DNA of 64,000 nt from Candidatus Bathyarchaeota archaeon (lineage in GTDB: Archaea; Thermoproteota; Bathyarchaeia; Bathyarchaeales; Bathycorpusculaceae). The first letter of the stretch is position 1. Each line of letters begins with the position of its first letter. The notes under the pieces were generated by a model. It worked only from the letters and a program-made list of their open reading frames with translations, was not told the origin of the DNA and made no database searches. The position numbers and the translations under genes are program-made. This document shows positions 1 to 64,000 of this stretch, one piece after another. The stretch spans positions 1 through 64,000 of the forward strand of contig CAWGZR010000011.1 in assembly GCA_963827165.1 (NCBI GenBank), read 5' to 3'.

Positions 1-6
1 CACTGC

Positions 7-456
7 TTACAGCAGCTCAACGGGGTAACCTTTTATCTGAAGTTTCTTGTACTGTGTCTCTTCGTCTGCCGTTATGCACGCGGTTTTTCTATGTTCTGCA
101 ATCGCAACTGGGAGGGCATCGTAAAAAGTGACTTTGCCATCATACGCTATCTCAGTTGTCCTCCTCATCAGCCCCTCGGTTAGATGCGTAACCCTCATAT
201 GAAGGCTGAAAAGTTGGAGAAGAGCGTCTTTCAATTTCTCGGCGTGGTAGTCAGGTTTGTACCTCAAGGCATTTCCAACCTCACAGAACAAAATATCTGA
301 AACAGTCAGTTCAACCGACCCTTGCACAAAGGAATCCAAAATCGCTAACGCTTCAATTGACTTGGTTTCCTTGCTATACCACTTAACTGCGACGGAGGAA
401 TCTAGAATTATTTCGCGGAGTCTCTCCACTTCCGTATCTCCTTGGCGCCATTCCAT
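7..456 (-). CDS. vapC: PIN-domain VapC-type toxin
   Basis: ILDSSVAVKW N-terminal motif, EVGNAL and TFYDAL motifs; overlaps the upstream antitoxin. Confidence 0.85.
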   Translation of the reverse strand: MEWRQGDTEVERLREIILDSSVAVKWYSKETKSIEALAILDSFVQGSVELTVSDILFCEVGNALRYKPDYHAEKLKDALLQLFSLHMRVTHLTEGLMRRTTEIAYDGKVTFYDALPVAIAEHRKTACITADEETQYKKLQIKGYPVELL

Positions 457-665
457 TCCGCTTTGCTATCGGCTCTTAACTTCTTAATCGACTCTGCAGC
501 GCACTGCATCTCTTCTCTACGCGCAGCCTCCTCAAACGCCTTCCTTGCGACTTGGCTCCAATTAATCTTCTTGCAACGTTGCATGCGATCTTTGAGTTCC
601 CCGGGAACTCGTATAGTTATGTTACTCACGCACATCATCCACGCACATGATTTTTGCAAATACAT
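408..665 (-). CDS. RHH-type antitoxin (VapB-like)
   Basis: ITIRVPGELKDRM...INWSQVAR ribbon-helix-helix pattern directly upstream of the PIN gene; true start probably ~638. Confidence 0.75.
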   Translation of the reverse strand: MYLQKSCAWMMCVSNITIRVPGELKDRMQRCKKINWSQVARKAFEEAARREEMQCAAESIKKLRADSKAEWNGAKEIRKWRDSAK

Positions 666-717
666 TACGGAAAGTTTACCATAAATACTTTCCTATGCCA
701 GGCAAATTTTTCTCGAT

Positions 718-785
718 GCTCAGTACGGATAGAGCACCAGCCTCCTAATTTGGGGGTCGAGGGTTCAAATCCCTCCCCTGCATCA
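718..785 (+). pseudogene. degenerate tRNA-Arg(CCT)-like remnant
   Basis: D arm GCTC-AGTACGGATA-GAGC, anticodon loop CT-CCT-AA, T arm GAGGG-TTCAAAT-CCCTC; 5' acceptor strand missing and anticodon stem mismatched. Confidence 0.6.
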
Positions 786-1005
786 ATATCTGCGGTTTAG
801 AGCTGATATGATTGCAGCGGTCAAACAAATTAAATTCACAAGATGGAACAAAAACAAAGAAGGAAAAGTGGAAGATCCTATGTTTCTTGTTCAACCGGAG
901 AAGTTTGAACCATGAAGCGTAGCGGTGACAGAGTCGTTCAAAATGGTTTGTAAGTCTTTGTTACTTGACCAGAATTCTTCTCAATGGGAAAAATCGTCAC
1001 CTAAG

Positions 1006-1224
1006 CTATATTTCGTTGTAGAGGTTGCAGGTTGGACACTTTAACACAACATTCTTGAATTTTCCTTCGATGATATTCTCGCCTATCTTTGCTCCACAAT
1101 TACCACATAGATAAGTAGTATCGCCGCCCTTGCTTTTTATTACTGGCAACGTTTTAGAAGCAAAAACGGTTGTTCCCTTTTTCGGTTCGGGTATAGTTTT
1201 TAGTTTTCTGTCCATTTTATCCAC
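1006..1224 (-). CDS. small zinc-ribbon protein
   Basis: CGNC...CPTC pair. Confidence 0.65.
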   Translation of the reverse strand: MDKMDRKLKTIPEPKKGTTVFASKTLPVIKSKGGDTTYLCGNCGAKIGENIIEGKFKNVVLKCPTCNLYNEI

Positions 1225-1310
1225 TTACTTCTGTTCTACTGGTTTGATTCGAATTATAAGTTTATTGCTTTCTGCTTCTTTTCCATTTATGTTTCGAATC
1301 AATTAGAGTG

Positions 1311-1362
1311 GAAAAAAGAGAATTTTGCGAGTGAAATCTCTTTTAGCGCGTAGGATCAAATC
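1311..1362 (+). repeat. 52-bp repeat, copy 1 (hairpin plus T-arm-like tail)
   Basis: 50/52 identical to 5143-5194. Confidence 0.85.
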
Positions 1363-1589
1363 ATTTCCCTCCTGTCAAGAGCTAATTACAGCTATTCTGT
1401 CTAGCTGATTATGTTGATATTTGATTTCTGGCTTCAATTGCAGTTATTGTTTGCCTATCGTTTGAATCATTAAGTCCTCAACGAAATACTTTTGCGTTAG
1501 CAACAAGATGCACGCAAAAGACTCAAAACTTCGCCCGGGGGGCCATGGGTTGCTTTACTTAGAGAGAATGTCAAAATATGAAACTAGAT

Positions 1590-1973
1590 TTAGCCTTCTA
1601 GTTGTAATCTACTTAACCTTTCTCGAACTGTAGCAATGAGTTCTTCAGCTTTAACAGGCTTGACTAGAAAATCGTCAGCTCCATAATCTGCAGCTTTTTT
1701 TCCAACTTCATCTGTGGAAAAGCCTGTAACAACGATTTTGATTGTTTTAGGATTACTTGGTATCTTGAGGAGAAGTTCGGTTCCGTCCATATCGGGAAGC
1801 TTGACATCAACCAAGTACACGCTGAACTTTGCTTTTTTTATTTTCTTGAGAGCGTCTTTGCCTGTCGCAGCGGTATCAACGGAGTATCCTTCTTTTTCTA
1901 AAACACTTTTAAAAACTCTCAAAATATTTGCATCGTCATCTACTACAAGAATTTGGTTTTTTTTCCAGTTCAT
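1590..1973 (-). CDS. single-domain response regulator receiver
   Basis: ILVVDDD, DVKLPDMDG, VTG and KP motifs. Confidence 0.9.
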   Translation of the reverse strand: MNWKKNQILVVDDDANILRVFKSVLEKEGYSVDTAATGKDALKKIKKAKFSVYLVDVKLPDMDGTELLLKIPSNPKTIKIVVTGFSTDEVGKKAADYGADDFLVKPVKAEELIATVRERLSRLQLEG

Positions 1974-2224
1974 TTAACTCCTCCATCATGCGTTAAGAAA
2001 TTTGGATATGGTTTCGGGGATGGCGGTTTTTCCCGAATCACCTGTTACGGCGGCTTGATTCTGTTTGTCTATATATGAACGAGTAATACTTAGATATATA
2101 TTATCGGATAGGTATCCATCTTTTGAAGGACTTTTTCTGAAACTAAAAATGAGGTAAAGAAGCGAAAACATTCGTCTCTTACGGAAAGCGAAGCTTAATC
2201 ATCTTTTTCACTATGGACAGAATA

Positions 2225-3883
2225 TCAATTTTTTGAGTTTTGTCTTTTTCTTAATGCAAGCATTCCAACAACTATTCCTACGATGACTACGAAGGCAACT
2301 ATTCCATAGGTTGACGCTTGAGGCAAAATTGATTGCGCCAAATTTAGGTTAGGTAAAGCTGTGGGGTTAGGCGTCGTTTCTGATTGTATCGTTGTTATTG
2401 AAGCATTTGGCGCTGTTGTAGGACATGATGTAGTTGTAGTTAATGATGTTTGAAGAGGCGTTGGAGCTGGTGTTGGTGCTGAAGAAGGTATGGACAATGC
2501 GGTTGGCAGTGGAGCGGGCGATGTAGGGGTTATAGTGGGCGTAGCCGATGAGGTTGGCGTCGGAGTATCAGTCGGTTTCGGTGTTGGAGAAGGTGTAAGG
2601 GTCGCCACTGGAGTCACATTGGGAGTTGGAGCGGGAGTTTGAGTTGGGAAAGAAGAAGGCGTAGGCGATGGAGTTGGCGTAGGCGAGCCTAATGCATAAA
2701 TGTTGCCGTCGTCGGAGGCTATATAGAGTACGCCATCGACAACAGCTGCCGACGAATCGATAATGCTGTCAGTGGTATAATTCCAAATTACTGTTCCGCT
2801 ATAAGCATCCAAAGCACAAACACATCCGTTTACGGTTTGTGGCGTTAAGTTTAACCCAAATCCTATGTAGACTATGCCAGCGACAACAGCGGGAGATGAC
2901 CAAGAAATCTGCCCTGTAGGACCGAGGCTATAATTCCAGAGGCTATCGCCGTTAGTCGCATTTAACGCATTAGAACCCATGTAAACGATTCCGTTAGCAA
3001 CCGCATCCGTTGAATCGCCGCCGTTTGTAGGGGAACTCCAGATTAATGCTCCGTCTGTAGCATTCAAAGCATAACCTCCGACGTATATTATTCCGTTGGC
3101 AACTGCAGGAGACATTTGAGCATAATAGCCTAAGGTGGCGTTCCAGATGTACGCGCCGTTCGCAGCGGTCAAAGCGTAAACGCCGTTATCAGAGCCTATG
3201 TAAACTACGCCGTTGACCACAGCTGGTGACGAATAAACATAGTTGCTACCGCCACTTCCAGGGACTTCATAACTCCAGATGTACGCGCCATTTGCAGCAT
3301 TCAAAGCGTAAACATTGCCATTTACGCCTCCAAAGTAAACTACGCCGTCAACAACAGTGGGAGATGAATAAATATAGTTGTCAACAACTCCGTTGGTTTC
3401 CTCAGTGTGATAATTCCATATTTGTTTGCCTTCAGTTGCATTCAACGCGTAAATGTAGCCGTCTAAGTCACCAATGTAGACTACGCCGTTGATAACCGCT
3501 GGAGAGGACTCAAAAATGGGCCCGGCTGTAGTGAAATTCCAGATTTCGTCGCCGTTTACATCGTTTAAAGCATAAACAATGCCGATATTGGGATAAGCGG
3601 GCGGCGAAGTGCCGTTGTACTGCGAAGAACCTATGTAGACTACGCCATTTACGACTGCTGGAGATGAATAAACCCAGCTGTTATGAGTACCGCCCGTGTT
3701 GTAGTTCCAAAGTAACGTAGATGTAAGCGCCGGATTGCCTGAGCCTGTACCATTGCGCGATGGATCCGCGTGAAACATTGCCCAGTCTGCGTTCGCAAAC
3801 GGAATTAAAACTGCACTGAAAAGAAAAATCATGCAAACAACAGGTACTACCACATGCACCTTAGTCATACGAATAAAATCCAT
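2225..3883 (-). CDS. secreted PQQ-like beta-propeller protein with Pro/Thr linker and C-terminal membrane anchor
   Basis: repeated SSPAVVNGVVYIGS...YALNA..G..IW motifs, signal peptide, PT-rich tract, C-terminal TM followed by basic tail. Confidence 0.9.
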   Translation of the reverse strand: MDFIRMTKVHVVVPVVCMIFLFSAVLIPFANADWAMFHADPSRNGTGSGNPALTSTLLWNYNTGGTHNSWVYSSPAVVNGVVYIGSSQYNGTSPPAYPNIGIVYALNDVNGDEIWNFTTAGPIFESSPAVINGVVYIGDLDGYIYALNATEGKQIWNYHTEETNGVVDNYIYSSPTVVDGVVYFGGVNGNVYALNAANGAYIWSYEVPGSGGSNYVYSSPAVVNGVVYIGSDNGVYALTAANGAYIWNATLGYYAQMSPAVANGIIYVGGYALNATDGALIWSSPTNGGDSTDAVANGIVYMGSNALNATNGDSLWNYSLGPTGQISWSSPAVVAGIVYIGFGLNLTPQTVNGCVCALDAYSGTVIWNYTTDSIIDSSAAVVDGVLYIASDDGNIYALGSPTPTPSPTPSSFPTQTPAPTPNVTPVATLTPSPTPKPTDTPTPTSSATPTITPTSPAPLPTALSIPSSAPTPAPTPLQTSLTTTTSCPTTAPNASITTIQSETTPNPTALPNLNLAQSILPQASTYGIVAFVVIVGIVVGMLALRKRQNSKN

Positions 3884-4092
3884 ATAGAGTCTTAAGCTAA
3901 AAGACTATAAACGCCTATGTTGTTACATTTGGAAACCACAAAAATTTTGCTTTGAAAAACTCGCTTTAAAGGCCGGATAAAACTGGTTATTCAAAAAAAA
4001 CTACATTAACACCAAATTTTTCTTTTGAAACCTTTATCAAATAAATAGTTCAAAAGAAAAAGCAGAGGAAGAAAAAAAGCATAGACAATTGT

Positions 4093-4377
4093 CTATTGCA
4101 TTTTATGTTCTTTGAGAACGGTCATCGGTGAGGTGCTTGTATCGGCGATGCCGGGCATGGCTCTTAAGATTTCGCCAATGAAGTGAAGGCTATTTTCGTT
4201 GCTATCAGCATTGAAGAAAATGACGAAATCCCAGTATCCATATAAGCTCCATGAAGACTCGACCATTATTCCCTTCATGGGCTCGGTAGGCATTTTGTTG
4301 AACGCTTCCCAGAACTCGCCGCCCTTTCCTGCAATCGTTTTGACTAAAACTTGATATTTCATCATGCTTTTTTCCAA
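4093..4377 (-). CDS. GYD-like / Lrp ligand-binding ferredoxin-fold protein
   Basis: YGYWDFVIFF motif; paralog of 11390..11671. Confidence 0.6.
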   Translation of the reverse strand: MEKSMMKYQVLVKTIAGKGGEFWEAFNKMPTEPMKGIMVESSWSLYGYWDFVIFFNADSNENSLHFIGEILRAMPGIADTSTSPMTVLKEHKMQ

Positions 4378-4834
4378 TTAAAACACCATTCTTATTTTTG
4401 TAAACATGCCTTTAAGACTCTGTGATTGCATAACCACAGCAACACTCGTTCAACCGGTCCAACACCGAGTTCGATTCTCATTAAAGAACCATCATAAGCC
4501 AACAGAATTTCCATTGTAAGCATTTTCGATGTTCGCTTATGTGGAAAATCTAATGTTTGCGGTGTATAAAATTCATTAAAAATCAAACAGCCTTTACAAA
4601 CAAATAAGTGGAATTCAACTGAGGAGAGGTTTTGATTTTCGGCGTAAGGCGTCTGCTTGGCCACAAAATAGCAAATTTGCCAAACTTCACACGCATTGTT
4701 AAGTTGAGTTTGCAAAAATTGATTAAAGTTGACAATTAACGTTATTTGATTTCTCAAAAAACTATAAAATAAAATCTAAACATTCCTCTAAAGCGAGCAA
4801 GAAAGCAGGCTTTATTTGGAGGAAAAAAGAAACA

Positions 4835-5056
4835 ATGGAAACCGAAGAATTAGCATCTTTAGCGAAGAAAGTAAGAAACTCTTTGCCCAATGTGGAAACG
4901 TTTCCACTAGCTACAATCTATTCTACCATCAAGGAGAAAGAGAAAACGAATCTGAATTTACCCGACTTTAAGGAACTTATTTTTCATCTGACTGGCTGGG
5001 ACATACCATTCCAAGTTATAAGTAGACAACTTGAAATTAACAAGATAGTATGGTGA
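4835..5056 (+). CDS. hypothetical protein
   Basis: ATG preceded by GGAGG; no recognised motif. Confidence 0.5.
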   Translation: METEELASLAKKVRNSLPNVETFPLATIYSTIKEKEKTNLNLPDFKELIFHLTGWDIPFQVISRQLEINKIVW

Positions 5057-5142
5057 GCGCCAGCGCCAGGAATCGATATATCGCCGATTTTCCTTATCCC
5101 CAAAATTATGAAATTCAACACAAATTATCAGGTCAGATTAAA

Positions 5143-5194
5143 GAAAAAAGAGAATTTTGCGAGTGAAATCTCTTTCAGGGCGTAGGATCAAATC
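5143..5194 (+). repeat. 52-bp repeat, copy 2
   Basis: 50/52 identical to 1311-1362; followed by CCCTCCCACCCGCCA, which resembles a tRNA 3' end. Confidence 0.85.
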
Positions 5195-5573
5195 CCCTCC
5201 CACCCGCCACGGATCCTTTTGCAAACAAAAAAGATGTTTATTATGGAAAGAATGAGCCTCCAACGCAAGAACTGGAATGGTCAAAGCCCGTCAATTTTTC
5301 TTTTGTTTGTGCTGGTGAATCTTGCGATTGGGTAAAAGTACAAAATAGCTTGGCTGTTTAGCGATAGCACCCCACTGAGTAGTGATGAGTTGGTTTTCTA
5401 ATTGTTGCTAAAATTAAGTCTGAAGTGGACTTCATAAATAGAATAGAGATAAGTCTTAAATCTGAAAAGCTAGAAGTAGAATTGAAGAAAATGAATCGTA
5501 GATACAGTGTAATTATTTCAGTTATTATGATAAAAACAATTGGGGTCTATTAAGCCTTAAAGGAAAAAGCAGT

Positions 5574-5822
5574 ATGAGCGAAAATGCTGTCGCAAAAAAA
5601 GCCCGGGAGAAACGACCCATAAAAGTAATAAGCCAAGATTTGGATGAATTGAAAAAGAAGCAAATGCTATCTCAGTCCCTCGAAAACACAATATTTGACA
5701 AAGAAAAGCACATACGTTTCACAATAGACCTGATCAAGTATCTAACTGCTGAATTAGCAAATACGAAAGAAGAATTAGAGCTTCTAAAAAAACGTGCACA
5801 ATCAACTAAAGAATTGAACTAA
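5574..5822 (+). CDS. small coiled-coil protein
   Basis: heptad-rich 82-aa ORF upstream of the SNF2 gene. Confidence 0.5.
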   Translation: MSENAVAKKAREKRPIKVISQDLDELKKKQMLSQSLENTIFDKEKHIRFTIDLIKYLTAELANTKEELELLKKRAQSTKELN

Positions 5823-5928
5823 TTTTGGATGCGTCTTAGGGTTTTTTGAATGCAGATATTTTCTTTGGATTGCTTTTTTTCAACCCTTCATCTTTTTATA
5901 GTGAGGTGGCAAGTAGAACGCGATACTC

Positions 5929-7953
5929 TTGTCTGTTAAGTTCAAAGCTGATAGCAAGGGCCAACAACCCGATTCATTAATTTTCAATCTTAACGCGAAT
6001 ATTTGTGAAAAATACACTATGAATAAAGCGCTCGAATCATCCACAAAAAAAAGTGACACACTCAATACGCATCCGCCCCCCGCAAAAAACGTCAGAAGAA
6101 AAATGCGAAGCAGACCATTCTCCAACACGTCAAAAACAGGTCCAACCCAAAGTCTTGAACTTGAAGAAGAAACAACAGCTGGGAAAGTTAGTCACAAGTA
6201 TTTTTGCAGTTTTTCCGACCCATATAACATAAAAAGCCTAATAGAAACCAAATCAGTTTCAAATTTTGAAAGTTTCAGACTTCACCTAGAAGCGCTCGAA
6301 ATCAAGCGCTCATGCCAAATTGACAAATTAATTTCTGCAGACGCTCTACGAGCGAAAATAGTACCCTATGATTTTCAAATGCAAATTGCTCTTCAAGTAA
6401 TAAACGAAATGAAAGGAAACGCTATACTGGCTGATGAAGTTGGGCTCGGAAAGACAATAGAGGCTGGCCTCATCATGAAAGAGCTGATCCTGAGAGACGA
6501 AATAGACTCGATTCTAATCATAGCTCCAAAAAGCCTGCTGTCACAATGGAACTCTGAGATGACCGAAAAATTTGGAGAAACCTTCGCCATAGCCAATAAC
6601 CATAAGGTGGATTTGAAGACAGCTAACAGAATAATCTGCTCACACAACCTTATTGCAAGAAAACATGATGAGTTTGCAAGTAGAACTTGGGATTTAATTG
6701 TGGTAGATGAAGCTCACGCTTTTAGAAATACCCACAGCAAGGGGCGAGGCTGCTTGGCGAACCTTAGTAAAAATCATTTTTTGCTACTTACTGCCACGCC
6801 ATTATGTAATAAGCTAACGGATTTGTACAGTATTGTCGATTTGATTCAGCCCGGCGTTTTTGACAGTGAACGCTTGTTCGTTTCGCGATTCGCTGAAGAC
6901 GCCAAAAGCCGCGTAGTAAAACCTGAAGGGGCTTATCAGTTGAGGCAAATACTCGGAAATGTGATGTGTCGTACTCGAAGAGAACAAACCGGCATGCCAT
7001 TTACAAAGCGTTACGTTGACTCAAGAACTCTTGAGGCTGATGAACGAGAACGAGAATTCATTGATAAGGCAACTGAATACCTTCGAGATGTTTACCAGAA
7101 TAATTTCAAAACAATTGAGACTTTAATGAAGGAGAATCCAGCTAGAAAAATAAGTGATTCCCAAAGCAAAGCGATTCTAGTCTTCCAAGCGATTGCTCTG
7201 CAGCAGTCTTTTTCAAGCTCTCCAGAAGCCTCAATTGAATCACTTCAGAAAAGACAGCAACGTTTTCCCTCAGAAACTCAAGCCACAAATAAACTGATTG
7301 AAATGGCAAAACAAGCCAAGAGCTCAAAGATTAAACTCCTAAAACAGGTTCTCAACGAAATTCCAAATGAACAAGCACTAATATTTTGCCTAAGAAGAAT
7401 TACAGCTCATAAACTTAAAGAAATGCTAGACCAAGAATTTGGCAAAGCCGCTGTATTTTTAGGCGATATGAACCAACTCGAAAGAGACAGCGTGATTTCA
7501 GCATTCAAAAAAGGTGAAGTCAAATATCTCGTTGCAACCGACTCAGCAGCAGAAGGGTTGAACCTTCAGAATTGTTGTGTAATGTTTAATTATGATTTGC
7601 ACTGGAACCCCATGAAAATTGAACAGCGAATCGGGCGAATTCATAGGTACAAGCAGGACCGCGACGTCACCATCTTCAATTTAAGCATAAAAGACACTAT
7701 CGATGACTATGTTCTTCATATTTTATACCAAAAAATCGATTTATTTAACATGACTGTAGGCAAAATGGAAACCGTTTTAGCGGAATTGAAAGAAGGGTCT
7801 CAAGATATACAAAAAACAATCATGGCTATTTTGCTAAGAAGCAATTCTCGGCTCGACGTTAGGAACAATATAGAAAAACTCGCTGCCGACTTGAGTGTTT
7901 CGAGAAAAAATCAAGAGTTGGCGGAAAAGTTCTCGCATGGTGTTCTTGATTGA
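5929..7953 (+). CDS. SNF2-family helicase/ATPase (YqhH-like)
   Basis: LADEVGLGKTIEAG, VVDEAH, LTATP, EGLNLQ and WNPMKIEQRIGRIHR motifs; real start may be ATG at 6019 or later. Confidence 0.92.
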   Translation: MSVKFKADSKGQQPDSLIFNLNANICEKYTMNKALESSTKKSDTLNTHPPPAKNVRRKMRSRPFSNTSKTGPTQSLELEEETTAGKVSHKYFCSFSDPYNIKSLIETKSVSNFESFRLHLEALEIKRSCQIDKLISADALRAKIVPYDFQMQIALQVINEMKGNAILADEVGLGKTIEAGLIMKELILRDEIDSILIIAPKSLLSQWNSEMTEKFGETFAIANNHKVDLKTANRIICSHNLIARKHDEFASRTWDLIVVDEAHAFRNTHSKGRGCLANLSKNHFLLLTATPLCNKLTDLYSIVDLIQPGVFDSERLFVSRFAEDAKSRVVKPEGAYQLRQILGNVMCRTRREQTGMPFTKRYVDSRTLEADEREREFIDKATEYLRDVYQNNFKTIETLMKENPARKISDSQSKAILVFQAIALQQSFSSSPEASIESLQKRQQRFPSETQATNKLIEMAKQAKSSKIKLLKQVLNEIPNEQALIFCLRRITAHKLKEMLDQEFGKAAVFLGDMNQLERDSVISAFKKGEVKYLVATDSAAEGLNLQNCCVMFNYDLHWNPMKIEQRIGRIHRYKQDRDVTIFNLSIKDTIDDYVLHILYQKIDLFNMTVGKMETVLAELKEGSQDIQKTIMAILLRSNSRLDVRNNIEKLAADLSVSRKNQELAEKFSHGVLD

Positions 7954-9413
7954 GCGCAAAACATCCGAACTCCAAGATTCGCACATTTATTGGTTCATAT
8001 GTTAAATCCAAAAAAGGAGAATTAATTGAGCAATCAGGCGAAATTTTCTCGGTAAAATACCCAAACCAAACAAGCGCTACGGAGTATACTTATGAACCTT
8101 CAGTAGCACGTGAGAAAAAGAAGCTTTTGATAGCGCCTGGCAGTCCAATTTTCAAGCAAATATTGGATGATTGTTTAGAAAACGGTATTCTATGCCAAGT
8201 AAAAGTAAACTTGAAGGGCGAATTTGAAGCACTACTCAAAAACTTCTTTAAAGATTCACCAGTCGATTGTCAGGAATGCCAAAAGATAGCTGAAGGAAAT
8301 GAAAATTTTAGTATCTGCGAAAAAACCCAATCCTGTTATCACCAGATAAACAATGGAAAAATAGTTTCAGTTAAAATCATTAAAGAAGAGCCAGTTAGGT
8401 TTTATCAATTTTATTTCTCTGCAGTATTCCGCAACAAATTAAGGCTAAAGAATGAAGAATTGATCACAATTTTGATTGATGAGAATGCCAATATTGTCAG
8501 TATTGAGGATTTTAGCGGAAAAAACATTTGGGATAATGAAGCAATAGAGATTCAAGATTTTAAGGCAAAGCTTAACCCAATGGCCTTTGATGAGTTGAAA
8601 GGGGCAGCAGAAAAAGAATTGGTGGCTGTTCTAAAGGAAAAATTAGTTCTTTTTGATTTACCACTTAGCAAAGAGAAAGAGGGTAAATTGAAAAGCTTCG
8701 ATAGGCGACTAAGGAGAGAACGTATTGAGCAGGCTATAAACAATAAATATGATTTGGACCTTCAGAAGTGGCAAGCCACCTACGAAGCGCTCATGAGAAA
8801 AGAAGAAGAATCATTAACAACCAACATAGCAGTAAAATTCATCAACCTACTTGTAATCAATACATCCAACGTTAGCTTTGAACTGAAGGTTGATAATAAC
8901 GCAACCATACGTTCAGCAATTATTCTAGGTATTAATCACATTCCCGAAGTCAATTGCCAAATATGCCGGAATGCCCTCTCCGAGGGTTACGCAACCGAAG
9001 ATTCCTTCTACGTTTGCGAAAACTGCATAAGGCAATCCATCGACACCGGAAAAATTTACTCAAAAAAAGCACCCCTAAAACTAGATGAAACCTTAAACGA
9101 ATATTTTGAGCAAGACGCAGGCTTTGTCTGTTCAGTTTGTGGCAAGAAACACAGTCGCTTACTAGAATTCAAATGCAGCTATGACGATTCAAGCGTATGC
9201 ATTTTTCACTTCGATCATTGCGATTTGTGCGGCGAAGTTTTCTCAAAACTTAACCTGACTTCCACACGTGAATTCAAACGAAAATTATGTCCAAAACACG
9301 CTGCCAAATGCGAAAGCTGCAACTCAATCGTTGGAGTTGACGAAATCAAGATTTGTAAAACAACTGGGGAAAGATTGTGTACAACTTGTGTGGATAAATC
9401 GAGGAAGCGTTAA
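7950..9413 (+). CDS. SNF2 partner protein (YqhG-like) with Cys-rich C-terminal zinc-finger array
   Basis: 4-nt overlap with the SNF2 gene; PGSPIF motif, coiled-coil middle, many CxxC/CxxH at the C-terminus. Confidence 0.6.
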   Translation: MSAKHPNSKIRTFIGSYVKSKKGELIEQSGEIFSVKYPNQTSATEYTYEPSVAREKKKLLIAPGSPIFKQILDDCLENGILCQVKVNLKGEFEALLKNFFKDSPVDCQECQKIAEGNENFSICEKTQSCYHQINNGKIVSVKIIKEEPVRFYQFYFSAVFRNKLRLKNEELITILIDENANIVSIEDFSGKNIWDNEAIEIQDFKAKLNPMAFDELKGAAEKELVAVLKEKLVLFDLPLSKEKEGKLKSFDRRLRRERIEQAINNKYDLDLQKWQATYEALMRKEEESLTTNIAVKFINLLVINTSNVSFELKVDNNATIRSAIILGINHIPEVNCQICRNALSEGYATEDSFYVCENCIRQSIDTGKIYSKKAPLKLDETLNEYFEQDAGFVCSVCGKKHSRLLEFKCSYDDSSVCIFHFDHCDLCGEVFSKLNLTSTREFKRKLCPKHAAKCESCNSIVGVDEIKICKTTGERLCTTCVDKSRKR

Positions 9414-9418
9414 GAACT

Positions 9419-10342
9419 TTGAGGTTTAACGGCGTTTTAGCGGAAATCAAAGAGCGACATTCAACCATCGACTTAACACTTTTCATTCAAGAGAAACTTC
9501 AACTACCCGACTACAAAGCGGGGGAATTGGCTGCCCGGATTGAAAAACAATTCTTCCCAAAAGAAACAAACGAAACTGAACGAAAATCCGTCAGAAGAAT
9601 TCTGCAAAAAAACAATAAATCTCAGTGTCCCATCAAAACAAGCGTTTATTCAGTTGATCGTCTCTCAGGAAAGGAATTTGAATTATTTATAGGCTGGCTG
9701 TTTGAAGAGCTAGGATATGAGGTCCATTCAGAAAAGCATTCAACTTATTTAGGGGTTGACTTAGTGGCCGCAAAGGATGGCGAGTTGGTTGCCATTCAAG
9801 CCCGAAGATATCCCCAAACCTACAAGATATCCGACCTCATTGTTCTATTGTCACAGAATGCAATGCGTATCCGGGAGTGCAAGAGATCAATTGTTTTAAT
9901 CACCTCGTATTTTACTCAACAAGCAACGGATTATGCTCAAAGGTTTAATGTTGAACTTTGGGACTGCGAAACTCTTGCATGTAAGATTGACGAAGCAAGG
10001 AAAAAAACCAATGAAAAAGCGCAATCTTGTTTTCCCCAGTATACTGGGCTACTCGCTGAAACTCTTTTAAATTTTGAAACAACCGAAGATTTCATCTTAG
10101 AGCCCAGAACAGGTGGAAAATACGATTTGCATCTTGTGGGGGTGAAATTTCCTCTCTTAACTTTTCAGGCTTACGCTAATGAAGTCAAGCGATGTGTCTA
10201 CAGAATCATAAATAACAAACCAGTCGGAGAACATGACGGTGTTGTATTGATTAGTATTGACCGCGACGGCAAAAGGATCGGTCCAAATGAAACAACCGCC
10301 TACGCCTTAATCATTCAATATCTTGAAACATTTTTGGCATAA
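9419..10342 (+). CDS. Mrr-like (Mrr_cat) restriction endonuclease domain protein
   Basis: GKEFELFIGWLFEELGYEV...GVDLVA...AIQARRY...ITSYFTQQA...ELWD. Confidence 0.8.
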   Translation: MRFNGVLAEIKERHSTIDLTLFIQEKLQLPDYKAGELAARIEKQFFPKETNETERKSVRRILQKNNKSQCPIKTSVYSVDRLSGKEFELFIGWLFEELGYEVHSEKHSTYLGVDLVAAKDGELVAIQARRYPQTYKISDLIVLLSQNAMRIRECKRSIVLITSYFTQQATDYAQRFNVELWDCETLACKIDEARKKTNEKAQSCFPQYTGLLAETLLNFETTEDFILEPRTGGKYDLHLVGVKFPLLTFQAYANEVKRCVYRIINNKPVGEHDGVVLISIDRDGKRIGPNETTAYALIIQYLETFLA

Positions 10343-10502
10343 CGTAAAACAACTCAAAGCTTGTTTAGGATTGGTCCGAATGAAATGGTTGTTAGCGCCA
10401 AATCTTCCACTTTCGTGATTTTCAAATCTCTGCTTCTGCAAGAACTTGTCGGTACCACAAGCTAAGAAAAATAATTCGGAAAATGCTGGCAAGCAATTGT
10501 CA

Positions 10503-11282
10503 CTAAATTGGTTTCCCAATCAGGAATGGCTGCATTTCGTCGTGCAGACTGATTTGCCTGCAATGTAATGTCCAAGTGTAGCCTAAAGATTCAAGGATTT
10601 TTTCAATTCTATGTTTTTCCTCTTCAAATGTTTGCGCTGCTTTGCCGGTTTGTTTGTGGACTTCGATGACTAAACGGGGCTTATACTTCTGGATGGTTTC
10701 TTTTGCCCCCTGCAGAATCGGGGTTTCATAGCCTTCAGTATCTATTTTTATGACGCCTACGGCGGGCAAACTCAAGCTATCTAGTTTGCGTATAGCCACG
10801 TTGACTGTTCCCCCTCCCGGCAAATTAATCTCTTGATCCACGACCCCGCCCTTGTCGAAAGCGGCAAATCCCAAACGCCCTATTCTGTCCGTATCTCCTA
10901 AGGCGTAAGGGTAAGGGTGAAGGTTAGGATATTTGGCAGATCTTTCTTTCATTTGGGAGAAAGCTTTTGGTCCCGGTTCAAAAGCGTAAACTTCAAATCC
11001 TCTTTTTGCAACGTAAAACGCCCAACATCCAACGTTTGCACCTACATCGACAAAGCTTTTTCCAGGTTCAGGCAACATGTATGGTGCGAGGAAGTTTTCG
11101 CTTCCCATGTCTTCGCTCGTTTCATCGCCTGGGGTGTTGAAGAAATCGTAAACGGCCGCGGGCAAAGGGATCCTTCTGCGGTTGACTATGCGTAGAAGGA
11201 GTAGTACGTTTGCCCGAAAGTCCAGTTTGTTAAAGGCTATGTCGTCAATCTGGACTTTTGCTTTTTTGATGTACGATGCCAT
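10503..11282 (-). CDS. FkbM-family methyltransferase
   Basis: VDVGANVG, AFEP and IKIDTEGYE motifs. Confidence 0.9.
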   Translation of the reverse strand: MASYIKKAKVQIDDIAFNKLDFRANVLLLLRIVNRRRIPLPAAVYDFFNTPGDETSEDMGSENFLAPYMLPEPGKSFVDVGANVGCWAFYVAKRGFEVYAFEPGPKAFSQMKERSAKYPNLHPYPYALGDTDRIGRLGFAAFDKGGVVDQEINLPGGGTVNVAIRKLDSLSLPAVGVIKIDTEGYETPILQGAKETIQKYKPRLVIEVHKQTGKAAQTFEEEKHRIEKILESLGYTWTLHCRQISLHDEMQPFLIGKPI

Positions 11283-11389
11283 GGCTTAAAGAATCTTGGC
11301 AGAAATATATATCATTATTTGGTGTCGTCGAAAAAACCGGAGTATGCTATCCGCCTCAGTTTGCTGATGTCTGAGACTGTTTTCGGCGG

Positions 11390-11671
11390 TTACTTTTTGC
11401 GGTAATTCTTTATCGGCGTAAGCGGAATAGTGTAGGTTTCCATAACGCCTTCTACTAAACGGATTTTGTCGCCCACGAAATGCAGGGCGTTTTCGTTCGT
11501 ATCTGCCTGAAAAAGAATCGCGAAATCCCATCTGCCGAATACTTGATATGCTTCCTCAAGCGTTACGCCTTCAATCGGATTTTCGCTGAACTCCATCAGT
11601 GGCTCATACAGTTTCGCAGCCATGTTAGGGCTAATCCTAATCATGGCCAAGTACTTCTGCGCTTTTCCCAA
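11390..11671 (-). CDS. GYD-like / Lrp ligand-binding ferredoxin-fold protein
   Basis: VFGRWDFAILF motif; paralog of 4093..4377. Confidence 0.6.
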   Translation of the reverse strand: MGKAQKYLAMIRISPNMAAKLYEPLMEFSENPIEGVTLEEAYQVFGRWDFAILFQADTNENALHFVGDKIRLVEGVMETYTIPLTPIKNYRKK

Positions 11672-11853
11672 ACAGGTTCACCACCAGCCAAACTGTTAGG
11701 CGCGTTAAAAAATATTGTCCTTGGCCAATTCCGCGTGAGTTGAAAGTGAATTAAAGGCCTTCTTGTCCAATCGTAAGATCCAACTTTTAGCAGTAACTTT
11801 TATTTGCTTAGTCTTTAATGTGAAGGGTGTAAAACTGGGTAATCCAGACCTGT

Positions 11854-11930
11854 GCCTCGATAGCTCAGCCCAGTAGAGCGGCTGCCTTGTAAGCAGCAGG
11901 CCGCGGGAGCGAGGCCCGCTCGAGGCTCCA
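11854..11930 (+). tRNA. tRNA-Thr(TGT) with non-canonical D and T loops
   Basis: all four stems pair perfectly; anticodon loop CT-TGT-AA; T73 and encoded CCA; T loop AGCGAGG. Confidence 0.85.
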
Positions 11931-11940
11931 AAACTCCTCT

Positions 11941-12192
11941 CTAAACTTCTGTTTCTTCTTCGTCCGCTTTCGCTTCAAGCTTGGCTTTGATGGCTTTAGG
12001 GTCCAAAATCAACAGCTTATATTTGCGGGCTTGTGTGGAGACGAGTTCGTTTTCGAAGAGTTTTTTGAGTGAACGGAAGGTTTTCTTGGATGTTTCGCCC
12101 GTCTTGTCTGACAACTCCTGCAGGCTTAGTTCTTTTCCTTCGGTTCTGAGTGTGGCTACCACTTTTTCGTCGACTTTGTTGAGTTTAACCAT
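11941..12192 (-). CDS. small winged-helix protein
   Basis: ELSLQELSDKTGETSKKTFRSLKKL HTH pattern. Confidence 0.65.
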   Translation of the reverse strand: MVKLNKVDEKVVATLRTEGKELSLQELSDKTGETSKKTFRSLKKLFENELVSTQARKYKLLILDPKAIKAKLEAKADEEETEV

Positions 12193-12292
12193 GACTATTT
12201 TTCCCTCTGGTTTTGTTGTTGTTATGTGGTGTTTGGGTTTTTCAATTTATCGGTTAGGCAGGTGGTAAAAACGCTTTCTTGGAAAGACTAGT

Positions 12293-12611
12293 AGCGGTGG
12301 ACCGCTGCGGTTTGACGTCTAGACTCCGCATGGCGCTTCATGCCCTACGCTCTTACCCGCATCCCCTTGAGCGCGTAGCGTCCAAACTTAGGTTGCTCTC
12401 TCCCGAGCCTAGCCGGGTTCGCCTGGTAGACAATGAAACAACTCCCCTACGGAAGTTGCCCACAGACCGCCAGCCCCAAAGGACGGATAGTCAATGTTTC
12501 GGACATGAAGATCCAAGCGGCCTTTTACGCCTCACCCGCAGGTGTCAGCCCGTCATATAGAGGGTTTACGGTTTCAATGGACCCCTACCCCACCGCCTAA
12601 GATCCACCGCC
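12293..12611 (-). ncRNA. ffs: archaeal SRP (7S) RNA
   Basis: minus strand: terminal helix GGCGGTGGA/TCCACCGCT, helix 6 CAACTTCC-GTAG-GGGAGTTG, helix 8 GGCTAGGCTC-GGGA-GAGAGCAACC; ~320 nt. Confidence 0.9.
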
Positions 12612-12770
12612 GAAGGTGTAAGGGACACATCAATCTTTAAAAGTTTCGCAGTTGAGAGCTGGTTTCGCCTGACGTTGACGGGGATAGGTGAATTTGAAGT
12701 GCATCAACAACATAAAACCGTTTTACCCAAGTCATTGGGGGGGATGTCAAAGACAAAGAATTGCCCCGCT

Positions 12771-13193
12771 TTACCAACCTAAGAGTACTTTGAATATTCC
12801 TAGTGCTATTGCCATGGACACCACAGCGCTAAGCACCGTTCCTGTGATCAAAGTTGGGTAAAAATTGTTTGACTGTATTCCCAACAGGCGACCAACGATT
12901 GCTACCTGTATGGGCGAGAGCACAAACACGCCGGCTATTATGCCTAACACAGCATATTTGTTGATGAGTCTTTGGCCCCTTGCGGTTCTTCTTTCAAACC
13001 AACTTCTCCAGCCTTTTTTCCAATTTAGCAATCTATCAATCAGGAATATGGCGGCAAAAACTGTGATAATATTTATCGTGAGCGTTGTTGCAAAAACGAA
13101 GAGTGGGTTGAATCCAACCGCAACTCCGTAGAGCATGCCTCCTCCGCTTTCAAAGACGATAGATATGATAATGTAGAGGAGGAGCTCGTACAT
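12771..13193 (-). CDS. small multidrug-export-like membrane protein
   Basis: four hydrophobic segments with a basic central loop. Confidence 0.6.
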   Translation of the reverse strand: MYELLLYIIISIVFESGGGMLYGVAVGFNPLFVFATTLTINIITVFAAIFLIDRLLNWKKGWRSWFERRTARGQRLINKYAVLGIIAGVFVLSPIQVAIVGRLLGIQSNNFYPTLITGTVLSAVVSMAIALGIFKVLLGW

Positions 13194-13399
13194 TCAGAGG
13201 CACCGCTTCATAGATTATTGTTAGGGCTAATATGGCTTTTTCAATGTTCGCAGAATTACATTCCACCCGAAGTCGAGTTTACGCGAAAAATCAAATTTGG
13301 TCTGCAAAGCTTTCAAATCCAAAGAGCTTCTCTTTTTGAGCTCTAGAAAAGTTTCTATAATCGAAAAAGATTGGTTGATAAACATAGGTTGTATTTCTT

Positions 13400-13966
13400 A
13401 TGAAAAAATCTTTGGGTGCAAAAACAATCGTTCCTACGACGCCTGTCTGGGTTGTGGGAACGTACGATCAAGAGGGAAAACCAAATGTCATGACTGCTGC
13501 TTGGGGAGGAGTTTGCTGCTCACAACCGCCTTGCATCTACGTATCTCTAAGAAAAGCCACATACACTTATGGTAATATTGTTGAGCGGAAAGCATTTACA
13601 GTTAGCATCCCGTCCGAGTCCTATGCCAAAGAGGCGGATTACTGTGGAATGACTTCGGGAAAAACAGTGGATAAATTCGCGGTGACAGGGCTCACCCCCG
13701 TGAAAAGCGATGTTGTTGACGCTCCCTACGTGAAAGAATTTCCCCTCATCATAGAGTGCAAAGTCATCAAAATAGTTGAGATTGGGCTACACACGGAGTT
13801 TATCGGGGAAATTATGGATGTCAAAGCTGACACTTCTGTCCTAAATGAAAAGAGCCTTCCGGACATTGAAAAAGTAAACCCCATAATCTGGAATCCCTCA
13901 GAAATGACCTATCATAAAATTGGGAAAGCCATTGGACAAGCCTTCTCGATTGGAAAAGGAAAATGA
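13400..13966 (+). CDS. flavin reductase family protein
   Basis: [25 protein letters not shown] and HTEFIGEI motifs. Confidence 0.9.
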
Positions 13967-14378
13967 AGGTGCAATGCGGACGCTCGTTCCTGCAATTGTA
14001 AGAAAGTTTATTCCTTCTTGCCTCTTGCAGTCAGCTTGAGCGCTGCCACGACTATCAACGACATTGGTAAGTCAGATGCTGCTCCGTCGATTATGTCAAG
14101 CGAATTTAACCCTGAAAAGGTGGCTGCCTTGGGAATACCAAAGCTATGGGGTTCCTTTAGGGCTGATGCGAGAATAGTGGCGGTTTTAGTTTCTGGAGAG
14201 GAAAAAGCAGTAACAGGTGAAATCCAAGCATTTCCATTCCTGTAGGTGATGCTTACGATTGCGAAGCGTCTGGGCTTGAAGTTTCGCCGTTTGAAGGATG
14301 CTAAAATCGTAGAATGATGCCCCGTTAAGTGTCAATGTATATGTTACAGACTGCTTTGAGCGGTTGGTAGAGATGTTT

Positions 14379-14633
14379 TTACCTGTTCAGAATGCGTTTT
14401 AGACGGTTTGCTTTCTTGATTATTGGGGTTGCGGGTTCGTTTAGGTTTTGTTGTTTTTTCTTTTGTAAATTGCGGTATCTCACCATTGAGAATGCGACTG
14501 TGGTGACGGCAATTAGAATTATCACGATTTCTAAGATCAAGTATAAGCTAACGCTAGTTTGAGTTTTGTAACTTCCCAGGATTGATGCCGGTTGGCTGAT
14601 TACTATCGGGGAGGTTGCGTTGGCGTCTGTCAA
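14379..14633 (-). CDS. possible small membrane-anchored protein or remnant
   Basis: one TM followed by a basic tail; start uncertain. Confidence 0.3.
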   Translation of the reverse strand: MTDANATSPIVISQPASILGSYKTQTSVSLYLILEIVIILIAVTTVAFSMVRYRNLQKKKQQNLNEPATPIIKKANRLKRILNR

Positions 14634-15079
14634 AATGTATTGCTTGTTCGCGTTTGAGGTTGCTACTGAAGTTTCAAAGCTGAAAGTAAGTTGCGTGCCA
14701 CTATTGACCCCCTGATTGGCAGCTAAAGGCGAGAAAAATCGAGTAAGATTTCTTTGTCGTTTCCACTGTATCTCCCCCTTTTTCTCCTGTTCTGTGCATA
14801 GTTGCCTGATAATTTATAAATTTATTCATAAATAGAGGTAATTACTTGAATATTAAATATTAATAAACAAAAACAATTAATTTGCAAAGTATTGAAATTT
14901 GGGTGAAGCGAAACCACGGAAAGCTTTATTCAAAATAACTCATTTGTTTCGCGAATTGCCAAAATAATTTAGTAAACGGTCGGTTAGTTTCCTGGAAGCT
15001 TTGCATGTTTCCCATATCAAAACTTGGCGGTAAGATTTTTTGGAACTGGATTTATTGGGGTTTTTTGCAAAAGTTTTAA

Positions 15080-16069
15080 GTGCCAAAAAGGAATCAGTTG
15101 GTTGCAAGCGAGAAGGGAATAGTAAAGATGAGTAGCAAAAGCACTGTTGATAGATTGAAGAATTTGGAAGAAGAAAAGCTGAGCCTCATAGCTGAAGTTG
15201 AAAATCTCAAAATGTTGGCTGACGCCAAGGCTAACGCATTAGCGAATGAAATTGCCTCTTTAAGAGCGGAAATCAAATCGTTAGCTGCCTTGATAGGGGA
15301 AGAAAAACCGCAACTGTCATCAAACGGAGAGTCTCCTAAAGAACGAGATTTGAAAAACGCAAAAGAGCTTGCCGAGAAAACCCTTACTGCGTCAAATCAG
15401 CTTGGAAACCAGGTTTTTGCAGCTTCGCCATTTAGCCAAAACTATGATAAATGGTTATCAGATATGCGCCAAATCGTCTCGGATTTCGAGTCAAATTCGC
15501 CAATACATGCGGATGAAGAGTTTGCCAAGGAACGTTCAAAAATTCTTCTTGACGTTGAAAGTGCACTCAAAAAGGAAGAAGTTGAAGAAGCAAACGTAGG
15601 CGTGGTTGCAAAGGCTCTAGCTGACAACAATCATCTTTTGGCGGAGACGGATAAGGAATACGCTGAAAAAGCGAGGGAACTTACGCTGAAGCGAGCTTCG
15701 GAAACTGAACGTCTTTCAAACCGCATACGTCAGTTGGAAATTGAAGCGCAAGCCCAAGAGGAAGAAAATAGTAAACGAAAGATTCTCAAAAAGAAAACTG
15801 ATGATAAGGTTCCTCAAATACGGTTGGATCTGAGGTTTGCTAAAAATGAGTTAGAAGCGTCACAAGAGAATTTTACGTCTGAACAAGATAAGCTTCATGA
15901 AGTCTATGAGACGAAAAAGTATGATATCATGACACAAGTGGAGAGCCTACGAAGGCAGCTGGATATGATGGAAATAGACACATCGATAGAGGTAAGGCAA
16001 GCAGCAAGTAAAGCGCTGGCTAATGCTGTGAACTCTCTAATAGAGAGGACATCATCCATCGTATTATAA
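15080..16069 (+). CDS. coiled-coil hypothetical protein
   Basis: long ORF with heptad repeats; likely ATG at 15128. Confidence 0.7.
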   Translation: MPKRNQLVASEKGIVKMSSKSTVDRLKNLEEEKLSLIAEVENLKMLADAKANALANEIASLRAEIKSLAALIGEEKPQLSSNGESPKERDLKNAKELAEKTLTASNQLGNQVFAASPFSQNYDKWLSDMRQIVSDFESNSPIHADEEFAKERSKILLDVESALKKEEVEEANVGVVAKALADNNHLLAETDKEYAEKARELTLKRASETERLSNRIRQLEIEAQAQEEENSKRKILKKKTDDKVPQIRLDLRFAKNELEASQENFTSEQDKLHEVYETKKYDIMTQVESLRRQLDMMEIDTSIEVRQAASKALANAVNSLIERTSSIVL

Positions 16070-16242
16070 TCGCCTCAAAAGACCGGCTGTAAATGAGAGT
16101 AACAAAGCTTATCTTCTTCCTTATGACGAATGAGAACTGCGTGGTCAAGTTCGATGGGTAGGAGTACCGATTGAGTTTTCTGGCAGTCGTTTTGACGGTG
16201 AAAGTCGATTGATGGCATGGTTGGCCGAAAACGGGTGAATAG

Positions 16243-16969
16243 GTGAAAAGCGATCATGTTGAATACGGCCTAAAAGAAGGTGTTGAGAGAATCAACCAAA
16301 CAATAGCAAATAGGGACAACGCCTTCGTGGAATTGGACGGCATTCCTGCTCGCGCTGACTTAACCTACACCAACGGATTTTACGTTAAATGCTCAGGCTC
16401 TATTTGTGAATATTCGACAGTCATCTGAACCGATCGATTTTCAACAAGACAAAGTGCTTGCAAAACTTTACAGAGCCTGTGTTTCCGAGGTTTTTGCCGT
16501 AATCAATGGTAATCCAAAATGTGCTGAAATAAATTTAGCCGGTGATTTTGTTTGGGGAATATTTGATACTCCGTGGAGCGAGAATATCGACGAGCTTTTC
16601 TCTACGGGAGCAAAAATATCATCAGTTATCGATATAATGAATTACAAATTTAAGAAGAATAATTTGAAAGAAATAACAATTGGAATTGGCATATCTTACG
16701 GGAAAGCCTTAGTTTTGAAAACTGGCTACAAACACAGTTCCGTTAGCGAAGTTATTTGGTTAGGAGATGTTGTTAAAGAAGCTTCTAAACTTGCGAGTTA
16801 TGGAAACAAAGAATCCGCAGATAGGGAGACCATGGTTTCAGAATTAGTTTACTACAATTTAAGTGACGAGAACAAAAAAATGTTGACTTTAAATTCAGCC
16901 AGAAACTGCTAACACGGAGACATAGTTAATTCATACATAAATAATTGGTACAAACTAAATTGCCCTTGA
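16243..16969 (+). pseudogene. disrupted class III nucleotide cyclase (Pycsar-cyclase-like)
   Basis: LTYTNGFYVKCS-ALFVNIRQSS, AGD, GIGISYG and WLGDVV..ASKL motifs; frameshift ~16397, in-frame TAA at 16910-16912, first metal-binding Asp reads Asn. Confidence 0.7.
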
Positions 16970-17155
16970 CACGGATCAATTGTAGTTCGATAACCTGCCT
17001 AAATCCCAGGTAATTACTGCCTGTTTTCTCTGATTTAAATCGTCTAAGACTTGAACGCTTAGAAAGTATTAGGCGTGACTTTGGTGCCCTTATATACGTC
17101 AAAATGCGGACCGTCTTATCGCCCTTAATCAATGCCCGTTGAGTGGCAGCTCCTC

Positions 17156-17713
17156 TTATCCACGATTTCTCTTATGCCGTTCAATGTTGTTGGCAGCTTC
17201 CAGAATTTCTTGAGCTTGCTTGGAGTTTAACCTAAACTTCCCCTCACCTGATTCGGTAACTGCTCCTTCAACTTCACTTGGCTTCAAGTAACTTTTGCTT
17301 AAACCTTCAAGTAGAAGTGTCCAAGTGCTCCAAACCTTAAGTCTGTACATTTTGGCAAGGTCGGATAGAAGTTTGTCATCAACCAACAATTCTGCCTTTT
17401 TTTCAACAGCCAATAATAGGGTGATAGCGTCCGATTTAGAAATATTTTCGCCTTCAGACAACTTCAAAGCACGTTCAGTTAAATCTTCAGCAACAGCCTC
17501 AAATCTTAGCCAGCCATCATTCAAAGCTTTGCCAATTGCTTTTGCATCAACATAGCTCTGCCGAACACCTTCATCAAAAGCTTCAACTTTAACTTGCTCT
17601 GCAACTAGTACGACCCCAAAAAGTTGATTTAATAAATTTAGCTTCTTAATCTGGGATAGGTGAATTAGCGGTCCTGCATCAGAAACCACTGCAGCCAAGC
17701 ACTTATTCTCCAT
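17156..17713 (-). CDS. PIN-domain protein (DUF3368-like)
   Basis: VVSDAGPLIHL and LLVDD motifs. Confidence 0.85.
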   Translation of the reverse strand: MENKCLAAVVSDAGPLIHLSQIKKLNLLNQLFGVVLVAEQVKVEAFDEGVRQSYVDAKAIGKALNDGWLRFEAVAEDLTERALKLSEGENISKSDAITLLLAVEKKAELLVDDKLLSDLAKMYRLKVWSTWTLLLEGLSKSYLKPSEVEGAVTESGEGKFRLNSKQAQEILEAANNIERHKRNRG

Positions 17714-18038
17714 ACTTTTCCTTCAAATACTCTGCGACACCCTCAGCGTCCCAGTTAACCGCAATGCACTTGCGTTCCAGCAACTCCAAGAATTCCCTCA
17801 AGGAAATACCTAGAATTTCTGCACCACGTCCGGCGCTTATTTTGCCTTTCGCGTAAAGACTTGCCACTTTGTCACGTAAGCCGTCCTCTATGAATTCTTT
17901 AAATAGTGTGGAGCGGTCGACATTTTCCAGAGCTTGAACAGCTTCAACTCTGCGCAAGTTGCGATTTGATAAACGCAGGGTTACTACGCTATTTTTTTCT
18001 GTTTGGCTCATCTTTTCACCCAATTCTCTGGAATACAA
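17703..18038 (-). CDS. UPF0175-family antitoxin
   Basis: LYAKGKISAGRGAEILGISLREFLELL; coupled to the PIN gene. Confidence 0.85.
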   Translation of the reverse strand: MYSRELGEKMSQTEKNSVVTLRLSNRNLRRVEAVQALENVDRSTLFKEFIEDGLRDKVASLYAKGKISAGRGAEILGISLREFLELLERKCIAVNWDAEGVAEYLKEKYGE

Positions 18039-18126
18039 TGTAAATACATAAATATTGTTGAAAAAAATCGACGCCCTGAGTAAGTGAGGGCAGGGTTACG
18101 AGTAAAAGATGAGGAATAGCTCAGGG

Positions 18127-19686
18127 TCATTCGATCTTTGCGGTGATCCAGACGAACATGGGTCCGATTACTTCTATTGTCTTCTTGTTTGAGCGAAGGA
18201 ACCTACTTACGGCGTCGTCAGTCTCCATGTTTACATCCGTTAGGCTACGAATCATTTTTGCTTCAACGATGACTTCTTTTTCGTTTTTCGCAATTGCTTG
18301 CTCTATCTCATAGGATGCCTTGTTGGCTAATCCCAGCATGTAACTGTAAGGGGTCTTAAGTGCGCCTTCGGGAACTTTGTTTGGCATTGCTCCAATGATG
18401 TTTGAATCTTTAACCACAATTGGGTTTAGCGCAGCCGGGCCGAGAAGCTTCTTTTTCTCTTCGTTCTTGACAATTTTAACTGTTAGTTTCTTGTTCATGA
18501 AGTTTCCTTCAAACGCTGTAAGTTTTGCCGGGGTCGGGTCATTGGCATGCTTAACTGCGGTTTCGAAAATCATATCGGCTAGATTTTTGCCTTCCGGGGT
18601 TTTGGGGGCATCAATCAACCTTAATGAGTTCGCAACTTCTTGTGAGCTGAAGACCTTGGTTTGGTACATGTATGGGTAAACGACTTTTCTGATGTCGTTT
18701 TCGCCGGAGAGAATCATCAGCATTCTTTCAAGCCCGAAGCCAAAGTTCCACACAGGATGCGTTATCTTGTATTTGCTGAGCGGCACTGGGCTGTAGAAGC
18801 CAGCGTCTCCGATTTCTAGCATTTTTTCCATTCGGGGGTGCTTCACGAAAATCTCAAATTCCGTTTGTGGCGCGTAGTATTTGGATGTGGCCGTTTTTCT
18901 AGTAAAACTGACTTTTTCAAACCCGAGTTTGGCAAATATTTGTCTCACGACTTCAAGCCCGTCTTCCACACTTAACTCATCCGCCATTATCACGATAGAA
19001 GCCGTTTGTGAATCGTAGAGGTGTGTTGCGTCAAGCTTCTGTTCCCGTCTGTATTTAGGTCCAATCGAGAACAGCTGAATTGGCAAAGGCTCGCGGTTCT
19101 GGTACTCTTGCAGAACACCGAACCAACCCGCTGTTGTGTGGCTCCTAAGTGTCATGCTCAGAGGAATCGGCTTGAGATCTTTGAGTTCCTTAAAGACGTC
19201 GTTAAGTAGACTTGTTGCCTGCTCCTCCTTAATCTTTAATTCGTTAACCATGATTTCGACTAGGTTGTCCGAGTCGATTTTGCCTTTTTTGTATTTGCGA
19301 AAGATCGCTTTTAGCTTGTCGAATGCGATAAAGTCCGGGACGATTTTTTTGATTTCTTCAATTTTTTTCTCGCTGATCCCAATGTCAGGTCTGTCTAAAC
19401 CTGCTAAGAAGAATATCCTGTCCAAAATCACAGGTGCCTCGGGACCATATTGCTGGTAGACTTCGCCCTTTTCAATGATGACTGGCACAATTGCTTCGGT
19501 GAAGCCGATTTCTAAGAGTGTGTTTCTAACCTTGAAAATGAGGCTGACTAAGTCATGTTCTTTTCTTTTGTTTTGCAGATTGAAGTAGTGTCCTTCCTGC
19601 TTAAGCAACTTGGCGGTTTCCAGCCAGGTTTTTTCGTAGTCAAGTTCAGAGTCTTTTTTGATTTTGTAAACATTAAATTTTACCAA
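18127..19686 (-). CDS. sepS: O-phosphoseryl-tRNA(Cys) synthetase
   Basis: QYGPEAPVILDRIFFLAGLDRPDIG, TLRSHTTAGWF, RREQ, SKYY, GLER and KLLGPA motifs; divergent from pscS. Confidence 0.93.
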   Translation of the reverse strand: MVKFNVYKIKKDSELDYEKTWLETAKLLKQEGHYFNLQNKRKEHDLVSLIFKVRNTLLEIGFTEAIVPVIIEKGEVYQQYGPEAPVILDRIFFLAGLDRPDIGISEKKIEEIKKIVPDFIAFDKLKAIFRKYKKGKIDSDNLVEIMVNELKIKEEQATSLLNDVFKELKDLKPIPLSMTLRSHTTAGWFGVLQEYQNREPLPIQLFSIGPKYRREQKLDATHLYDSQTASIVIMADELSVEDGLEVVRQIFAKLGFEKVSFTRKTATSKYYAPQTEFEIFVKHPRMEKMLEIGDAGFYSPVPLSKYKITHPVWNFGFGLERMLMILSGENDIRKVVYPYMYQTKVFSSQEVANSLRLIDAPKTPEGKNLADMIFETAVKHANDPTPAKLTAFEGNFMNKKLTVKIVKNEEKKKLLGPAALNPIVVKDSNIIGAMPNKVPEGALKTPYSYMLGLANKASYEIEQAIAKNEKEVIVEAKMIRSLTDVNMETDDAVSRFLRSNKKTIEVIGPMFVWITAKIE

Positions 19687-19800
19687 ACAAACATCCCTAC
19701 TTTAGCGTCAAGCAAGTTAGAGGCGTTTCCTCTGACATCTAAAACATGATAGAGATAATTATAAAAGGATTCCTGACCAGCTAGCTAATGGTGATTATGT

Positions 19801-20955
19801 GTGACTGAGGTTCTCGACACTTCTTGCCTGAAGAATTTGAGCCGCGAACGGGAAGGATTTATCAATATAGACCCGCTTCAGACAGGTGGTAAACTGTACC
19901 CCGAATCCAAAGTGGCGCTGCAAAACTGGGGAGACGGCTACTCCGTGTGCGATTTCTGCGGTGGACGATTAGACCAAATAAAAAACCCGCCTATTTTTGA
20001 CTTCATCTACACCATTCTGCCCAAGTTTCTTGAAGTTGACCTTGTTCGAGTTACCAATGGCGCACGGGAAGGCATCGACACCGTCATGCATTCAATTTGT
20101 AGCCCTGGTGACACTGTTGTCATAGACAAAAATGCGCACTACACTACCTATGTTGCCATAGAAAGAAACCACCTCAACATTCAGGAAGTCCTCAACAACG
20201 GGTACCCTGAATTCAAGATTGATCCGGAAAAATATGCGGCTGCAATAGAAGACGTCAAGAAAAACACTGGCAAACTTCCAACCCTAACCCTCCTTACTTA
20301 CCCGGATGGCGCTTACGGCAACGTGGTCGATGCAAAACGGGTCGGCGAAATCTCCCACCAATACGGCATTCCCTTCCTCGTCAACGCTGCCTACGGCATA
20401 GGCAGGATGCCTATCTCTGTGCGTGAACTTGGCTGCGACTTCATCGTTGGCTCGGGACACAAAAGCATGTCTGCGTGCGGGCCAATAGGCGTGTTAGGAC
20501 TGAGGAAGGAGCATGAAGAAAAGATCCTGCGGAAATCAAAATTCTACAAAGTTAAAGAAGTAGAGCTTTTAGGCTGCACTGCAAGGGGCGCATCACTGAT
20601 AACTTTGATGGCTAGCTTTCCATACGTGGCTGAAAGAGTCAAGAATTGGCCAGAAGAAGTCCGCAAAGCAAGATGGTTTTCTTGCGAAATCGAGAATCTG
20701 GGTCTAAAGCAGCTGGGCGACAAACCGCACAATCACGACCTAATGTTCGTTGAGTCGCCTAAATTCTTTGAAATCTCGCAGACTCACCCGAAACGCGGTT
20801 ATTTCCTGCACTCCGACCTAAAAGAAAGGGGAATAGTGGGCATAAAACCCGGGCTAACAAAAAACTTCAAGATGTCGACATTTATGGTGAAGGAAGATGA
20901 CCTAAGAAAAGTCATAAACGCCTTTAAAGAAATCATAAGCAAATACAGCGCCTAA
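19801..20955 (+). CDS. pscS: Sep-tRNA:Cys-tRNA synthase (SepCysS)
   Basis: INIDPLQTGGKL, DGYSVCDFC, GSGHKS and ELLGCT motifs. Confidence 0.95.
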   Translation: MTEVLDTSCLKNLSREREGFINIDPLQTGGKLYPESKVALQNWGDGYSVCDFCGGRLDQIKNPPIFDFIYTILPKFLEVDLVRVTNGAREGIDTVMHSICSPGDTVVIDKNAHYTTYVAIERNHLNIQEVLNNGYPEFKIDPEKYAAAIEDVKKNTGKLPTLTLLTYPDGAYGNVVDAKRVGEISHQYGIPFLVNAAYGIGRMPISVRELGCDFIVGSGHKSMSACGPIGVLGLRKEHEEKILRKSKFYKVKEVELLGCTARGASLITLMASFPYVAERVKNWPEEVRKARWFSCEIENLGLKQLGDKPHNHDLMFVESPKFFEISQTHPKRGYFLHSDLKERGIVGIKPGLTKNFKMSTFMVKEDDLRKVINAFKEIISKYSA

Positions 20956-20989
20956 GAAATCACGGTTTCGATGGCTTAGCTCGCCACGT

Positions 20990-22411
20990 CTATTCCCTAT
21001 GCCACTTTACGCCTTTAGCCGTGTCCTCAAGCATTATGCCCATCGCCTTAAGCTGCGCCCTTATGTCATCCGCGTCTTTCCAATTCTTCGCTTTTCGTGC
21101 GGATTCTCGCTTCTGCACCAAGACGTCGATTTCCGTTGGCAGGGCTTCTTCAACCTCAACTTTGCCGATAACGCCTAAAACCTCGTCGATACGCATCATT
21201 AAGCCGCCGATGTCCGCTGCCTCCTGCTTACTCACCTTATTTTCGTCCATCAGATTGTTTATTTCCCGAACGAAATCAAAAAGCGATGCAACTGCTGTCC
21301 CGACGTCGAGGTCATCGTCCATTGATCCGCCGAAACAGGCTTCCAACTTCTCAGATAAAGTAGCAACTATTCCCTTGCTGTCTTGTGCGCCTTCGACTTC
21401 ATGTAGTCGCCGAACGAAATTGCGTAGTTTGCCCACCGCACTTTTAGCTGATTCCAAGGCTTCAAAATTGAAGTTAAACTGTTGCCTATAATGAACCGAC
21501 ATCAGCAAATACCTTATCGCAATCGGGTCACATTCTTTAGCCAACAAGTCGCGAAGAGTGTAAAAGTTGCCGAAGGCATTTTGCCATTTTCTTGCCTTCA
21601 ACAAACAAATGCTCATTATGCAACCAATAATTTACAAACTTCTTGCCCGTTGCTGCCTCACTTTGCGCAATTTCATTCTCATGATGCGGGAACATATTGT
21701 CGACGCCGCCGCAGTGGATATCAAACGTTTCGCCAAGATACTTCATCGACATTGCTGAGCACTCGACATGCCACCCTGGTCTGCCTTTACCGAGCTCAGT
21801 TTCCCAATGCACATCGCCGTCCTGAGGTGTCCAGGCTTTCCACAAGGCGAAATCCTGCGCTTCTTCCTTGGCATATTCGTCTTGACTGACCCGTGCACCT
21901 GCTTTAAGTTCCCCTGTCTTTCAGTTTTGAAAGTTTGCCGTAATTTGGGAACTTGCTGATGCAAAAGTAGGTTGAGCCGTCTTCGCCACGGTATGCATAG
22001 CCCTTATCCATTAGCGTCTTGATTAGAGTGACCATTTCTGGGATATGGTCGGTGGCTCTTGGGTAAACGTCGGCTGGCTCAACATTTAGGGATTTGAGGT
22101 CTTCGAAGAAGGCTTTGATGTAGAAATCGGTGAACTGCCTCAGCGGCAAATCCTGTTTTTGGCTGCCTTTGATTGTTTTATCATCCACGTCGGTCAAGTT
22201 CATCACATGTATAACCTTGAAACCCCGATACCTGAACCAACGTTTCAATAAATCCTCAAACAAAAACGCGCGGAAATTCCCGATATGAGCGTAGTCGTAG
22301 ACCGTGGGGCCGCAGGTGTACATTTTCACTTTGCCTGTTTCCAACGGTTTGTATGGTTCTTTTCTGCGGGTTAAGAGTGTTAAAAAGAACTATCTTCTGT
22401 TGTTGAGTCAT
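20990..22411 (-). pseudogene. cysS: cysteinyl-tRNA synthetase, split by three +1 insertions (or sequencing errors)
   Basis: [48 protein letters not shown] and KMAK motifs; frame breaks at ~22372, ~21918 and ~21575. Confidence 0.85.
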
Positions 22412-22463
22412 TTTTATACACGAAAAATACTTGAGCCGAAATTATTAAGGATTTAGCAATCTT

Positions 22464-22478
22464 TATAACGTTGTTATA
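22464..22478. promoter_or_regulatory. palindromic operator TATAAC-GTT-GTTATA
   Basis: perfect motif copy between cysS and tRNA-Cys. Confidence 0.8.
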
Positions 22479-22546
22479 CTTTGGATTAACAAAGTACTCC
22501 ACAAACCCTCATATTTCTTATGAGGAAAACAACCCTAGAACTCTAT

Positions 22547-22622
22547 GCCAGGGTAGCCGAAGGGTTCAGGCGGCAGCCTGCAGAGCTGCTTTATGTGGGT
22601 TCAACTCCCATCCCTGGCTCCA
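22547..22622 (+). tRNA. tRNA-Cys(GCA), copy 1
   Basis: acceptor GCCAGGG/CCCTGGC, anticodon loop CT-GCA-GA (G37), T73, CCA. Confidence 0.93.
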
Positions 22623-22767
22623 AGATTTCTCCGTTAGGCTTTAGGATAACAGTCCTCGTTATTATGGAGTTTTGATATACTGCGAGGGTAGTTCGACGAT
22701 AGCTTGAACTCCGAGTGAGCGACCCTGAAAAAACAGCGGCGTTAACCTCAGTTCAAAAACAGAACAA

Positions 22768-23367
22768 TTAACTTTTTCTTGAGAGCAAAAAGAAACCGAA
22801 TTCGCCAAACAGGTTTGATAGAAAACGCACTTGCCTTTTGCCTGATTTGACGAAGGAGCTTTCAACTTGGATGTTTTTGTTTTTGCAGTAGTCCAGAAAG
22901 TCGTTTAGGCTGAGGAAATGCAGGTTCGGCGTGTTGTACCATTGGTAGGGGAGCGCGGCTGTGACAGGGACGCGTCCTTTGAAGAATATGTTGGCTCTGG
23001 CTTTATAGTGTGCGAAGTTTGGGATGCCGACGATGGTTTTTTTGCCTACCCTCAAGGCTTCCTGCAGGGCTAAATCTGGCTTTTTAACTTGCTGAATCGT
23101 CTGATTTAGAATGACGTAGTCAAAGGAGTTGTCGGTGTATTCTGATAGTCCAGTGTCTATGTCTTGTTGAAAAACACTTAAGCCTTCGGCGACGCACCGC
23201 ATAATGGACTGTTCGCTGAGTTCGATTCCTTGGGCACGTACATTCCGCAGCCGTACAAGGAAGGATAAGAGCTCGCCGTCTCCGCAGCCCAGGTCTAGCA
23301 CGGATGCACCGTCAAAAATCCATCTGGCGAAAGCCAGATATTCGATTCTGTTAGCGGGTTGCGTCAT
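22768..23367 (-). CDS. metW: methionine biosynthesis protein MetW
   Basis: VLDLGCGDGELL, FDYVILNQT, PNFAH and LPYQWYNTPNLH motifs. Confidence 0.92.
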   Translation of the reverse strand: MTQPANRIEYLAFARWIFDGASVLDLGCGDGELLSFLVRLRNVRAQGIELSEQSIMRCVAEGLSVFQQDIDTGLSEYTDNSFDYVILNQTIQQVKKPDLALQEALRVGKKTIVGIPNFAHYKARANIFFKGRVPVTAALPYQWYNTPNLHFLSLNDFLDYCKNKNIQVESSFVKSGKRQVRFLSNLFGEFGFFLLSRKS

Positions 23368-23372
23368 CGTTA

Positions 23373-24506
23373 CTATGCTCCGCTGTTGTTACAAACTCCA
23401 TTTAAGAAGTTGCTAATTAAGGACACCTCTTGTTCCGTTTCCAGTAGGAAGGCGTCGTGACCATAAGTTGAGTTTAATTCACAGTAGCTTGCGTCTACGC
23501 CGGCCAACTTGCATGCTTTCACTATTTCCTGGGACTGGTACGCTGGGTAGAGCCAATCAGACTTAAACGCGAGAACAAGAACTTTAGCATGCAACCCCTT
23601 GAAGATGTCTCCGAGGCTGTGACCGTTTAAGATGTTGAAGTAATCTGTGGCTTTTGTTATGTAGAGATAGCTGTTCGCATCGAAGCGTTTAACGAAGTTG
23701 TCCCCTCGGTAACGAAGGTAGCCTTCAACCTCGAAATCTGCGCCGAACTTGAACGCAGCCTTCTCGGATTTGAATTTCCGACCGAACTTCTCCGCCATCG
23801 AAGCATCACTCATGTAGGTTATATGCCCAATCATTCTTGCGATGGCTAACCCTTTAGCTGGGATGTTGTGGCCGTAGTAGTCGCCGTTTCGCCAGTTGGA
23901 ATCTGCCATGACCGCTTGTCTGCCGACCTCATTGAAAGCTATTTGCTGAGGCGTATGCTTCAGCGTCGTCGCAATCGGGATCGCTGCTCGGATTCTCTGG
24001 GGGTAAGAAACCATCCATTGCAAAACCTGCATACCGCCCATCGAGCCTCCGACAACCGCCAAAAGCTTCTCGATGCCTAAGTAGTCGATAAGGTGCCTTT
24101 GCGCATTAACCATGTCGCAAACGGTGACCGGCGGGAAGCTGATGCCGTAGGGTTTGTTCGTTTTAAGGTTGATTGAAGACGGACCTGTGGAACCCCTGCA
24201 GCCGCCCAAGATGTTGCTGCAAATGACAAAGTACTTGTCGGTGTTGATGCCTTTGCCTTCGCCGATTAGGTTGCTCCACCAGCCGTCTTCTCCCGCTGCA
24301 TGGGAATCACCCGTGAGCGCATGCAAAACAAGAATTGCGTTTGATTTTTCCGGGTTGAGTTCTCCGAATGTTTCATAGGCAAGGGTTATTGGACCAAGCG
24401 TTTCGCCTGATTCGAGAATAAGCTCCGCTGGAGGTTGTGCAAAAGTGAAGGTTTGGATTTGTGAATGTTCCAGTTTGTTTGTGCTTGTGACCTTTTTTGC
24501 CTCCAA
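23373..24506 (-). CDS. metX: homoserine O-acetyltransferase
   Basis: HALTGD, GGSMGG, RFDANSY and YGHDAFL motifs. Confidence 0.95.
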
Positions 24507-24524
24507 AAATGAGGGGAATGCAGC

Positions 24525-24539
24525 TATAACGCTGCTATA
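24525..24539. promoter_or_regulatory. operator variant TATAAC-GCT-GCTATA
   Basis: one-mismatch copy in the metY-metX gap. Confidence 0.65.
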
Positions 24540-24542
24540 GAT

Positions 24543-25844
24543 TTAAGGTTTCGCCGAAATTTTTAATGCTTGATCCAAATCTTCGATGATGTCCTCTGGG
24601 TCTTCGATGCCTACGGATAGTCTGATGTAGTCTTCTGTGACTCCTGTAGCTTCCTGTTCTGCCTTTGTTAGTTGCTGGTGGGTTGTCGATGCCGGGTGGA
24701 CGATTAGGCTTTTTGTATCTCCGATGTTCACCAAGTGTGATAAAAGCTTCACTGACTCGATGAGTTTACGTCCTGAATCTTTGCCGCCTTTGATTCCGAA
24801 TCCGACCAGGCCGCCATAGTTGCCTTGGAGGTATTTTGCCGCGATCTTGTGGTTTGGATTGTCAGGCAGGCCGGGGTAGATGACCCAGCTTACGAGCGGA
24901 TGCTGCTTAAGGAACTGTGCCACTTTTAAGGCGTTTTCAGAGTGTTTACGCTGTCTAAGGGGCAGTGTTTCTAGGCCTTGCAGGAAAAGCCATGAGTTAA
25001 ATGGACTCAACGCTGGTCCTAAGTCTCTTAAGAGTTGCACACGTATTTTGAATATGAACGCAACATTGCCCAAGCCTGGAAAGTTGCTGAAGGCGTCCCA
25101 ATATTTGAGACCATGGTAGCTAGGGTCGGGTTCTGTGAATTCGGGGAATTTGCCGTTGTTCCAGTTGAATTTGCCCCCGTCAACTACTATGCCGCCGATA
25201 CTTGTTCCGTGTCCTCCGATGTATTTCGTTGCTGATGAGGCAATTATGTCCGCTCCATAGTCAAGTGGTCTTACTAATCCTATCCCCACAGTGTTGTCGA
25301 CGACTAACGGTATTCCTGCATCATGAGCTATTTTAGCCAAAGCCTCAAAGTCGGGAACATCAAGTTTTGGGTTACCGATGGTTTCAGCATAGACGGCTCT
25401 TGTTTTGGAGGTTATTGCTTTTTTGAATTCCTCTGGCTTTTGTGAGTCAACGAAGATTACTTTTCGACCCAACTTCGCAAATGTGTAGTGAAGCAGGCTG
25501 TAGGTTCCGCCGTAAAGGTTGTTGGCTGCAACAATTTCGTCGCCGACCTGTGTTATTGCCAGCAACGAAAGTGAAATAGCTGCTTGTCCCGAGGCTACCG
25601 CTAATGCGCCTGTGCCGCCTTCAATGGCTGCTACACGTCTTTCGAAGACATCGGTTGTTGGGTTCATTAACCGGGTATAAATGTTTCCTAGTTCTTTTAG
25701 CGCGAAAAGATTCGCCGCGTGATCAGTATTTTTGAAGACATATGAAGTCGTCTGGTAGATCGGAACCGCCCTTGATCCAGTTGTTGGATCGGGTGTTTCT
25801 TGACCTGCGTGGACGGCTATTGTGTCTAATCTTTTTTTACTCAT
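24543..25844 (-). CDS. metY: O-acetylhomoserine sulfhydrylase
   Basis: [29 protein letters not shown] and [10 protein letters not shown] motifs. Confidence 0.95.
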
Positions 25845-25887
25845 TTTTTTAATGCCCCTTTGATTTTTGTTTATTGAAAAGACTTCT

Positions 25888-25902
25888 CATAACGGTGTTA
25901 TA
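25888..25902. promoter_or_regulatory. operator CATAAC-GGT-GTTATA in the metY promoter
   Basis: one-mismatch copy; minus-strand context TGCAAGAAGGCATATAAC. Confidence 0.75.
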
Positions 25903-26216
25903 TGCCTTCTTGCAAAAAATATTCCAAAAGGAATATCAAACCATCAAACCCATACATGCAATACGTTTCCCACACTCAAAAATATCGCCAAACTCAATCG
26001 CCGAATATCTATAGAGCAGCCGGAACAAGCCGAAATGACGGTATAAGCCAATCTCCAATCGCCCAACTCGGATGCAAAACCCGGTTGATTGATCCCTATA
26101 CTAACGCAAAAGAGTCCTTGAAGGTTAGAATCCAAAAAAAAACCAAGAACAAAACGGCGATCCCAGTGAATCGCTGAAGGCGCTTAGGATATTAAGTTAC
26201 TTTGCAAAAGTTTGTC

Positions 26217-26561
26217 CTAAATTAAAGTCAAGGTCAACTTGGCTTTAATGTTTGATATCCCTTTGACTTGGTTAAGCAATATTTCGTTAAGCTTTTCAAA
26301 AGATTCTGCCTCGACAAACGCAGCTATATCATACATTCCTTTCAAGGGGCAAACTTCGCTGATGCCTTCAATCTTCCTGAGGTCTGATATGACTTCGACA
26401 GAATCTGCTGGTGATGTATTTATTAGCAAAAGAGCCCTTTCAATGGCATTAATCACATGACATTTTTTCTTGTAACTTTCTGAAGGAATCTCCGAACAAA
26501 AATGGTTGTTTAATTCAAAGGTTTGTTGAGTTTTCTGCAAGTTAATCCTCCCAGAGTTCAT
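26217..26561 (-). CDS. Lrp/AsnC ligand-binding domain protein
   Basis: RALLLIN...GISEV...GMYDIAAFVEA pattern; start probably ~26457. Confidence 0.75.
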   Translation of the reverse strand: MNSGRINLQKTQQTFELNNHFCSEIPSESYKKKCHVINAIERALLLINTSPADSVEVISDLRKIEGISEVCPLKGMYDIAAFVEAESFEKLNEILLNQVKGISNIKAKLTLTLI

Positions 26562-26683
26562 CTTGCAGTTTTTTCAGCACATTATTCATATCGGTGACTT
26601 GATTTTTAGCTGGCAGGTGGTCGGGTCTTTTCAGTTTTTGTCGAGACATTTTTTCCCTCGCTTTCTTAACTTCTTGATGTTTG

Positions 26684-26847
26684 CTAGCTTTTCCTGTTTC
26701 TTTTTGGCTGCGGAACGGTCAGGGTGTCTTCCGCTTTCTTGAAGACGCAGAAAATTGCTTGGTAGATATGCGCTCCTTTTTGACCTCGATCGGGTTGATG
26801 TCTAGCCCAGCGTATACGGAAAGTAAGTCTAATTTTTTTTTAAACAC
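26684..26847 (-). pseudogene. degenerate 5' fragment of a metY paralog
   Basis: KKKLDLLSVYAG then, after a frameshift, IYQAIFCVFK; MetY reads [12 protein letters not shown]...[10 protein letters not shown]. Confidence 0.6.
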
Positions 26848-26874
26848 TTTTTTACGCTCCTTATTGGTTTTTTA

Positions 26875-27892
26875 GACCTGTGCACAATTCGTTTTTTATA
26901 GTTTTGTTAACTACTAATCTAATGAGCAGGTCTGGGCTGGAATCCTGAAATGCCATCGGTTGGTGTCTCACAGGCTCCATAACCTTTAGAGTATTGGATC
27001 AAGCCCAGTACTTGCTCACGTGCTTTAGACTTTCTTCGCCAAGAACCAAAGATTTCATTGCTTCTGCATCAAAACTTATCAAGGCAGCCATAACCATCGC
27101 CGCTTTCTTCACCAAACCCCTTGGCCTTATCCAGCATTGCTTCAAAACGTTAGCTTTAATGTGCCCGTTAAACTGCTCAACCACATAACGCCTAGTCTTC
27201 AACAGCTGGGCATGCTTGATCTTCTTGCGTTTCCCTCGTCTAGGGTTAGAAGCAATAACCGGCTCAGCATCAATGTCCTTGACGGCTCGGTAGTTTGTCT
27301 TCGAGTCGTAGCCCGCGTCAGCTAAAACGTAATCTGCCTCCAAATCTGCAATCAGCTTGGGAAGAAACGGCGAATCATAACGGTTCCCCGGCGTGACGAC
27401 TGCTCTTAGCGGCAATCCTAACTGGTTTACGGCTGCATGAAGTTTGAAGCCTCTGAATTTTCCTCTGCTTGTGTGACCCCAGCCGGCTTCCATATCGTAG
27501 AGATCCACTAGCGGTGTTGAATCAACAATTAGAAAAGTGGTTGGCGACATGAGCTGAAGCATGCTTGATATTTTTCCAAAAGTCTCTTCAAGTAGGCTGA
27601 GATAGCGTCTCCACCATCTTCCAACAGTGGTTCTATCAGGCACTTTGCACAACCCAAGGGTTCTAGCAGCGTATGAATGCTTCTTTAGATGTTCAACTAT
27701 GCGGGTGTCGTTCTCTAATCCTTTAAGTCTAGCGTATACGAGAACTCTGAGTGCTCTTAGGCGTCCGTATCCTGGATTTCCCCGTCGTTTTGGTTCTGCA
27801 GAAACTATTGCTTTGTTGACGAAAAGCCTGACAACATCACAGGCTTCCATACTAAAACATAATTGGGAAGCAACTTAAATTCTGCACACCCC
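26875..27892 (-). mobile_element. IS5-like insertion sequence
   Basis: imperfect ~15-bp TIRs (GACCTGTGCACAATT and revcomp GGGGTGTGCAGAATT), TA on both sides, single DDE transposase. Confidence 0.75.
26999..27850 (-). CDS. DDE transposase (DDE_Tnp_1; IS5/IS4-like)
   Basis: IVDSTP, GFKLH, LADAGYDS and RYVVEQFNG motifs. Confidence 0.9.
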   Translation of the reverse strand: MEACDVVRLFVNKAIVSAEPKRRGNPGYGRLRALRVLVYARLKGLENDTRIVEHLKKHSYAARTLGLCKVPDRTTVGRWWRRYLSLLEETFGKISSMLQLMSPTTFLIVDSTPLVDLYDMEAGWGHTSRGKFRGFKLHAAVNQLGLPLRAVVTPGNRYDSPFLPKLIADLEADYVLADAGYDSKTNYRAVKDIDAEPVIASNPRRGKRKKIKHAQLLKTRRYVVEQFNGHIKANVLKQCWIRPRGLVKKAAMVMAALISFDAEAMKSLVLGEESLKHVSKYWA

Positions 27893-27924
27893 TAGGTTTT
27901 TGTTTTGATTGCTTTCATTCTTAT

Positions 27925-27939
27925 TATAACGATGTTATA
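27925..27939. promoter_or_regulatory. operator TATAAC-GAT-GTTATA
   Basis: perfect copy in a leftward promoter context (GCAAAAACGCCTATAAC). Confidence 0.8.
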
Positions 27940-28069
27940 GGCGTTTTTGCGTCTCTTATTCCAAAGGGAATAATGGTTGAAGAAAGCAAACTGCCCCAAT
28001 TTGTGGCAAAAATTTTTGGTCGCCTCGTCTCGGTTGCATTCTTTTTGGAATATCCTGTGCAAAAAAGCA

Positions 28070-28084
28070 TATAACGCTGTTATA
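28070..28084. promoter_or_regulatory. operator TATAAC-GCT-GTTATA
   Basis: perfect copy; context TGCAAAAAAGCATATAAC upstream of the TFS-like gene. Confidence 0.8.
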
Positions 28085-28125
28085 ATCATTATGTTCTTAA
28101 CAAAAAAGAATCAGAGAGAACAAAA

Positions 28126-28605
28126 ATGCCCAAACAAGAACCGTACAATCCAGAATTAGGCCTTGAAAGAAGTCATACGTTCCTAAAGGAAACAAGAACG
28201 GCATTAACTGACCAAACGCTCCTCCATACTTCGGGGAATGAAGAAAACGCAACCCATCACACGTTCGTCATGAGTTTTTGCCCAAAATGCGAAGCATTGC
28301 TTGAGATAGCTCCTGAAAAATCGGCGGAGCTGTACTGTAGAAAATGCAAATACAGAGCTAAACTCGGGCAGAAGCGTATCCTGGAAAAGAAAATTGACGT
28401 TTCCCAAAGCATTCACAGAGAAATAGCTGTCTTGAACCTGGAAGATACAAAGTTAAGAACCTTTCCGGCTGTTCACAAAATTTGCCCTGAGTGCAATAAC
28501 GGCACAAGCGAAATCTGGACTATGGCGATCGGGTCAGAGGGAACCACAGGCATAACCTTCCTGAGATGCACGGCTTGCGGATATACCAGAAGGGAGGCGG
28601 AGTAA
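28126..28605 (+). CDS. TFS/RpoM-like double zinc-ribbon protein lacking the acidic catalytic hairpin
   Basis: MSFCPKC..CRKC and CPEC..CTACGY ribbons; hairpin AIGSEGTT instead of QTRSADE; conserved part starts at ATG 28270. Confidence 0.8.
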   Translation: MPKQEPYNPELGLERSHTFLKETRTALTDQTLLHTSGNEENATHHTFVMSFCPKCEALLEIAPEKSAELYCRKCKYRAKLGQKRILEKKIDVSQSIHREIAVLNLEDTKLRTFPAVHKICPECNNGTSEIWTMAIGSEGTTGITFLRCTACGYTRREAE

Positions 28606-28744
28606 ATCGTGACCCAGGCAAAGGTTAACACCGTCAGAACACCGGTGAAACCTTCAAAACTGTTTGGACCAAGTCAAAAAAAGAAAAACAGTTGTGTAGC
28701 AATTTACTTAAGCGGAGAGATAGCTGAACCTATTTACCTTAGCC

Positions 28745-29731
28745 ATGTTTAATCTTGATTATTTCCTTTTTCCGAAAGATCTTGGGTCAAAATTAAAAAC
28801 AACAAAAAACGTCCGCCGCAAAAATCAATATAGAGACGAAAATAAGGCTAGTTTTATGAAAGATGCAGACATCCAAAAATTTCCAATTAACGACGGTTTC
28901 AACTTAAGCTATCGCTGTTGGAAGGCTACTAAATCGGTTAGACGCGTAGTCGTTTGCATCCACGGCATCGGAGATTACTCGGGCTGGTTTGAAAATATCG
29001 GGCCTGATTTGGCAGCGGACGGAAACCAAGTTTATGCCTTGGACCTGCGGGGTTTTGGGGATTCGCAGGAGCAAGGGTTCCCAAGAGGCTACGTTAGCAA
29101 CTTTGAGAGGCACCTACAGGACCTGGACGATTTTATCGTTTATTTACGGGAGCGGCATAAAGGAAAAAAACTATATTTGCTCGGTCATAGTTTAGGCGGC
29201 ATCTACAGCATTTGGTACGCAGCTAACCATCCTGACTGCCTTGACGGTTTAGTGCTTGCGTCGCCTGCTGTAGCTTCAGCGATAAATGACTTAAAAAATT
29301 CGTTTGTCATAGTTACTTGCAAACACTTTCATCCCACGAAAAACTTACAATCCCTATCCTCGAAGCGCAAAAAAGAGGGATCCGGAAGAAATCAAAATTA
29401 TGCGTGAAGACCCCTTAGAAGCGAGGCAGCTAACGGTCAACTATCTTTCAAAAGTAAAAAAGAGGCTTTTAAGAGATGTTTTAAAAAATGCATCTTGTGT
29501 ACAAGCGCCGACTCTTATACTTCAAGGGGAAGCAGACACAACAGCACTGCCAAGAGGAGCCAAAAAGCTCTACGGAATGCTAAATGTAAAGATAAGAGAC
29601 TGAAGTTATTTTCTGATGCTGGACACTGGTTCTACGACGCGCTAAGTCCAGCGGTTCCCCGCGCAAAGTTTGACCCGGCAAAAAGAGAACAATTCGTTCT
29701 CGAAATAAAAGATTGGCTGAGAAATCATTAA
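28745..29731 (+). pseudogene. alpha/beta hydrolase (lysophospholipase-like), frameshifted
   Basis: IHGIG, DLRGFG, GHSLGG, ILQGEAD and AGHW motifs spread over three ORFs. Confidence 0.75.
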
Positions 29732-29772
29732 AAAATGAAAAATAGAATATATAGAAAAGTGTTGAGCCAACG

Positions 29773-30999
29773 CTAGACAACTTTGCTTAAAATATCCACG
29801 AAACGGTCGATCTCATCAAACGTGTTGTATAAGTAAAAGCTTGCTCGTGCCGAAGACTGCAACTTGAAGATTTCATGTAGCGGTTGCGCACAGTGAAAGC
29901 CGCTTCTTATTTCTATGCCATAGTTGTCAAGAAAAAGTGCGACATCGTGAGATGATAAGCCTTCAACGTTGAATGGAATAATTCCACTGCTCAAAGTTTT
30001 TTCACTGTGCCCATAAATAACGACGTTCTTGAGTTCACGCATTCGCTTAATTGCGTAATCAGTTAGTTGTCTCTCATGCTCCTGAACTTCCTTTAGCCCG
30101 ATTTGTTCGAGATATTTGACGGCGGCGCCTAAACCTACAATCCCCGAAATGTCAGGCGTTCCAGCTTCAAACTTTCCAGGCAAACTATTGAAAGTTATAT
30201 TGCATTGGCTTTGTTCTTTATTGAAAGAAACATCACTTATCATGCTTCCCCCGCCTTGGAAAGGCGCCATTTTCTCAAGAATCTCGGCTTTGCCATAAAG
30301 CACGCCTATTCCTGTTGGACCCAGCATTTTATGGCCTGAAAAAGCCAAAAAATCAACATCTAAATCTTTAACGTCAACGGGCAAGTGAGGAACAGACTGG
30401 GCTCCGTCGACAAGCATTAATGCGCCATAATCGTGTGCTACCTTAGCTATCTTTTTAACATCGTTAATTGCGCCTGTTACGTTTGAAACATGAGTTAAAG
30501 AAACAAGTTTAGTTTTATCTGATAATTTGCTTTCAAAGTCTTCGTAATCCAGGGAACCGTCATCGTTGACGTTTACATATTTGATTTCAAATCCCTTTAA
30601 TTGCGAAATTATGTCCCACGGTACAATGTTGCTATGGTGTTCCATTGTGGAAATTAAGATTTCATTGCCTTTTTTCAGCGTATGCAGACCCAGCGAGTAA
30701 GCTACAAGATTGATTGCTTCAGTGGTACCTCTGACAAAAACAATCTCAGCGCTATCTGCGGCGTTTATGAAGTGCGCGACTTTTTCGCGGGCTTCTTTTT
30801 GCATATCCGTTGCTTCTTGGGAAAGCATATGGAAAGCTCTGCCGATGTTGGCGTTATGGTTCTTGTAAAAATCCACTATAGCGTTAATTACTTGTATTGG
30901 TTTTTGCGAAGTTGCCGCATTGTCAAAGTATACTAAGGGGTTGTTGTTTATTTTACGTTTTAGAATTGGAAAGTCTTCTCGAATTTTATTAACATCCAA
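29773..30999 (-). CDS. sufS: cysteine desulfurase, SufS/Csd type
   Basis: YFDNAATSQKP, EHHSN, SGHKMLGPTG and RSGFHCAQ motifs. Confidence 0.93.
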   Translation of the reverse strand: MDVNKIREDFPILKRKINNNPLVYFDNAATSQKPIQVINAIVDFYKNHNANIGRAFHMLSQEATDMQKEAREKVAHFINAADSAEIVFVRGTTEAINLVAYSLGLHTLKKGNEILISTMEHHSNIVPWDIISQLKGFEIKYVNVNDDGSLDYEDFESKLSDKTKLVSLTHVSNVTGAINDVKKIAKVAHDYGALMLVDGAQSVPHLPVDVKDLDVDFLAFSGHKMLGPTGIGVLYGKAEILEKMAPFQGGGSMISDVSFNKEQSQCNITFNSLPGKFEAGTPDISGIVGLGAAVKYLEQIGLKEVQEHERQLTDYAIKRMRELKNVVIYGHSEKTLSSGIIPFNVEGLSSHDVALFLDNYGIEIRSGFHCAQPLHEIFKLQSSARASFYLYNTFDEIDRFVDILSKVV

Positions 31000-31102
31000 G
31001 TACTTTACCTCCTAATTGTAAAGTGAATCATGACCCGTCAGCTGATAAAACGGGACTGAGGGCTTTTAGCTAAGAGAAAAAGGTCAAAGAGATGGCGTAG
31101 GC

Positions 31103-31175
31103 GCTGGTTCTCGGAACAGCTGCACTGAGGTAGCGTTCGCCTGCGTGTGCAATAATAATTTGATAAGTTTGCCTC
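31103..31175 (-). pseudogene. degenerate 3' fragment of a cysK paralog
   Basis: minus strand GGCAAACTTATC...CAGGCGAACGCTACCTCAG...TGTTCCGAGAACCAGC matches cysK 42091-42165 (16-nt exact core). Confidence 0.65.
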
Positions 31176-31206
31176 CTTTGATCTTAGTTTGCTAAAGAAG
31201 CGAACC

Positions 31207-31221
31207 CATAACACCGTTATA
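31207..31221. promoter_or_regulatory. operator CATAAC-ACC-GTTATA
   Basis: one-mismatch copy; flank nearly identical to the metY promoter flank. Confidence 0.75.
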
Positions 31222-31360
31222 TGCTTTCTTGCAAGAAATATTCTAACACGAATATTGCTCATTGAAAAATCGATCAATCGTTTATTGTAGATGATTTCAT
31301 AAAAGCTCGGGCACAAAGTTTACTGGTGAGTGCAAAGGTTTTTTAGAGTCTCTGACAAAA

Positions 31361-31375
31361 AATAACGCTGTTATA
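31361..31375. promoter_or_regulatory. operator AATAAC-GCT-GTTATA
   Basis: one-mismatch copy 21 bp upstream of the ThiI-like gene. Confidence 0.7.
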
Positions 31376-31396
31376 TTGTGCACTTGGGGATAAAAA

Positions 31397-32374
31397 GTGA
31401 AAGCGTTAGGCATGTTATCAGGCGGTTTAGACAGCACCTTAGCGGTAAAACTCATCCAAGAGCAGGGAATAGATGTTGAAGCCATCAACTTTGTAACACC
31501 ATTCTGCCAGTGCAGAAAAGGCGGATGCGGTGCGGCAGAAGCGGCAAAAACATTCAACATACCTCTTAAGATGGTCAACGCAGGCACAGATTACTTACGC
31601 ATAGTCAGAAACCCAAGGTTCGGCTATGGAAAAAACCTTAACCCTTGTGTGGACTGCAGAATTTTTATGTTAAGAAAGGCAAAGCACTTCGCAAATCAAA
31701 TCGGTGCAATATTCATCTTCACTGGTGAGGTGCTTGGTCAACGCCCAATGTCTCAGCACAAAGGAGCTCTTGATCTTATCGAACGAGAAGCAGGCTTGCA
31801 AGGAAAAATTGTTCGCCCATTGTCGGGGAAGCTTCTGCCGAAAACCGAAGCGGAGGCAAAAGGGTTCGTTGAAGAAAAAGCGCTCAGAAACATAAGTGGA
31901 CGTTCAAGAAAGCGGCAAATTGAAATGATCAAAGAATTTAACATTGTTAATTATCCTTGCGCGGCAGGCGGATGCCTCCTCACTGACAGACAATTTGCTA
32001 AGAGACTCAGAGACCTTTTCCAGCACAAAAAGAGAATAACCATCAAACAAGTTAATCTGCTCAAAGTGGGTCGACATTTTCGGTTTGGGAAAAACAAGAT
32101 CATTGTAGGCAGAACTGAGGCCGAAAACGGATTGTTGCTTAGAACTAAGCAAAAAACTGATTATTGCTTTGAGGTGCCCGATTGTGGAAGCCCAATTACT
32201 ATTCTGCAAGGACCGAAAACAAAAGAGTCGATAGAGAAAGCGGCAGCTTTAACGGTCTTTCACTCGGACAAAAAGAGGGGAGTAATTCAAGTAAATTTCG
32301 GAAAAGATAAGCTCAACAGGAAAATAATTATTTCAGCATCGCTTCAGACAGAAGTTGATATGCTTAGAATTTAG
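31397..32374 (+). CDS. PP-loop tRNA sulfurtransferase-like protein (ThiI-like, no THUMP domain)
   Basis: SGGLDS, NPCVDCR, TGEVLGQRPMSQ, AGGCLLT and GRHFR motifs. Confidence 0.8.
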   Translation: MKALGMLSGGLDSTLAVKLIQEQGIDVEAINFVTPFCQCRKGGCGAAEAAKTFNIPLKMVNAGTDYLRIVRNPRFGYGKNLNPCVDCRIFMLRKAKHFANQIGAIFIFTGEVLGQRPMSQHKGALDLIEREAGLQGKIVRPLSGKLLPKTEAEAKGFVEEKALRNISGRSRKRQIEMIKEFNIVNYPCAAGGCLLTDRQFAKRLRDLFQHKKRITIKQVNLLKVGRHFRFGKNKIIVGRTEAENGLLLRTKQKTDYCFEVPDCGSPITILQGPKTKESIEKAAALTVFHSDKKRGVIQVNFGKDKLNRKIIISASLQTEVDMLRI

Positions 32375-32465
32375 TTGCTGCAGCTCTTTTCTCGTATTTA
32401 GGCGAAACGGCTAATCTTTTTGTGTTCCAAAAAATGATGCTCCAAAAAGAACATTCAAAAAACGG

Positions 32466-32822
32466 TTAAATGTAGTATTCAGGTTTGGAAGATTCAGAGA
32501 TTGGTTTTTCTTTTTTACAGAAAGTGACGCAGAGAGTACAAAAACCAGGCGTAATATCCCCTGCTGTAATCTCTTTATTGATCAGTTTTCTGGCGGTTTC
32601 ATGTGCCATTGCTTGGATTCTTGGCATAAACGCCTCAACATGGTCGATACCTTTGTAGGCGCGTTTAGAGCTAAGGTATTGGCTAACTGCGGCTTGGGAG
32701 GTCCCGAGTTTTTTGGCCGCTTCAGTTTGGGAAAGATGATAATTTTGCACGAGTTCTTTGGCCAACAATGACCTGAAGATAGGCAGAACGTATTTGCCTA
32801 TTATTTCACATTGCGGATCCAT
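32466..32822 (-). CDS. XRE-type HTH regulator with conserved cysteines
   Basis: PQCE, LSQTEAAKKLGTSQAAVSQYL and CTLC motifs. Confidence 0.8.
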   Translation of the reverse strand: MDPQCEIIGKYVLPIFRSLLAKELVQNYHLSQTEAAKKLGTSQAAVSQYLSSKRAYKGIDHVEAFMPRIQAMAHETARKLINKEITAGDITPGFCTLCVTFCKKEKPISESSKPEYYI

Positions 32823-32836
32823 GAATACCGTACCAG

Positions 32837-32851
32837 TATAACACACTTATA
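32837..32851. promoter_or_regulatory. operator variant TATAAC-ACA-CTTATA
   Basis: one-mismatch copy immediately downstream of a TATA-like CTTATAAG for the HTH gene. Confidence 0.55.
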
Positions 32852-32869
32852 CTTATAAGTCATTTCAAA

Positions 32870-34039
32870 TCAACCAGCATTTTTCAGAGATTGTAATGCT
32901 TGCTCTAAATCCGCCTGCAAATCCTCGTAATCTTCGATTCCAACAGATAACCTGAGCAAATTATCGGAAACACCCAATCGTTCGCGCTCATCCTTGGCCA
33001 AGCTCGCATGCGTCATAACTGCTGGTTGATTGATTAGCGATTCGACGCCGCCCAAGCTTTCGGCAAGCGCAATTACCCCGAGCTGACTAAGGAAATCAGC
33101 CGTTTTCTGCTTGCCACCCTTCAACGCAAAAGTCACCATCCCGCCGAACCCTGACATCTGCTGCCTTGCCAAAGCATGTTGCGGGTGGGTTTGCAGCCCA
33201 GGATAGATTACTGCTTCAATGTTCGGGTTTGCACTAAGGTATTATGCGATTCTCTGAGCGTTTTGGCAGTGGCGCTCCATTCTCACGGCTAAAGTTTTTG
33301 TTCCCCGAAGAACTAAGAAACAATCAAACGGTGAAGGAACGCCTCCCAAGGCGTTTTGGTTGAATTTAAGCCTACCATATATACCGTCGTTGGAAACCAT
33401 AATTGCTCCGCCCACTACATCGCTGTGTCCTCCAATGTATTTGGTTGTGCTGTGCAAAACTATGTCGGCTCCTAAATCCAGTGGGTTCTGCAGAAAGGGG
33501 CTTGCGAAAGTGTTGTCAACAATAGTCAGGATGTCGTGTTCCCGCGCGAGTTTTGAAATCGCTTTAATATCGCATAACCTCAGCAATGGGTTGGTTGGCG
33601 TTTCAAGCCAAATCAGCCTTGTATTACGTTTAATTGCCTCTTCAACTTTTTCAACCCTTGAAGCATTCACATAACTAAAATCCAAACCAAAATTAGCCAA
33701 TGTCTTATCAAATAACCTGCGGGTTCCCCCGTAGAGGTCCTCAAACGCCACCACGTGATCACCTTCCTTAAGCAACGAAAGTGCCAGAGTGGTTTCCGCA
33801 GCTAAACCCGACGCGAAAGCCAATCCATACCTCGCATTTTCCAAAACCGCCAACCTTTTTTCTAATGCATGCCTTGTGGGATTGTCTGTTCGAGCGTATT
33901 CATACCCGCTGGTCGGTTTGTCTATTTCTTTTCTTGCGAATGTTGCCGCTAGATGAATTGGACTTACTACGTCGCCACATCCTCCTTCCTTAAGATTCGG
34001 CTCTTCCCCAGCGTGGATCGCTTTGGTTGAAAACTTCAA
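32870..34039 (-). pseudogene. cystathionine gamma-lyase/synthase with an in-frame TAA
   Basis: YEYARTDNPT, ETPTNP, HSTTKYIGGHSD and AESLGGVESL motifs; RIA*YLSANP at 33242-33244, same frame continues. Confidence 0.85.
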
Positions 34040-34045
34040 ACAATG

Positions 34046-35474
34046 TCACCTGCTGAGAAGATAGTTTATGACGTCTATTGTGGTTATTATGTCGATAATT
34101 TTATTGTCTTCCAAGACGGCTAACGCATTCTGATTCTTCAATAGGTTAAGAGGCGCAACTATTCTTTCCTCAATATTAACGGCGGGAAGTGGCGGTTCAA
34201 GAAAATCCTTTACTGTTTGTTTGCTTGATGAAGCCCTATCGGACAGCTTTTTCATAACGGTAATTTCTCTTATGCTGCCCACTTGAACGTCGTCTTTGAT
34301 TACCGGCAGTTGCGAGACGCCGTGCACTTTCATTAAATCTATTGCCTTGCTGATACCGTTTTCTGGATCAACATAGAGTAAACCCAACTTGTTTGATTTC
34401 GTCCTCAAAATATCCCTAATTGCTATTTTTTCCTCGCCGCCCGACAGGAAACCGTTCTCAATCATCCCAGTCATCGGAGTAAAACTTGTTAAGATAATTT
34501 CTTCCAGTGTCTGGTAAAATAACCACCATAGTCTTGCCTTCTCCCATCTTCTTTGCCACTTGTAACGCTGCGAACACGGCGGCACCTGCCGAGCCACCAG
34601 TAAACAACCCTTCTTTTTGAGCTAGTTCTCTTGCGGTTAGGAAAGAGTTTTTGTCGTTTACGGTTATGATTTCGTCAACTATCTTTAAGTTTAGTGTTGA
34701 CGGAAGGAAGTCTTCGCCGATGCCTTCCACTTTGTAGGAGTGTACGTCTGCCTTGTCTTTTGTTCCATAGAATTCATGGTGATATAGTGATCCTTCAGGA
34801 TCAACGCCGACAATGCGGATGTTTGGGTTTTTTTCTTTGAGGTATTTGGCGATACCGCTGATTGTTCCGCCTGTTCCCATTGTGGCAACTAAAACGTCAA
34901 TCTTGCCTTTGGTTTGTTTCCAGATTTCTGGACCCGTTGTTTTGTAGTGTGTTTCTGGGTTTGCTTTGTTGAAGTATTGGTTTGGCATGAAGGAGTTGGG
35001 TGTTTCTTTGGCTATTCTCTCAGCAACTTTGACGTAGTTTGCTGGATGGTCCGGGGCTACATTTGTCGGGGTGATGATGACTTTTGCGCCAAACGCTCGT
35101 AGAAGGTCGATTTTTTCTCTGCTCATTTTATCCGGCAAAGTGAATATCATTTTGTAGCCTTTAGCGATGGCGGCTATTGCCAATCCAAGACCTGTGTTGC
35201 CTGAGGTTGGCTCAACGATGGTGTATCCCGGTTGTATGATTCCTTGTGCTTCTGCGGCTTCAATCATGGAGATGCCTATGCGGTCTTTTATGCTGCCGCC
35301 TATGTTGAGAAACTCGAGTTTTGCAAGAACATCACATTCTACGCCTTGTGTGAGTTTGGTTAATTTTAACATTGGTGTATTACCTATTAATTGAAGGATG
35401 TTTTCTGAGATTCCGTCCCTTGTAGGGATAGATTTCTTGAGTTTTGTGGTTTGTCTGGTTTTTTCGGTTATCAA
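34046..35474 (-). CDS. cbs: cystathionine beta-synthase with C-terminal CBS domains (one +1 frameshift)
   Basis: [20 protein letters not shown] and VEGIG motifs; extra G at ~34467 splits FYSDDW/MIENGF; CBS pair follows. Confidence 0.85.
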
Positions 35475-35490
35475 TTTTGACCCTCTGTTG

Positions 35491-35532
35491 TATAACAATG
35501 TTATAAACAACCATTTCTATAACGGCGTTATA
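35491..35532. promoter_or_regulatory. tandem operators TATAAC-AAT-GTTATA (35491-35505) and TATAAC-GGC-GTTATA (35518-35532)
   Basis: two perfect copies in the cbs promoter. Confidence 0.85.
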
Positions 35533-35615
35533 TTTAAAACTGCTTCAACAGTAAAAAAACCGAAACGAAGAATGACTGTCGAATCGAAAAAATGGGTGGT
35601 TTATTCCAAAAAGAA

Positions 35616-35630
35616 TATAACATCGTTATA
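35616..35630. promoter_or_regulatory. operator TATAAC-ATC-GTTATA
   Basis: perfect copy 18 bp upstream of the HTH-CBS ATG. Confidence 0.85.
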
Positions 35631-35648
35631 ACTCAATTATTGAATAAC

Positions 35649-36203
35649 ATGGTTCCTAAATTAGACGAAATTGCCAAACGCCGCAGACAACTTGGTCTTA
35701 AACAATCAGAGCTGGCAAAGGCAGCAGGCGTAAGCCAATCACTAATTGCCAAACTGGAGGCAGGAACGATAGACTCGTCCTACACCAAAGTGAAAACAAT
35801 CTTCGATGTCCTCGAACGCTTAGAATTCAAAACCAAAGTCCAAGCAGAAAAAATCATCCAATCCGAAGTTGTCAGCATCCAAAAAAACGAACCAGTTTCT
35901 GAAGTTGTAACGATCATGAAGGAGCACGGTTACTCGCAGATACCTGTGTTTGATGGGAAACAATCTGTGGGAAGTATTTCGGAAAAGGCGATTCTTAGGC
36001 AGATTTTGGCTGGAAAAGATTTGGAGGACATATCTAAGCTGCCGACTGAGAAAATTATGGAGGAAGCTTTCCCCCAGATAAGCGAGGATGCCCCGTTGTC
36101 ATTGATTACAAGTCTCTTGCAGACCTACTCAGCGGTTTTAGTATCGAAAAAAGGCGTGGTGGTGGGCATTATTACGAAGGCGGATTTGCTGCGGATGCTT
36201 TAA
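35649..36203 (+). CDS. XRE-HTH + CBS-pair transcriptional regulator (COG3620-like)
   Basis: RRRQLGLKQSELAKAAGVSQSLIAKLEAG; CBS motifs YSQIPV and GIITKADLL. Confidence 0.9.
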   Translation: MVPKLDEIAKRRRQLGLKQSELAKAAGVSQSLIAKLEAGTIDSSYTKVKTIFDVLERLEFKTKVQAEKIIQSEVVSIQKNEPVSEVVTIMKEHGYSQIPVFDGKQSVGSISEKAILRQILAGKDLEDISKLPTEKIMEEAFPQISEDAPLSLITSLLQTYSAVLVSKKGVVVGIITKADLLRML

Positions 36204-36385
36204 GGTGGGGATTATTTTTTTAAGTATGGGGATTCTTTTAATTGGTTAGAAAAAATTGTTTTTATATGGTGGTGAGGGGTGCCGGATACTGTTAAGTTAA
36301 GTTACCCATGAATTTTTTGGTACTGAAACTAAATGTTTTATATTCTCAAAACTTAAATATCAATAACAACGTAAAACAAAGCTAA

Positions 36386-37372
36386 GTGGTAAATATGTCA
36401 AAAGCCAATTTGCTTTCTCTTGAACAAATTATCGATGTTTCTGAAGAAAATAATTCCCAGATGAAAGAAAGCTTAGAAAAAATTTCTCAAAAAGAAAAAG
36501 CAGTAGTTTTAGCATTTATTGCGCCCTATATAGGAAGACAAATTTCGCCCACAAAAGTAATTAGTGCTGAACTTGGAATTTCAGAAGAGTTTGCAATTGA
36601 AACTGCCATTGAAAAGATTAAGGAACAAACTCAATGCGAAAAACTTATTTTACTTATAAATAGTCCAGGCGGGTTTGTTAGTTCATCATACAAAGTAGCA
36701 AAAGCTTTGAGATGTAACTATAAGGAAATCAAAGTTTTTGTTCCTCACATTGCTGCTAGTGGAGGTACTTTGATTGCCTTAACTGGGAATCAAATAGTTA
36801 TGGGGATGATGAGTCAACTAAGTCCAATAGACCCTCAAGGAATGAGTTCTGGACACAGTATAGCGGCAAAAAGTGTTGTAGATGGATTTGAAACTATAAC
36901 TGAGTTTTTCAAAAATACATCTGAAGAAGATGCTCCATATACTTACAAAGTACTTGCCGAAAAATATACTGCTGAGAAAATAGATGAAGCAATTGCGTCA
37001 ATTACATTAATGCAAGATTATGCGAACGAAATCTTACTTGCAAGTGGTTATGCGCATGAAGATGCGACAGCAATAGCTGGAAGATTAACTTTAGGTTTTA
37101 GGAATCATGGCGAAGTCATTAATTATGATAAAGCTAAGTTGGCAGGTTTGAATGTGATTTCAAATAGTTGTTGCGCCGAAGATTGGAGAACTATGCGCAA
37201 ATGGTTAGGTGAGTATTTGCTTCAAAGCGCTGATAAGCACATTATTAGGTTCGTAATATCAAAGGACATTATTGACTCAAAACAGGAAACCAATGTTGAA
37301 AGCCATGAATTAGAGACAAAAGAGTTAAAGGTAGCAAATGAGGAAACAAATAAAAAACCGATAGAAAACTAA
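36386..37372 (+). CDS. ClpP-class (SDH-type) serine protease
   Basis: LLINSPGG, AASGGTLIAL, LSPIDPQ and RNHGEVI motifs. Confidence 0.85.
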   Translation: MVNMSKANLLSLEQIIDVSEENNSQMKESLEKISQKEKAVVLAFIAPYIGRQISPTKVISAELGISEEFAIETAIEKIKEQTQCEKLILLINSPGGFVSSSYKVAKALRCNYKEIKVFVPHIAASGGTLIALTGNQIVMGMMSQLSPIDPQGMSSGHSIAAKSVVDGFETITEFFKNTSEEDAPYTYKVLAEKYTAEKIDEAIASITLMQDYANEILLASGYAHEDATAIAGRLTLGFRNHGEVINYDKAKLAGLNVISNSCCAEDWRTMRKWLGEYLLQSADKHIIRFVISKDIIDSKQETNVESHELETKELKVANEETNKKPIEN

Positions 37373-37383
37373 AAAACTATAAA

Positions 37384-37584
37384 TTGAATAAAGATAACAT
37401 ATATGGTAGGGTTTTTGCTATGGAAACTGAACAAGTCAAGAAAAACACTCAACTACTGATTGACCAATTTTCTAAACAAAAGGCTGAAGACCCATTGGTA
37501 AAGTATTGGATAGAACGAAAACGAGGAATCGTAACTTCACTTACTCCCAAAAAAACAGCGAAACATACAAAAAAATCCGCGTAG
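37384..37584 (+). CDS. small hypothetical protein
   Basis: directly downstream of the protease gene; likely ATG at 37420. Confidence 0.4.
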   Translation: MNKDNIYGRVFAMETEQVKKNTQLLIDQFSKQKAEDPLVKYWIERKRGIVTSLTPKKTAKHTKKSA

Positions 37585-37585
37585 T

Positions 37586-37738
37586 TTAGCTTATCTTCAC
37601 TTTCTGTTTTAATCGTTTCTCGTATTCTTCTTCTGTTATCATGCCTTTTTCGATAAGTAAGTCAACTAGGGCTGAGTGCATACTGTCTAAGAGGTCTATT
37701 TCTTCAAGCGGATTTCTTTCAACTTTTGCTTTCTTCAT
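37586..37738 (-). CDS. 50-aa helical protein (not in the ORF track)
   Basis: MKKAKVERNPLEEIDLLDSMHSALVDLLIEKGMITEEEYEKRLKQKVKIS; overlaps the RHH gene. Confidence 0.6.
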   Translation of the reverse strand: MKKAKVERNPLEEIDLLDSMHSALVDLLIEKGMITEEEYEKRLKQKVKIS

Positions 37739-37892
37739 GTTTTCCACCTTTAGCTAAGTATCCTTGTTCGCTTAACCAATTCATAATGATTTGCCTTAGA
37801 GTATCGCTATATCCTTCGCCTAACTTACCGACTACCTCTTTGTCTAAGATTTCAACGACTCCATTGGGTAAAGATACTAAGATTTTCTTCAT
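37719..37892 (-). CDS. 57-aa CopG-like RHH protein (not in the ORF track)
   Basis: MKKILVSLPNGVVEILDKEVVGKLGEGYSDTLRQIIMNWLSEQGY; ATGA-coupled to the transposase stop. Confidence 0.7.
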   Translation of the reverse strand: MKKILVSLPNGVVEILDKEVVGKLGEGYSDTLRQIIMNWLSEQGYLAKGGKHEESKS

Positions 37893-38797
37893 TTACTTAT
37901 CACCTTTAATTCCTCTTTTTCTTCTTTTGAGTTACTGAGAGCATGAACTAAAGTTGCCGCTTCGCGTTTTGTGGCTTGGTCTATCAAGCCTTTCCAATTG
38001 TTAGGAACGTTCATCCGTGCCGCTTGAGCTGGTGTTTTGCCGCCGAGACTTTGATGGGGGCGAACACAGTTATAGTGAACTGACCATCCTTCGAGCAACA
38101 GTTTTGTTGATTCATAGCTGTGTAGTCCTCTCATGCAACGAGTTCTGTCCTTTAGGGTGCAATGGAGTCTTTCAACGATGTTGTTTGTTTCTCTTGCCTT
38201 TATGCCAACGCGCTGTACTAATTCAACTCTTGTGTCCTTTCGCATGGTATAGAAAACTTTGTTGAAAGCACTCTTATAAACGTGGCTACCGTCAACAAAA
38301 ACTGCTCGTGGTCTAACCTTGCTTTGGTCAACACCCTTTTTGAAAATACTTACAGTATCCTCAAAGGTTCTTGTATTTGAAAGGTGAGAAGCAACCATAA
38401 ACCGTGTGTCTTCATCTATCATTTCCCAGAACCAAATACTCCGACCCTCACAACTCAGCATAGTTTCGTCCTCATGCCATAAACCTGAAAGTTGTGGAAC
38501 TTCTGAAATCATATATTCCTTGACTAGTTGCGAGTATTTCTTTATCCAGTTGAGGATTGTAACCTGAGAAATCTTTTCTCCAAAAACTTGCTCCAAGTTT
38601 CTTTGAGTTTTTCTTAGAGACAGCCCGTCATAGTAGAAGTTTAGGGCTGCAACAACTATGTTTTTCTCGTTTCTCATTCTTGAGAACTTGCCGTTAGGTA
38701 CGAAAATATGACCGCAATCTTTACACTTGTAAGTTTGCTTGTTGTGGCGTATCCCTTTTTTTGTAATGTTTTCGCCGTTGCAATATTTGCAGTTCAT
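37889..38797 (-). CDS. IS6-like DDE transposase with N-terminal zinc ribbon
   Basis: CKYC..CKDC, WHEDET, VFVDG, NNIVERLH and RPHQSL motifs. Confidence 0.9.
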   Translation of the reverse strand: MNCKYCNGENITKKGIRHNKQTYKCKDCGHIFVPNGKFSRMRNEKNIVVAALNFYYDGLSLRKTQRNLEQVFGEKISQVTILNWIKKYSQLVKEYMISEVPQLSGLWHEDETMLSCEGRSIWFWEMIDEDTRFMVASHLSNTRTFEDTVSIFKKGVDQSKVRPRAVFVDGSHVYKSAFNKVFYTMRKDTRVELVQRVGIKARETNNIVERLHCTLKDRTRCMRGLHSYESTKLLLEGWSVHYNCVRPHQSLGGKTPAQAARMNVPNNWKGLIDQATKREAATLVHALSNSKEEKEELKVISK

Positions 38798-38814
38798 TTA
38801 TGTCACGCTCTTGC

Positions 38815-38834
38815 AGGTATCTTATAAGATACCT
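38815..38834. promoter_or_regulatory. perfect 20-bp palindrome AGGTATCTTATAAGATACCT
   Basis: located 17 bp upstream of the transposase start. Confidence 0.65.
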
Positions 38835-38907
38835 TACTATTTATGGCTTGTGGTATGCCTGTGGGATACCCAAGACATAAATAGCGCTTAAGTATTAAAT
38901 AGAACCC

Positions 38908-39483
38908 ATGAAGATGTTATACATGTATGTTATACATACATGTTGGGCATCTCCAAGGAGTCGCAGTATCCTGACTAAAATAAACGTACCAACAACAATA
39001 CTATCGAGTGAAGAAGTACAAGCACTCAAGCCTAACGAGCGAGAAGGCTATGTGAGAAATCTGATTAAAAGTATACTACGATTAAACGAAAACGGCATTA
39101 TGGTTTCAGAAATAGTAGAAGCAACGGCTCTTAACAGAATAACCGTAACCAAACACTTAGAGCATTTGGTGGCTATAAGAGAATCTTACAAAAAGGACAG
39201 GGGAATTGGCGCTGTTTATTATCTGAATGGCAAAATGGTTCATCCTACAGACCGCGCAAGCATAAACTTGGGAAATAAGATATATGAATTTGTTAAGCTC
39301 GAAAATCCGGACGGAGAATATATCTTCGTTCAAGAAAAAGAACAGGACAACCTAAAAGTTACCACTGTAAGAGGTGGAATTATGCTTCGTTCTTGTGATT
39401 TACCCCTATTCATAGAAGGGTTAAACAAATTCATGGTTATTGCAGAACTAAACAAAGGAGACGAAAATAGACATGAGCACTAG
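38908..39483 (+). CDS. winged-helix protein with a small C-terminal domain
   Basis: GIMVSEIVEATALNRITVTKHLEHL HTH; overlaps the next gene; start uncertain. Confidence 0.7.
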   Translation: MKMLYMYVIHTCWASPRSRSILTKINVPTTILSSEEVQALKPNEREGYVRNLIKSILRLNENGIMVSEIVEATALNRITVTKHLEHLVAIRESYKKDRGIGAVYYLNGKMVHPTDRASINLGNKIYEFVKLENPDGEYIFVQEKEQDNLKVTTVRGGIMLRSCDLPLFIEGLNKFMVIAELNKGDENRHEH

Positions 39484-40825
39484 ATTACATGTAAAACATT
39501 ATTCAAATAGACGATGTCGTTTTTCAGAATCAGTTGATTTCCAAGTAAATGGTAAATCCATTCCAACACCAACATTTGCGCCGAGACTGAAAAATGATAA
39601 TGAACTAAATGTTTACCTAGACATGAAATCTAACAATGACACTAAACAGCTTTCCGCATTCATCATAAGATTAATTGATGTAAAAAGGACAATACAGTAC
39701 CGATTGAAAAAAACAGAACAAACAAATCTCTTTGGTCAACCACTGGATGTCCCTTTTGCAGATAGCCTAAAACGAGATATTATTCTAATCGACCCCGCAT
39801 TAGAATATCTTTATTATCACACAATGCTTGACCGATTAAAAACATCTCCCAACATGCCAAGTCTCGTTTGTAAACACGCAGCAAAAATTGCTGAAGGCAT
39901 TGACGAGATTCGAAAGGAGAGAGAAAGGCTAAAGGGTACTTCCGAAAAGCCAGCGCAAACTATAGAAGAATACAGAGATAGTCAACATACTAACTTCTGG
40001 ACTTGCATTTACAAGGATGCAAACAAACGCATCAAATTGATTAGGGATACATATACGGCAGAAATGATGTGTAGAGCAGACATCCTTATTCCGCCAGTTC
40101 CCCTTATTACTTGCCCAAATTTGTTGACCGTTGCAATTGATATGAACGAAAAGTTTAGAGCACTTGTTGGTGATAAAGGAGAATGCGCTGATTACTTTGT
40201 TCTAAAGCGACAGATGTTAAAGAACGAAAGTGTTATGGATAAAATTAAAAACTATGTTTCAAATAGCGAGAGTCACCTCACCATCTTTAAGATAAAGGAT
40301 TCTGATTTAACGAACGCTGATTATGCCTTAGAGCGGAGTTCTTTTGGAAAACTACTAGAGGAACTATTCCTTGTCTCCCAACACATCGAAAACAAATCTT
40401 TTGCATTGTTTGAAGCGGGGTATCAAGCATTTCCAGCAGCTCTATGTTCGTTTGCAATAGTATCGACCGCATTTAACTTAGACAGGGATGACTGGCGTGC
40501 AGTTAAAGGGCAAACAATTAGCGAATATGCTAATTGGTATGACCCAAGCTCGATGACTATGCGCAATAGAGATGTACTAATTACTGAGACAGAAAATAAT
40601 AGCGGTATAGTACCTTGTTATTGTCCTGAGTGCACCTCTGGAAAATCACTAGTAAAAGAGAACCCGATAGAATACAATAGACGAGTAAAGAAACACTTCT
40701 TGTTTACAAGGGAAAATGAGATGCATGAAATAGTCGATGCAATCAGTAGACAAAACGTTTCGATGGCTTTTGAAAAACTTGAAAGGTCAGACCTGCGAAT
40801 ACTTTCTAAATTAGTGCCGAGATAG
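39473..40825 (+). CDS. putative TGT-like TIM-barrel protein with a CxCxxC..H zinc site
   Basis: N-terminal IPTPTFAP (cf. TGT TPxFMP); C-terminal PCYCPEC...KKHF; no DSGG motif. Confidence 0.55.
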   Translation: MSTRLHVKHYSNRRCRFSESVDFQVNGKSIPTPTFAPRLKNDNELNVYLDMKSNNDTKQLSAFIIRLIDVKRTIQYRLKKTEQTNLFGQPLDVPFADSLKRDIILIDPALEYLYYHTMLDRLKTSPNMPSLVCKHAAKIAEGIDEIRKERERLKGTSEKPAQTIEEYRDSQHTNFWTCIYKDANKRIKLIRDTYTAEMMCRADILIPPVPLITCPNLLTVAIDMNEKFRALVGDKGECADYFVLKRQMLKNESVMDKIKNYVSNSESHLTIFKIKDSDLTNADYALERSSFGKLLEELFLVSQHIENKSFALFEAGYQAFPAALCSFAIVSTAFNLDRDDWRAVKGQTISEYANWYDPSSMTMRNRDVLITETENNSGIVPCYCPECTSGKSLVKENPIEYNRRVKKHFLFTRENEMHEIVDAISRQNVSMAFEKLERSDLRILSKLVPR

Positions 40826-40843
40826 TCAGACATCAAAAGATGT

Positions 40844-40922
40844 GCATGGATAGCTTAGTTCGGACAGTAGCACCCGCCCACTAAGCGGACAGTCGTGGGT
40901 TCAAATCCCACCCCATGCACCA
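40844..40922 (+). ncRNA. tRNA-like RNA (Arg-type body, loop CC-ACT-AA)
   Basis: acceptor GCATGGA/CCCATGC, A73 and CCA, D loop GGA, T arm GTGGG-TTCAAAT-CCCAC, short variable loop. Confidence 0.75.
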
Positions 40923-40969
40923 CCCTATCTCTAATAGGGTCATTTCTCTTAAAAGGTTTGTGAAGCAAC

Positions 40970-41089
40970 TTAAGGTAGCTTGCCTAAAATCCTGTCGAGC
41001 TTCTCATCCATCTCTCTTAGTTTTCGCTCCATTTTGGTTATTTTACTTTCTATATCCTTTACTTTGTTTAAAGTAGCATATTCAGTCAT
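40970..41089 (-). CDS. 39-aa coiled-coil peptide
   Basis: MTEYATLNKVKDIESKITKMERKLREMDEKLDRILGKLP; inside the transposon. Confidence 0.4.
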   Translation of the reverse strand: MTEYATLNKVKDIESKITKMERKLREMDEKLDRILGKLP

Positions 41090-41209
41090 TTTTCTTCCCA
41101 AGCGTTAGTTTATCTGAAAAAATAACAAAAGGTTTGCGGAAGAATTAGTTGGGTAACTTAACTTAACAGTATCGGGGTGCCGTAAAGGCTTTAAGCAACC
41201 TCTTAAACT

Positions 41210-41224
41210 TATAACAGTGTTATA
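41210..41224. promoter_or_regulatory. operator TATAAC-AGT-GTTATA
   Basis: perfect copy between a TATA-like CTTTAAG and the cysK ATG. Confidence 0.85.
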
Positions 41225-41238
41225 AGGCAGTGTGTGAC

Positions 41239-42190
41239 ATGAAGATAAACAATAACGTTTTAGAAACGATAGGAAAAACACCACTCGTACGCCTAAATCG
41301 AATGGCCGAAGGCATAGATGCAACCGTCGTCGGCAAACTCGAATCAAGAAACCCGGGCGGAAGCGTTAAAGACCGCATATGCCAAAGCATGATTGCCGAA
41401 GCAGAAAAACAAAGTTTAATCAAACCAGGTACAACAATCGTTGAGCCAACCTCAGGTAACACAGGCATCGGCTTAGCGATGGTCGCAGCCGTAAAAGGCT
41501 ACAAACTAATACTCACTATGCCAGAGACCATGAGCACAGAGCGACGCAACCTGCTCAAAGCATATGGTGCACAGCTTGTTCTCACGCCAGGGCCCGAAGG
41601 TATGGGTGGAGCAATTAAGAAAGCCGATGAAATAGCTGCATTAACACCTAACAGTTTTGTTCCGCAGCAATTCAAAAATTTAGCTAACCCAAAAATTCAC
41701 CGTGAAACTACAGGCCCAGAAATCTGGGAAGATACTGATGGAAAAGTGGACATTCTTAGTGTCGGGTGTTGGCACCGGTGGAACAATAACGGGCGTGGCG
41801 CAGTACATTAAGCCCCTAAAACCAGCCTTCAAAGCCGTGGCTGTCGAACCAGCCGCTTCGCCAGTGCTGAGCGGAGGACAGAAAGGACCGCACAAAATTC
41901 AGGGGATAGGCGCCGGCTTTAAACCCGACGTGTTAAAACTCGATCTGGTGGACGAAATATTCAAAGTAACGGATGACGAGGCTATCAAGACGGCGAGGCA
42001 ACTGGCGCAAAAAGAAGGCTTACTTGTAGGCATATCTTCGGGTGCAGCAGCGTATGCCGCGCTTGAAATCGCGAAGCGACCAGAAAACAAGGGCAAACTC
42101 ATCGTTGCCATTTTGCCAGACACAGGCGAACGCTACCTTAGCACTGTATTGTTCCAAGAGCCAGCAACAAGCGCAACCCCAAACATTTAG
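41239..42190 (+). CDS. cysK: cysteine synthase A (one +1 frameshift)
   Basis: [31 protein letters not shown] and DTGERYLST motifs; frame break at ~41757. Confidence 0.88.
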
Positions 42191-42249
42191 TTCCCATAGC
42201 AAGTTTTTTTTATATCGCCCTTTTTTAATTATGCAAGTTGGAAAGAAAT

Positions 42250-43308
42250 ATGGCGGCAAAAACTGAAAAATCCCTCCTTAAAAGAACCAGCAAAGCAGAT
42301 CAAAACGCAGAAGCTGATTCGTGGACTCCTGAGCGAATGCTTGATGCACTCATGAGCAAGCAAGCTGAAGTTGAGCAGGATTGGGTGGAGAGGGGGTTGC
42401 CGAAACTTGTGGATGAAATGGTGGTTAACTACGAAAAGTTCGGCGGTATGGACCACCTCACTGGGCGAGATCTTCCTTCTAAAGAAGTGGTTGTCGAAGT
42501 GCTTGAAGATCTGTTCACGATCCTTTTCCCCGGCTATTTGGGCAAAGAAGAAATCACCAAAGCCAACATACGCTACTATCTTGGCACCAAGCTAAACTCG
42601 GTTTATGGCAAACTCACAGGTGAAGTTGAGAAAAGCCTGAAATATATTTGCCGAAAAGCCGGGACGTGCCCTCAGGACGTTTGCCAATCTCGCGCTCACG
42701 TTGTCGTTAAAGAGCTTCTTGAGCAACTTCCTGAAATAAGGTCCATGCTTAGCGGTGATATTCAAGCGGCTTATGCAGGTGACCCAGCGGCTGTGAGTAC
42801 CGATGAAGTTATCTTGAGCTACCCGTGTGTGCTTGCCATTACAACTTATCGCATAGCGCATGTGCTCTACCTTGACGGAGTGCCTTTGATTCCACGAATA
42901 ATGAGCGAGCACATTCACTCATTGACGGGCATCGACATTCATCCAGGTGCAACGATCGGCGAAAACTTCTTCATCGATCATGGCACAGGCGTCGTCATCG
43001 GCGAAACTACCGAAATAGGTGACAACGTAAAACTTTACCAAGGTATAACGTTGGGTGCTCTAAGTTTTCCGAAAGATGAGAAAGGCAACATCATAAAGGG
43101 CAGAAAAAGGCATCCAACGATTGGAAACAACGTCGTCATCTATTCAGGAGCGACAATTCTTGGACCCAACGCCGTAATCGGCAATGACGTAGTGATCGGC
43201 GGCAACGTTTGGATAACGTCGCCCGTTGCTTCAGGAACAACCATAACTATCACAGCTCCAGAACAGAATTACAAAAAAGAAAATCACGACAAAAACACTA
43301 AGACTTGA
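42250..43308 (+). CDS. cysE: serine O-acetyltransferase
   Basis: [26 protein letters not shown] and RHPT motifs. Confidence 0.92.
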
Positions 43309-43878
43309 GCTCCGGGCTTGGTTCAACCGCCGCTTCCGTGATGATTATTCACGAGTCATCTTGTTTCATATTCTGCTTTCCTATTTTCTATTCAGCAATC
43401 ATTGATCTTCATTGTCTGAAGCGTCTTTTCAAAGGCTTTTTAAGGTATATTTGGTTTAGATTAAATAGAGGTTTTTTCAAATGTCCGAAGATTTTGATCT
43501 TGACGATTTCAACATGATCGATATGAGAGCAAAAAAAAGTTCTTTGAAGCTTTATCGAAATTTGATAAGGGTGAATTAGTGAAAGGGGAATTGATCCATA
43601 AAAGAACGGGGTTAATTCCCGCTGAGGTAAATGATGCAGTTAGGGATTTGGCAAAATCTTTGCACGTGAATATATCGGATGCCTTGAAGAATTTGGCACC
43701 TTATGATTTTTATGCAGTGGAAATCAAAGATTTTGGAGGCAAGTGATGGAACAATTCGGGTAAACGGTAGACATAGGTAGTTACCCCTTGAAAAAAAGGG
43801 TTTCTTGCTTGATATGCTCATGATTTCGGCTTAAGTAAGCTTATATAAAAGGCTGAGAAAGATTTGAGCGCAGGTTTC

Positions 43879-43954
43879 GCCTAGGTGGCCGAGTCGCATA
43901 AGCAATCGCCTGCAGAGCGATTTTACAAGGGTTCAATTCCCTTCCTAGGCTCCA
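43879..43954 (+). tRNA. tRNA-Cys(GCA), copy 2, with atypical D arm
   Basis: acceptor GCCTAGG/CCTAGGC, ATCGC-CT-GCA-GA-GCGAT, T73, CCA; D loop lacks GG. Confidence 0.85.
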
Positions 43955-44076
43955 TCTCATTTTCCTCATGCCTTCTTGGATGGTTACTTCTCTAATTTCC
44001 GTCCCGCAACGTGAAAGGCGAGGTTTTTTTGGTATAGTGTTTATATTACTTTACCTTGATTTATTGAAAACGAAGA

Positions 44077-46575
44077 GTGAAACCGATGCAATCTTGGCCT
44101 AAAGAATACAACTTTCTCGAAATTGAGCGTAAATGGCAGCAGAAATGGGATGAAACGGGCATTTTCCGCTACGACTGGAACGATTCCAAGCGGGTTCCAT
44201 TCAGCATAGATACACCTCCGCCTTATCCGTCGGGCGAGTTGCATATGGGTAACGTCCTGAACTGGACATACTTTGACATGGTTGCCCGTTACAAGCGGAT
44301 GCAGGGGTTTAACGTGCTGTTTCCGCAGGGCTGGGACTGCCACGGTTTAGGCATAGAAATCCAAGTTGAAAAACAAAATAACATTCGCAAAAGGGATTTG
44401 CCTTCTGACAAATTCCGTGACATGTGTATTGCTTTGGTTGAAAAGTACATTGCCCTGATGAAGGAAGGCATCCTCCGGCTGGGTTGCAGCATCGACTGGA
44501 CCACTGAGTATCGAACCATGGACCCCGACTATTGGCGCCGCACCCAACTCAGTTTCATTCTCCTCCACAAGAAAGGTTTCATGTATCAGGGAACGCATCC
44601 CGTGAACTGGTGCCCACACGACGAAACCGCCATAGCCGACGCAGAAGTTGACTACATCAAAAAAGAAGGTACTCTGCATTACATCCGTTTTCAAGTTGCG
44701 GAAACAAAGGATTATCTGATGATTGCGACTTCAAGACCCGAGTTCATACCCGCCTGCGTCGCGATTGAAGTGAACCCAAATGATGAGCGGTACCGCAAGT
44801 ACATCGGCAAAACGGTTATCGTTCCCATAGTAAACCGTTCTGTCACAGTTATTTCTGATGAATGCGTTGACCCTGCTTTCGGTACAGGTGTCGTTATGAT
44901 TTGCACCTACGGCGACAAAGAAGATGTCAAAACCGTACTGAAAAACAAACTTCCCGTTATCACTCTACTCACTGAGAACGGACGCATCACCGAAAACGGC
45001 GGTAAATATGCGGGCTTATACATTAATCAGGCAAGGGTCGCAATCGTCAAAGATCTGACGGATGCTGGTTCGATGGAGAAAACCGAAAAAATTAGCCAGG
45101 AAGTCGGCGTCTGCGACCGATGCAAAGCCCAAGTGGAAATTCTTGAGCGCAAGCAATGGTTTATGGAAACGCGCAAACTTACAGACGCAATTGAAAAAAC
45201 GGCTAACGAAATTATGTGGTACCCTGACTTTATGAAGAACAGGCTTATCGACTGGGCGAAGTCGCTGGATTGGGATTGGGTCATCAGCCGCCAACGAATT
45301 TTTGCAACTCCGATTCCAGTTTGGTTCTGCAAAAACTGCGGGGGACTAATCCTAGCCGACGAGCAGTGGGTGCCCATCGACCCCAAACTTGAGGGTCCAC
45401 GCATCAGCAGCTGCCCAAAATGCGGCGGAAAAGAATTCGTTCCCGAAACCGACGTTTTCGACACATGGATGGATTCTTCGATAACCTGCGCCGTACATGC
45501 TGGTTGGCCCGACCGAGCCGATTGGCGCAGGCTTTTCCCAGCTAGCATTCATCCATCGGGCACAGACATTATTCGAACATGGGCTTACTACCTTATGGTT
45601 AGGCATCTTGCGCTGTTTAACGAAACGCCGTTTAAGAGCGTTCTTATCAACGGGATGGTGCTGGGTCAAGATGGCAGAAAAATGAGCAAATCCCTCAAAA
45701 ACTACATGGCGGCTCCCGAAGCACTCAACAAGTACGGTGCAGACGCTATTCGCCAGTGGGCAGCAGGGGGTGGAGCAACTGGTTCAGACATTCCTTACCG
45801 CGTACAAGACGTTGAATATGGAAGACGATTTTTGGTTAAGCTGTGGAATGCATCAGGGTTCGCAATCAAACTCCTTGCAGATTACCAACCTGACAGCGAG
45901 GCGCCAATGGATCTTCAGCTCTTGGACCGCTGGATGATCAGCCAAACTGAAAACGTAATTAAAAGAGTGACTGAAGCCTACGAAAAATGCCAATTCAACA
46001 TTGCAATGGAAGAAATCCGCAACTTCACTTGGCACATGCTCTGCGACTCCTACTTGGAAGCCGTCAAAGACAGACTCTACAGACCTCAGTCTTCAGGGCA
46101 AGCCCAAAAAGTCGCCGCTCAACACGTACTTTACAATGTATTATACCGTGTACTGCAGCTACTATCACCTGTAGTTCCACACTTAACCGAAGAAATATAC
46201 CAGTGCATTTACGCTGGCGCAATGGGCTTCAGCAGCCTACACGTTTCCCCTTGGCCCCACTGCGACCAGTCAATGATAGACGAGGTAGCAGAAAAGCAAG
46301 GCAACATCATAATGGGATTAATCAGCGAGGTCAGACGGGAAAAAGCAGAAAAACGCATGCCGCTTAACACGCCAATCAAAGTCTTAACAGTTTACGCTGG
46401 CGAAGAATCGGTGACTGAAGCCATCAAAAGCGAGTTAGTGGATATTTGCGGCGCATGCAAGGTGGAAAACCTCAAAGTTTTGCCTTCTGAAGGAGAAGGT
46501 AGAGCGTTGGCGCAGTTCCCCACCGTGCACTTCGCAGCCGAATATGCGCCGCCAGTCGCCAGCCAGAAAACCTAA
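44077..46575 (+). CDS. valS: valyl-tRNA synthetase
   Basis: DTPPPYPSGELHMGN, DWVISRQR, DTWMDS and KMSKS motifs. Confidence 0.95.
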   Translation: MKPMQSWPKEYNFLEIERKWQQKWDETGIFRYDWNDSKRVPFSIDTPPPYPSGELHMGNVLNWTYFDMVARYKRMQGFNVLFPQGWDCHGLGIEIQVEKQNNIRKRDLPSDKFRDMCIALVEKYIALMKEGILRLGCSIDWTTEYRTMDPDYWRRTQLSFILLHKKGFMYQGTHPVNWCPHDETAIADAEVDYIKKEGTLHYIRFQVAETKDYLMIATSRPEFIPACVAIEVNPNDERYRKYIGKTVIVPIVNRSVTVISDECVDPAFGTGVVMICTYGDKEDVKTVLKNKLPVITLLTENGRITENGGKYAGLYINQARVAIVKDLTDAGSMEKTEKISQEVGVCDRCKAQVEILERKQWFMETRKLTDAIEKTANEIMWYPDFMKNRLIDWAKSLDWDWVISRQRIFATPIPVWFCKNCGGLILADEQWVPIDPKLEGPRISSCPKCGGKEFVPETDVFDTWMDSSITCAVHAGWPDRADWRRLFPASIHPSGTDIIRTWAYYLMVRHLALFNETPFKSVLINGMVLGQDGRKMSKSLKNYMAAPEALNKYGADAIRQWAAGGGATGSDIPYRVQDVEYGRRFLVKLWNASGFAIKLLADYQPDSEAPMDLQLLDRWMISQTENVIKRVTEAYEKCQFNIAMEEIRNFTWHMLCDSYLEAVKDRLYRPQSSGQAQKVAAQHVLYNVLYRVLQLLSPVVPHLTEEIYQCIYAGAMGFSSLHVSPWPHCDQSMIDEVAEKQGNIIMGLISEVRREKAEKRMPLNTPIKVLTVYAGEESVTEAIKSELVDICGACKVENLKVLPSEGEGRALAQFPTVHFAAEYAPPVASQKT

Positions 46576-46584
46576 GCTTCTCTC

Positions 46585-47403
46585 TTATTTTTTCATTGTT
46601 CTTGCGGCTTCTTTAAGTTCAAAGGCGGCTGCTTCCAATTCCTTAAGCATGGTGGAAGTGTCTTCTTGGTTTTTTCGGATTATATCGATGAATGCACTTC
46701 CCACTATGACGCCGTTGGCTCCCGCCTCGACGATTCGTTTTACGTGGCGCGGTTTTGAGATTCCGAAACCCACTGCCAGATTGATCTTTCCCGCTGTGAC
46801 AGGGAGAACCCGTTTTACAAGTTGGATTGTTGAATCTTCCACAGATGTTTTGGCACCCGTCACGCCGAAGTGAGAAACAAGGTAGACAAACCCCGAAGAG
46901 CACTGAACTATTTTTTTGAGCCGCTCAGGCGTAGTAGATGGAGCTGCCAGAAAAATCGTGTCCAACCCATAGTCTGAAGCAGCTTTCCGAAAATCGCCTG
47001 CTTCTTCAACTGGTAAATCGGGAACAATGACGCCATCGACCAAGTATTCTTTGGCTAAACCGCAGAACCTATTCAACCCTAACCTGAAAACTGGATTGTA
47101 ATAAGTCATTATCACGATTGGCGTGTCGTGGTTTTCACGTATTTCTTTTGCGATTTGCAACACTTTTTGAGGCGTCGTGCCCGAAGCTAACGCTCTGACG
47201 CTTGCAGCCTGAATTGTCGGTCCATCCACTATCGGGTCAGAAAACGGCAACCCCAACTCCAAAACATCTACGCCTCCTTTAATCAGGGCGCCTGCAATTT
47301 TCGGTGTAAATCCCGGATTTGGGTCACCAGCCATAACGTACCCGACAAGTGCACCGCAGCCGCGTGATCTGGCTTTTTCGAAAGCACCCTTTATGGCGCT
47401 CAT
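46585..47403 (-). CDS. trpA: tryptophan synthase alpha
   Basis: [15 protein letters not shown] and GFGIS motifs. Confidence 0.95.
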
Positions 47404-48596
47404 ATCTTCTCCCCCAAGTAATCAGCGATTGTTTCGACATCTTTATCTCCACGTCCAGAAAGCGTCACAACAATTGACTGGGTTTTTTTCAGTTTAGCCG
47501 CAAGCTTAATGGCGAAAGCTACGGCGTGCGCTGATTCTAAAGCAGGCAGGATTCCTTCCTCTCTCGATAGGGTCAAGAAAGCCTCCACCGCCTCCTTGTC
47601 AGTTGCCGAGGCGTACTGCGCTCGCTTGATGGTTTTGAGGAAGGAGTGTTCAGGTCCAACACCGGGATAATCTAAACCTGCTGAAACGCTGCTTGTGTTC
47701 TGGATTTGCCCGTTCTGATCCTGCAAAACATAAGTAAGCATACCATGGAATACCCCTTCGGTTCCCGCGCCAAGAGATGCCGCATGTTTGCCGGTTTCTA
47801 AACCTTCACCCGCAGCTTCAACGCCGTAAAGCGCGACGGATTCGTCGTTTTCGAAAGGGTAGAAGGTGCCCATCGCGTTGCTTCCGCCACCGACGCAAGC
47901 GACGAGGGCGTCCGGGAGGCGTTGTTCTTTTTGTTGGAATTGCAGTTTGATTTCCATGCCGATTACGCTTTGGAAATCGCGTACAATCATCGGGTATGGG
48001 TGAGGTCCAACAACGCTGCCGATCAAATAGTATGTGGTTTCGAGGTTGGTTACCCAGTCGCGAAAAGCCTCGTTGATCGAGTCCTTAAGTGTTTTTGACC
48101 CGGCTTTGACGGGATGTACTTCGGCGCCGAGGAGTTTCATGCGGAAAACGTTCAGCCGTTGCCGCTCGCAATCCTCTGTTCCCATGTAAACCTCAGCTTT
48201 CAACCCTAAAGCGGCGCATGCAATCGCCGTTGCCACGCCGTGCTGTCCTGCTCCCGTCTCAGCTATTACACGGCATTTGCCCATCCGCTTGGCGAGTAGC
48301 GCCTGCCCAATTGTATTGTTTATTTTGTGGGCTCCACCATGGGCGAGGTCTTCGCGTTTAAGGTAGATTTTGGCGCCTCCTGATTTGTGAGTCAAGTTTT
48401 CAGCAAGGTAGAGGGGGGTTGGTCTGCCTACGAATTCGAATAGGTAATCATCCAGCTGCTTTTGAAATGCCGAGTCTTTTCTTGCTTCTGTGTAAGCTTC
48501 TTCTAGCTCCTTGATTGCCGCCATTAGAACTTCGGGGACAAAGCGTCCGCCGTATTTGCCATATTTCCCATCGACAGGATAATCGGTTAACTTCAT
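47400..48596 (-). CDS. trpB: tryptophan synthase beta
   Basis: [16 protein letters not shown] and GLDYPGVGP motifs. Confidence 0.96.
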
Positions 48597-49372
48597 TTTG
48601 CTTTCACAAACTCCGTCACTTTTTCTTCAATATTGCCGCTTGACATGATCGATGAGCCGATAAGAAAAGCCCTGGCGCCACTTGCACGCAGGAAATTTAT
48701 GTCAGCAGGCATTTTTATTCCGCTTTCACTTACCACCAGTTTTCCGTTTGAACTGTTTTTCTCCAAAATCTCTTTAGTGACGTTCAAATCCACCTTAAGA
48801 GTTGCTAAGTCACGGTTGTTTATCCCAACCAAATCCGCATCCGTCTTAGTGGCAGACCTGAACTCCTCTTCAGTGTGGGTTTCAAGAAGCACCTCAAGGC
48901 CAAGGGTATGCGCGCCAGCAATCATTTCGGCAAGGGTCTTCTCAGAGTAGCCGCGATCAAAAAGCGTCTTAATAAGCAGGATCGCGTTTGCTCCCATCTT
49001 TGCTGCAGCGTACACCTGTACAGGGCTAAGAATAATGTCTTTCATCAAAAGGGGAATTTGTACGGCTTCTCTCGCAGCGGCGAAAGCATCCAGGCTTCCG
49101 TCGAAATGTTTCGGCTCGGTCAAAATCGACAAAGCAACGGCTCCGCCCCTTTGCATTGCCCCTGCAATTTCAGCCGAGTCAACGTTCTGCCTGATTTTCC
49201 CCGCTGATGGGGAAGCGGTTTTGATTTCCGCAAGGACCGGTACCGCTCGGCATTGTATAATCGCTTCCCGGAGGTTCAGGCCCCTGCTTTCCGCCTGCTT
49301 CGCGCAATCGTAGTATCCATCTTCGATGGTTACTTGCGCGACCCCGGCCAATACATCAAGATAGTCATTCAT
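48593..49372 (-). CDS. trpC: indole-3-glycerol phosphate synthase
   Basis: [20 protein letters not shown] and VSESGI motifs. Confidence 0.93.
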
Positions 49373-50426
49373 ACATTGCTTCATACTCCTCAAGCTTGGT
49401 TAAGTTCCCGCCTGAAGCTCTTATTAACGCTATAAGTTTTTCGTAGGCTGCCCCGCTGAAGATTGATTTGCGGGCTAGCTCCATGCCGCATAAGAAGTTA
49501 TCTGCTTTGCCGCCTAAAACGATTCCCGCTGCGCTGTTGACTAGTACAAACTCCATTTTCGGGTCATTTGCCGCTATGTTGCCGCTCAAAATTTTGAAGA
49601 GTATTTCCGTGTACTCCTCCGTAGAGGTTGCTTTCAAATCGGTGACACTCGCCTGCTTAACTCCAAAGTCGGTTGGAGACGCTTCGAGCTCGGTGACTTT
49701 GCCATCCTTCAACCATGCAACAGCGGTCTTTCCAACCGTAGAAATTTCATCCAACCCAATCAGTCCGTGGACGACCATTGCTTCATCGCAGCCCAGTCGA
49801 TTCAACGCGTAAGCCATAGTCGAGACCAGTTTAGGGTCGTAAACGCCTAGCAATTGGGCGTTGGCGCCTGCGGGGTTAGTTAATGGCCCGAGAAGGTTAA
49901 AGGCGGTGCGGATGCCGATTTCCCGTCTGGCTTCTGCCGCGTACTTCATAGCTGGATGAAAAGCTGGAGCAAACATGAATCCCACCCCGATCTGCTCTAT
50001 TGTGGCTTTGACCCGCTGAGGCTCTAGATGCAGGTTTAACCCTAGTTTTTCAAGAACGTCGGCGCTTCCGCTTTTGCTGGTCACCGCTCTGTTTCCATGC
50101 TTTGCAACTGGGACGCCTGCGCCCGCGATTACGAAGGCTGCGGCGGTGCTAACGTTGAATGTTTTTATTTTGTCTCCGCCAGTTCCACAGGTGTCCACGA
50201 GTCGACCCTCAATGTGGGGGTGAATTTGGCAGCTTTCCTCACGCATGACAGAAGCAAAAGCGATGAGCTCTTCAACCGCTTCGCCCTTCATCCGCAATGC
50301 GGTTAGGAACGCGGCAGTCTGAGAGTTTGTTGCTTTTCCCGACATGACTTCCCGCATAATTTCGTCTGACTCGAGGCTGGTTAAGCTGTTGCCTTCAATG
50401 AGTTTCTGTATGCCTTCCTGAATCAT
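49365..50426 (-). CDS. trpD: anthranilate phosphoribosyltransferase
   Basis: DTCGTGGD, NVST, KHGNR and SGSAD motifs. Confidence 0.95.
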   Translation of the reverse strand: MIQEGIQKLIEGNSLTSLESDEIMREVMSGKATNSQTAAFLTALRMKGEAVEELIAFASVMREESCQIHPHIEGRLVDTCGTGGDKIKTFNVSTAAAFVIAGAGVPVAKHGNRAVTSKSGSADVLEKLGLNLHLEPQRVKATIEQIGVGFMFAPAFHPAMKYAAEARREIGIRTAFNLLGPLTNPAGANAQLLGVYDPKLVSTMAYALNRLGCDEAMVVHGLIGLDEISTVGKTAVAWLKDGKVTELEASPTDFGVKQASVTDLKATSTEEYTEILFKILSGNIAANDPKMEFVLVNSAAGIVLGGKADNFLCGMELARKSIFSGAAYEKLIALIRASGGNLTKLEEYEAMYE

Positions 50427-51010
50427 CGCCGTGCGCCCTCCAAAAAATTCTTGATGATTAGTTTGCCGTCGTCGCATATGATGGATTCAGGATGGAACTG
50501 TACGCCTTCAATCGGGTACTTGACATGGCGGACCCCCATGATTTCTCCATCTTCGATGCATTCTGCTGAAATTTCGAGGCAATGAGGCAAAGAGTTGCGT
50601 TCTCCAGCCAGGGAATGATACCTGATCCCTGTGAATGGGTTGCGGACTCCTATGAAGATGCCTTTTTGGTCGTGCTTTATGGTGCAGGTTTTCCCGTGCA
50701 TAAGCCGCTTTGCATGAATAACTTTTCCGCCGTAAGCATGAATTATTCCTTGGTGACCAAGACAGACTCCCAAAGTGGGAGTTGTTTGACTCATAGTCTG
50801 AAGGATTCTTGTGCAAACCCCGAAGTACCGTTCGTCCTCGGGTGTACCGGGCCCTGGCGAAATCACTATCCTGTCGGGTTTAAGCTCAATTAACTGTCTC
50901 ATTGTGACTATGTCGTTACGATAAACTATAGGGTCCCCGCCAAGTTCGCCAACGTACTGGACAAGGTTGTAAACGAACGAATCGTAATTGTCAATTACTA
51001 GCACCTTCAC
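50423..51010 (-). CDS. trpG: anthranilate synthase component II
   Basis: IDNYDSF, GVCLGHQ and QFHPES motifs. Confidence 0.95.
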   Translation of the reverse strand: MKVLVIDNYDSFVYNLVQYVGELGGDPIVYRNDIVTMRQLIELKPDRIVISPGPGTPEDERYFGVCTRILQTMSQTTPTLGVCLGHQGIIHAYGGKVIHAKRLMHGKTCTIKHDQKGIFIGVRNPFTGIRYHSLAGERNSLPHCLEISAECIEDGEIMGVRHVKYPIEGVQFHPESIICDDGKLIIKNFLEGARR

Positions 51011-52420
51011 TGTGCTGCGCCTCCTGCCAGCTCGAGTGCTCGCATCAGCGCCGCCGCTTTATGCTCCGTTTCAAACCACTCCTGCTCGGGCACAGAATCC
51101 GCCACGATTCCTCCTCCAGCCTGAATGTACGCTTGGTTTTTCTGTGCGAAGAGGGTTCTAATGGTTATGGCGAAATCTGCGTTTCCGTTGTAAGAGAAGT
51201 AGCCCACGGCACCAGCGTATGGCCCACGCCTCACTGGTTCCAACTCATCGATAATTTCCATAGCTCGCACCTTAGGCGCACCCGAAACGGTTCCCGCTGG
51301 AAAAACAGCTCGCAATGCGTCAAAGCTTTGTAAGTCCTCCTTAAGCTGCCCCACCACGCGGGAAACAATGTGCTGAACATGGCTGTATTGCTGTACCTTC
51401 ATAAACTCGGGCACATGAACGCTTCCAAACTTGCTGATTCGACCTATATCGTTGCGTGCCAAATCCACAAGCATCACATGCTCTGCCCGTTCCTTTGGAT
51501 CGGCAAGCAACTCAGTTACTAATCTGTTGTTTTCCACCGGCTTCTCGGCGACGGGCCGGGTGCCAGCAATCGGGAACGTTTCCACAGTTCTGTTTTCGAC
51601 ACGCACAAGCATTTCTGGGCTTGCACCGACGATTTGGCGGTTGCCGCAAGTGTAGTAGTGCATGTATGGAGAAGGGTTGATAGTTCTCAGCGCCCCATAG
51701 AACGGAATTAGGTTGCCTTTTACCTGGAACTGGAAGCGTTTTGATGGGACAACCTGGAAAATGTCGCCAGCGGTTATATACTCTTTCGCTTTTTCCACCG
51801 CAGCTTCATAGGCTTCTTTTTTGATGTTAACTTTTGGCTGTGTGTACGATAACTCCACTGGGTCAAGTGGCTGCCTTAGGAGCTTTTCAACTTCGGGCAG
51901 TCGGTTTTCTCCTCGGCAGTAGTAGAATGCTTGCTGCTTTAGGTGGTCGAAGACAAAGCCGTCATCGAAAATTCCCATTTCCAAGTCTGGAAAACCAAGG
52001 TCGTCCACGCTCTTTTGGGGCAGTTTTTCCCAGTAGCGGACGCTGTCATAGGAGATGTAGCCGACCGCTCCGCCGACGAATCGGAATTCACTGTTTGAAA
52101 CTGTTTGGTCTTTGAGGAGGCGCTGTAACGTTTGGAGGGGGTCGCTTGTTCGTTCAGAAGTGGTTTCGCCTGTTTCTTCGTTTCTTATTTGGGCTTTGCC
52201 ATTTTTGGTTTGGATGGTTATTTTTGGGCCGAACCCGATGAAAGAGTATTGTGCGAGTTTTTTTGGTCCTTCGCTTGATTCTAAAAGATAGGCTGTTTTG
52301 TGCTCTTTTTTTAGCTTTGAGAATATTTCGAGGGGTTGCTGTTTGAGGGTGATCTTTTTGATTTCTAGGGCGTTAGCTGGTTTGGTTTGTGTGACTGTTG
52401 CGCCAAAGGCGATTCCCCAT
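51007..52420 (-). CDS. trpE: anthranilate synthase component I (+1 G just after the ATG)
   Basis: frame stays open upstream of the tracked ORF through LLES and GAVGYISYD; [13 protein letters not shown] and GAPKVRAM motifs; ATG at 52420 is offset by a GGGG run. Confidence 0.9.
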
Positions 52421-52495
52421 GTCTTTCAATTCTCCGTATGGTTCATAAATATACCTTAATGTATTATTTAAGGCTTATCTGCACAAAAATGTGCA

Positions 52496-52822
52496 TTAGA
52501 GCTTGGGCTTAAGCGCAACGCTCATCCAATCCAAATAAGCCTTCGAGCCCTCAACAATCGGAAGAGCCAAAACCTCAGGAACCTCATAACTATGCAAACG
52601 TTTAACATGCTCCGCAACTTCCGCAAACAAGTCCAAACGCGACTTCATTAAAATCAAAGATTCCTCACCCTTCTCGATATTGCCAACCCAACGGAAAAAC
52701 GAGGTAATCGGGCTAACAATATTGGCGCAGGCGATCAAACGTTCCCTGATAAGCAATTGCGAAATCTTTTCTGCTTCATCTTTGGTTTTAGTCGTAACAA
52801 AAATGACGATGTAATCGTTCAT
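52496..52822 (-). CDS. cutA: divalent-cation tolerance protein
   Basis: LIACANI and HSYEVPE motifs. Confidence 0.9.
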   Translation of the reverse strand: MNDYIVIFVTTKTKDEAEKISQLLIRERLIACANIVSPITSFFRWVGNIEKGEESLILMKSRLDLFAEVAEHVKRLHSYEVPEVLALPIVEGSKAYLDWMSVALKPKL

Positions 52823-53194
52823 GCTTTTCACTAAGGTAACGTTTACTCTCGTCAATAAAAACTGCATGCATCAAATTGGCTGTCGGTTTTAGGTTTGAAA
52901 AAGTGGGAAGACAGGCTAGTTGACAGTTGGGTATAAAGTCGGTAGATGAGATACCGAAATCTTTAAGCCGTCTTCTTTGGTTGGTTTTGTTTTTCTTCTT
53001 TGGGTTCTTGTTTCAATATCTTCATGAATTTGGGGCGGTAAATTGCACATGGTTTTGCCTCCTTGTTTTTATTTTTTTAATAAGGTGCAGAAGTTTTTAG
53101 GGATACCCAGCATAATCTATATAGTGCTTTATTTTTTATTGTCAATCGGGTAAAATGGCAGTCTCTGTGTTTCGGATGGTTAAGAGATTTAAAT

Positions 53195-53731
53195 TTGGGT
53201 TATGCAATAGTTCCCTGTGAGGGAACGGTTTTGAAAGACGAGCAGTTTAAAGTTTTAAAAGCGCTGAGTGAAACCACCAGCCGCATGGATCTAAGCATGT
53301 TCGCTCAAAAAGTAAACTTGACACCCGAGCAAACGATGCATCAATTCCAAGAATTGGCAAAAGAAGGCTTCTTGCAAAAGGTCGGCGGCGGCTATGGCAT
53401 CACTCACAAGGGAAAAGTAGCCCTCAAAGCTTTTGCAATAGTCCCCGAAGGGATGGCTTTTCACTTTTACTTCGGCATTGATCAGCCCTCGGAGTTTACA
53501 GCCCAGTCGTTGGAGCAGTTCTACCGGTTTAGCAAACAAATCAGTGTGGCATCTGTTGAATTCCACCTTTACCGCGGCGACTTTGGAAAATGGCTAACTG
53601 ATGTCTGCAAAGAACCTGAGCTTGCAAGCGAATTTGACCGAGTAAAATCGGCTGATTTGAAGGGTGAAGAGCTTAGAGCGGAACTCTTGAAAGTGCTCGA
53701 TGCAAAATTCGGCTTCGAACAGCTGCTTTAG
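53195..53731 (+). CDS. wHTH + DUF5752-like domain protein
   Basis: N-terminal wHTH; FHF...SVEFHLYRGDF..W motif. Confidence 0.7.
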   Translation: MGYAIVPCEGTVLKDEQFKVLKALSETTSRMDLSMFAQKVNLTPEQTMHQFQELAKEGFLQKVGGGYGITHKGKVALKAFAIVPEGMAFHFYFGIDQPSEFTAQSLEQFYRFSKQISVASVEFHLYRGDFGKWLTDVCKEPELASEFDRVKSADLKGEELRAELLKVLDAKFGFEQLL

Positions 53732-53735
53732 ATGA

Positions 53736-54185
53736 TCACTGATTTAGTTTGATCCACCAGTCGGGTACGCGGTGGTTTTCAGCGTTGTCCCACGAATCGA
53801 AAGGTTTGATGTCCAAGACTGGGGTTCCGTCGTAGGCGTCTAAGCCGCGGACCGTCAAAACGTTGCCTTCAATCTTCACTAACTCGACGAGCGTTAAGCC
53901 GATGGGGTTTGGTCGCTGATTGGTTCTTAGCGCGAAGACGCCGAGAAGGGGCATATCCGTTCTGCCTCTTGGATGAAACTTTAGCGCTCGATGCTTACCG
54001 GTTATTTCGCTGAGCCAAAAGAGCACGAACACGTGCGAAAAACCTTCGATGCCGTCCAAAGCTTCAACTAGTTCGGGATTGAGCACGATTTTTGAAATTC
54101 TTGATTTATCTTTAACTTCGTTGCCGACCGCTTCGGTATTAACGTAGCCGATCGGGGTCAAAACAATTTGCTGCTGAGAAATCAT
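53736..54185 (-). CDS. tsaA: TsaA/TrmO-like tRNA methyltransferase
   Basis: GVFALR...RPNPIGL and GLDAYDGTPVLDIKP motifs. Confidence 0.9.
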   Translation of the reverse strand: MISQQQIVLTPIGYVNTEAVGNEVKDKSRISKIVLNPELVEALDGIEGFSHVFVLFWLSEITGKHRALKFHPRGRTDMPLLGVFALRTNQRPNPIGLTLVELVKIEGNVLTVRGLDAYDGTPVLDIKPFDSWDNAENHRVPDWWIKLNQ

Positions 54186-54257
54186 GGCTTATACGCTCAA
54201 TATTTCTTTGATTCAGAAGGTATATAAGGATTTGATGATGCAAGCTCAAGTGGTGGT

Positions 54258-54479
54258 GTGGGGTTGCCCTTCATTGAGGATCTTTCGAAGCTTTCGATTA
54301 GTGCAATTTTCTTGTTTATGATAGCTTTCTTCCTCTCGTTTGGCATTATCTCAAACTTCATTGATGATGGAGGCATTATGTATAATCTCTCGCAGGGAGC
54401 ATTTATTTCCGTAATTACTGGTGCCGTATTGTACTTCGCAAGATACATCAGCAGACGGAGAATTGATGACAAAGCCTAA
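54258..54479 (+). CDS. small membrane protein
   Basis: two hydrophobic helices and a basic tail. Confidence 0.45.
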   Translation: MGLPFIEDLSKLSISAIFLFMIAFFLSFGIISNFIDDGGIMYNLSQGAFISVITGAVLYFARYISRRRIDDKA

Positions 54480-54554
54480 TTTGCTACGAATAAGCATAGA
54501 TCACGCCTCGATGTAAGGCACAGACTTTTCAAAACATTTTTTTCCCCCTTTGAG

Positions 54555-55241
54555 GTGAAGTCTGTTATGTTGCGTATCGGTCATCGGGGTGCTCGGGCAT
54601 ATGCACCCGAAAACACCATTGCAAGTTTTAGAAAGGCTATTGAAATCGGCGTGGACGCTGTTGAACTGGACGTCCGGAAAACCAAGGACGACAAGCTTGT
54701 AGTTATCCATGATGAGGATGTTAAGCGTACTACTGACGGCGAAGGCTTGGTCTGCGAACTCACACTCAAGCAAATCAAAGGTTTCTCCACTGAAGACGGC
54801 CAAAAAATTCCTACTTTTGAGGAAACGCTGGACTTTCTGGATAAGAAAGTCAAAATTTTTGTGGAGTTGAAAGAGGAAGGAATAGAGAAACAAGTGCTTT
54901 CGGCTGTCCATGAAAGGGGTTTGGAGAAAAATGTCGTAATCGTTTCGTTTTTAGAGGATGCCTTAAGGAAAGTCCGCGAGTTAGACGCCACAATCGAGAC
55001 GGGATTGATCTATGCGAAGCATAAGAACCCGTTGAAGGCTGCACTGGAGCTGAAAGCCAACTATCTCGTTGCTCTCTTCAGGTTCATGCATTCAGCTAAC
55101 GTTGAGAAGGCTCATCAAAACGGGTTAAAAGTGGTGGTTTGGACCATAAACGACCCCGCGGAAGTTGAGGGGTACGTAAAGAAAGGCGTGGACGGCATAA
55201 CAAGCGACAAACCAGATATACTAAAGATAGCCCGGACCTAA
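54555..55241 (+). CDS. glycerophosphodiester phosphodiesterase
   Basis: GHRGA..APENT, VELDV, IHD, WTIND and GITSD motifs. Confidence 0.92.
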   Translation: MKSVMLRIGHRGARAYAPENTIASFRKAIEIGVDAVELDVRKTKDDKLVVIHDEDVKRTTDGEGLVCELTLKQIKGFSTEDGQKIPTFEETLDFLDKKVKIFVELKEEGIEKQVLSAVHERGLEKNVVIVSFLEDALRKVRELDATIETGLIYAKHKNPLKAALELKANYLVALFRFMHSANVEKAHQNGLKVVVWTINDPAEVEGYVKKGVDGITSDKPDILKIART

Positions 55242-56164
55242 TGCGTAAGACTCGGAGCTTTGAGAATTTGGTCAATTTTTTCGGTTTCCACACGGCTTTC
55301 TGCATTCAGAGGCGTCAACTGGATTTCTGAAGCTGACTTAACTCCGAAACCCAACTCTGCAGCGCTTTTAAGTTGGTCCTGGTCAAAAATGTTTGCTTCG
55401 CCAACCTTGCCTTTTGCACCGTACATCTTTAGGATCGCTACGCCGACTGCGTCGATGGCTACTCGGTCGCGGCTTGCAAGCAAAAGCTTGGGTTCAACCA
55501 ACGTTCCTTTGTCAGGGCCGCCGGTCACGAAAGCTTTTATCCCATCCATCAGAACAAAATCCACGCTGTAGAAACTGTTGATTTCAGCAATCATTTTGCG
55601 CTGGTTTGGTGAGCCATGCAACTCCCACATGTAATCATACATTCCGCCTGGAACCCGTTTCGCCACTAAGCCAACGGAGTTTTTCATCGAAAGGGTGAAG
55701 TGGCCTCCGAATCTGTGCGTTTTTAGGCAGCACGTCTGCACTACCTTATCGGCGTCATGGACGACTTTAGCCATGTAGAAACCCTTAATCCAATGTGTTC
55801 CGTCTTTCTCGATTTTTACCCAATCCTCTTTGCCGATATCGTTTAAAACGATTGTTTTGAACCCCATTTCCTCCGCAAGGGCTAAAACACCCATTTCACT
55901 CAAAACTTGCTTAGTGTCACCCATGCCGCTGCGTTCAGCCAAGGTTATCCCGTTTGCCCCAACACCCTTTAAGCCCTGCACTATGGCCCTCAAAGTGTCA
56001 AGGTGGGTTGACGCTGGAAACGGGTCAGCGCTATTATAGTTAGCCTTCAGAGCCACCTCTTTCTCAGAATAGCTGCCTAAATCAAACTTCTCCAGCAGCG
56101 CAGGAACACCCTTTGTCCTATCAGTTGTTTTTAGAACAAAAACTTCGCCCGAAGAATTCGCCAT
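55238..56164 (-). CDS. DUF362 domain protein
   Basis: LKANYN, LKTH, SMKN.VG and DRVAIDA motifs. Confidence 0.85.
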   Translation of the reverse strand: MANSSGEVFVLKTTDRTKGVPALLEKFDLGSYSEKEVALKANYNSADPFPASTHLDTLRAIVQGLKGVGANGITLAERSGMGDTKQVLSEMGVLALAEEMGFKTIVLNDIGKEDWVKIEKDGTHWIKGFYMAKVVHDADKVVQTCCLKTHRFGGHFTLSMKNSVGLVAKRVPGGMYDYMWELHGSPNQRKMIAEINSFYSVDFVLMDGIKAFVTGGPDKGTLVEPKLLLASRDRVAIDAVGVAILKMYGAKGKVGEANIFDQDQLKSAAELGFGVKSASEIQLTPLNAESRVETEKIDQILKAPSLTH

Positions 56165-56292
56165 AAAAGTCACTATACGAAAACATAAAGGGCTGCATTG
56201 TTTATTAGTTTTTGATTGCATCAGATTGCAGTCACAGCGGCACCGCAAGCTCTATATTAGCCAATGAAACTTTTTTCAAAAGCAAGTCACGC

Positions 56293-56370
56293 GGGCCCGT
56301 GGCTCAGTCAGGCCAGAGCGGCGGACTCTTAATCCGTAGGTCGCGGGTTCAATTCCCGTCGGGCCCGCCA
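56293..56370 (+). tRNA. tRNA-Lys(CTT)
   Basis: acceptor GGGCCCG/CGGGCCC, loop CT-CTT-AA, G73, CCA. Confidence 0.95.
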
Positions 56371-56412
56371 AAAATCAATTTGGGCAAAAAACACGCCATT
56401 CTTAGTATGTCT

Positions 56413-57219
56413 TCAGGCACGAGTACTGTTATCAGTTCGTTGCTTTTCGTTTGTTTTCTCTCGCAGAGCCCGAAGCACAAAATTGGTGACGTCAGTCATA
56501 CCAGACAATTCGAGGTCGAGCGCTTCGCCTGTTAAGCCCTTTTCCTGTACTGAAGCGCTAAAGGGTATTACTGCGATAATCTTTTCTTCGCCTACCTTGG
56601 CCCTGATTTTGCCCGCAAGTGTGTCGTCCACTTTGTTGAGGATGAAGCGTACGGGTTTTTTGCTTTCTTTTACCATGTTTGATATTATCTCAGACAGTTT
56701 AATCGACTCATAAGAGGGGTCGATGATAGCAAAAACTATGTCAACGCTGCTGACTACTCCTCTGCCTAAATGTTCTACGCCAGCTTCAGTATCAATGACA
56801 GCGAGATCTTTTGGCCCCAATGTTAGATGGCTTAGAAAGTCTTTGGAGAGCACCCCCATAGGACAGGCGCAGCCTTCTCCGAAATGCTTCACTTTTCCAA
56901 CCTGCAACAGATATAAGCCGTCTTCTTTCGAAAGACATTCGCTTGGTATGTCGTCGATGCTCCATGACTCGGTGAAGACAGGCGCTTTTTCGCCATTAGG
57001 TCTAATGACGCTCATTTTGCTCTTCACAGCCTTCTTTCCGCCGATTTGATCCATGAGTTCTTTGGGCTCTTTTAACCCAAGTTGGGCACTTAAGCCATAA
57101 TTTGATTCGTCAGCATCTACAACCAGAACGCGGTAGCCTTCGTTCTGCAGATCCTTTGCCAAGATCGACGCGATGGTGCTTTTTCCGCTGCCGCCTTTTC
57201 CACATATAAGAATTTTCAC
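56413..57219 (-). CDS. cooC: CooC-like nickel-insertion ATPase
   Basis: GKGGSGKST, GCAC and DTEAGVEHLGRG motifs. Confidence 0.85.
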   Translation of the reverse strand: MKILICGKGGSGKSTIASILAKDLQNEGYRVLVVDADESNYGLSAQLGLKEPKELMDQIGGKKAVKSKMSVIRPNGEKAPVFTESWSIDDIPSECLSKEDGLYLLQVGKVKHFGEGCACPMGVLSKDFLSHLTLGPKDLAVIDTEAGVEHLGRGVVSSVDIVFAIIDPSYESIKLSEIISNMVKESKKPVRFILNKVDDTLAGKIRAKVGEEKIIAVIPFSASVQEKGLTGEALDLELSGMTDVTNFVLRALREKTNEKQRTDNSTRA

Positions 57220-58037
57220 GTTTGTTCCTCGAGGTTACTGTTTAGTTTCGGTTTAAAAGTTATGAATTCGACTGCTGATTTAAGAGCTGGTGTACCACCC
57301 CCCTCTGAAACCACCTGCATCATCCTGTCTACATCCAAGATTTTGACGCCGCCTACCAACGTAACTCCACGGTCAAACAGGACTTCTGGCACAATGCCGG
57401 CAGATGCCCCGATAATAGCTACTTGTTCCGCTTTTGCTGAGAGGCGAAGAAGATGGTCGATTGTTCCGTTTGCAATTGCTGTTCCGGTGATCAGGATTAC
57501 GTCGGCTTTGGGTAAAATTTCGTCGGAAGCCGTGTCGGGAAGAACGCCTTCTTCACGCCGCGTTGGGGTTCTTTCAATAACGTAAAGTTTTTTCGCCCTT
57601 GCCTCGATCGGCGGAACTAGAGGCTGCATGTAACCTACCATGGCGACGGTGTCTTTCTTGGTTATTTTTATATAGTTTATTACATCGCCGTTTTGGATAA
57701 TGTAGTTGTCAGGGTTTTTTTCGATGAGTATTTGGGATAGCGCATTAAGCGTGGCGACGCCGATCACGCTTTCGCTGATGTCCCATGACTTAGCTTTCTC
57801 AGCAAGGGTAACTGCAGATGTACCTGCCATTGTTCCAGCCAAATCTGATATTTGGCAGTGTCCCGCTGCTTGCGCGATTTCATCTTGGAAGGTGTAGCAG
57901 AGACCCGCGTGACCGTCACTAAGCCTTACACCTGTGTATCCGAGCCCAAGAACGACTTGTTTTACTGATATTTCGTCGATATTGGGTATGAAGGTTTTGA
58001 CTTTTTTTAAGGCTTCCTCAATGATTTGTCCCGTCAT
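57216..58037 (-). CDS. DUF364 putative heavy-metal chelation protein
   Basis: GVATLNALS and LITGTAIANGTID motifs. Confidence 0.85.
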   Translation of the reverse strand: MTGQIIEEALKKVKTFIPNIDEISVKQVVLGLGYTGVRLSDGHAGLCYTFQDEIAQAAGHCQISDLAGTMAGTSAVTLAEKAKSWDISESVIGVATLNALSQILIEKNPDNYIIQNGDVINYIKITKKDTVAMVGYMQPLVPPIEARAKKLYVIERTPTRREEGVLPDTASDEILPKADVILITGTAIANGTIDHLLRLSAKAEQVAIIGASAGIVPEVLFDRGVTLVGGVKILDVDRMMQVVSEGGGTPALKSAVEFITFKPKLNSNLEEQT

Positions 58038-58079
58038 TTGGCAACCCTTTTTACTTTAAATTTACGCTGCCTGCTCTGC

Positions 58080-58631
58080 TTAGCCTAACACTTCATAGTA
58101 TTTGCCGTTTGCGCAGGCTCGGCATAGCAAATTTCCCTTTACCGTAACTTCACGGCCATCCATTATCCTTTCGCCGCAAACCGAACATTGCTCCCTCTTC
58201 TTCGGAAAACCAGGCAAATCAAAGTCAGAAATCGGAACCTTCACTTTCTGGATGCTTACTACTTCGCTTTCGGGTAGCTTGGCCATTTTTTGTACAACGT
58301 CCTCCGGGGACCCTTTGATTTCACAGCTTTCACGTATGGTGACTCGTATTGCTTCAGATGTTGTGAGGTTAACGAAGGTAGCGGCGAATTTGCCGTAATC
58401 TACGTATTTTAGCGTTCGATGACCCAGCGTACAACCAGTAATTACTTGAATGGCATCGGTCATGCATCGATCAATTTCCGCGTAGACTATTAGGTTCTTG
58501 TTTTTTACGTTTGGGTCTAATCCTAGATAATTCATTGCGGCTAATGTCATTTTTGTTCCCATGGCGATGCCGAAGCATACATGACCATGATAATCTCCAA
58601 CTGTTTTGACATAGGTTTCAAACTCGTTCAT
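58080..58631 (-). CDS. FmdE-family protein with C-terminal zinc finger
   Basis: YHGHVCFG, CMTDAIQ..TGCTLG, GKFA and CSVCGE..CRAC motifs. Confidence 0.88.
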   Translation of the reverse strand: MNEFETYVKTVGDYHGHVCFGIAMGTKMTLAAMNYLGLDPNVKNKNLIVYAEIDRCMTDAIQVITGCTLGHRTLKYVDYGKFAATFVNLTTSEAIRVTIRESCEIKGSPEDVVQKMAKLPESEVVSIQKVKVPISDFDLPGFPKKREQCSVCGERIMDGREVTVKGNLLCRACANGKYYEVLG

Positions 58632-58650
58632 TCATTTCATCCTCCAAATT

Positions 58651-59433
58651 TCATTCTCCAACTGGCACACATATCGTGCGATTAACGCCCACGTTGACGT
58701 TCATCACTTTAACTCTGATTTTATAAACTTCTTCCAGATTCTGTTCAGTAATAATTTCCTCAGGCGTTCCAACAGCAATTAATTCCCCACTCTTCATAAG
58801 AGCGACTTTATGGGATACTAAGAAGGCATGGTCAGGAAAATGTGATGTCATGATTATAGGCATCCCGCCAGCAGCCAATTTCTGCATTGTCGTTAACAGC
58901 CGTATTTGGTTTCCAAAGTCCAGATGTGAGGTGGGCTCATCCAACAATAGAAGCGAAGGCTTCTGCGCCAAAATCCTCGCCAAGAGAACCAGCTGTTTTT
59001 CGCCGCCGCTAATCTGAGTGTAAGGTGTGTTGATTAAGTATGATATGCCCAAAGTTTCTATGGCCTGTCTCGCAATCAGAATATCCTCTTTTTTTGGTGA
59101 GTCCAGCAACCCAATGTGAGGTGATCTGCCGACTAGCACCGCGTCTAATACTGAAAATGCAAAACTCGCTTCATGGAATTGCGGCACGAAACCAATTGCT
59201 TTTGCTATTTCAACTCTCGATAAAAGACACATGTCCTTGTCATTTATCAAAATGCTGCCCTGATCCAGCTTCAAAAGCCCGTCAATACATTTTAACAAGG
59301 TAGTTTTTCCGCATGCATTTGGTCCCAGTATCGTCATTATGCCAGCGTTTTCCAAAGTGAAATTGATGTCTTTAAAGCCGTGAGCTTTCTCTGAGTCATA
59401 GTGGTATTCCGCATGACTTACGCATAATTTCAT
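58651..59433 (-). CDS. ABC transporter ATPase (FecE/BtuD type)
   Basis: GPNACGKTT, ISGGE and LLDEPTSHLD motifs. Confidence 0.92.
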   Translation of the reverse strand: MKLCVSHAEYHYDSEKAHGFKDINFTLENAGIMTILGPNACGKTTLLKCIDGLLKLDQGSILINDKDMCLLSRVEIAKAIGFVPQFHEASFAFSVLDAVLVGRSPHIGLLDSPKKEDILIARQAIETLGISYLINTPYTQISGGEKQLVLLARILAQKPSLLLLDEPTSHLDFGNQIRLLTTMQKLAAGGMPIIMTSHFPDHAFLVSHKVALMKSGELIAVGTPEEIITEQNLEEVYKIRVKVMNVNVGVNRTICVPVGE

Positions 59434-60428
59434 GACCAGCCTTTTCCTCCTCTGCTAAGCATGTAAATGAAGAATGGCGCACCAATCATCGCTGTCAGAA
59501 TGCCGAGCGGAATCTCCAAGCTTGATGCAGTTCGAGCAATATCATCGATTAACAAAAGATAAAATGCCCCCAGCAAGAGGCTTACTGGCAGAAGTCGCCT
59601 ATGATCTGGCCCAACCAGCAAACGGCTAATGTGAGGAATAACCAGCCCTACCCAACCGACGATTCCGCTGATACAGACCGCCGCGGCGCTCATCAAGGTG
59701 CAGCAGATTATTATTATGACTCGGACGCGTCCTACGTTAACCCCCATTGCTTTAGCTTCCTCTTCGCCCATTGCCAGCACATTGAAACGCCAGCGCATAA
59801 GCAGGAGGATAACTATGCCGATTATCATGGGAATAGCTGCAATATACACGTCGCTTATGGTGTCCGAAGCTAAACTGCCCATCAACCAGTAGATGATCGT
59901 AGGCAACTGGTTTATGGGGTTAGCGATATATTCCATCAATGAAATTGACGCGCTGAAAAGAGAGGATATTGCTAGTCCAGCTAATATCAAACTAAGGGTG
60001 CGATTGGCTTTAACTATGCTACTGATAACATAAGCCAAGCTTACAGCTACTAGTGCGAAACAGAAGGCAGAAGCTTCTATGGTAACTTGGCTCGCATTAA
60101 GCAAGATGGCTAATGCTGCACCGAACCCGGCGCCCGCTGAGACTCCAAGAATGTCCGGAGAAACCAAAGGATTGCGAAAGAGTCCTTGAAAGGAGCCCCC
60201 TGCCAAAGATAAAGCAGCACCAACCAGAATTGCGGCAAGTATTCTGGGCAGCCTAATTTGAATTACAACCGTGTCAGGAACACTTGGTTTTGCATCACCT
60301 AAGACATGAGACATCAAAATTCGAACCACACTATAGGCGGGAACAGGGTATCTGCCTAGACCTAAAGACAAAATGAATAGTGTTACCAAGCAAATCGACA
60401 AAATTATGCTTGCTGGAAGACCCCGCAA
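59430..60428 (-). CDS. ABC transporter permease (FecCD/BtuC type)
   Basis: IRLPR, RNPLVSPDILG and GWVGLVIPH motifs; start may lie ~60510. Confidence 0.92.
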   Translation of the reverse strand: MRGLPASIILSICLVTLFILSLGLGRYPVPAYSVVRILMSHVLGDAKPSVPDTVVIQIRLPRILAAILVGAALSLAGGSFQGLFRNPLVSPDILGVSAGAGFGAALAILLNASQVTIEASAFCFALVAVSLAYVISSIVKANRTLSLILAGLAISSLFSASISLMEYIANPINQLPTIIYWLMGSLASDTISDVYIAAIPMIIGIVILLLMRWRFNVLAMGEEEAKAMGVNVGRVRVIIIICCTLMSAAAVCISGIVGWVGLVIPHISRLLVGPDHRRLLPVSLLLGAFYLLLIDDIARTASSLEIPLGILTAMIGAPFFIYMLSRGGKGWS

Positions 60429-60587
60429 CGCTTTGAAGTCATTAAATAGCTTTGAAGTATGGTTTTTTTGTGTTGCTTGTTTTTCTATTTTCTTTTGAAT
60501 TTTCTCAACTCACTTGATTCTGCCTGGCCTATTTTTGATATAATTTGATTTATCTTAAGTTACAAAGAAAAAAGAGAGGGAAATAAA

Positions 60588-61836
60588 TTACAAGTTTCCT
60601 CCGCTTAGCAGTGTCTGCACTTGGTCGCTTGTTAAGTCGTAGTGGTAGAATTGTGAGTAGAATTGCGTGACTTGCTGCGCTAAGGTTCAAGTCTGTAGTC
60701 AAGCTTGGGTAGAGTGTGTGCACCATCCAGTACATGCCCAGAATCTGACCTGGACCTGGTGGTCCGTCATCCCATGACCAAGGATTATCAGGCCTGATGT
60801 AGACTTGACCGTTCTGAACTGCACTGAGTTGCTGCCATTGTGTGCTGTTCACTATCGTGCTATAAAGCGTTGATTGACTGCCGCGCCCTATGATAATCAC
60901 TTGTGGGTTCCATTGGTAGATAGCATCCAACGAAGTTGTCGCCATGCCGTAACCAGGTAGCAATGTAACGTTAGCTACATTGATGCCACCGCAGAAAGAT
61001 ACGAGCATTGTGTGCATTGAACCAGCAGGGTCAGTGTTGAGTCCAGCTGAGCCTTCAGCATAGTAGACGGTTACTCTGTTGTTCATTTGGATGTTGTAGA
61101 CTTTTTGAGTCACATAGTTCATAGCGGTTTGATAGAAGTTTATGAGACTCTGGGCTTGCGTCTGTACGCCTAGTAGATTGCCTATAAACTGGATTTCAGG
61201 CGTGTATTGGGTCAAGTAATCGCCGGCATTGCATCCCACTACTGGAACGGTTCCGAACTGCTGCTGCATCGCGTCAAGTGTAGCGTTTGTGCTGTCTGTG
61301 CCGTCTAAAATTATTTGTGGGTTCTCTTCGAGGAATTGCTCAATGTTCCCTGTGTTTGTGCCGTACCATCCGCCGATAACTGGTGTGTTGGCGTATTGAG
61401 ATGGTACAAACGCTGGGTTGCCATTGTAAGAGAATGGTATGCCGACTAAGTCCTGTGGGGCGAGCATATAGACTATCTCAGCTTCGATTGGGCTTGTGCA
61501 CTCTACCCGTGTAATTGTGTAGGGGACAGTTACAGTTCTATTGTACATGTCAACAACAGTCTGAGAGGTGGGAGTAGGTGTCGGGGTTGGAGCTGGTGTG
61601 GGGGCTGCTGTTGGAGTTGGCGATGGAGAACTTTTAGGTTTCGGAGACGGAGATGGAGAAGCTGTTGCTGTTGGGGTAGGCGAAGGTGAACTTGTTGCAG
61701 CTGGAGTAGGCGTCGATGCTGGCGAATTTGCTTTTAAGTAGTTAGGAACTGCCAGAGCTCCTACTAGTATAACAACGACGAGCAAAATCGCGACGGCTAC
61801 AATTATAATTCTATTTTTTTTAGCTTTGAATCCCAT
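60588..61836 (-). CDS. ABC substrate-binding protein with PT linker (+1 frameshift near the C-terminus)
   Basis: TM anchor, PT tract, LSAVQNGQVY; natural tail QVTQFYSQFYHYDLT...GGNL* is in the shifted frame after ~60677. Confidence 0.85.
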
Positions 61837-62022
61837 TTATTATCCCTTTCATATAGCTTTGGAGAAAAAAGCCAAGTTGTCCTATAAGCCTTGGTAAACC
61901 GATTCGCTTACACTTTGGCTGGGGCATTTAGGAACTATTGACTTAAACCTGAAAATTGAAGCAATTCTCGAATTGAACCTGTTTTTGAAAGACCTAAAAA
62001 TGCTTTGGTTTAAAAAGGGAAA

Positions 62023-62682
62023 TTAAATGCTTTGATAGTATGCGCCTTTCAGGCAAGACCTACACAAAAGCTTGTCGCTTTGTACAACACCCATTCCTCC
62101 CATGATTTCTTCGCTACATATTGAGCAGCGGGTTGAGGGTTCCATCCTTGAGGAAATAAGTGGGCTATCCCACGTTACCTTGACCGCTTGGAAGTCAAAC
62201 AACTCTTCCATCGTCATCTTCATGAAAGCGTTCATTAGTATCTGCCTTTCAAGCCTAGACATTGGTTCCACTTTTTCACCAGCTTTTATTAGGTTATCCT
62301 TAACAGCAAGGTCTAAGGCGAGAGCGTTTAGATCTTTCTTTGACACTACCCTATACCCCTTCCCTGTTCTGGCATCAACAAAAGAGGCGGCTGACTTGCC
62401 ATAATACAACATTTTAAGCTTTCGGCTTCCAGCACTACACCCTGTGGCAACCTGTATGCCATCTGCAGGACACTTATCGTTCTCTACGAACACCACAAGG
62501 TACTCTCTTTTCTCTTCCTCAGTCATGTTAAGAAGTTTAAGACCCATTTGTGCCATCTTTATTCCTAATGGTAAACCTAAACAACGGTGACCTCTTAGGT
62601 CAGTTGCTTTTTGGAGTAGGCCCTCGAAATCCTCAATATTTATTGCCGGTTCCATGTGGTGATCTTTTTCTTGGGAATGCAA
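62023..62682 (-). CDS. second FmdE-family protein
   Basis: RGHRCLG, CPADGIQVATGCSAG and CSIC..CRSC motifs. Confidence 0.85.
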   Translation of the reverse strand: MHSQEKDHHMEPAINIEDFEGLLQKATDLRGHRCLGLPLGIKMAQMGLKLLNMTEEEKREYLVVFVENDKCPADGIQVATGCSAGSRKLKMLYYGKSAASFVDARTGKGYRVVSKKDLNALALDLAVKDNLIKAGEKVEPMSRLERQILMNAFMKMTMEELFDFQAVKVTWDSPLISSRMEPSTRCSICSEEIMGGMGVVQSDKLLCRSCLKGAYYQSI

Positions 62683-62807
62683 ATTGTGAACTTCCTTTTT
62701 TGATTCACGCCTACCCTTAATGCGTTTATAAGTTTTCGTAAGCTAAGCTGTTTACTAATATTTCACAAAACAAAATGCTTTCAAGCGACAAAACGCCGTG
62801 AGAGAGT

Positions 62808-63209
62808 TTAATGTACCGATATTCTTCCATCCGACTTAATCTCGACAGCTATTGGAGAAATCAAGTAATGGTTTCTTATCTTTCCCTTGGACGTAACTAG
62901 GGAAAATATGCCGTGGGCATCATTTTTCAGTTTTACGCCCAGAAAATCTGCCCTTAAACATATCAAATGGGGAATATCATAAATCGAAGTACGCGTCGGG
63001 ATCATGATTAAGCCATCTTCGTTAAGCAACTCGAACGTCTCGATTGTCGATTGTGCTATCTCGATGGCGTGGTATGCATTCCGCTCAATGATACTTACGT
63101 TTTCTCTGCTGGTTCCAATCAGCTTAGCCACTTTTTCCTGTGTAAATCCACGTTTTCTCAATTGCAAAACCTTAATCTGACGAGTGGTTAGGCAGGTTCG
63201 TCTCCTCAT
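62808..63209 (-). CDS. tfx: Tfx-family DNA-binding protein
   Basis: LTTRQIKVLQLRKRGFTQEKVAKLIGTSRENVSIIERNA. Confidence 0.85.
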   Translation of the reverse strand: MRRRTCLTTRQIKVLQLRKRGFTQEKVAKLIGTSRENVSIIERNAYHAIEIAQSTIETFELLNEDGLIMIPTRTSIYDIPHLICLRADFLGVKLKNDAHGIFSLVTSKGKIRNHYLISPIAVEIKSDGRISVH

Positions 63210-63214
63210 TTAGT

Positions 63215-63775
63215 TCACGCGCTTTTCCAGAGCTTAGCGGAAAGGGATGCTTCAGGGTGCCAATTGTATTTGCCGTGTCTCGACAGCGTATTTAGCTGCA
63301 AAGAAGTTGGCGATGAATTGCACTCTTTGGACGCCTTCGGGATTTGCTCGGCTTCTAAGTATTTTCGGATTATTTTTTTAGTGGTGTAAGATAAGCTCAC
63401 GTTGGCGTCTTTTATGTAAGCAACATGTTTGATTTCATTTTTCGGCTCGGGAACACCTGAAACTCTCATCAGATATACTTTATGGGCGTCTCTGAAGAAA
63501 CCACCTTTTATGTCCCTTTGAATACGACCGTTACAATCAAAAAGGTATGAACATTCATCGGCTTTCAGTCCAGTTTCCTCCTCCAACTCTCTAAGAGCAG
63601 CGACTTTCCAGCTTTCGCCGTCTTTTGCGGCGCCTCCGGGCAAACAATATGTTTTGCCTCCTTCACTTACAACCAATATTCCCTTCGTTGTTTCCACTAT
63701 GGCAGTTCCTCTTCGTCGCTTTCGAATTAAGCGCAGATATCGAATCCATCTTGGTTTCTTTTGTGTTTTTTTCAA
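63215..63775 (-). CDS. NUDIX hydrolase
   Basis: PGG...GES...AALRELEEETGL Nudix box. Confidence 0.85.
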   Translation of the reverse strand: MKKTQKKPRWIRYLRLIRKRRRGTAIVETTKGILVVSEGGKTYCLPGGAAKDGESWKVAALRELEEETGLKADECSYLFDCNGRIQRDIKGGFFRDAHKVYLMRVSGVPEPKNEIKHVAYIKDANVSLSYTTKKIIRKYLEAEQIPKASKECNSSPTSLQLNTLSRHGKYNWHPEASLSAKLWKSA

Positions 63776-64000
63776 CAGCCCACCTATCTCTCCCGCTCGA
63801 TATTATCAGCCAGTAACATCGGCAAATAAGTTTTGCGGTTAACTTGGGAAAAATCCTATGTAAAAGCATCCAATCGGTCCTCAGGCCTTCTACAATTCCC
63901 GTCGGGCTCGCTAATCTCTTCACGATTTTTTTCAGGATTTACGTTAAATACTCTAAAGTATTCACGATAATTTCTGTGTAGGTAAAAAGGGCTGATGAAA

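Follow-up and report, generated by a model that had tools for sequence, protein, structure and literature searches.

SurR, the sulfur-response regulator of the Thermococcales, is a winged-helix (ArsR-like) protein that governs elemental-sulfur respiration and hydrogenase genes. Its C-x-x-C motif is thought to act as a switch, and it recognizes a palindromic site with a 3-bp spacer whose position relative to the BRE/TATA decides the effect. In bacteria, the Rrf2-family proteins CymR and IscR are small dimeric HTH repressors of cysK-type and Fe-S/cysteine-desulfurase genes. IscR carries three conserved cysteines that serve as cluster ligands, and autoregulation is common among Rrf2 regulators. 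For the bacterial methionine regulators MetJ, SahR, and McbR, comparative genomics has delineated regulons in which metY/metX-type genes carry palindromic operators, and the available text on them describes neither a CBS sensor domain nor a second promoter-sharing regulator (PMC4239095, PMC3228920). A CBS-domain transcription regulator, BCARR of Lactobacillus helveticus, senses branched-chain amino acids according to the part of its description considered here (PMC3795697).

The locus compared with these systems is an archaeal gene cluster that contains twelve copies of a 15-base palindrome, TATAAC-N3-GTTATA (P1). Site specificity, conservation, gene-site co-occurrence, site positions, and conserved residues were computed directly. 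In the window (the whole 64,000-nucleotide stretch of DNA analyzed), TATAACNNNGTTATA occurs seven times without a mismatch (mean 0.00, maximum 0 in 100 shuffles) and five more times with one, which gives 12 sites at up to one mismatch (shuffles: mean 0.08, maximum 2). As originally predicted, none lies outside 22-42 kb, and all 12 fall outside likely coding sequence after correction of three over-extended ORF starts. The motif is not equally common elsewhere in the genome (3.13 Mb, 14 contigs): seven of its eight perfect copies and five of its 11 one-mismatch copies belong to the 19-kb cluster. A weight matrix trained on 100 sites from relatives only placed cluster sites at 12 of its top 13 genome-wide matches. 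The matrix shows symmetric conservation of the two half-sites and of a purine-n-pyrimidine spacer (TATAAC-R-n-Y-GTTATA).

At the left end of the cluster, a perfect P1 (22464-22478) lies between a broken cysS copy (20990-22374, minus strand; three frames, one TGA inside) and tRNA-Cys (plus strand), the tRNA being the only Rfam family matched in 20-44.5 kb. The intact metY-metX-metW operon (22768-25844, minus) has a one-mismatch P1 within the 36 nt from the metY stop to the metX start (24525-24539). Another one-mismatch P1 lies in the metY promoter (25888-25902, minus), 45 nt from site end to ATG and with GCAAGAAGGCA preceding its left half. This promoter also holds a second conserved palindrome that was absent from the original prediction, ATTCC-N4-GGAAT (P2), here as a perfect TATTCC-N4-GGAATA (25920-25935). 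P2 lies 32.5 bp upstream of P1, center to center, in metY-type promoters, and the window contains four copies of this P2+P1 module. One consists of a perfect P1 (27925-27939, minus) and a perfect P2 (27957-27972) that now face an IS transposase. The site at 27925 had been read as marking a metY relic. Downstream of it, no trace of metY could be detected; the similarity is confined to a 47-nt promoter module (77% identity) with the IS transposase after it, and the relic is one of a promoter only. A third module, with a P2 at two mismatches to the 16-mer (28037-28052) and a perfect P1 (28070-28084, plus; 41 nt from site end to ATG), precedes an extra paralogue of a TFS-like zinc-ribbon gene (28126-28605, plus), a P1 and P2 target in this genome. 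The fourth (P1 with one mismatch, 31207-31221, minus; P2 with two, 31239-31254) lies ~210 nt upstream of an extra SufS-family cysteine desulfurase paralogue (29773-30999, minus). Three sites (25888, 28070, and 31207) have the predicted shared context GCAARAARGCA-TATAAC, and 27925 has a weaker form of it.

An extra ThiI-like/NFACT-R sulfurtransferase-like paralogue (31397-32374, plus) has a one-mismatch P1 21 nt before its GTG start (31361-31375, plus). Two HTH genes follow. The first encodes a 118-aa HTH_3 protein (32466-32822, minus; small HTH hereafter), and a one-mismatch P1 (32837-32851, minus; left half TATAAG, read towards the gene) ends 14 nt before its ATG as a proposed autoregulatory site. 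The second encodes a 184-aa protein with an HTH_3 domain and two CBS domains (35649-36203, plus; HTH-CBS). A perfect P1 (35616-35630, plus) lies 18 nt before its likely true ATG (35649) and overlaps by 2 nt a one-mismatch P2 (35602-35617) located 32 nt before the ATG. Between the two HTH genes are a Cys/Met-PLP (CGS/CGL-like) gene and a cystathionine beta-synthase-like cbs gene (32870-35510, minus), each split into two ORFs. Perfect P1 sites occur upstream of cbs (35491-35505, minus) and again in the cbs/HTH-CBS divergent gap (35518-35532). The last perfect P1 (41210-41224, plus) precedes its targets cysK and cysE (41230-43308, plus; cysK frameshifted near 41769-41798). The distance from this site is 5 nt to the cysK ORF as called from a GTG, and 17 nt to the point where homology to cysK of intact relatives begins.

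The placement of P1 relative to promoter elements is of two kinds, both of them anticipated. In promoters of the metY type, an AAAGG-type BRE comes before the left half-site, which itself looks like a TATA box. In cysK promoters, a separate canonical AAAGGTTTTATA is located 10-14 nt upstream of P1. As a result, P1 there covers the inferred start site and need not serve as a TATA box. Overlap of P1 with a TATA box or an inferred start suggests repression, a sign of regulation that rests on presumed TATA boxes.

Relatives have conserved P1 as well. Of 19 congener loci fetched around perfect P1 sites, 12 have it before cysK-cysE, and the 11 orthologous promoters sampled first all have it before metY. 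The P2-spacer-P1 module is present in all 11 of these metY promoters and in G115, whose HTH-CBS gene lies ~350 kb from the metY module on the same contig. Perfect copies were found in 48/61 genus genomes and in 62/151 genomes of the class, where 165 copies compare with 27 for a reversed control; this class-wide span was absent from the original prediction. Across families, the P1 and P2 sites of orthologous promoters stay fixed while their flanks diverge freely. In distant families, P1 precedes TusA, cysteine-desulfurase, DsrE, and ThiF genes; its neighbors in distant genomes keep a sulfur theme (metYXW, cysKE, TusA with a class-V aminotransferase, DsrE, ThiF). Specificity, conservation, and this gene context uphold the original reading of a sulfur amino-acid regulon. 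Judged by comparative genomics, P1 is a true regulatory site of cysteine and methionine genes.

Which protein reads P1? The two HTH genes were listed earlier as targets, and they are probably the regulators, one per palindrome. P1 is most likely read by the small cysteine-bearing regulator encoded in the same cluster, a strong candidate. A P1-type site (up to two mismatches) lies upstream of 38/40 small-HTH orthologues class-wide, with at most one mismatch in 29. In 34 of these 38 cases, the distance from the end of the site to the inferred start codon is 1-23 nt (overall range -8 to 54), whereas in-gene controls gave best matches of 3-7 mismatches in 40/40. P1 is also retained before small-HTH genes located away from the cluster. 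Within this genome, both HTH genes have P1 nearby (32837, 35616), and adjacency alone therefore cannot tell the two apart. A conserved site before a regulator gene is also expected of a conserved target of another factor.

Co-occurrence points to the same protein. Across 150 class genomes, the counts for at least one P1 against a small-HTH orthologue (E<=1e-15) were 43/9/18/80 (odds ratio 21), and a small-HTH homologue is found in 37 of the 38 genomes with two or more P1 copies. Association p-values overstate the case, because the E-value cut-offs were set post hoc, the genomes share kinship, and the presence of a paralogue makes the classes less distinct. There are exceptions. G126 has two P1 copies and no small-HTH match. 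G141, G146, G062, and G121 have three to seven perfect copies and weak matches only (8.7e-8 to 1.3e-12). The 100% complete G008 has a perfect P1 at cysK, an HTH-CBS gene, and the small HTH only as an E~1e-8 paralogue. G017 has P1 at cysK and neither regulator, and its contig ends ~250 bp from the site. Conversely, perfect P1 copies are missing from seven genomes with a good small-HTH orthologue; four of the seven carry an imperfect site before the small-HTH gene.

The small HTH protein has invariant cysteines (C5, C95, C98) in 40/40 sequences, in an N-terminal P-C-E and a C-terminal C-x-x-C. Its domain order is Cys, HTH, two long helices, and C-x-x-C. Outside sequence matches covered only the HTH core of XRE/Cro-type repressors such as the 434 repressor, Cro, HipB, SinR, and restriction-system C-proteins (E at least 0.007), and structure matches in Foldseek (E at least 0.46, TM at most 0.31) included no relative for the whole fold. 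The XRE/Cro-type repressors share short palindromic operators, dimers, and autoregulation, all putative for the cluster proteins, but they have neither the N-terminal Cys helix nor the C-terminal C-x-x-C helix, and they do not regulate sulfur metabolism. The system resembles SurR in being archaeal and sulfur-linked, with a C-x-x-C, a palindrome with a 3-bp spacer, and placement relative to BRE/TATA. However, the cluster proteins are of HTH_3/XRE type, the half-site order of P1 is the reverse of SurR GTT-N3-AAC, and the regulon concerns cysteine/methionine synthesis and sulfur transfer. With CymR and IscR, the protein shares small HTH size, three cysteines (IscR), autoregulation, and cysK-type targets, the latter two putative here. 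It differs from them in domain order and archaeal lineage, and no Rrf2 domain was detected in the cluster regulators.

P2 tracks the HTH-CBS gene. A perfect P2 core (ATTC-N6-GAAT) is present upstream of 24/30 HTH-CBS homologues versus 0/30 controls. An alternative is that HTH-CBS is a single regulator that binds P1 and P2 (or P1 alone) and senses an adenosyl ligand (SAM or another), with the small HTH as a mere target. This fits the perfect P1 located 18 nt ahead of the HTH-CBS ATG and seven relatives' loci in which the gene is divergent from metY with P1 ~60 bp from its ATG; in three of these loci, no small-HTH gene lies within 3.5 kb. G008 and the shared outer half-site bases of P1 and P2 (TAT...ATA) also fit. 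However, 22/29 relatives' HTH-CBS loci lack P1 at up to two mismatches, most of these 22 keep P2, and the recognition helix hardly varies within the family. Nor is P1 associated with HTH-CBS orthologues in the 150 genomes (34/40/27/49; odds ratio 1.5, p=0.24). Two families dissociate them, with HTH-CBS in 10/11 genomes and P1 in 0/11 (f35), or 26/27 and 6/27 (f24). The metY promoters of G135 and G157 have P2 and an HTH-CBS orthologue without P1, and those of G118 and G141 have P1 without P2, with only a distant HTH-CBS homologue. By genome comparison, this is a double dissociation of the P1/small-HTH and P2/HTH-CBS pairs. The spacers (3 bp in P1, 4 bp in P2) and inner half-site bases differ too, and the single-regulator explanation appears unlikely.

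Slightly less probable again is a third factor encoded elsewhere, such as the ~128-aa small-HTH paralogue, that binds P1 and has both cluster HTH genes as targets. The paralogue (E~1e-8 to 1e-12) occurs in nearly all genomes (here at C5:260818-261114), several genomes with three to seven P1 copies (G141, G146, G062, G121) have only this weaker kind of match, and all candidates are assigned to P1 by sequence rather than binding. However, families without P1 (f35, f6, most of f24) have the paralogue as well, so it does not track the motif; its loci L058-L060 lack P1 at up to two mismatches; and P1 tightly upstream of the small-HTH start codon class-wide is a classical autoregulation signature. 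It is highly improbable that P1 is a special core-promoter variant (an unusual TATA/BRE class), a mobile or repeated DNA module, or a 5'-leader RNA hairpin. These readings are favored by the TATA-like left half-site after a purine-rich BRE-like stretch in metY-type promoters, the four P2+P1 module copies in the window, one of them beside an IS, and the P2 palindrome, foldable as RNA (-7.9 kcal/mol, z -4.9). Against them stand the separate AAAGGTTTTATA of cysK promoters, symmetric conservation, sites fixed amid diverging flanks, weak P1 hairpins (-1.7 to -6 kcal/mol; 2/3 no better than shuffles), and the lack of any Rfam match other than tRNA in 20-44.5 kb.

The literature, curated families, and solved structures yielded neither regulator and neither motif. 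For HTH-CBS, a PDB sequence search found no HTH+CBS protein of this architecture, the CBS pair alone matching (E at least 7e-10), and HhpR (NCBIfam NF053603) scored 20.5 bits against a cut-off of 520. As far as their descriptions go, BCARR and HhpR (the latter by name only) resemble it in combining a Bateman (CBS pair) sensor with DNA binding and metabolite-responsive repression, although BCARR is bacterial and senses branched-chain amino acids. The SAM/SAH-type ligand logic of MetJ, SahR, and McbR, as outlined in the available text, resembles that proposed for HTH-CBS, but they belong to unrelated families (ribbon-helix-helix, ArsR, and TetR).

We consider it quite likely that two locally encoded XRE-type regulators, each with one palindrome (P1/small HTH and P2/HTH-CBS), run the sulfur regulon. 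We infer the protein-site pairing, dimerization, sign of regulation, ligands, and transcription starts. P1 would be the operator of the small HTH protein, bound as a dimer. The protein would cover the TATA box in metY-type promoters and its own, and in cysK-type promoters, which have a separate BRE/TATA just upstream of P1, it would cover the start site. In this way it would keep off TBP/TFB or RNA polymerase, and it would also repress its own gene. Its cysteines may sense sulfur status, through their thiol/persulfide state or a metal/Fe-S cluster, and the protein would leave the operator when sulfur is short. P2 would be the operator of HTH-CBS, its copy about 27-29 nt before the HTH-CBS ATG serving autoregulation, and the presumed ligand of the CBS pair is an adenosyl compound such as SAM. 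Because P2 lies ~32.5 bp upstream of P1 at metY promoters, metYXW would integrate both inputs. The two-input sulfur regulon is real and apparently undescribed. The cluster would be the core of a cysteine/methionine/sulfur-transfer regulon in this Bathyarchaeia archaeon, and by the distribution of its sites the regulon spans this whole class of uncultured archaea.

A pattern search of the window recovered the 15-base palindrome TATAAC-N3-GTTATA (P1) in 7 perfect copies (22464, 27925, 28070, 35491, 35518, 35616 and 41210) and 5 one-mismatch copies (24525, 25888, 31207, 31361 and 32837), exactly where the original prediction had placed them. Dinucleotide-preserving shuffles gave a mean of 0.00 perfect copies and 0.08 at one mismatch. 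The cluster, a 19-kb stretch, accounted for 7 of the 8 perfect and 5 of the 11 one-mismatch copies counted across the whole genome (3.13 Mb, 14 contigs; the window, C11:1–64000, included). Likewise, a weight matrix trained solely on 100 sites from relatives placed 12 of its 13 best genome-wide matches in the cluster. The matrix also indicated that the spacer is constrained, with purine-n-pyrimidine preferred. The sole perfect copy outside the cluster (C10:360631, on another contig) is probably a chance occurrence; its spacer is CCC, and it is flanked by a DUF5658 gene and, ~380 nt downstream, by a SepF gene.

Conservation in relatives, on which the proposed regulon depended, was borne out by the finding of 1–3 perfect copies in 14 of the 18 first-sampled congeners, against 0–1 for the reversed control. 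In wider samples, perfect P1 was present in 48/61 genomes of the genus and 62/151 of the class Bathyarchaeia, with a total of 165 copies versus 27 for the reversed control. P1 was found directly upstream of cysK-cysE in 12 of 19 congener loci fetched around perfect copies. Three of these 12 displayed the order metWXY, P1, the gene of a small HTH_3 protein (small HTH), P1, the gene of a protein with HTH_3 and two CBS domains (HTH-CBS), P1, cysKE. The other seven loci were orphan sites: one preceded a radical-SAM gene, one an NfnAB/sulfide-dehydrogenase-like pair, and the rest had as neighbours genes for a pyrophosphatase, a TiaS-like protein, a ferredoxin, YhbY and a CTP-synthase-like protein, where the CTP-synthase-like label relies solely on N-terminal sequence. 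In a distant genome of another family (G115), P1 has nine perfect copies; it precedes metYXW and cysKE, a TusA gene with a class-V aminotransferase gene behind it, two genes of the DsrE family, one flavodiiron-like gene and three ORFs without assigned function. In a further genome (G040), P1 was found upstream of genes for a CysK-like protein, ThiF, DsrE_2 and a PF03601 membrane protein. The targets in these two genomes and in other relatives indicate that the predicted regulon is one of sulfur assimilation and transfer and spans the class. Most congeners have 1–3 perfect copies; one (G175) has 10, 8 of them on two contigs (C73 and C90), and its expanded cluster resembles that of the window.

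The gene content of the cluster was determined from an ORF listing and profile scans. The divergent SepRS and SepCysS genes (18127–20955), for tRNA-dependent cysteine synthesis, are followed by a cysS copy in three frames with one TGA (20990–22374), a tRNA-Cys, metW, metX and metY, an AsnC-ligand-domain ORF, an IS transposase gene (26999–27850), a TFS-like zinc-ribbon gene (28126–28605), a hydrolase gene, a SufS-family desulfurase gene (29773–30999), a ThiI-like/NFACT-R gene (31397–32374) and the small HTH gene (32466–32822, minus strand). Then come a split Cys/Met-PLP (CGS/CGL-like) gene (32870–34039), a split cbs (34046–35510), the HTH-CBS gene (35649–36203, plus strand), a ClpP-like protease gene, a second IS (37889–38797), a frameshifted cysK (41230–42190), cysE and a second tRNA-Cys. 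Among named homologues of the host's HTH-CBS protein, the closest is labelled Candidatus Bathyarchaeia; hence the host is no methanogen, though the tRNA-dependent cysteine pathway is present. SepRS and SepCysS directly adjoin the regulon, and no P1 was found in their shared 114-nt gap; therefore, the tRNA-dependent route seems to lie outside the regulon.

Four genes of the cluster are broken (cysS, the Cys/Met-PLP gene, cbs and cysK), and all of them make or use free cysteine. The cysK frameshift is near 41769–41798, where there is no long homopolymer. Intact reading frames were found for their neighbours SepRS, SepCysS, metWXY, sufS, the ThiI-like gene and cysE and for two long housekeeping genes, ileS and aEF-2. 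No second copy of cysK, cbs or the Cys/Met-PLP gene was found in the genome, and an intact second cysS-like gene is located at C11:170889–172112. Either genuine gene decay, in favour of the tRNA-dependent route to cysteine, or a faulty assembly could explain the breaks. The genome also has site-less copies of sufS (C5:377589) and of the ThiI-like gene (C12:41953), to which the cluster's extra paralogues are 67% and 56% identical, respectively. This suggests that the cluster paralogues are condition-specific isozymes under P1/P2 control, P2 being a second palindrome. The TFS-like gene, a transcript-cleavage-factor paralogue under a full P2+P1 module, has an N-terminal extension of ~48 aa and scores 44.2 bits against a TFS cut-off of 64.75; two further TFS-like genes (C5:519480 and C9:204484) are both site-less. 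Between the second IS and a tRNA-Ser of 79 nt whose anticodon, ACT, is unusual (40844–40922 by ARAGORN; Rfam tRNA match 45.8 bits) there are two adjacent ORFs (191 and 450 aa; 38908–40825), which have no Pfam match and neither P1 nor P2 although they are in the cluster. Elsewhere on the contig, a second aEF-2-like gene (C11:114434–116503; 551 + 114 bits in one 712-aa frame) is below the family cut-off; the canonical copy is at C13:49810–51978.

Four P1 sites (25888, 27925, 28070 and 31207) share a ~60-bp module in which P2 (TATTCC-N4-GGAATA) is followed by GCAARAARGCA and then P1, the centres of P2 and P1 being exactly 32.5 bp apart. At 35616, P2 and P1 overlap. Perfect ATTCC-N4-GGAAT has just two copies genome-wide, both in this cluster. 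At metY, the module (P2, a conserved tCAAaAA stretch, P1) was present in 11/11 orthologous promoters from five genera. A wider class sample comprised 15 metY orthologues at ≥63% identity, with the host genome counted in and a truncated match from G133 left out; 12/15 had P1 (≤1 mismatch, within 160 nt) and 12/15 a perfect P2 core (ATTC-N6-GAAT). The metY promoter of G115 keeps the full module, and its HTH-CBS gene is ~350 kb off on the same contig. The notion that P2 represents back-to-back TATA boxes of divergent metY and regulator promoters is weakened, because P2 is kept at this metY promoter without an adjoining regulator and because a palindromic P2 precedes distant HTH-CBS genes with unrelated neighbours. 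The proximal half of P2 may nonetheless double as the TATA box of the HTH-CBS gene.

The module at 27925 had been ascribed to a metY relic; no protein-level metY remnant was found there. The cluster contains two IS transposase genes. Immediately downstream of an orphaned P2+P1 module is the first of them, which recurs with 99% identity at C10:333486–334334. A faint relic of an HTH-CBS gene is present at 25962–26177 on the plus strand (best 26040–26147; tblastn E 0.15; residues 27–63, including the recognition-helix motif). Its position is that of the intact gene in relatives, with an orientation divergent to metY and the register that P2 would predict, and the working copy seems to have moved to beside cbs, at 35649. 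The cluster looks recently rearranged, with its promoter modules duplicated.

Which protein reads P1? The small HTH protein (118 aa) is the best candidate. Among 40 orthologues of 35–51% identity from many families, 38 have a P1-type site (≤2 mismatches) upstream, with no mismatch in 2, one in 27 and two in 9; one of the two exceptions has incomplete upstream sequence. P1 ended 1–23 nt before the inferred start codon in 34/38 (range −8 to 54), and the best match in 130-nt in-gene controls had 3–7 mismatches in 40/40. The site is also present before orthologues that are not linked to sulfur genes. Further evidence comes from co-occurrence. Perfect P1 and a small-HTH orthologue (E ≤ 1e-15) gave a table of 43/9/18/80 across 150 class genomes (odds ratio 21, Spearman 0.62), to be read with cut-offs set after the data were seen, a paralogue that blurs the classes and genomes that are related. 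A small-HTH homologue was present in 37/38 genomes with at least two P1 copies. Within the genus, presence and absence do not separate the regulators because both usually co-occur. A competing account is that a third factor, for example the widespread small-HTH paralogue, reads P1. There are exceptions to the co-occurrence: G008 (completeness 100%) lacks a small-HTH orthologue but has P1 at cysK; G141, G146, G062 and G121 also depart from it, and so does G017, in which the contig ends 250 bp from the P1 site.

The first reading was that HTH-CBS reads P1, and a single-regulator model would have HTH-CBS act alone. In seven relatives' loci, HTH-CBS is indeed divergent from metY with P1 ~60 bp from its ATG. 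However, this reading was overturned by HTH-CBS loci, small-HTH upstream regions, co-occurrence and metY promoters. HTH-CBS is widespread (116/151 class genomes), and 22 of 29 relatives' HTH-CBS loci (51–63% identity) have no P1 within two mismatches. Yet a perfect P2 core was found upstream of 24 of all 30 HTH-CBS homologues, mostly 27–29 nt before the ATG, versus 0/30 in-gene controls, and the recognition helix is almost invariant across homologues. Perfect P1 and an HTH-CBS orthologue showed no association in the 150 related class genomes (34/40/27/49, odds ratio 1.5, p = 0.24). In one family (f35), HTH-CBS was present in 10/11 genomes and P1 in 0/11, and the metY promoters of two members (G135 and G157) have perfect P2 and no P1. 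Conversely, in two genomes of another family (G118 and G141 of f31), metY promoters have P1 but lack P2, and the sole HTH-CBS homologue is a distant one. On the basis of these four results (HTH-CBS loci, small-HTH upstream regions, co-occurrence and metY dissociation), P1 was assigned to the small HTH protein and P2 to HTH-CBS as their putative readers. Each candidate also displays the arrangement typical of autoregulation, a conserved site before its own gene in divergent genomes (38/40 for small HTH/P1, 24/30 for HTH-CBS/P2). That P1 is instead a promoter variant, a repeat or an RNA hairpin is improbable; RNA folding gave weak P1 hairpins, and an Rfam scan of 20–44.5 kb matched three tRNAs and no other family.

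Both proteins pass the 23-bit cut-off of Pfam HTH_3 (PF01381; small HTH 25.6, HTH-CBS 39.8), and HTH-CBS also passes that of CBS (PF00571; 62.3 bits over two stretches, cut-off 24), a CBS pair or Bateman module. The CBS pair, which alone has PDB sequence matches, suggests that the HTH-CBS ligand may be of the adenosyl type. SurR-type sulfur regulators have winged-helix (ArsR-like) DNA-binding domains. In contrast, the small HTH and HTH-CBS proteins match HTH_3-type profiles only, the AlphaFold model of the former is all-helical with no wing, and the half-site order of P1 is, as had been noted, the reverse of the quoted SurR order. Neither protein matched the Rrf2 domain of the CymR, IscR and NsrR family (Pfam, E ≤ 0.001; NCBIfam, E ≤ 0.01) or passed the 61.8-bit cut-off for an MqsA-type antitoxin (TIGR03830; small HTH 17.1, HTH-CBS 21.8), and HTH-CBS scored 20.5 against 520 bits for the CBS-domain regulator HhpR (NF053603). 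Beyond the HTH core and CBS pair, no curated family or solved relative was found. The small-HTH model is confident (five helices, pLDDT 82.2, pTM 0.72) and found no fold relatives in the PDB (best E 0.46, TM ≤ 0.31); a predicted homodimer scored 0.02 against a mark of 0.42, which speaks neither for nor against dimerization. C5, C95 and C98 are invariant in 40/40 family sequences and E6 is conserved in 39/40 (32–47% identity), a pattern of conserved, potentially ligating cysteines as in Fe-S/thiol-switch sensors. The most natural candidate function would be that of a thiol/persulfide or metal-cluster sensor.

How might the small HTH protein act? Three promoter layouts predict repression. At cysK, a canonical AAAGGTTTTATA is 10–14 nt upstream of P1 and the ATG follows 12–20 nt after it, a spacing from which P1 is inferred to cover the expected start site. 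At metY-type promoters, the left half-site is preceded by AAAGG and looks like the TATA box itself. At the small HTH gene, position 6 of the left half is degenerate throughout and the ATG comes ~14 nt later, an arrangement that would fit a leaderless mRNA with the left half-site serving as its TATA box. Bound to P1, the small HTH protein would keep TBP/TFB or polymerase off, as the original prediction proposed. P2 is upstream of the BRE at metY and over the core promoter at the gene of HTH-CBS itself. Archaeal factors often activate from a position upstream of the BRE.

Transcription factors with operator regulons are, as a kind of system, already known. The regulators, motifs, two-input metY promoter and lineage appear undescribed; searches of the full-text literature outside subscription journals yielded no report of the motif, these proteins or an archaeal Cys/Met regulon. 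A bolder reading, held tentatively and with the balance somewhat against it, is that the small HTH protein is the founding member of a new class of sulfur-status sensors in Archaea, an XRE-type repressor with a three-cysteine Fe-S, persulfide or thiol switch (an N-terminal P-C-E plus a C-terminal C-x-x-C, with no structural relative), that it is the master regulator of sulfur assimilation and trafficking in Bathyarchaeia, and that with a SAM-type-sensing HTH-CBS it forms a two-input gate at metY, the first archaeal transcriptional Cys/Met circuit described.

The Bathyarchaeia, archaea that are abundant in sediments and uncultured, have a physiology known from genomes alone. They gain here a concrete, testable candidate circuit consisting of two defined operators, two small and easily expressed proteins and a regulon list. 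The list (cysK/cysE, metYXW, TusA, DsrE, ThiF and cysteine desulfurases) names the genes run as one sulfur-economy unit. Because it combines three invariant cysteines with the lack of a structural relative, the small HTH protein may represent a novel type of sensor for sulfur or Fe-S. The metY promoter, whose two operators have a constant spacing of 32.5 bp, offers a compact model of archaeal signal integration.

Follow-up and report, generated by a model that had tools for sequence, protein, structure and literature searches.

Members of the IS6 family are short transposable elements. The sections of a review of the family used here (PMC7986276) describe them as 700-890 bp in length and flanked by 8-bp repeats, with typical members consisting of one open reading frame (ORF) between ends that have GG tips and hold an internal cTGTt word. 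A single member is listed there as carrying passenger genes, and some clades (clade h, Clostridia) possess an N-terminal zinc finger. An earlier note on the DNA studied here had described IS6 elements as short, passenger-free and flanked by 8-bp duplications, in agreement with this review. In archaea, passenger-carrying transposons are given as undetected by Krupovic et al. 2019 (PMC6563490).

Here, we describe a locus within a 64,000-nucleotide stretch of the genome of a Candidatus Bathyarchaeota archaeon (contig CAWGZR010000011.1; hereafter the window). Positions 36285-41173 very probably constitute an intact, single-copy, autonomous DNA transposon that inserted recently and belongs to a large IS6-related archaeal lineage with three layers of content. 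Like a transporter IS or unit transposon, it encloses a single transposase gene and passengers within one pair of inverted repeats.

Ends, target duplication and empty site

The boundaries of the element are as follows.

36276-36284, no strand: left copy of the target site duplication (TSD), 9 bp, sequence GGGGTGCCG, present once in the empty-site contig
36285-36308, plus strand: terminal inverted repeat (TIR), 24 bp, sequence GATACTGTTAAGTTAAGTTACCCA, on the side away from the transposase start
41150-41173, minus strand: TIR on the accessory-module side, perfect reverse complement of 36285-36308
41174-41182, no strand: right copy of the TSD, 9 bp, sequence GGGGTGCCG

The TIRs and TSD reported in the earlier note can be read directly from the sequence; the complementarity of the 24-bp pair is exact, and a repeat search also recovered it. 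When up to three mismatches were allowed, the 24-mer end occurred at only two sites in the 3.13-Mb genome, both at this element, and the reversed control gave none; the genome-wide search thus places one copy of the element in the source genome. A 389-nt contig from another metagenome (run X2, record 14; depth 3.9), representing a related but different strain, joins position 36275 to position 41174 and contains a single GGGGTGCCG. This contig matches the window over 177 nt with 0 differences and then, on the right side, over 212 nt with 8, skipping 4898 bases, and nine letters fit both flanks. Reconstitution of an empty allele at the TSD, on which the earlier note had staked its reading, was therefore sought and found to be exact. 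The element interior was found in metagenome runs X1 and X4, and four relatives (G005, G014, G015 and G007) have the same synteny without the element. Because the genome holds one copy, the case for activity here is made by the empty allele alone. The lack of any mismatch in the ends and the duplication, together with the co-existence of an empty allele, indicates that the 4.9-kb insertion is recent, as had been proposed.

The element inserted into a spacer flanked by cysK and the gene of a CBS-domain regulator; the insertion point adjoins a promoter-like block that is kept in relatives. This conserved block and the empty-site contig bear out the proposed location upstream of the cysK promoter, with no gene broken. 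The element is also AT-richer than the genome as a whole, as had been remarked (37.2% G+C, against 44.5%). The cysK gene of the source assembly contains a 1-base frameshift at 41758.

Gene content and the tRNA-like gene

The following features lie between the ends.

36386-37372, plus strand: SDH-type ClpP-fold serine protease, 328 aa, cargo (Pfam PF01972, 1.2e-18)
37384-37584, plus strand: 66-aa ORF, unsupported as a gene
37586-37747, minus strand: core small ORF F3, 53 aa, helical, with a weak SHOCT-like match
37719-37892, minus strand: core small ORF F2, 57 aa, whose ATG and the stop codon of the transposase gene overlap (ATGA)
37889-38797, minus strand: 302-aa DDE transposase whose N terminus bears a CxxC...CxxC zinc ribbon, with Pfam and NCBIfam matches
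38798-38907, no strand: intergenic region separating the divergently oriented transposase gene and accessory module, with a 14-nt inverted repeat
38908-39483, plus strand: accessory F11, 191-aa putative winged-helix (wHTH) DNA-binding protein (alignment A6)
39473-40825, plus strand: accessory F9, 450-aa protein with the fold of a tRNA-guanine transglycosylase (TGT; fold match and CxCxxC...H zinc site)
40844-40922, plus strand: tRNA-like gene (ARAGORN, Rfam tRNA model, covariation)
40970-41101, minus strand: 43-aa 'coiled-coil' ORF, unsupported

The two small coupled ORFs that had been pointed out beside the transposase gene are present and conserved among relatives. F2 occurs in all 9 transposase-bearing copies of our first set and in 20/20 bounded relatives, and its alignment (A7) contains 24 invariant columns. 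It has no significant Pfam or PDB match, and its strand-helix-helix pattern suggests a ribbon-helix-helix protein. F3 occurs in the same 9 copies and in 17/20 bounded relatives (alignment A8); its match to Pfam SHOCT (0.0025) is below the cut-off of that model. Both proteins are probably regulators of transposition.

On the opposite flank of these ORFs, the ClpP-class assignment of the protease holds, with additional matches to phrog_11747 (9.5e-33) and, below its cut-off, NCBIfam Clp_like_SDH (2.6e-23). The protease was not found among the 35 bounded elements compared. The 66-aa ORF has no family match and no tblastn match at E<=1 to any fetched locus. The coiled-coil peptide of the earlier note was not upheld: it has only sub-threshold Pfam matches and no homologue among the fetched loci. 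The claim that cargo lies on both sides of the transposase can be refined: only the protease side looks interchangeable; the two small ORFs belong to the core, and the wHTH, TGT-like and tRNA-like genes form an accessory module that recurs.

The intergenic region preceding this module may be a bidirectional promoter with an operator, as its 14-nt inverted repeat (38837-38850 and 38871-38884) spans TATA-like words. F11 lies upstream of F9 in 25/32 metagenome loci, and 6 of the remaining 7 have no upstream room. Its description as a wHTH protein is plausible only: the structure model is poor (pLDDT 61) but contains three helices within residues 42-87, and no family match was found. By contrast, fold and zinc motif agree with the proposal that F9 is TGT-like, although it has no Pfam TGT match at E<=0.1. 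The AF2 model of F9 (pLDDT 91) matches archaeosine TGT 1iq8 (Foldseek E 8.2e-8); the TGT catalytic-domain fold, shared by TGT and DpdA, aligns to chain residues 6-352 with a Z of 27.4 and an rmsd of 3.2 over 326 residues, and a profile search gives the same match at E 5.6e-4. Residues C382, C384, C387 and H408 are invariant and form a zinc site also seen in TGT. F9 differs from these enzymes in its identity of 10-15%, in the absence of the C-terminal domains of archaeosine TGT, and in being paired with a small DNA-binding protein and, in many cases, having a tRNA-like gene behind it; its catalytic aspartates could not be mapped. The host retains its own 541-aa TGT.

The roles that we suggest for F11, F9, F2, F3 and the tRNA-like gene are drawn from their conservation. 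The module can face either way but keeps a fixed position immediately upstream of the transposase gene. F9 itself is carried by 3/8 intact copies of the first set, and the F9-less copies have in the same place a different DNA-binding protein and, behind it, the same tRNA-like gene, which is present in 8/8 intact autonomous copies of the subfamily. This constancy argues against a reading that we regard as somewhat unlikely, in which the three genes are a mere passenger cassette, for example for DpdA-like DNA 7-deazaguanine modification, with no role in the biology of the element. The patchy occurrence of F9 is consistent with such a cassette, as are F11-F9 pairs that have neither a transposase nor a tRNA-like gene nearby (L116-L119 and others, 12/27 loci with downstream room) and the predominance of DNA-modification and restriction genes in the cargo of the lineage. 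Phage TGT-fold DNA transglycosylases are also described, in the part of PMC6884629 drawn on here; no PADLOC DpdA model, however, matches F9 at E<=0.01.

The tRNA-like gene, which starts 18 nt past the F9 stop codon, was correctly recognized in the earlier note. It scores 45.8 bits with the Rfam tRNA model (gathering score 29), and 12/21 of its base pairs covary, a level reached in 0/500 shuffles. The predicted RNA has an anticodon loop of CCACUAA (ACU), a short variable arm and an encoded CCA, and its body resembles host tRNA-Arg UCU/CCU. The ACU anticodon occurs in none of the 41 host tRNAs detected by ARAGORN. The gene lies behind F9 in 15/27 metagenome loci; diverged copies of the element (transposase identity of about 81% or less) mostly have no detectable tRNA-like gene. 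The RNA is structured and under selection, and it descends from a tRNA-Arg in which position 34 became A.

Could this RNA be a working tRNA that reads AGU with an unmodified A34 and, like phage tRNAs, offsets the AT-rich codon usage of its element? The Rfam score, the 7-nt loop, A37, the encoded CCA and the retention of the ACU anticodon while the stems covary are all consistent with decoding. In addition, U33 is found in 3/8 element copies and 11/15 F9-linked copies, and AGT accounts for 29.7% of the Ser codons of six element genes, compared with 11.1% in 960 host ORFs. AT bias by itself, however, raises the AGT share, and C33 is present in 5/8 element copies, including the source copy. Under established identity rules, a tRNA-Arg-like body with a short variable arm makes charging with Ser unlikely and charging with Arg likely. 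AGY alternates with TCN between copies in both the transposase and F2, indicating that those AGY codons are read as Ser, and an Arg-charged AGU reader would therefore damage the element's own proteins. Furthermore, conservation does not extend to the discriminator base or the acceptor stem, and diverged copies have GCU anticodons or 8-9-nt loops. We consider a decoding role unlikely. Our best guess, at low confidence, is that the RNA is no ordinary decoder; a role in processing or regulation, or as a substrate for proteins that the element itself encodes, seems more likely to us. Phages and other mobile elements carry tRNA genes, and the gene described here is likewise a mobile one whose cloverleaf product is related to a host tRNA; in this case, the carrier is a 4-5-kb DDE transposon, the anticodon is missing from the host set, and a tRNA-Arg-like body bears an anticodon for a Ser codon. 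To our knowledge, a tRNA gene has not been reported on any insertion sequence, and no such title was among the literature matches listed.

Family placement and the wider lineage

The description of the transposase as IS6-like is well founded. Its best Pfam match is the IS6-type DDE domain (DDE_Tnp_IS240, 1.4e-19), it passes NCBIfam transpos_IS6 (132 bits, cut-off 125), and the homologue alignment reveals invariant residues D110, D169, E209 and K216, the K lying seven residues past the E as in IS6. Among 687 homologues, those with names are IS6 or IS1/IS6 family transposases of Bathyarchaeota. The short TIRs carry the cTGTt word given for IS6 ends in the consulted sections of PMC7986276. Measured against the same sections, however, the element differs from IS6 in its length of 4.9 kb with at least six supported genes and an RNA gene, its 9-bp TSD, its GA rather than GG tip in the source copy, the pair of conserved small ORFs to which its transposase gene is coupled, and a lineage in which cargo is the rule. 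The 9-bp duplication, length and multi-gene content thus do not fit the IS6 definition as set out there.

IS1 elements generate repeats of 8-9 bp, and that family includes a long archaeal subgroup. Were the element a member of such a subgroup, with a single-ORF zinc-finger transposase, its duplication and length would be ordinary for the family. The zinc ribbon, which also matches IS1/IS1595 and IS256 zinc models, exceeds the cut-off of the NCBIfam IS1/IS1595 N-terminal zinc domain (33.2 bits, cut-off 28), the IS1 equivalog is matched at E 2.9e-16, and one homologue carries the name 'IS1/IS6 family transposase'. Nevertheless, the IS1 equivalog score is 60 bits against a cut-off of 100, whereas the IS6 model is passed; the best Pfam domain and the terminal cTGTt word are of the IS6 type; and a distant sister clade resembles IS6 in its GG tips and 8-bp duplications. 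Membership in IS1 is therefore improbable, and we retain the IS6-related placement.

The search for ends and transposases that the earlier note proposed uncovered a transposon lineage with differing cargo. The same ends are present in 63/332 genomes of the host family, representing 18/70 genera (control, 0). Perfect 9-bp duplications flank 16/17 paired copies, whose contents differ; L054 is the one without a duplication. Nine of the 17 encode the transposase (one frameshifted) and eight do not. Among public metagenome-assembled genomes, 35/50 loci were bounded (2.2-8.1 kb) and 15/50 unbounded. The close clade makes 9-bp target duplications, found in 19/19 bounded elements of 3.4-8.0 kb; the distant sister clade, which also bears cargo, has 8-bp duplications in 14/14. 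Cargo in relatives includes type II and IIG restriction-modification genes, HicAB, ShosTA, NYN and ParA; the families seen most often across 104 ORFs are N6_Mtase (6), Eco57I (6), N6_N4_Mtase (5) and Methylase_S (4).

With an exact empty site and independent 9-bp duplications, the reading in which no transposon exists, but rather a chance inverted repeat around a small IS and its neighbours or a plasmid or virus integrated at a tRNA gene, is refuted and retains virtually no probability: a tRNA-like gene does lie near one end, as at many integrase-made junctions, but it is internal, 227 bp from that end, the element encodes no integrase, excision at its inverted ends and 9-bp direct duplication restores the target exactly, 16 more independent copies have different 9-bp duplications, and no relative was found in viral contigs.

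We propose that the transposase of this transposon binds the 24-bp ends and would join their 3'-OH groups to phosphates spaced 9 bp apart in the target, with repair then yielding the 9-bp duplication; by analogy with IS6, the route may include a replicative cointegrate. Conserved D-D-E-K residues, the IS6-type internal word at the ends, the 9-bp TSD and the empty allele are the points of this mechanism observed directly. Elements of the lineage are probably built in three layers. The first is a constant operon that encodes the transposase together with two small proteins whose translation is coupled; the second, a recurrent module upstream of the transposase gene that comprises a DNA-binding protein and then a tRNA-like gene, plus a TGT-fold protein here; and the third, exchangeable cargo at the other end, consisting of restriction-modification, toxin-antitoxin or defence genes in relatives and the SDH/ClpP-type protease here. 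Cassettes that have the ends and 9-bp duplications of the lineage but no transposase would be mobilised in trans. This cargo, mostly restriction-modification, toxin-antitoxin and defence genes, resembles that of Tn3-family (toxin-antitoxin) and Tn7-like (defence) elements, and the small genes adjoining the transposase gene recall the toxin-antitoxin pairs of Tn3-family transposition modules, as described in the part of PMC7157771 consulted. In contrast to both, the lineage has archaeal hosts and an IS6-related transposase, without a resolvase or targeting proteins. It is a lineage of widespread archaeal 3-8-kb unit transposons ('transporter IS'), rather than of 0.8-kb insertion sequences.

Boundaries, empty target and genes of the element

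The transposon comprises 4889 bp between its ends. At least six of its protein genes are supported, and it also carries an RNA gene. The 9-bp word GGGGTGCCG is read at 36276-36284 of the window sequence and repeated at 41174-41182, and the terminal inverted repeat GATACTGTTAAGTTAAGTTACCCA at 36285-36308 has its perfect reverse complement at 41150-41173, both copies lying directly inside the duplications. Perfect inverted repeats and a 9-bp target duplication are thus present where the earlier note had placed them, and its description of the DNA as AT-rich holds as well, the G+C content being 37.2% in the element versus 44.5% in the genome. A CTGTT word occupies positions 5-9 of the 24-bp repeat. 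The tip of the ends is GA in this copy and most others; several other genera, like a distant clade, have GG. The window represents contig C11 of a 14-contig, 3.13-Mb assembly; with up to 3 mismatches allowed, the 24-mer was found in this assembly at the two ends of the element only, and the reversed control gave no match. The element and its transposase are both single-copy in the assembly, in which no cointegrate-like arrangement was seen.

Public sequencing runs were searched with the left flank alone, and contigs of four of them (X1-X4) were then aligned to positions 34500-43000. A 389-nt contig (depth 3.9) from the peat metagenome X2 spans the insertion site. It shows 0 differences over 36099-36275, skips 4898 bases and resumes at 41174-41385 with 8 differences; nine letters fit both sides, corresponding to a target in which GGGGTGCCG occurs once. 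This allele lacks the entire 4.9 kb and supplies the reconstituted target that the earlier note had proposed to look for. Parts of the element interior are represented, at full identity, by contigs of runs X1 and X4. In X3 and X2 most of the interior is uncovered, which, as these are contigs only, does not imply absence. Chance or an assembly artefact was rejected as the origin of the structure because its ends are unique, independent copies exist and an empty-site contig was recovered. An integrase-made island at a tRNA gene was also ruled out, since the element has no integrase and its tRNA-like gene is internal.

The CBS-domain/HTH gene and cysK are adjacent, with no element, in four genomes of the same genus (G005, G014, G015 and G007), separated by a spacer of tens of bases to ~110 bp. 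These related-species empty sites are 70-80% identical, too diverged to display the 9-mer itself. The insertion point adjoins the 5' edge of a block at 41183-41225 that is conserved in G005, G014 and G015 (loci L038-L040); it contains a purine-rich word and a TTTAAG-type box and is ended, before the cysK start, by the palindrome ATAACA(C/G)TGTTAT. This block is probably the cysK promoter with a putative operator. No gene is interrupted at the locus, in agreement with the proposal that the element inserted upstream of the cysK promoter without disrupting a gene. The cysK gene itself (41230-42190) is split into overlapping ORFs (41230-41811 and 41702-42190) by an extra A at 41758 that is missing from a contig of run X3, and that represents either a real strain frameshift or an assembly error. 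Two tRNA-Cys(GCA) genes also lie in the window, at 22547-22622 and 43879-43954.

Genes of the element
37889-38797, minus strand: DDE transposase, 302 aa, with an N-terminal CxxC...CxxC ribbon (Pfam DDE_Tnp_IS240, 1.4e-19; NCBIfam transpos_IS6)
Next to the transposase gene, minus strand: F2, 57 aa, its ATG overlapping the transposase stop codon
Overlapping F2, minus strand: F3, ORF of 53 aa
Left of the transposase, plus strand: SDH-type ClpP-fold protease (PF01972, 1.2e-18)
Left of the transposase, plus strand: 66-aa ORF without any relative
Right of the transposase start, plus strand: F11, accessory protein of 191 aa
Right of the transposase start, after F11, plus strand: F9, accessory protein of 450 aa
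40844-40922, plus strand: tRNA-like gene, 18 nt after F9 (Rfam tRNA; ARAGORN 'Ser ACT')
Right of the transposase start, minus strand: 43-aa ORF without any relative

The transposase scores 132 bits against the NCBIfam model NF033587 (transpos_IS6; cut-off 125), 71 bits against Pfam DDE_Tnp_IS240 (cut-off 27) and 60 bits against the IS1 model (cut-off 100). At E<=0.001 it has 687 homologous proteins; those that are named are called 'IS6 family transposase' or 'IS1/IS6 family transposase' and come from Candidatus Bathyarchaeota/Bathyarchaeia, a host group confirmed by named MAG records. No transposase relative was found on viral contigs. PDB profile searches with F2 and F3 returned nothing below E 0.29, and PADLOC, run on the window proteins, returned nothing except a chance-level match to F9. 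The coiled-coil peptide of the earlier note is unsupported, as the 43-aa ORF has no relative in any fetched locus. The transposase gene and F11 diverge from a 110-bp spacer that holds a 14-nt inverted repeat (38837-38850 and 38871-38884) over TATA-like words, likely a shared operator. Just after the tRNA-like gene, a 21-nt stretch (40944-40964) is identical in locus L114 and 95% identical in L112; the remaining tail between it and the end repeat is not conserved.

Relatives of the element and their cargo

A search of 332 host-family genomes from 70 genera, using an end query that contained one degenerate letter and tolerated up to 2 mismatches, located family ends in 63 genomes and 18 genera, with 0 matches to the reversed control throughout. 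Every case of two facing ends on a single contig was fetched, giving 17 pairs including that of the window. A perfect 9-bp direct repeat, different in each case, lies outside the ends in 16 of the 17, the exception being the 648-bp L054. Nine pairs encode the transposase, intact in eight (82-93% identity) and frameshifted in L045; these copies measure 3.6-8.0 kb, and no minimal IS was found among them. The other eight, of 0.65-2.2 kb, encode other ORFs and no transposase. One such cassette of 1.5 kb (L052:1001-2531, G242:C185), with the same ends and a 9-bp duplication, contains ShosT-like and DprA-like genes (PADLOC ShosT 4.5e-23; Pfam DNA_processg_A 2e-50), a ShosTA-type defence pair, and an NYN/OST-HTH protein is found among the ORFs of these cassettes. 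The transposase-less cassettes would appear to be mobilised in trans. The search suggested by the earlier note, for copies with different cargo, therefore yielded relatives that share ends, differ in contents and have their own 9-bp duplications. At L055 (G088:C63:2437-5304) two family ends face outwards 2.8 kb apart, which may reflect two neighbouring elements or a rearrangement.

A transposase-alignment scan of species-representative genomes gave 50 loci, 6 of them already in the first set. Boundaries were called where an 8-bp or 9-bp direct repeat flanks a 16-nt inverted repeat, allowed up to 3 mismatches, on either side of the transposase gene, and 35 of the 50 loci were bounded after two low-complexity false pairs (the first pair of L094, and L107) had been dropped.

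Table. Bounded elements grouped by transposase identity, with duplication, size and ends
Close clade: identity >=69%; 9-bp duplication in 19/19; 3.4-8.0 kb; ends of GATACTGTT... type
L084: identity 59%; 8-bp duplication; 3.1 kb; ends GATGCTGTT...
Distant clade: identity 31-37%; 8-bp duplication in 14/14; 2.2-8.1 kb; ends of GGTTCTGTGAAGTC... type
L104 (Micrarchaeota): identity 40%; 9-bp duplication (weak case); 3.0 kb; ends with 2 mismatches in 16

Duplication length separates the close and distant clades: 9 bp characterises one clade and 8 bp its sister. The element belongs to a lineage that is widespread in archaea. No transposase-bearing copy below 3.4 kb occurs among the bounded close relatives and, given the bounded sizes in the two clades, several kilobases of extra genes are the rule in both. 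With L084 counted in the close group, F2 follows the transposase gene in 20/20 of its bounded elements, and F3 in 17/20; neither was found in bounded elements of the distant clade, whose transposase ORFs measure ~370-400 aa. The distant clade (L087-L106), itself IS6-like, resides on public Bathyarchaeia and Methanomethylicia MAG contigs, in elements full of other genes.

Exchangeable cargo of the lineage consists mainly of defence genes. Among the 30 cargo ORFs of the first set are two fusions of a DNA methylase with an Mrr nuclease, a D12 methylase with a SacI-type endonuclease, an N6_Mtase/Eco57I-type enzyme of 901 aa, HicA/HicB, two NYN proteins, a ParA-type ATPase and ShosTA. A census of 104 ORFs of at least 90 aa from 30 further elements (E<=1e-5, transposase genes excluded) found no family match for most of them; the commonest families were N6_Mtase (6), Eco57I (6), N6_N4_Mtase (5) and Methylase_S (4), followed by HSDR_N_2 (3), GmrSD_N (2), GmrSD_C (2) and Mrr_cat (2). 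The census (cargo-ORF alignment A5) also turned up a TATA-binding protein gene in one element (PF00352, 1.3e-29) and a ParB_N protein in the cargo of one. The protease of the window copy was detected in none of the other bounded elements and was treated as that copy's own cargo.

A tRNA-like gene and a TGT-fold accessory protein

The tRNA-like gene occurs in 8/8 intact autonomous copies of the first set and in 0/9 of the other copies. It stands after F11 and F9, on the strand opposite to the transposase, in three of them (window, L048 and L053); in the remaining five it comes after a protein of 169-244 aa, which belongs to family F7 in four, and lies on the transposase strand just upstream of the transposase gene. 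At L080 the F11-F9-tRNA-like block lies on the transposase strand. A scan with an F9 alignment retrieved 32 metagenome loci, with F11 upstream in 25 and no upstream room in six of the other seven. Among the 27 loci with at least 110 nt downstream of F9, the tRNA-like gene follows on the same strand within 8-24 nt in 15, and the 12 without it are mostly distant F9 relatives that also have no transposase nearby. In 12 of the 32 loci F11 has a transposase gene as its neighbour. At L116-L119, L123, L130, L132 and L139, all on metagenome contigs, F11/TGT-like pairs occur with neither a transposase nor a tRNA-like gene nearby, indicating that the pair also lives outside the transposon family.

F9 has 72 relatives, all unnamed and with no Pfam domain, and itself has no Pfam match at E<=0.1. 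Residues C382, C384, C387 and H408, a CxCxxC...H zinc site, are invariant in 33 sequences, and the F9 profile matches archaeosine tRNA-guanine transglycosylase (TGT; 1iq8) at the zinc motif (E 5.6e-4). The AlphaFold model of F9 (pLDDT 91) has structural matches to TGT only (Foldseek E 8.2e-8) and superimposes on 1iq8 with Z 27.4 and an rmsd of 3.2 over 326 residues at 14% identity; on this model, F9 has the TIM-barrel catalytic fold of TGT together with its zinc site. In an hhalign comparison with the host TGT the zinc region alone aligned (probability 71%); D69 and D107 of F9 are invariant, their correspondence to the TGT catalytic aspartates not being mappable from an alignment of the zinc region. 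The host genome keeps its own 541-aa TGT. For F9 and F7 the ESM Atlas returned unnamed clusters alone, the nearest named ones (TGT 0.75, DUF5343 0.88) serving as leads only, and the F11 model (pLDDT 61) was too poor for a fold search.

The RNA gene exceeds the Rfam tRNA gathering threshold (45.8 bits versus 29). In eight element copies the cloverleaf pairs in 92.9% of cells versus 75.5 +/- 1.8% in shuffles, 12 of its 21 pairs are changed on both sides, and 0/500 shuffles reach any of these measures. The acceptor stems of these copies are almost completely different, and the loop C-Y-A-C-U-A-A is invariant, with C33 in five of the eight, the window copy included. Fifteen F9-linked metagenome copies comprise 12 with ACU, one with GCU and two with a 9-nt loop, and U33 is present in 11. 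ACU is absent from the 41 tRNAs that ARAGORN calls in the genome, and the variable arm is short, unlike that of the host tRNA-Ser genes. A pattern built from the anticodon loop and T arm matches exactly inside elements only, and a single mismatch adds the hosts' tRNA-Arg UCU and CCU, from which we conclude that the RNA derives from tRNA-Arg with position 34 changed. No host tRNA stands out as the parent by global identity, which reaches 72% at most. A second tRNA-Arg(UCU)-like T arm, at C10:96013, is not called as a tRNA by ARAGORN.

We tentatively favour, at slightly below an even chance, a non-decoding role for the tRNA-like RNA in processing, in regulation or as a substrate of the element's proteins. 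That the gene decodes AGU is rather improbable. Selection on the loop and the frequent use of AGU in the element (in six element genes 29.7% of Ser codons are AGT, versus 11.1% in 960 host ORFs) speak for decoding. The body, however, would appear to be an arginine acceptor on established identity rules (C35, U36, A20), which would make an AGU reader harmful, and the non-canonical loops of some relatives speak for a non-decoding role. Recoding of AGY as Arg by the element tRNA is ruled out, since in codon alignments AGY codons at conserved transposase and F2 positions alternate with TCN between copies and AGY is thus read as Ser.

Part of what was taken for cargo is therefore a conserved accessory module, in which a TGT-fold protein is combined with an RNA derived from tRNA-Arg. 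This refines the earlier proposal of cargo on both sides of the transposase. The roles ascribed to the RNA and to the TGT-like protein are putative, as is the manner in which the element moves beyond DDE chemistry.

Relation to IS6 and significance

In an IS6 review (PMC7986276), members measure 700-890 bp and generate 8-bp repeats, their tips are GG with an internal cTGTt, a single member carries passengers, and zinc-finger transposases are placed in Clostridial clades only. The element resembles IS6 in its transposase type and in the cTGTt word of its ends, with GA and not GG at the tip of this copy, and the distant clade does so further in its 8-bp duplications (14/14). The element differs from IS6 in its 9-bp duplication, shared by 16/17 paired copies and 19/19 bounded close relatives, and in being a multigene element of 4889 bp rather than ~0.7-0.9 kb with a single transposase ORF. 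As neither the 8-bp repeat nor the size of IS6 applies, we place these elements in a new, IS6-related subgroup of unit transposons rather than among typical IS6 members. One transposase and its passengers lie within one inverted-repeat pair and move as a unit, as in a transporter IS (tIS). The empty allele, together with family copies of differing contents, bears out the earlier overall reading of a recently inserted element of an archaeal transporter-IS lineage.

According to Krupovic et al. 2019 (PMC6563490), passenger-gene transposons had not been detected in archaea. In the text of a 2026 archaeal IS survey (PMC13343696) the terms 'Bathyarchae', 'passenger' and 'tRNA' do not appear, and its matches to words beginning with 'IS6', among the 25 shown, are mostly IS630 or IS607. 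Our literature search, which covered the main texts of papers, found none on IS6 transposases in Bathyarchaeia, and among the titles found on transporter IS or tRNA-like IS no such element is described; it also found no paper on ISMhu11. No insertion-sequence precedent was found for a conserved tRNA-like gene with a non-host anticodon, nor for an unannotated TGT-fold family.

Dozens of bounded 2-8-kb elements, each with one IS6-related transposase, occur in Bathyarchaeia of soil, peat and sediment and transport defence genes, among them restriction-modification and toxin-antitoxin genes; cassettes that lack a transposase, one of them with ShosTA, would appear to be mobilised through the same ends. 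A more ambitious reading, which taken as a whole we consider unlikely, is that IS6-related transposons with cargo serve as a major and hitherto undescribed vehicle for the defence genes of Bathyarchaeia and neighbouring archaea, and that one branch of these transposons recruited a dedicated RNA-enzyme module acting on the life cycle of the element. Such a module would comprise the tRNA-Arg-derived ACU RNA, the divergent TGT-fold enzyme and a protein partner that binds DNA; the tRNA-like RNA, once base-exchanged or processed, might, for example, gate transposase expression or mark the element. If true, this would be the first insertion-sequence-encoded tRNA-like RNA with a cognate modifying enzyme. 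The tRNA-like gene and the TGT-fold family are new families amenable to testing, and the 8-bp and 9-bp sister clades form a natural pair for asking what sets the spacing of target cuts in this type of transposase.
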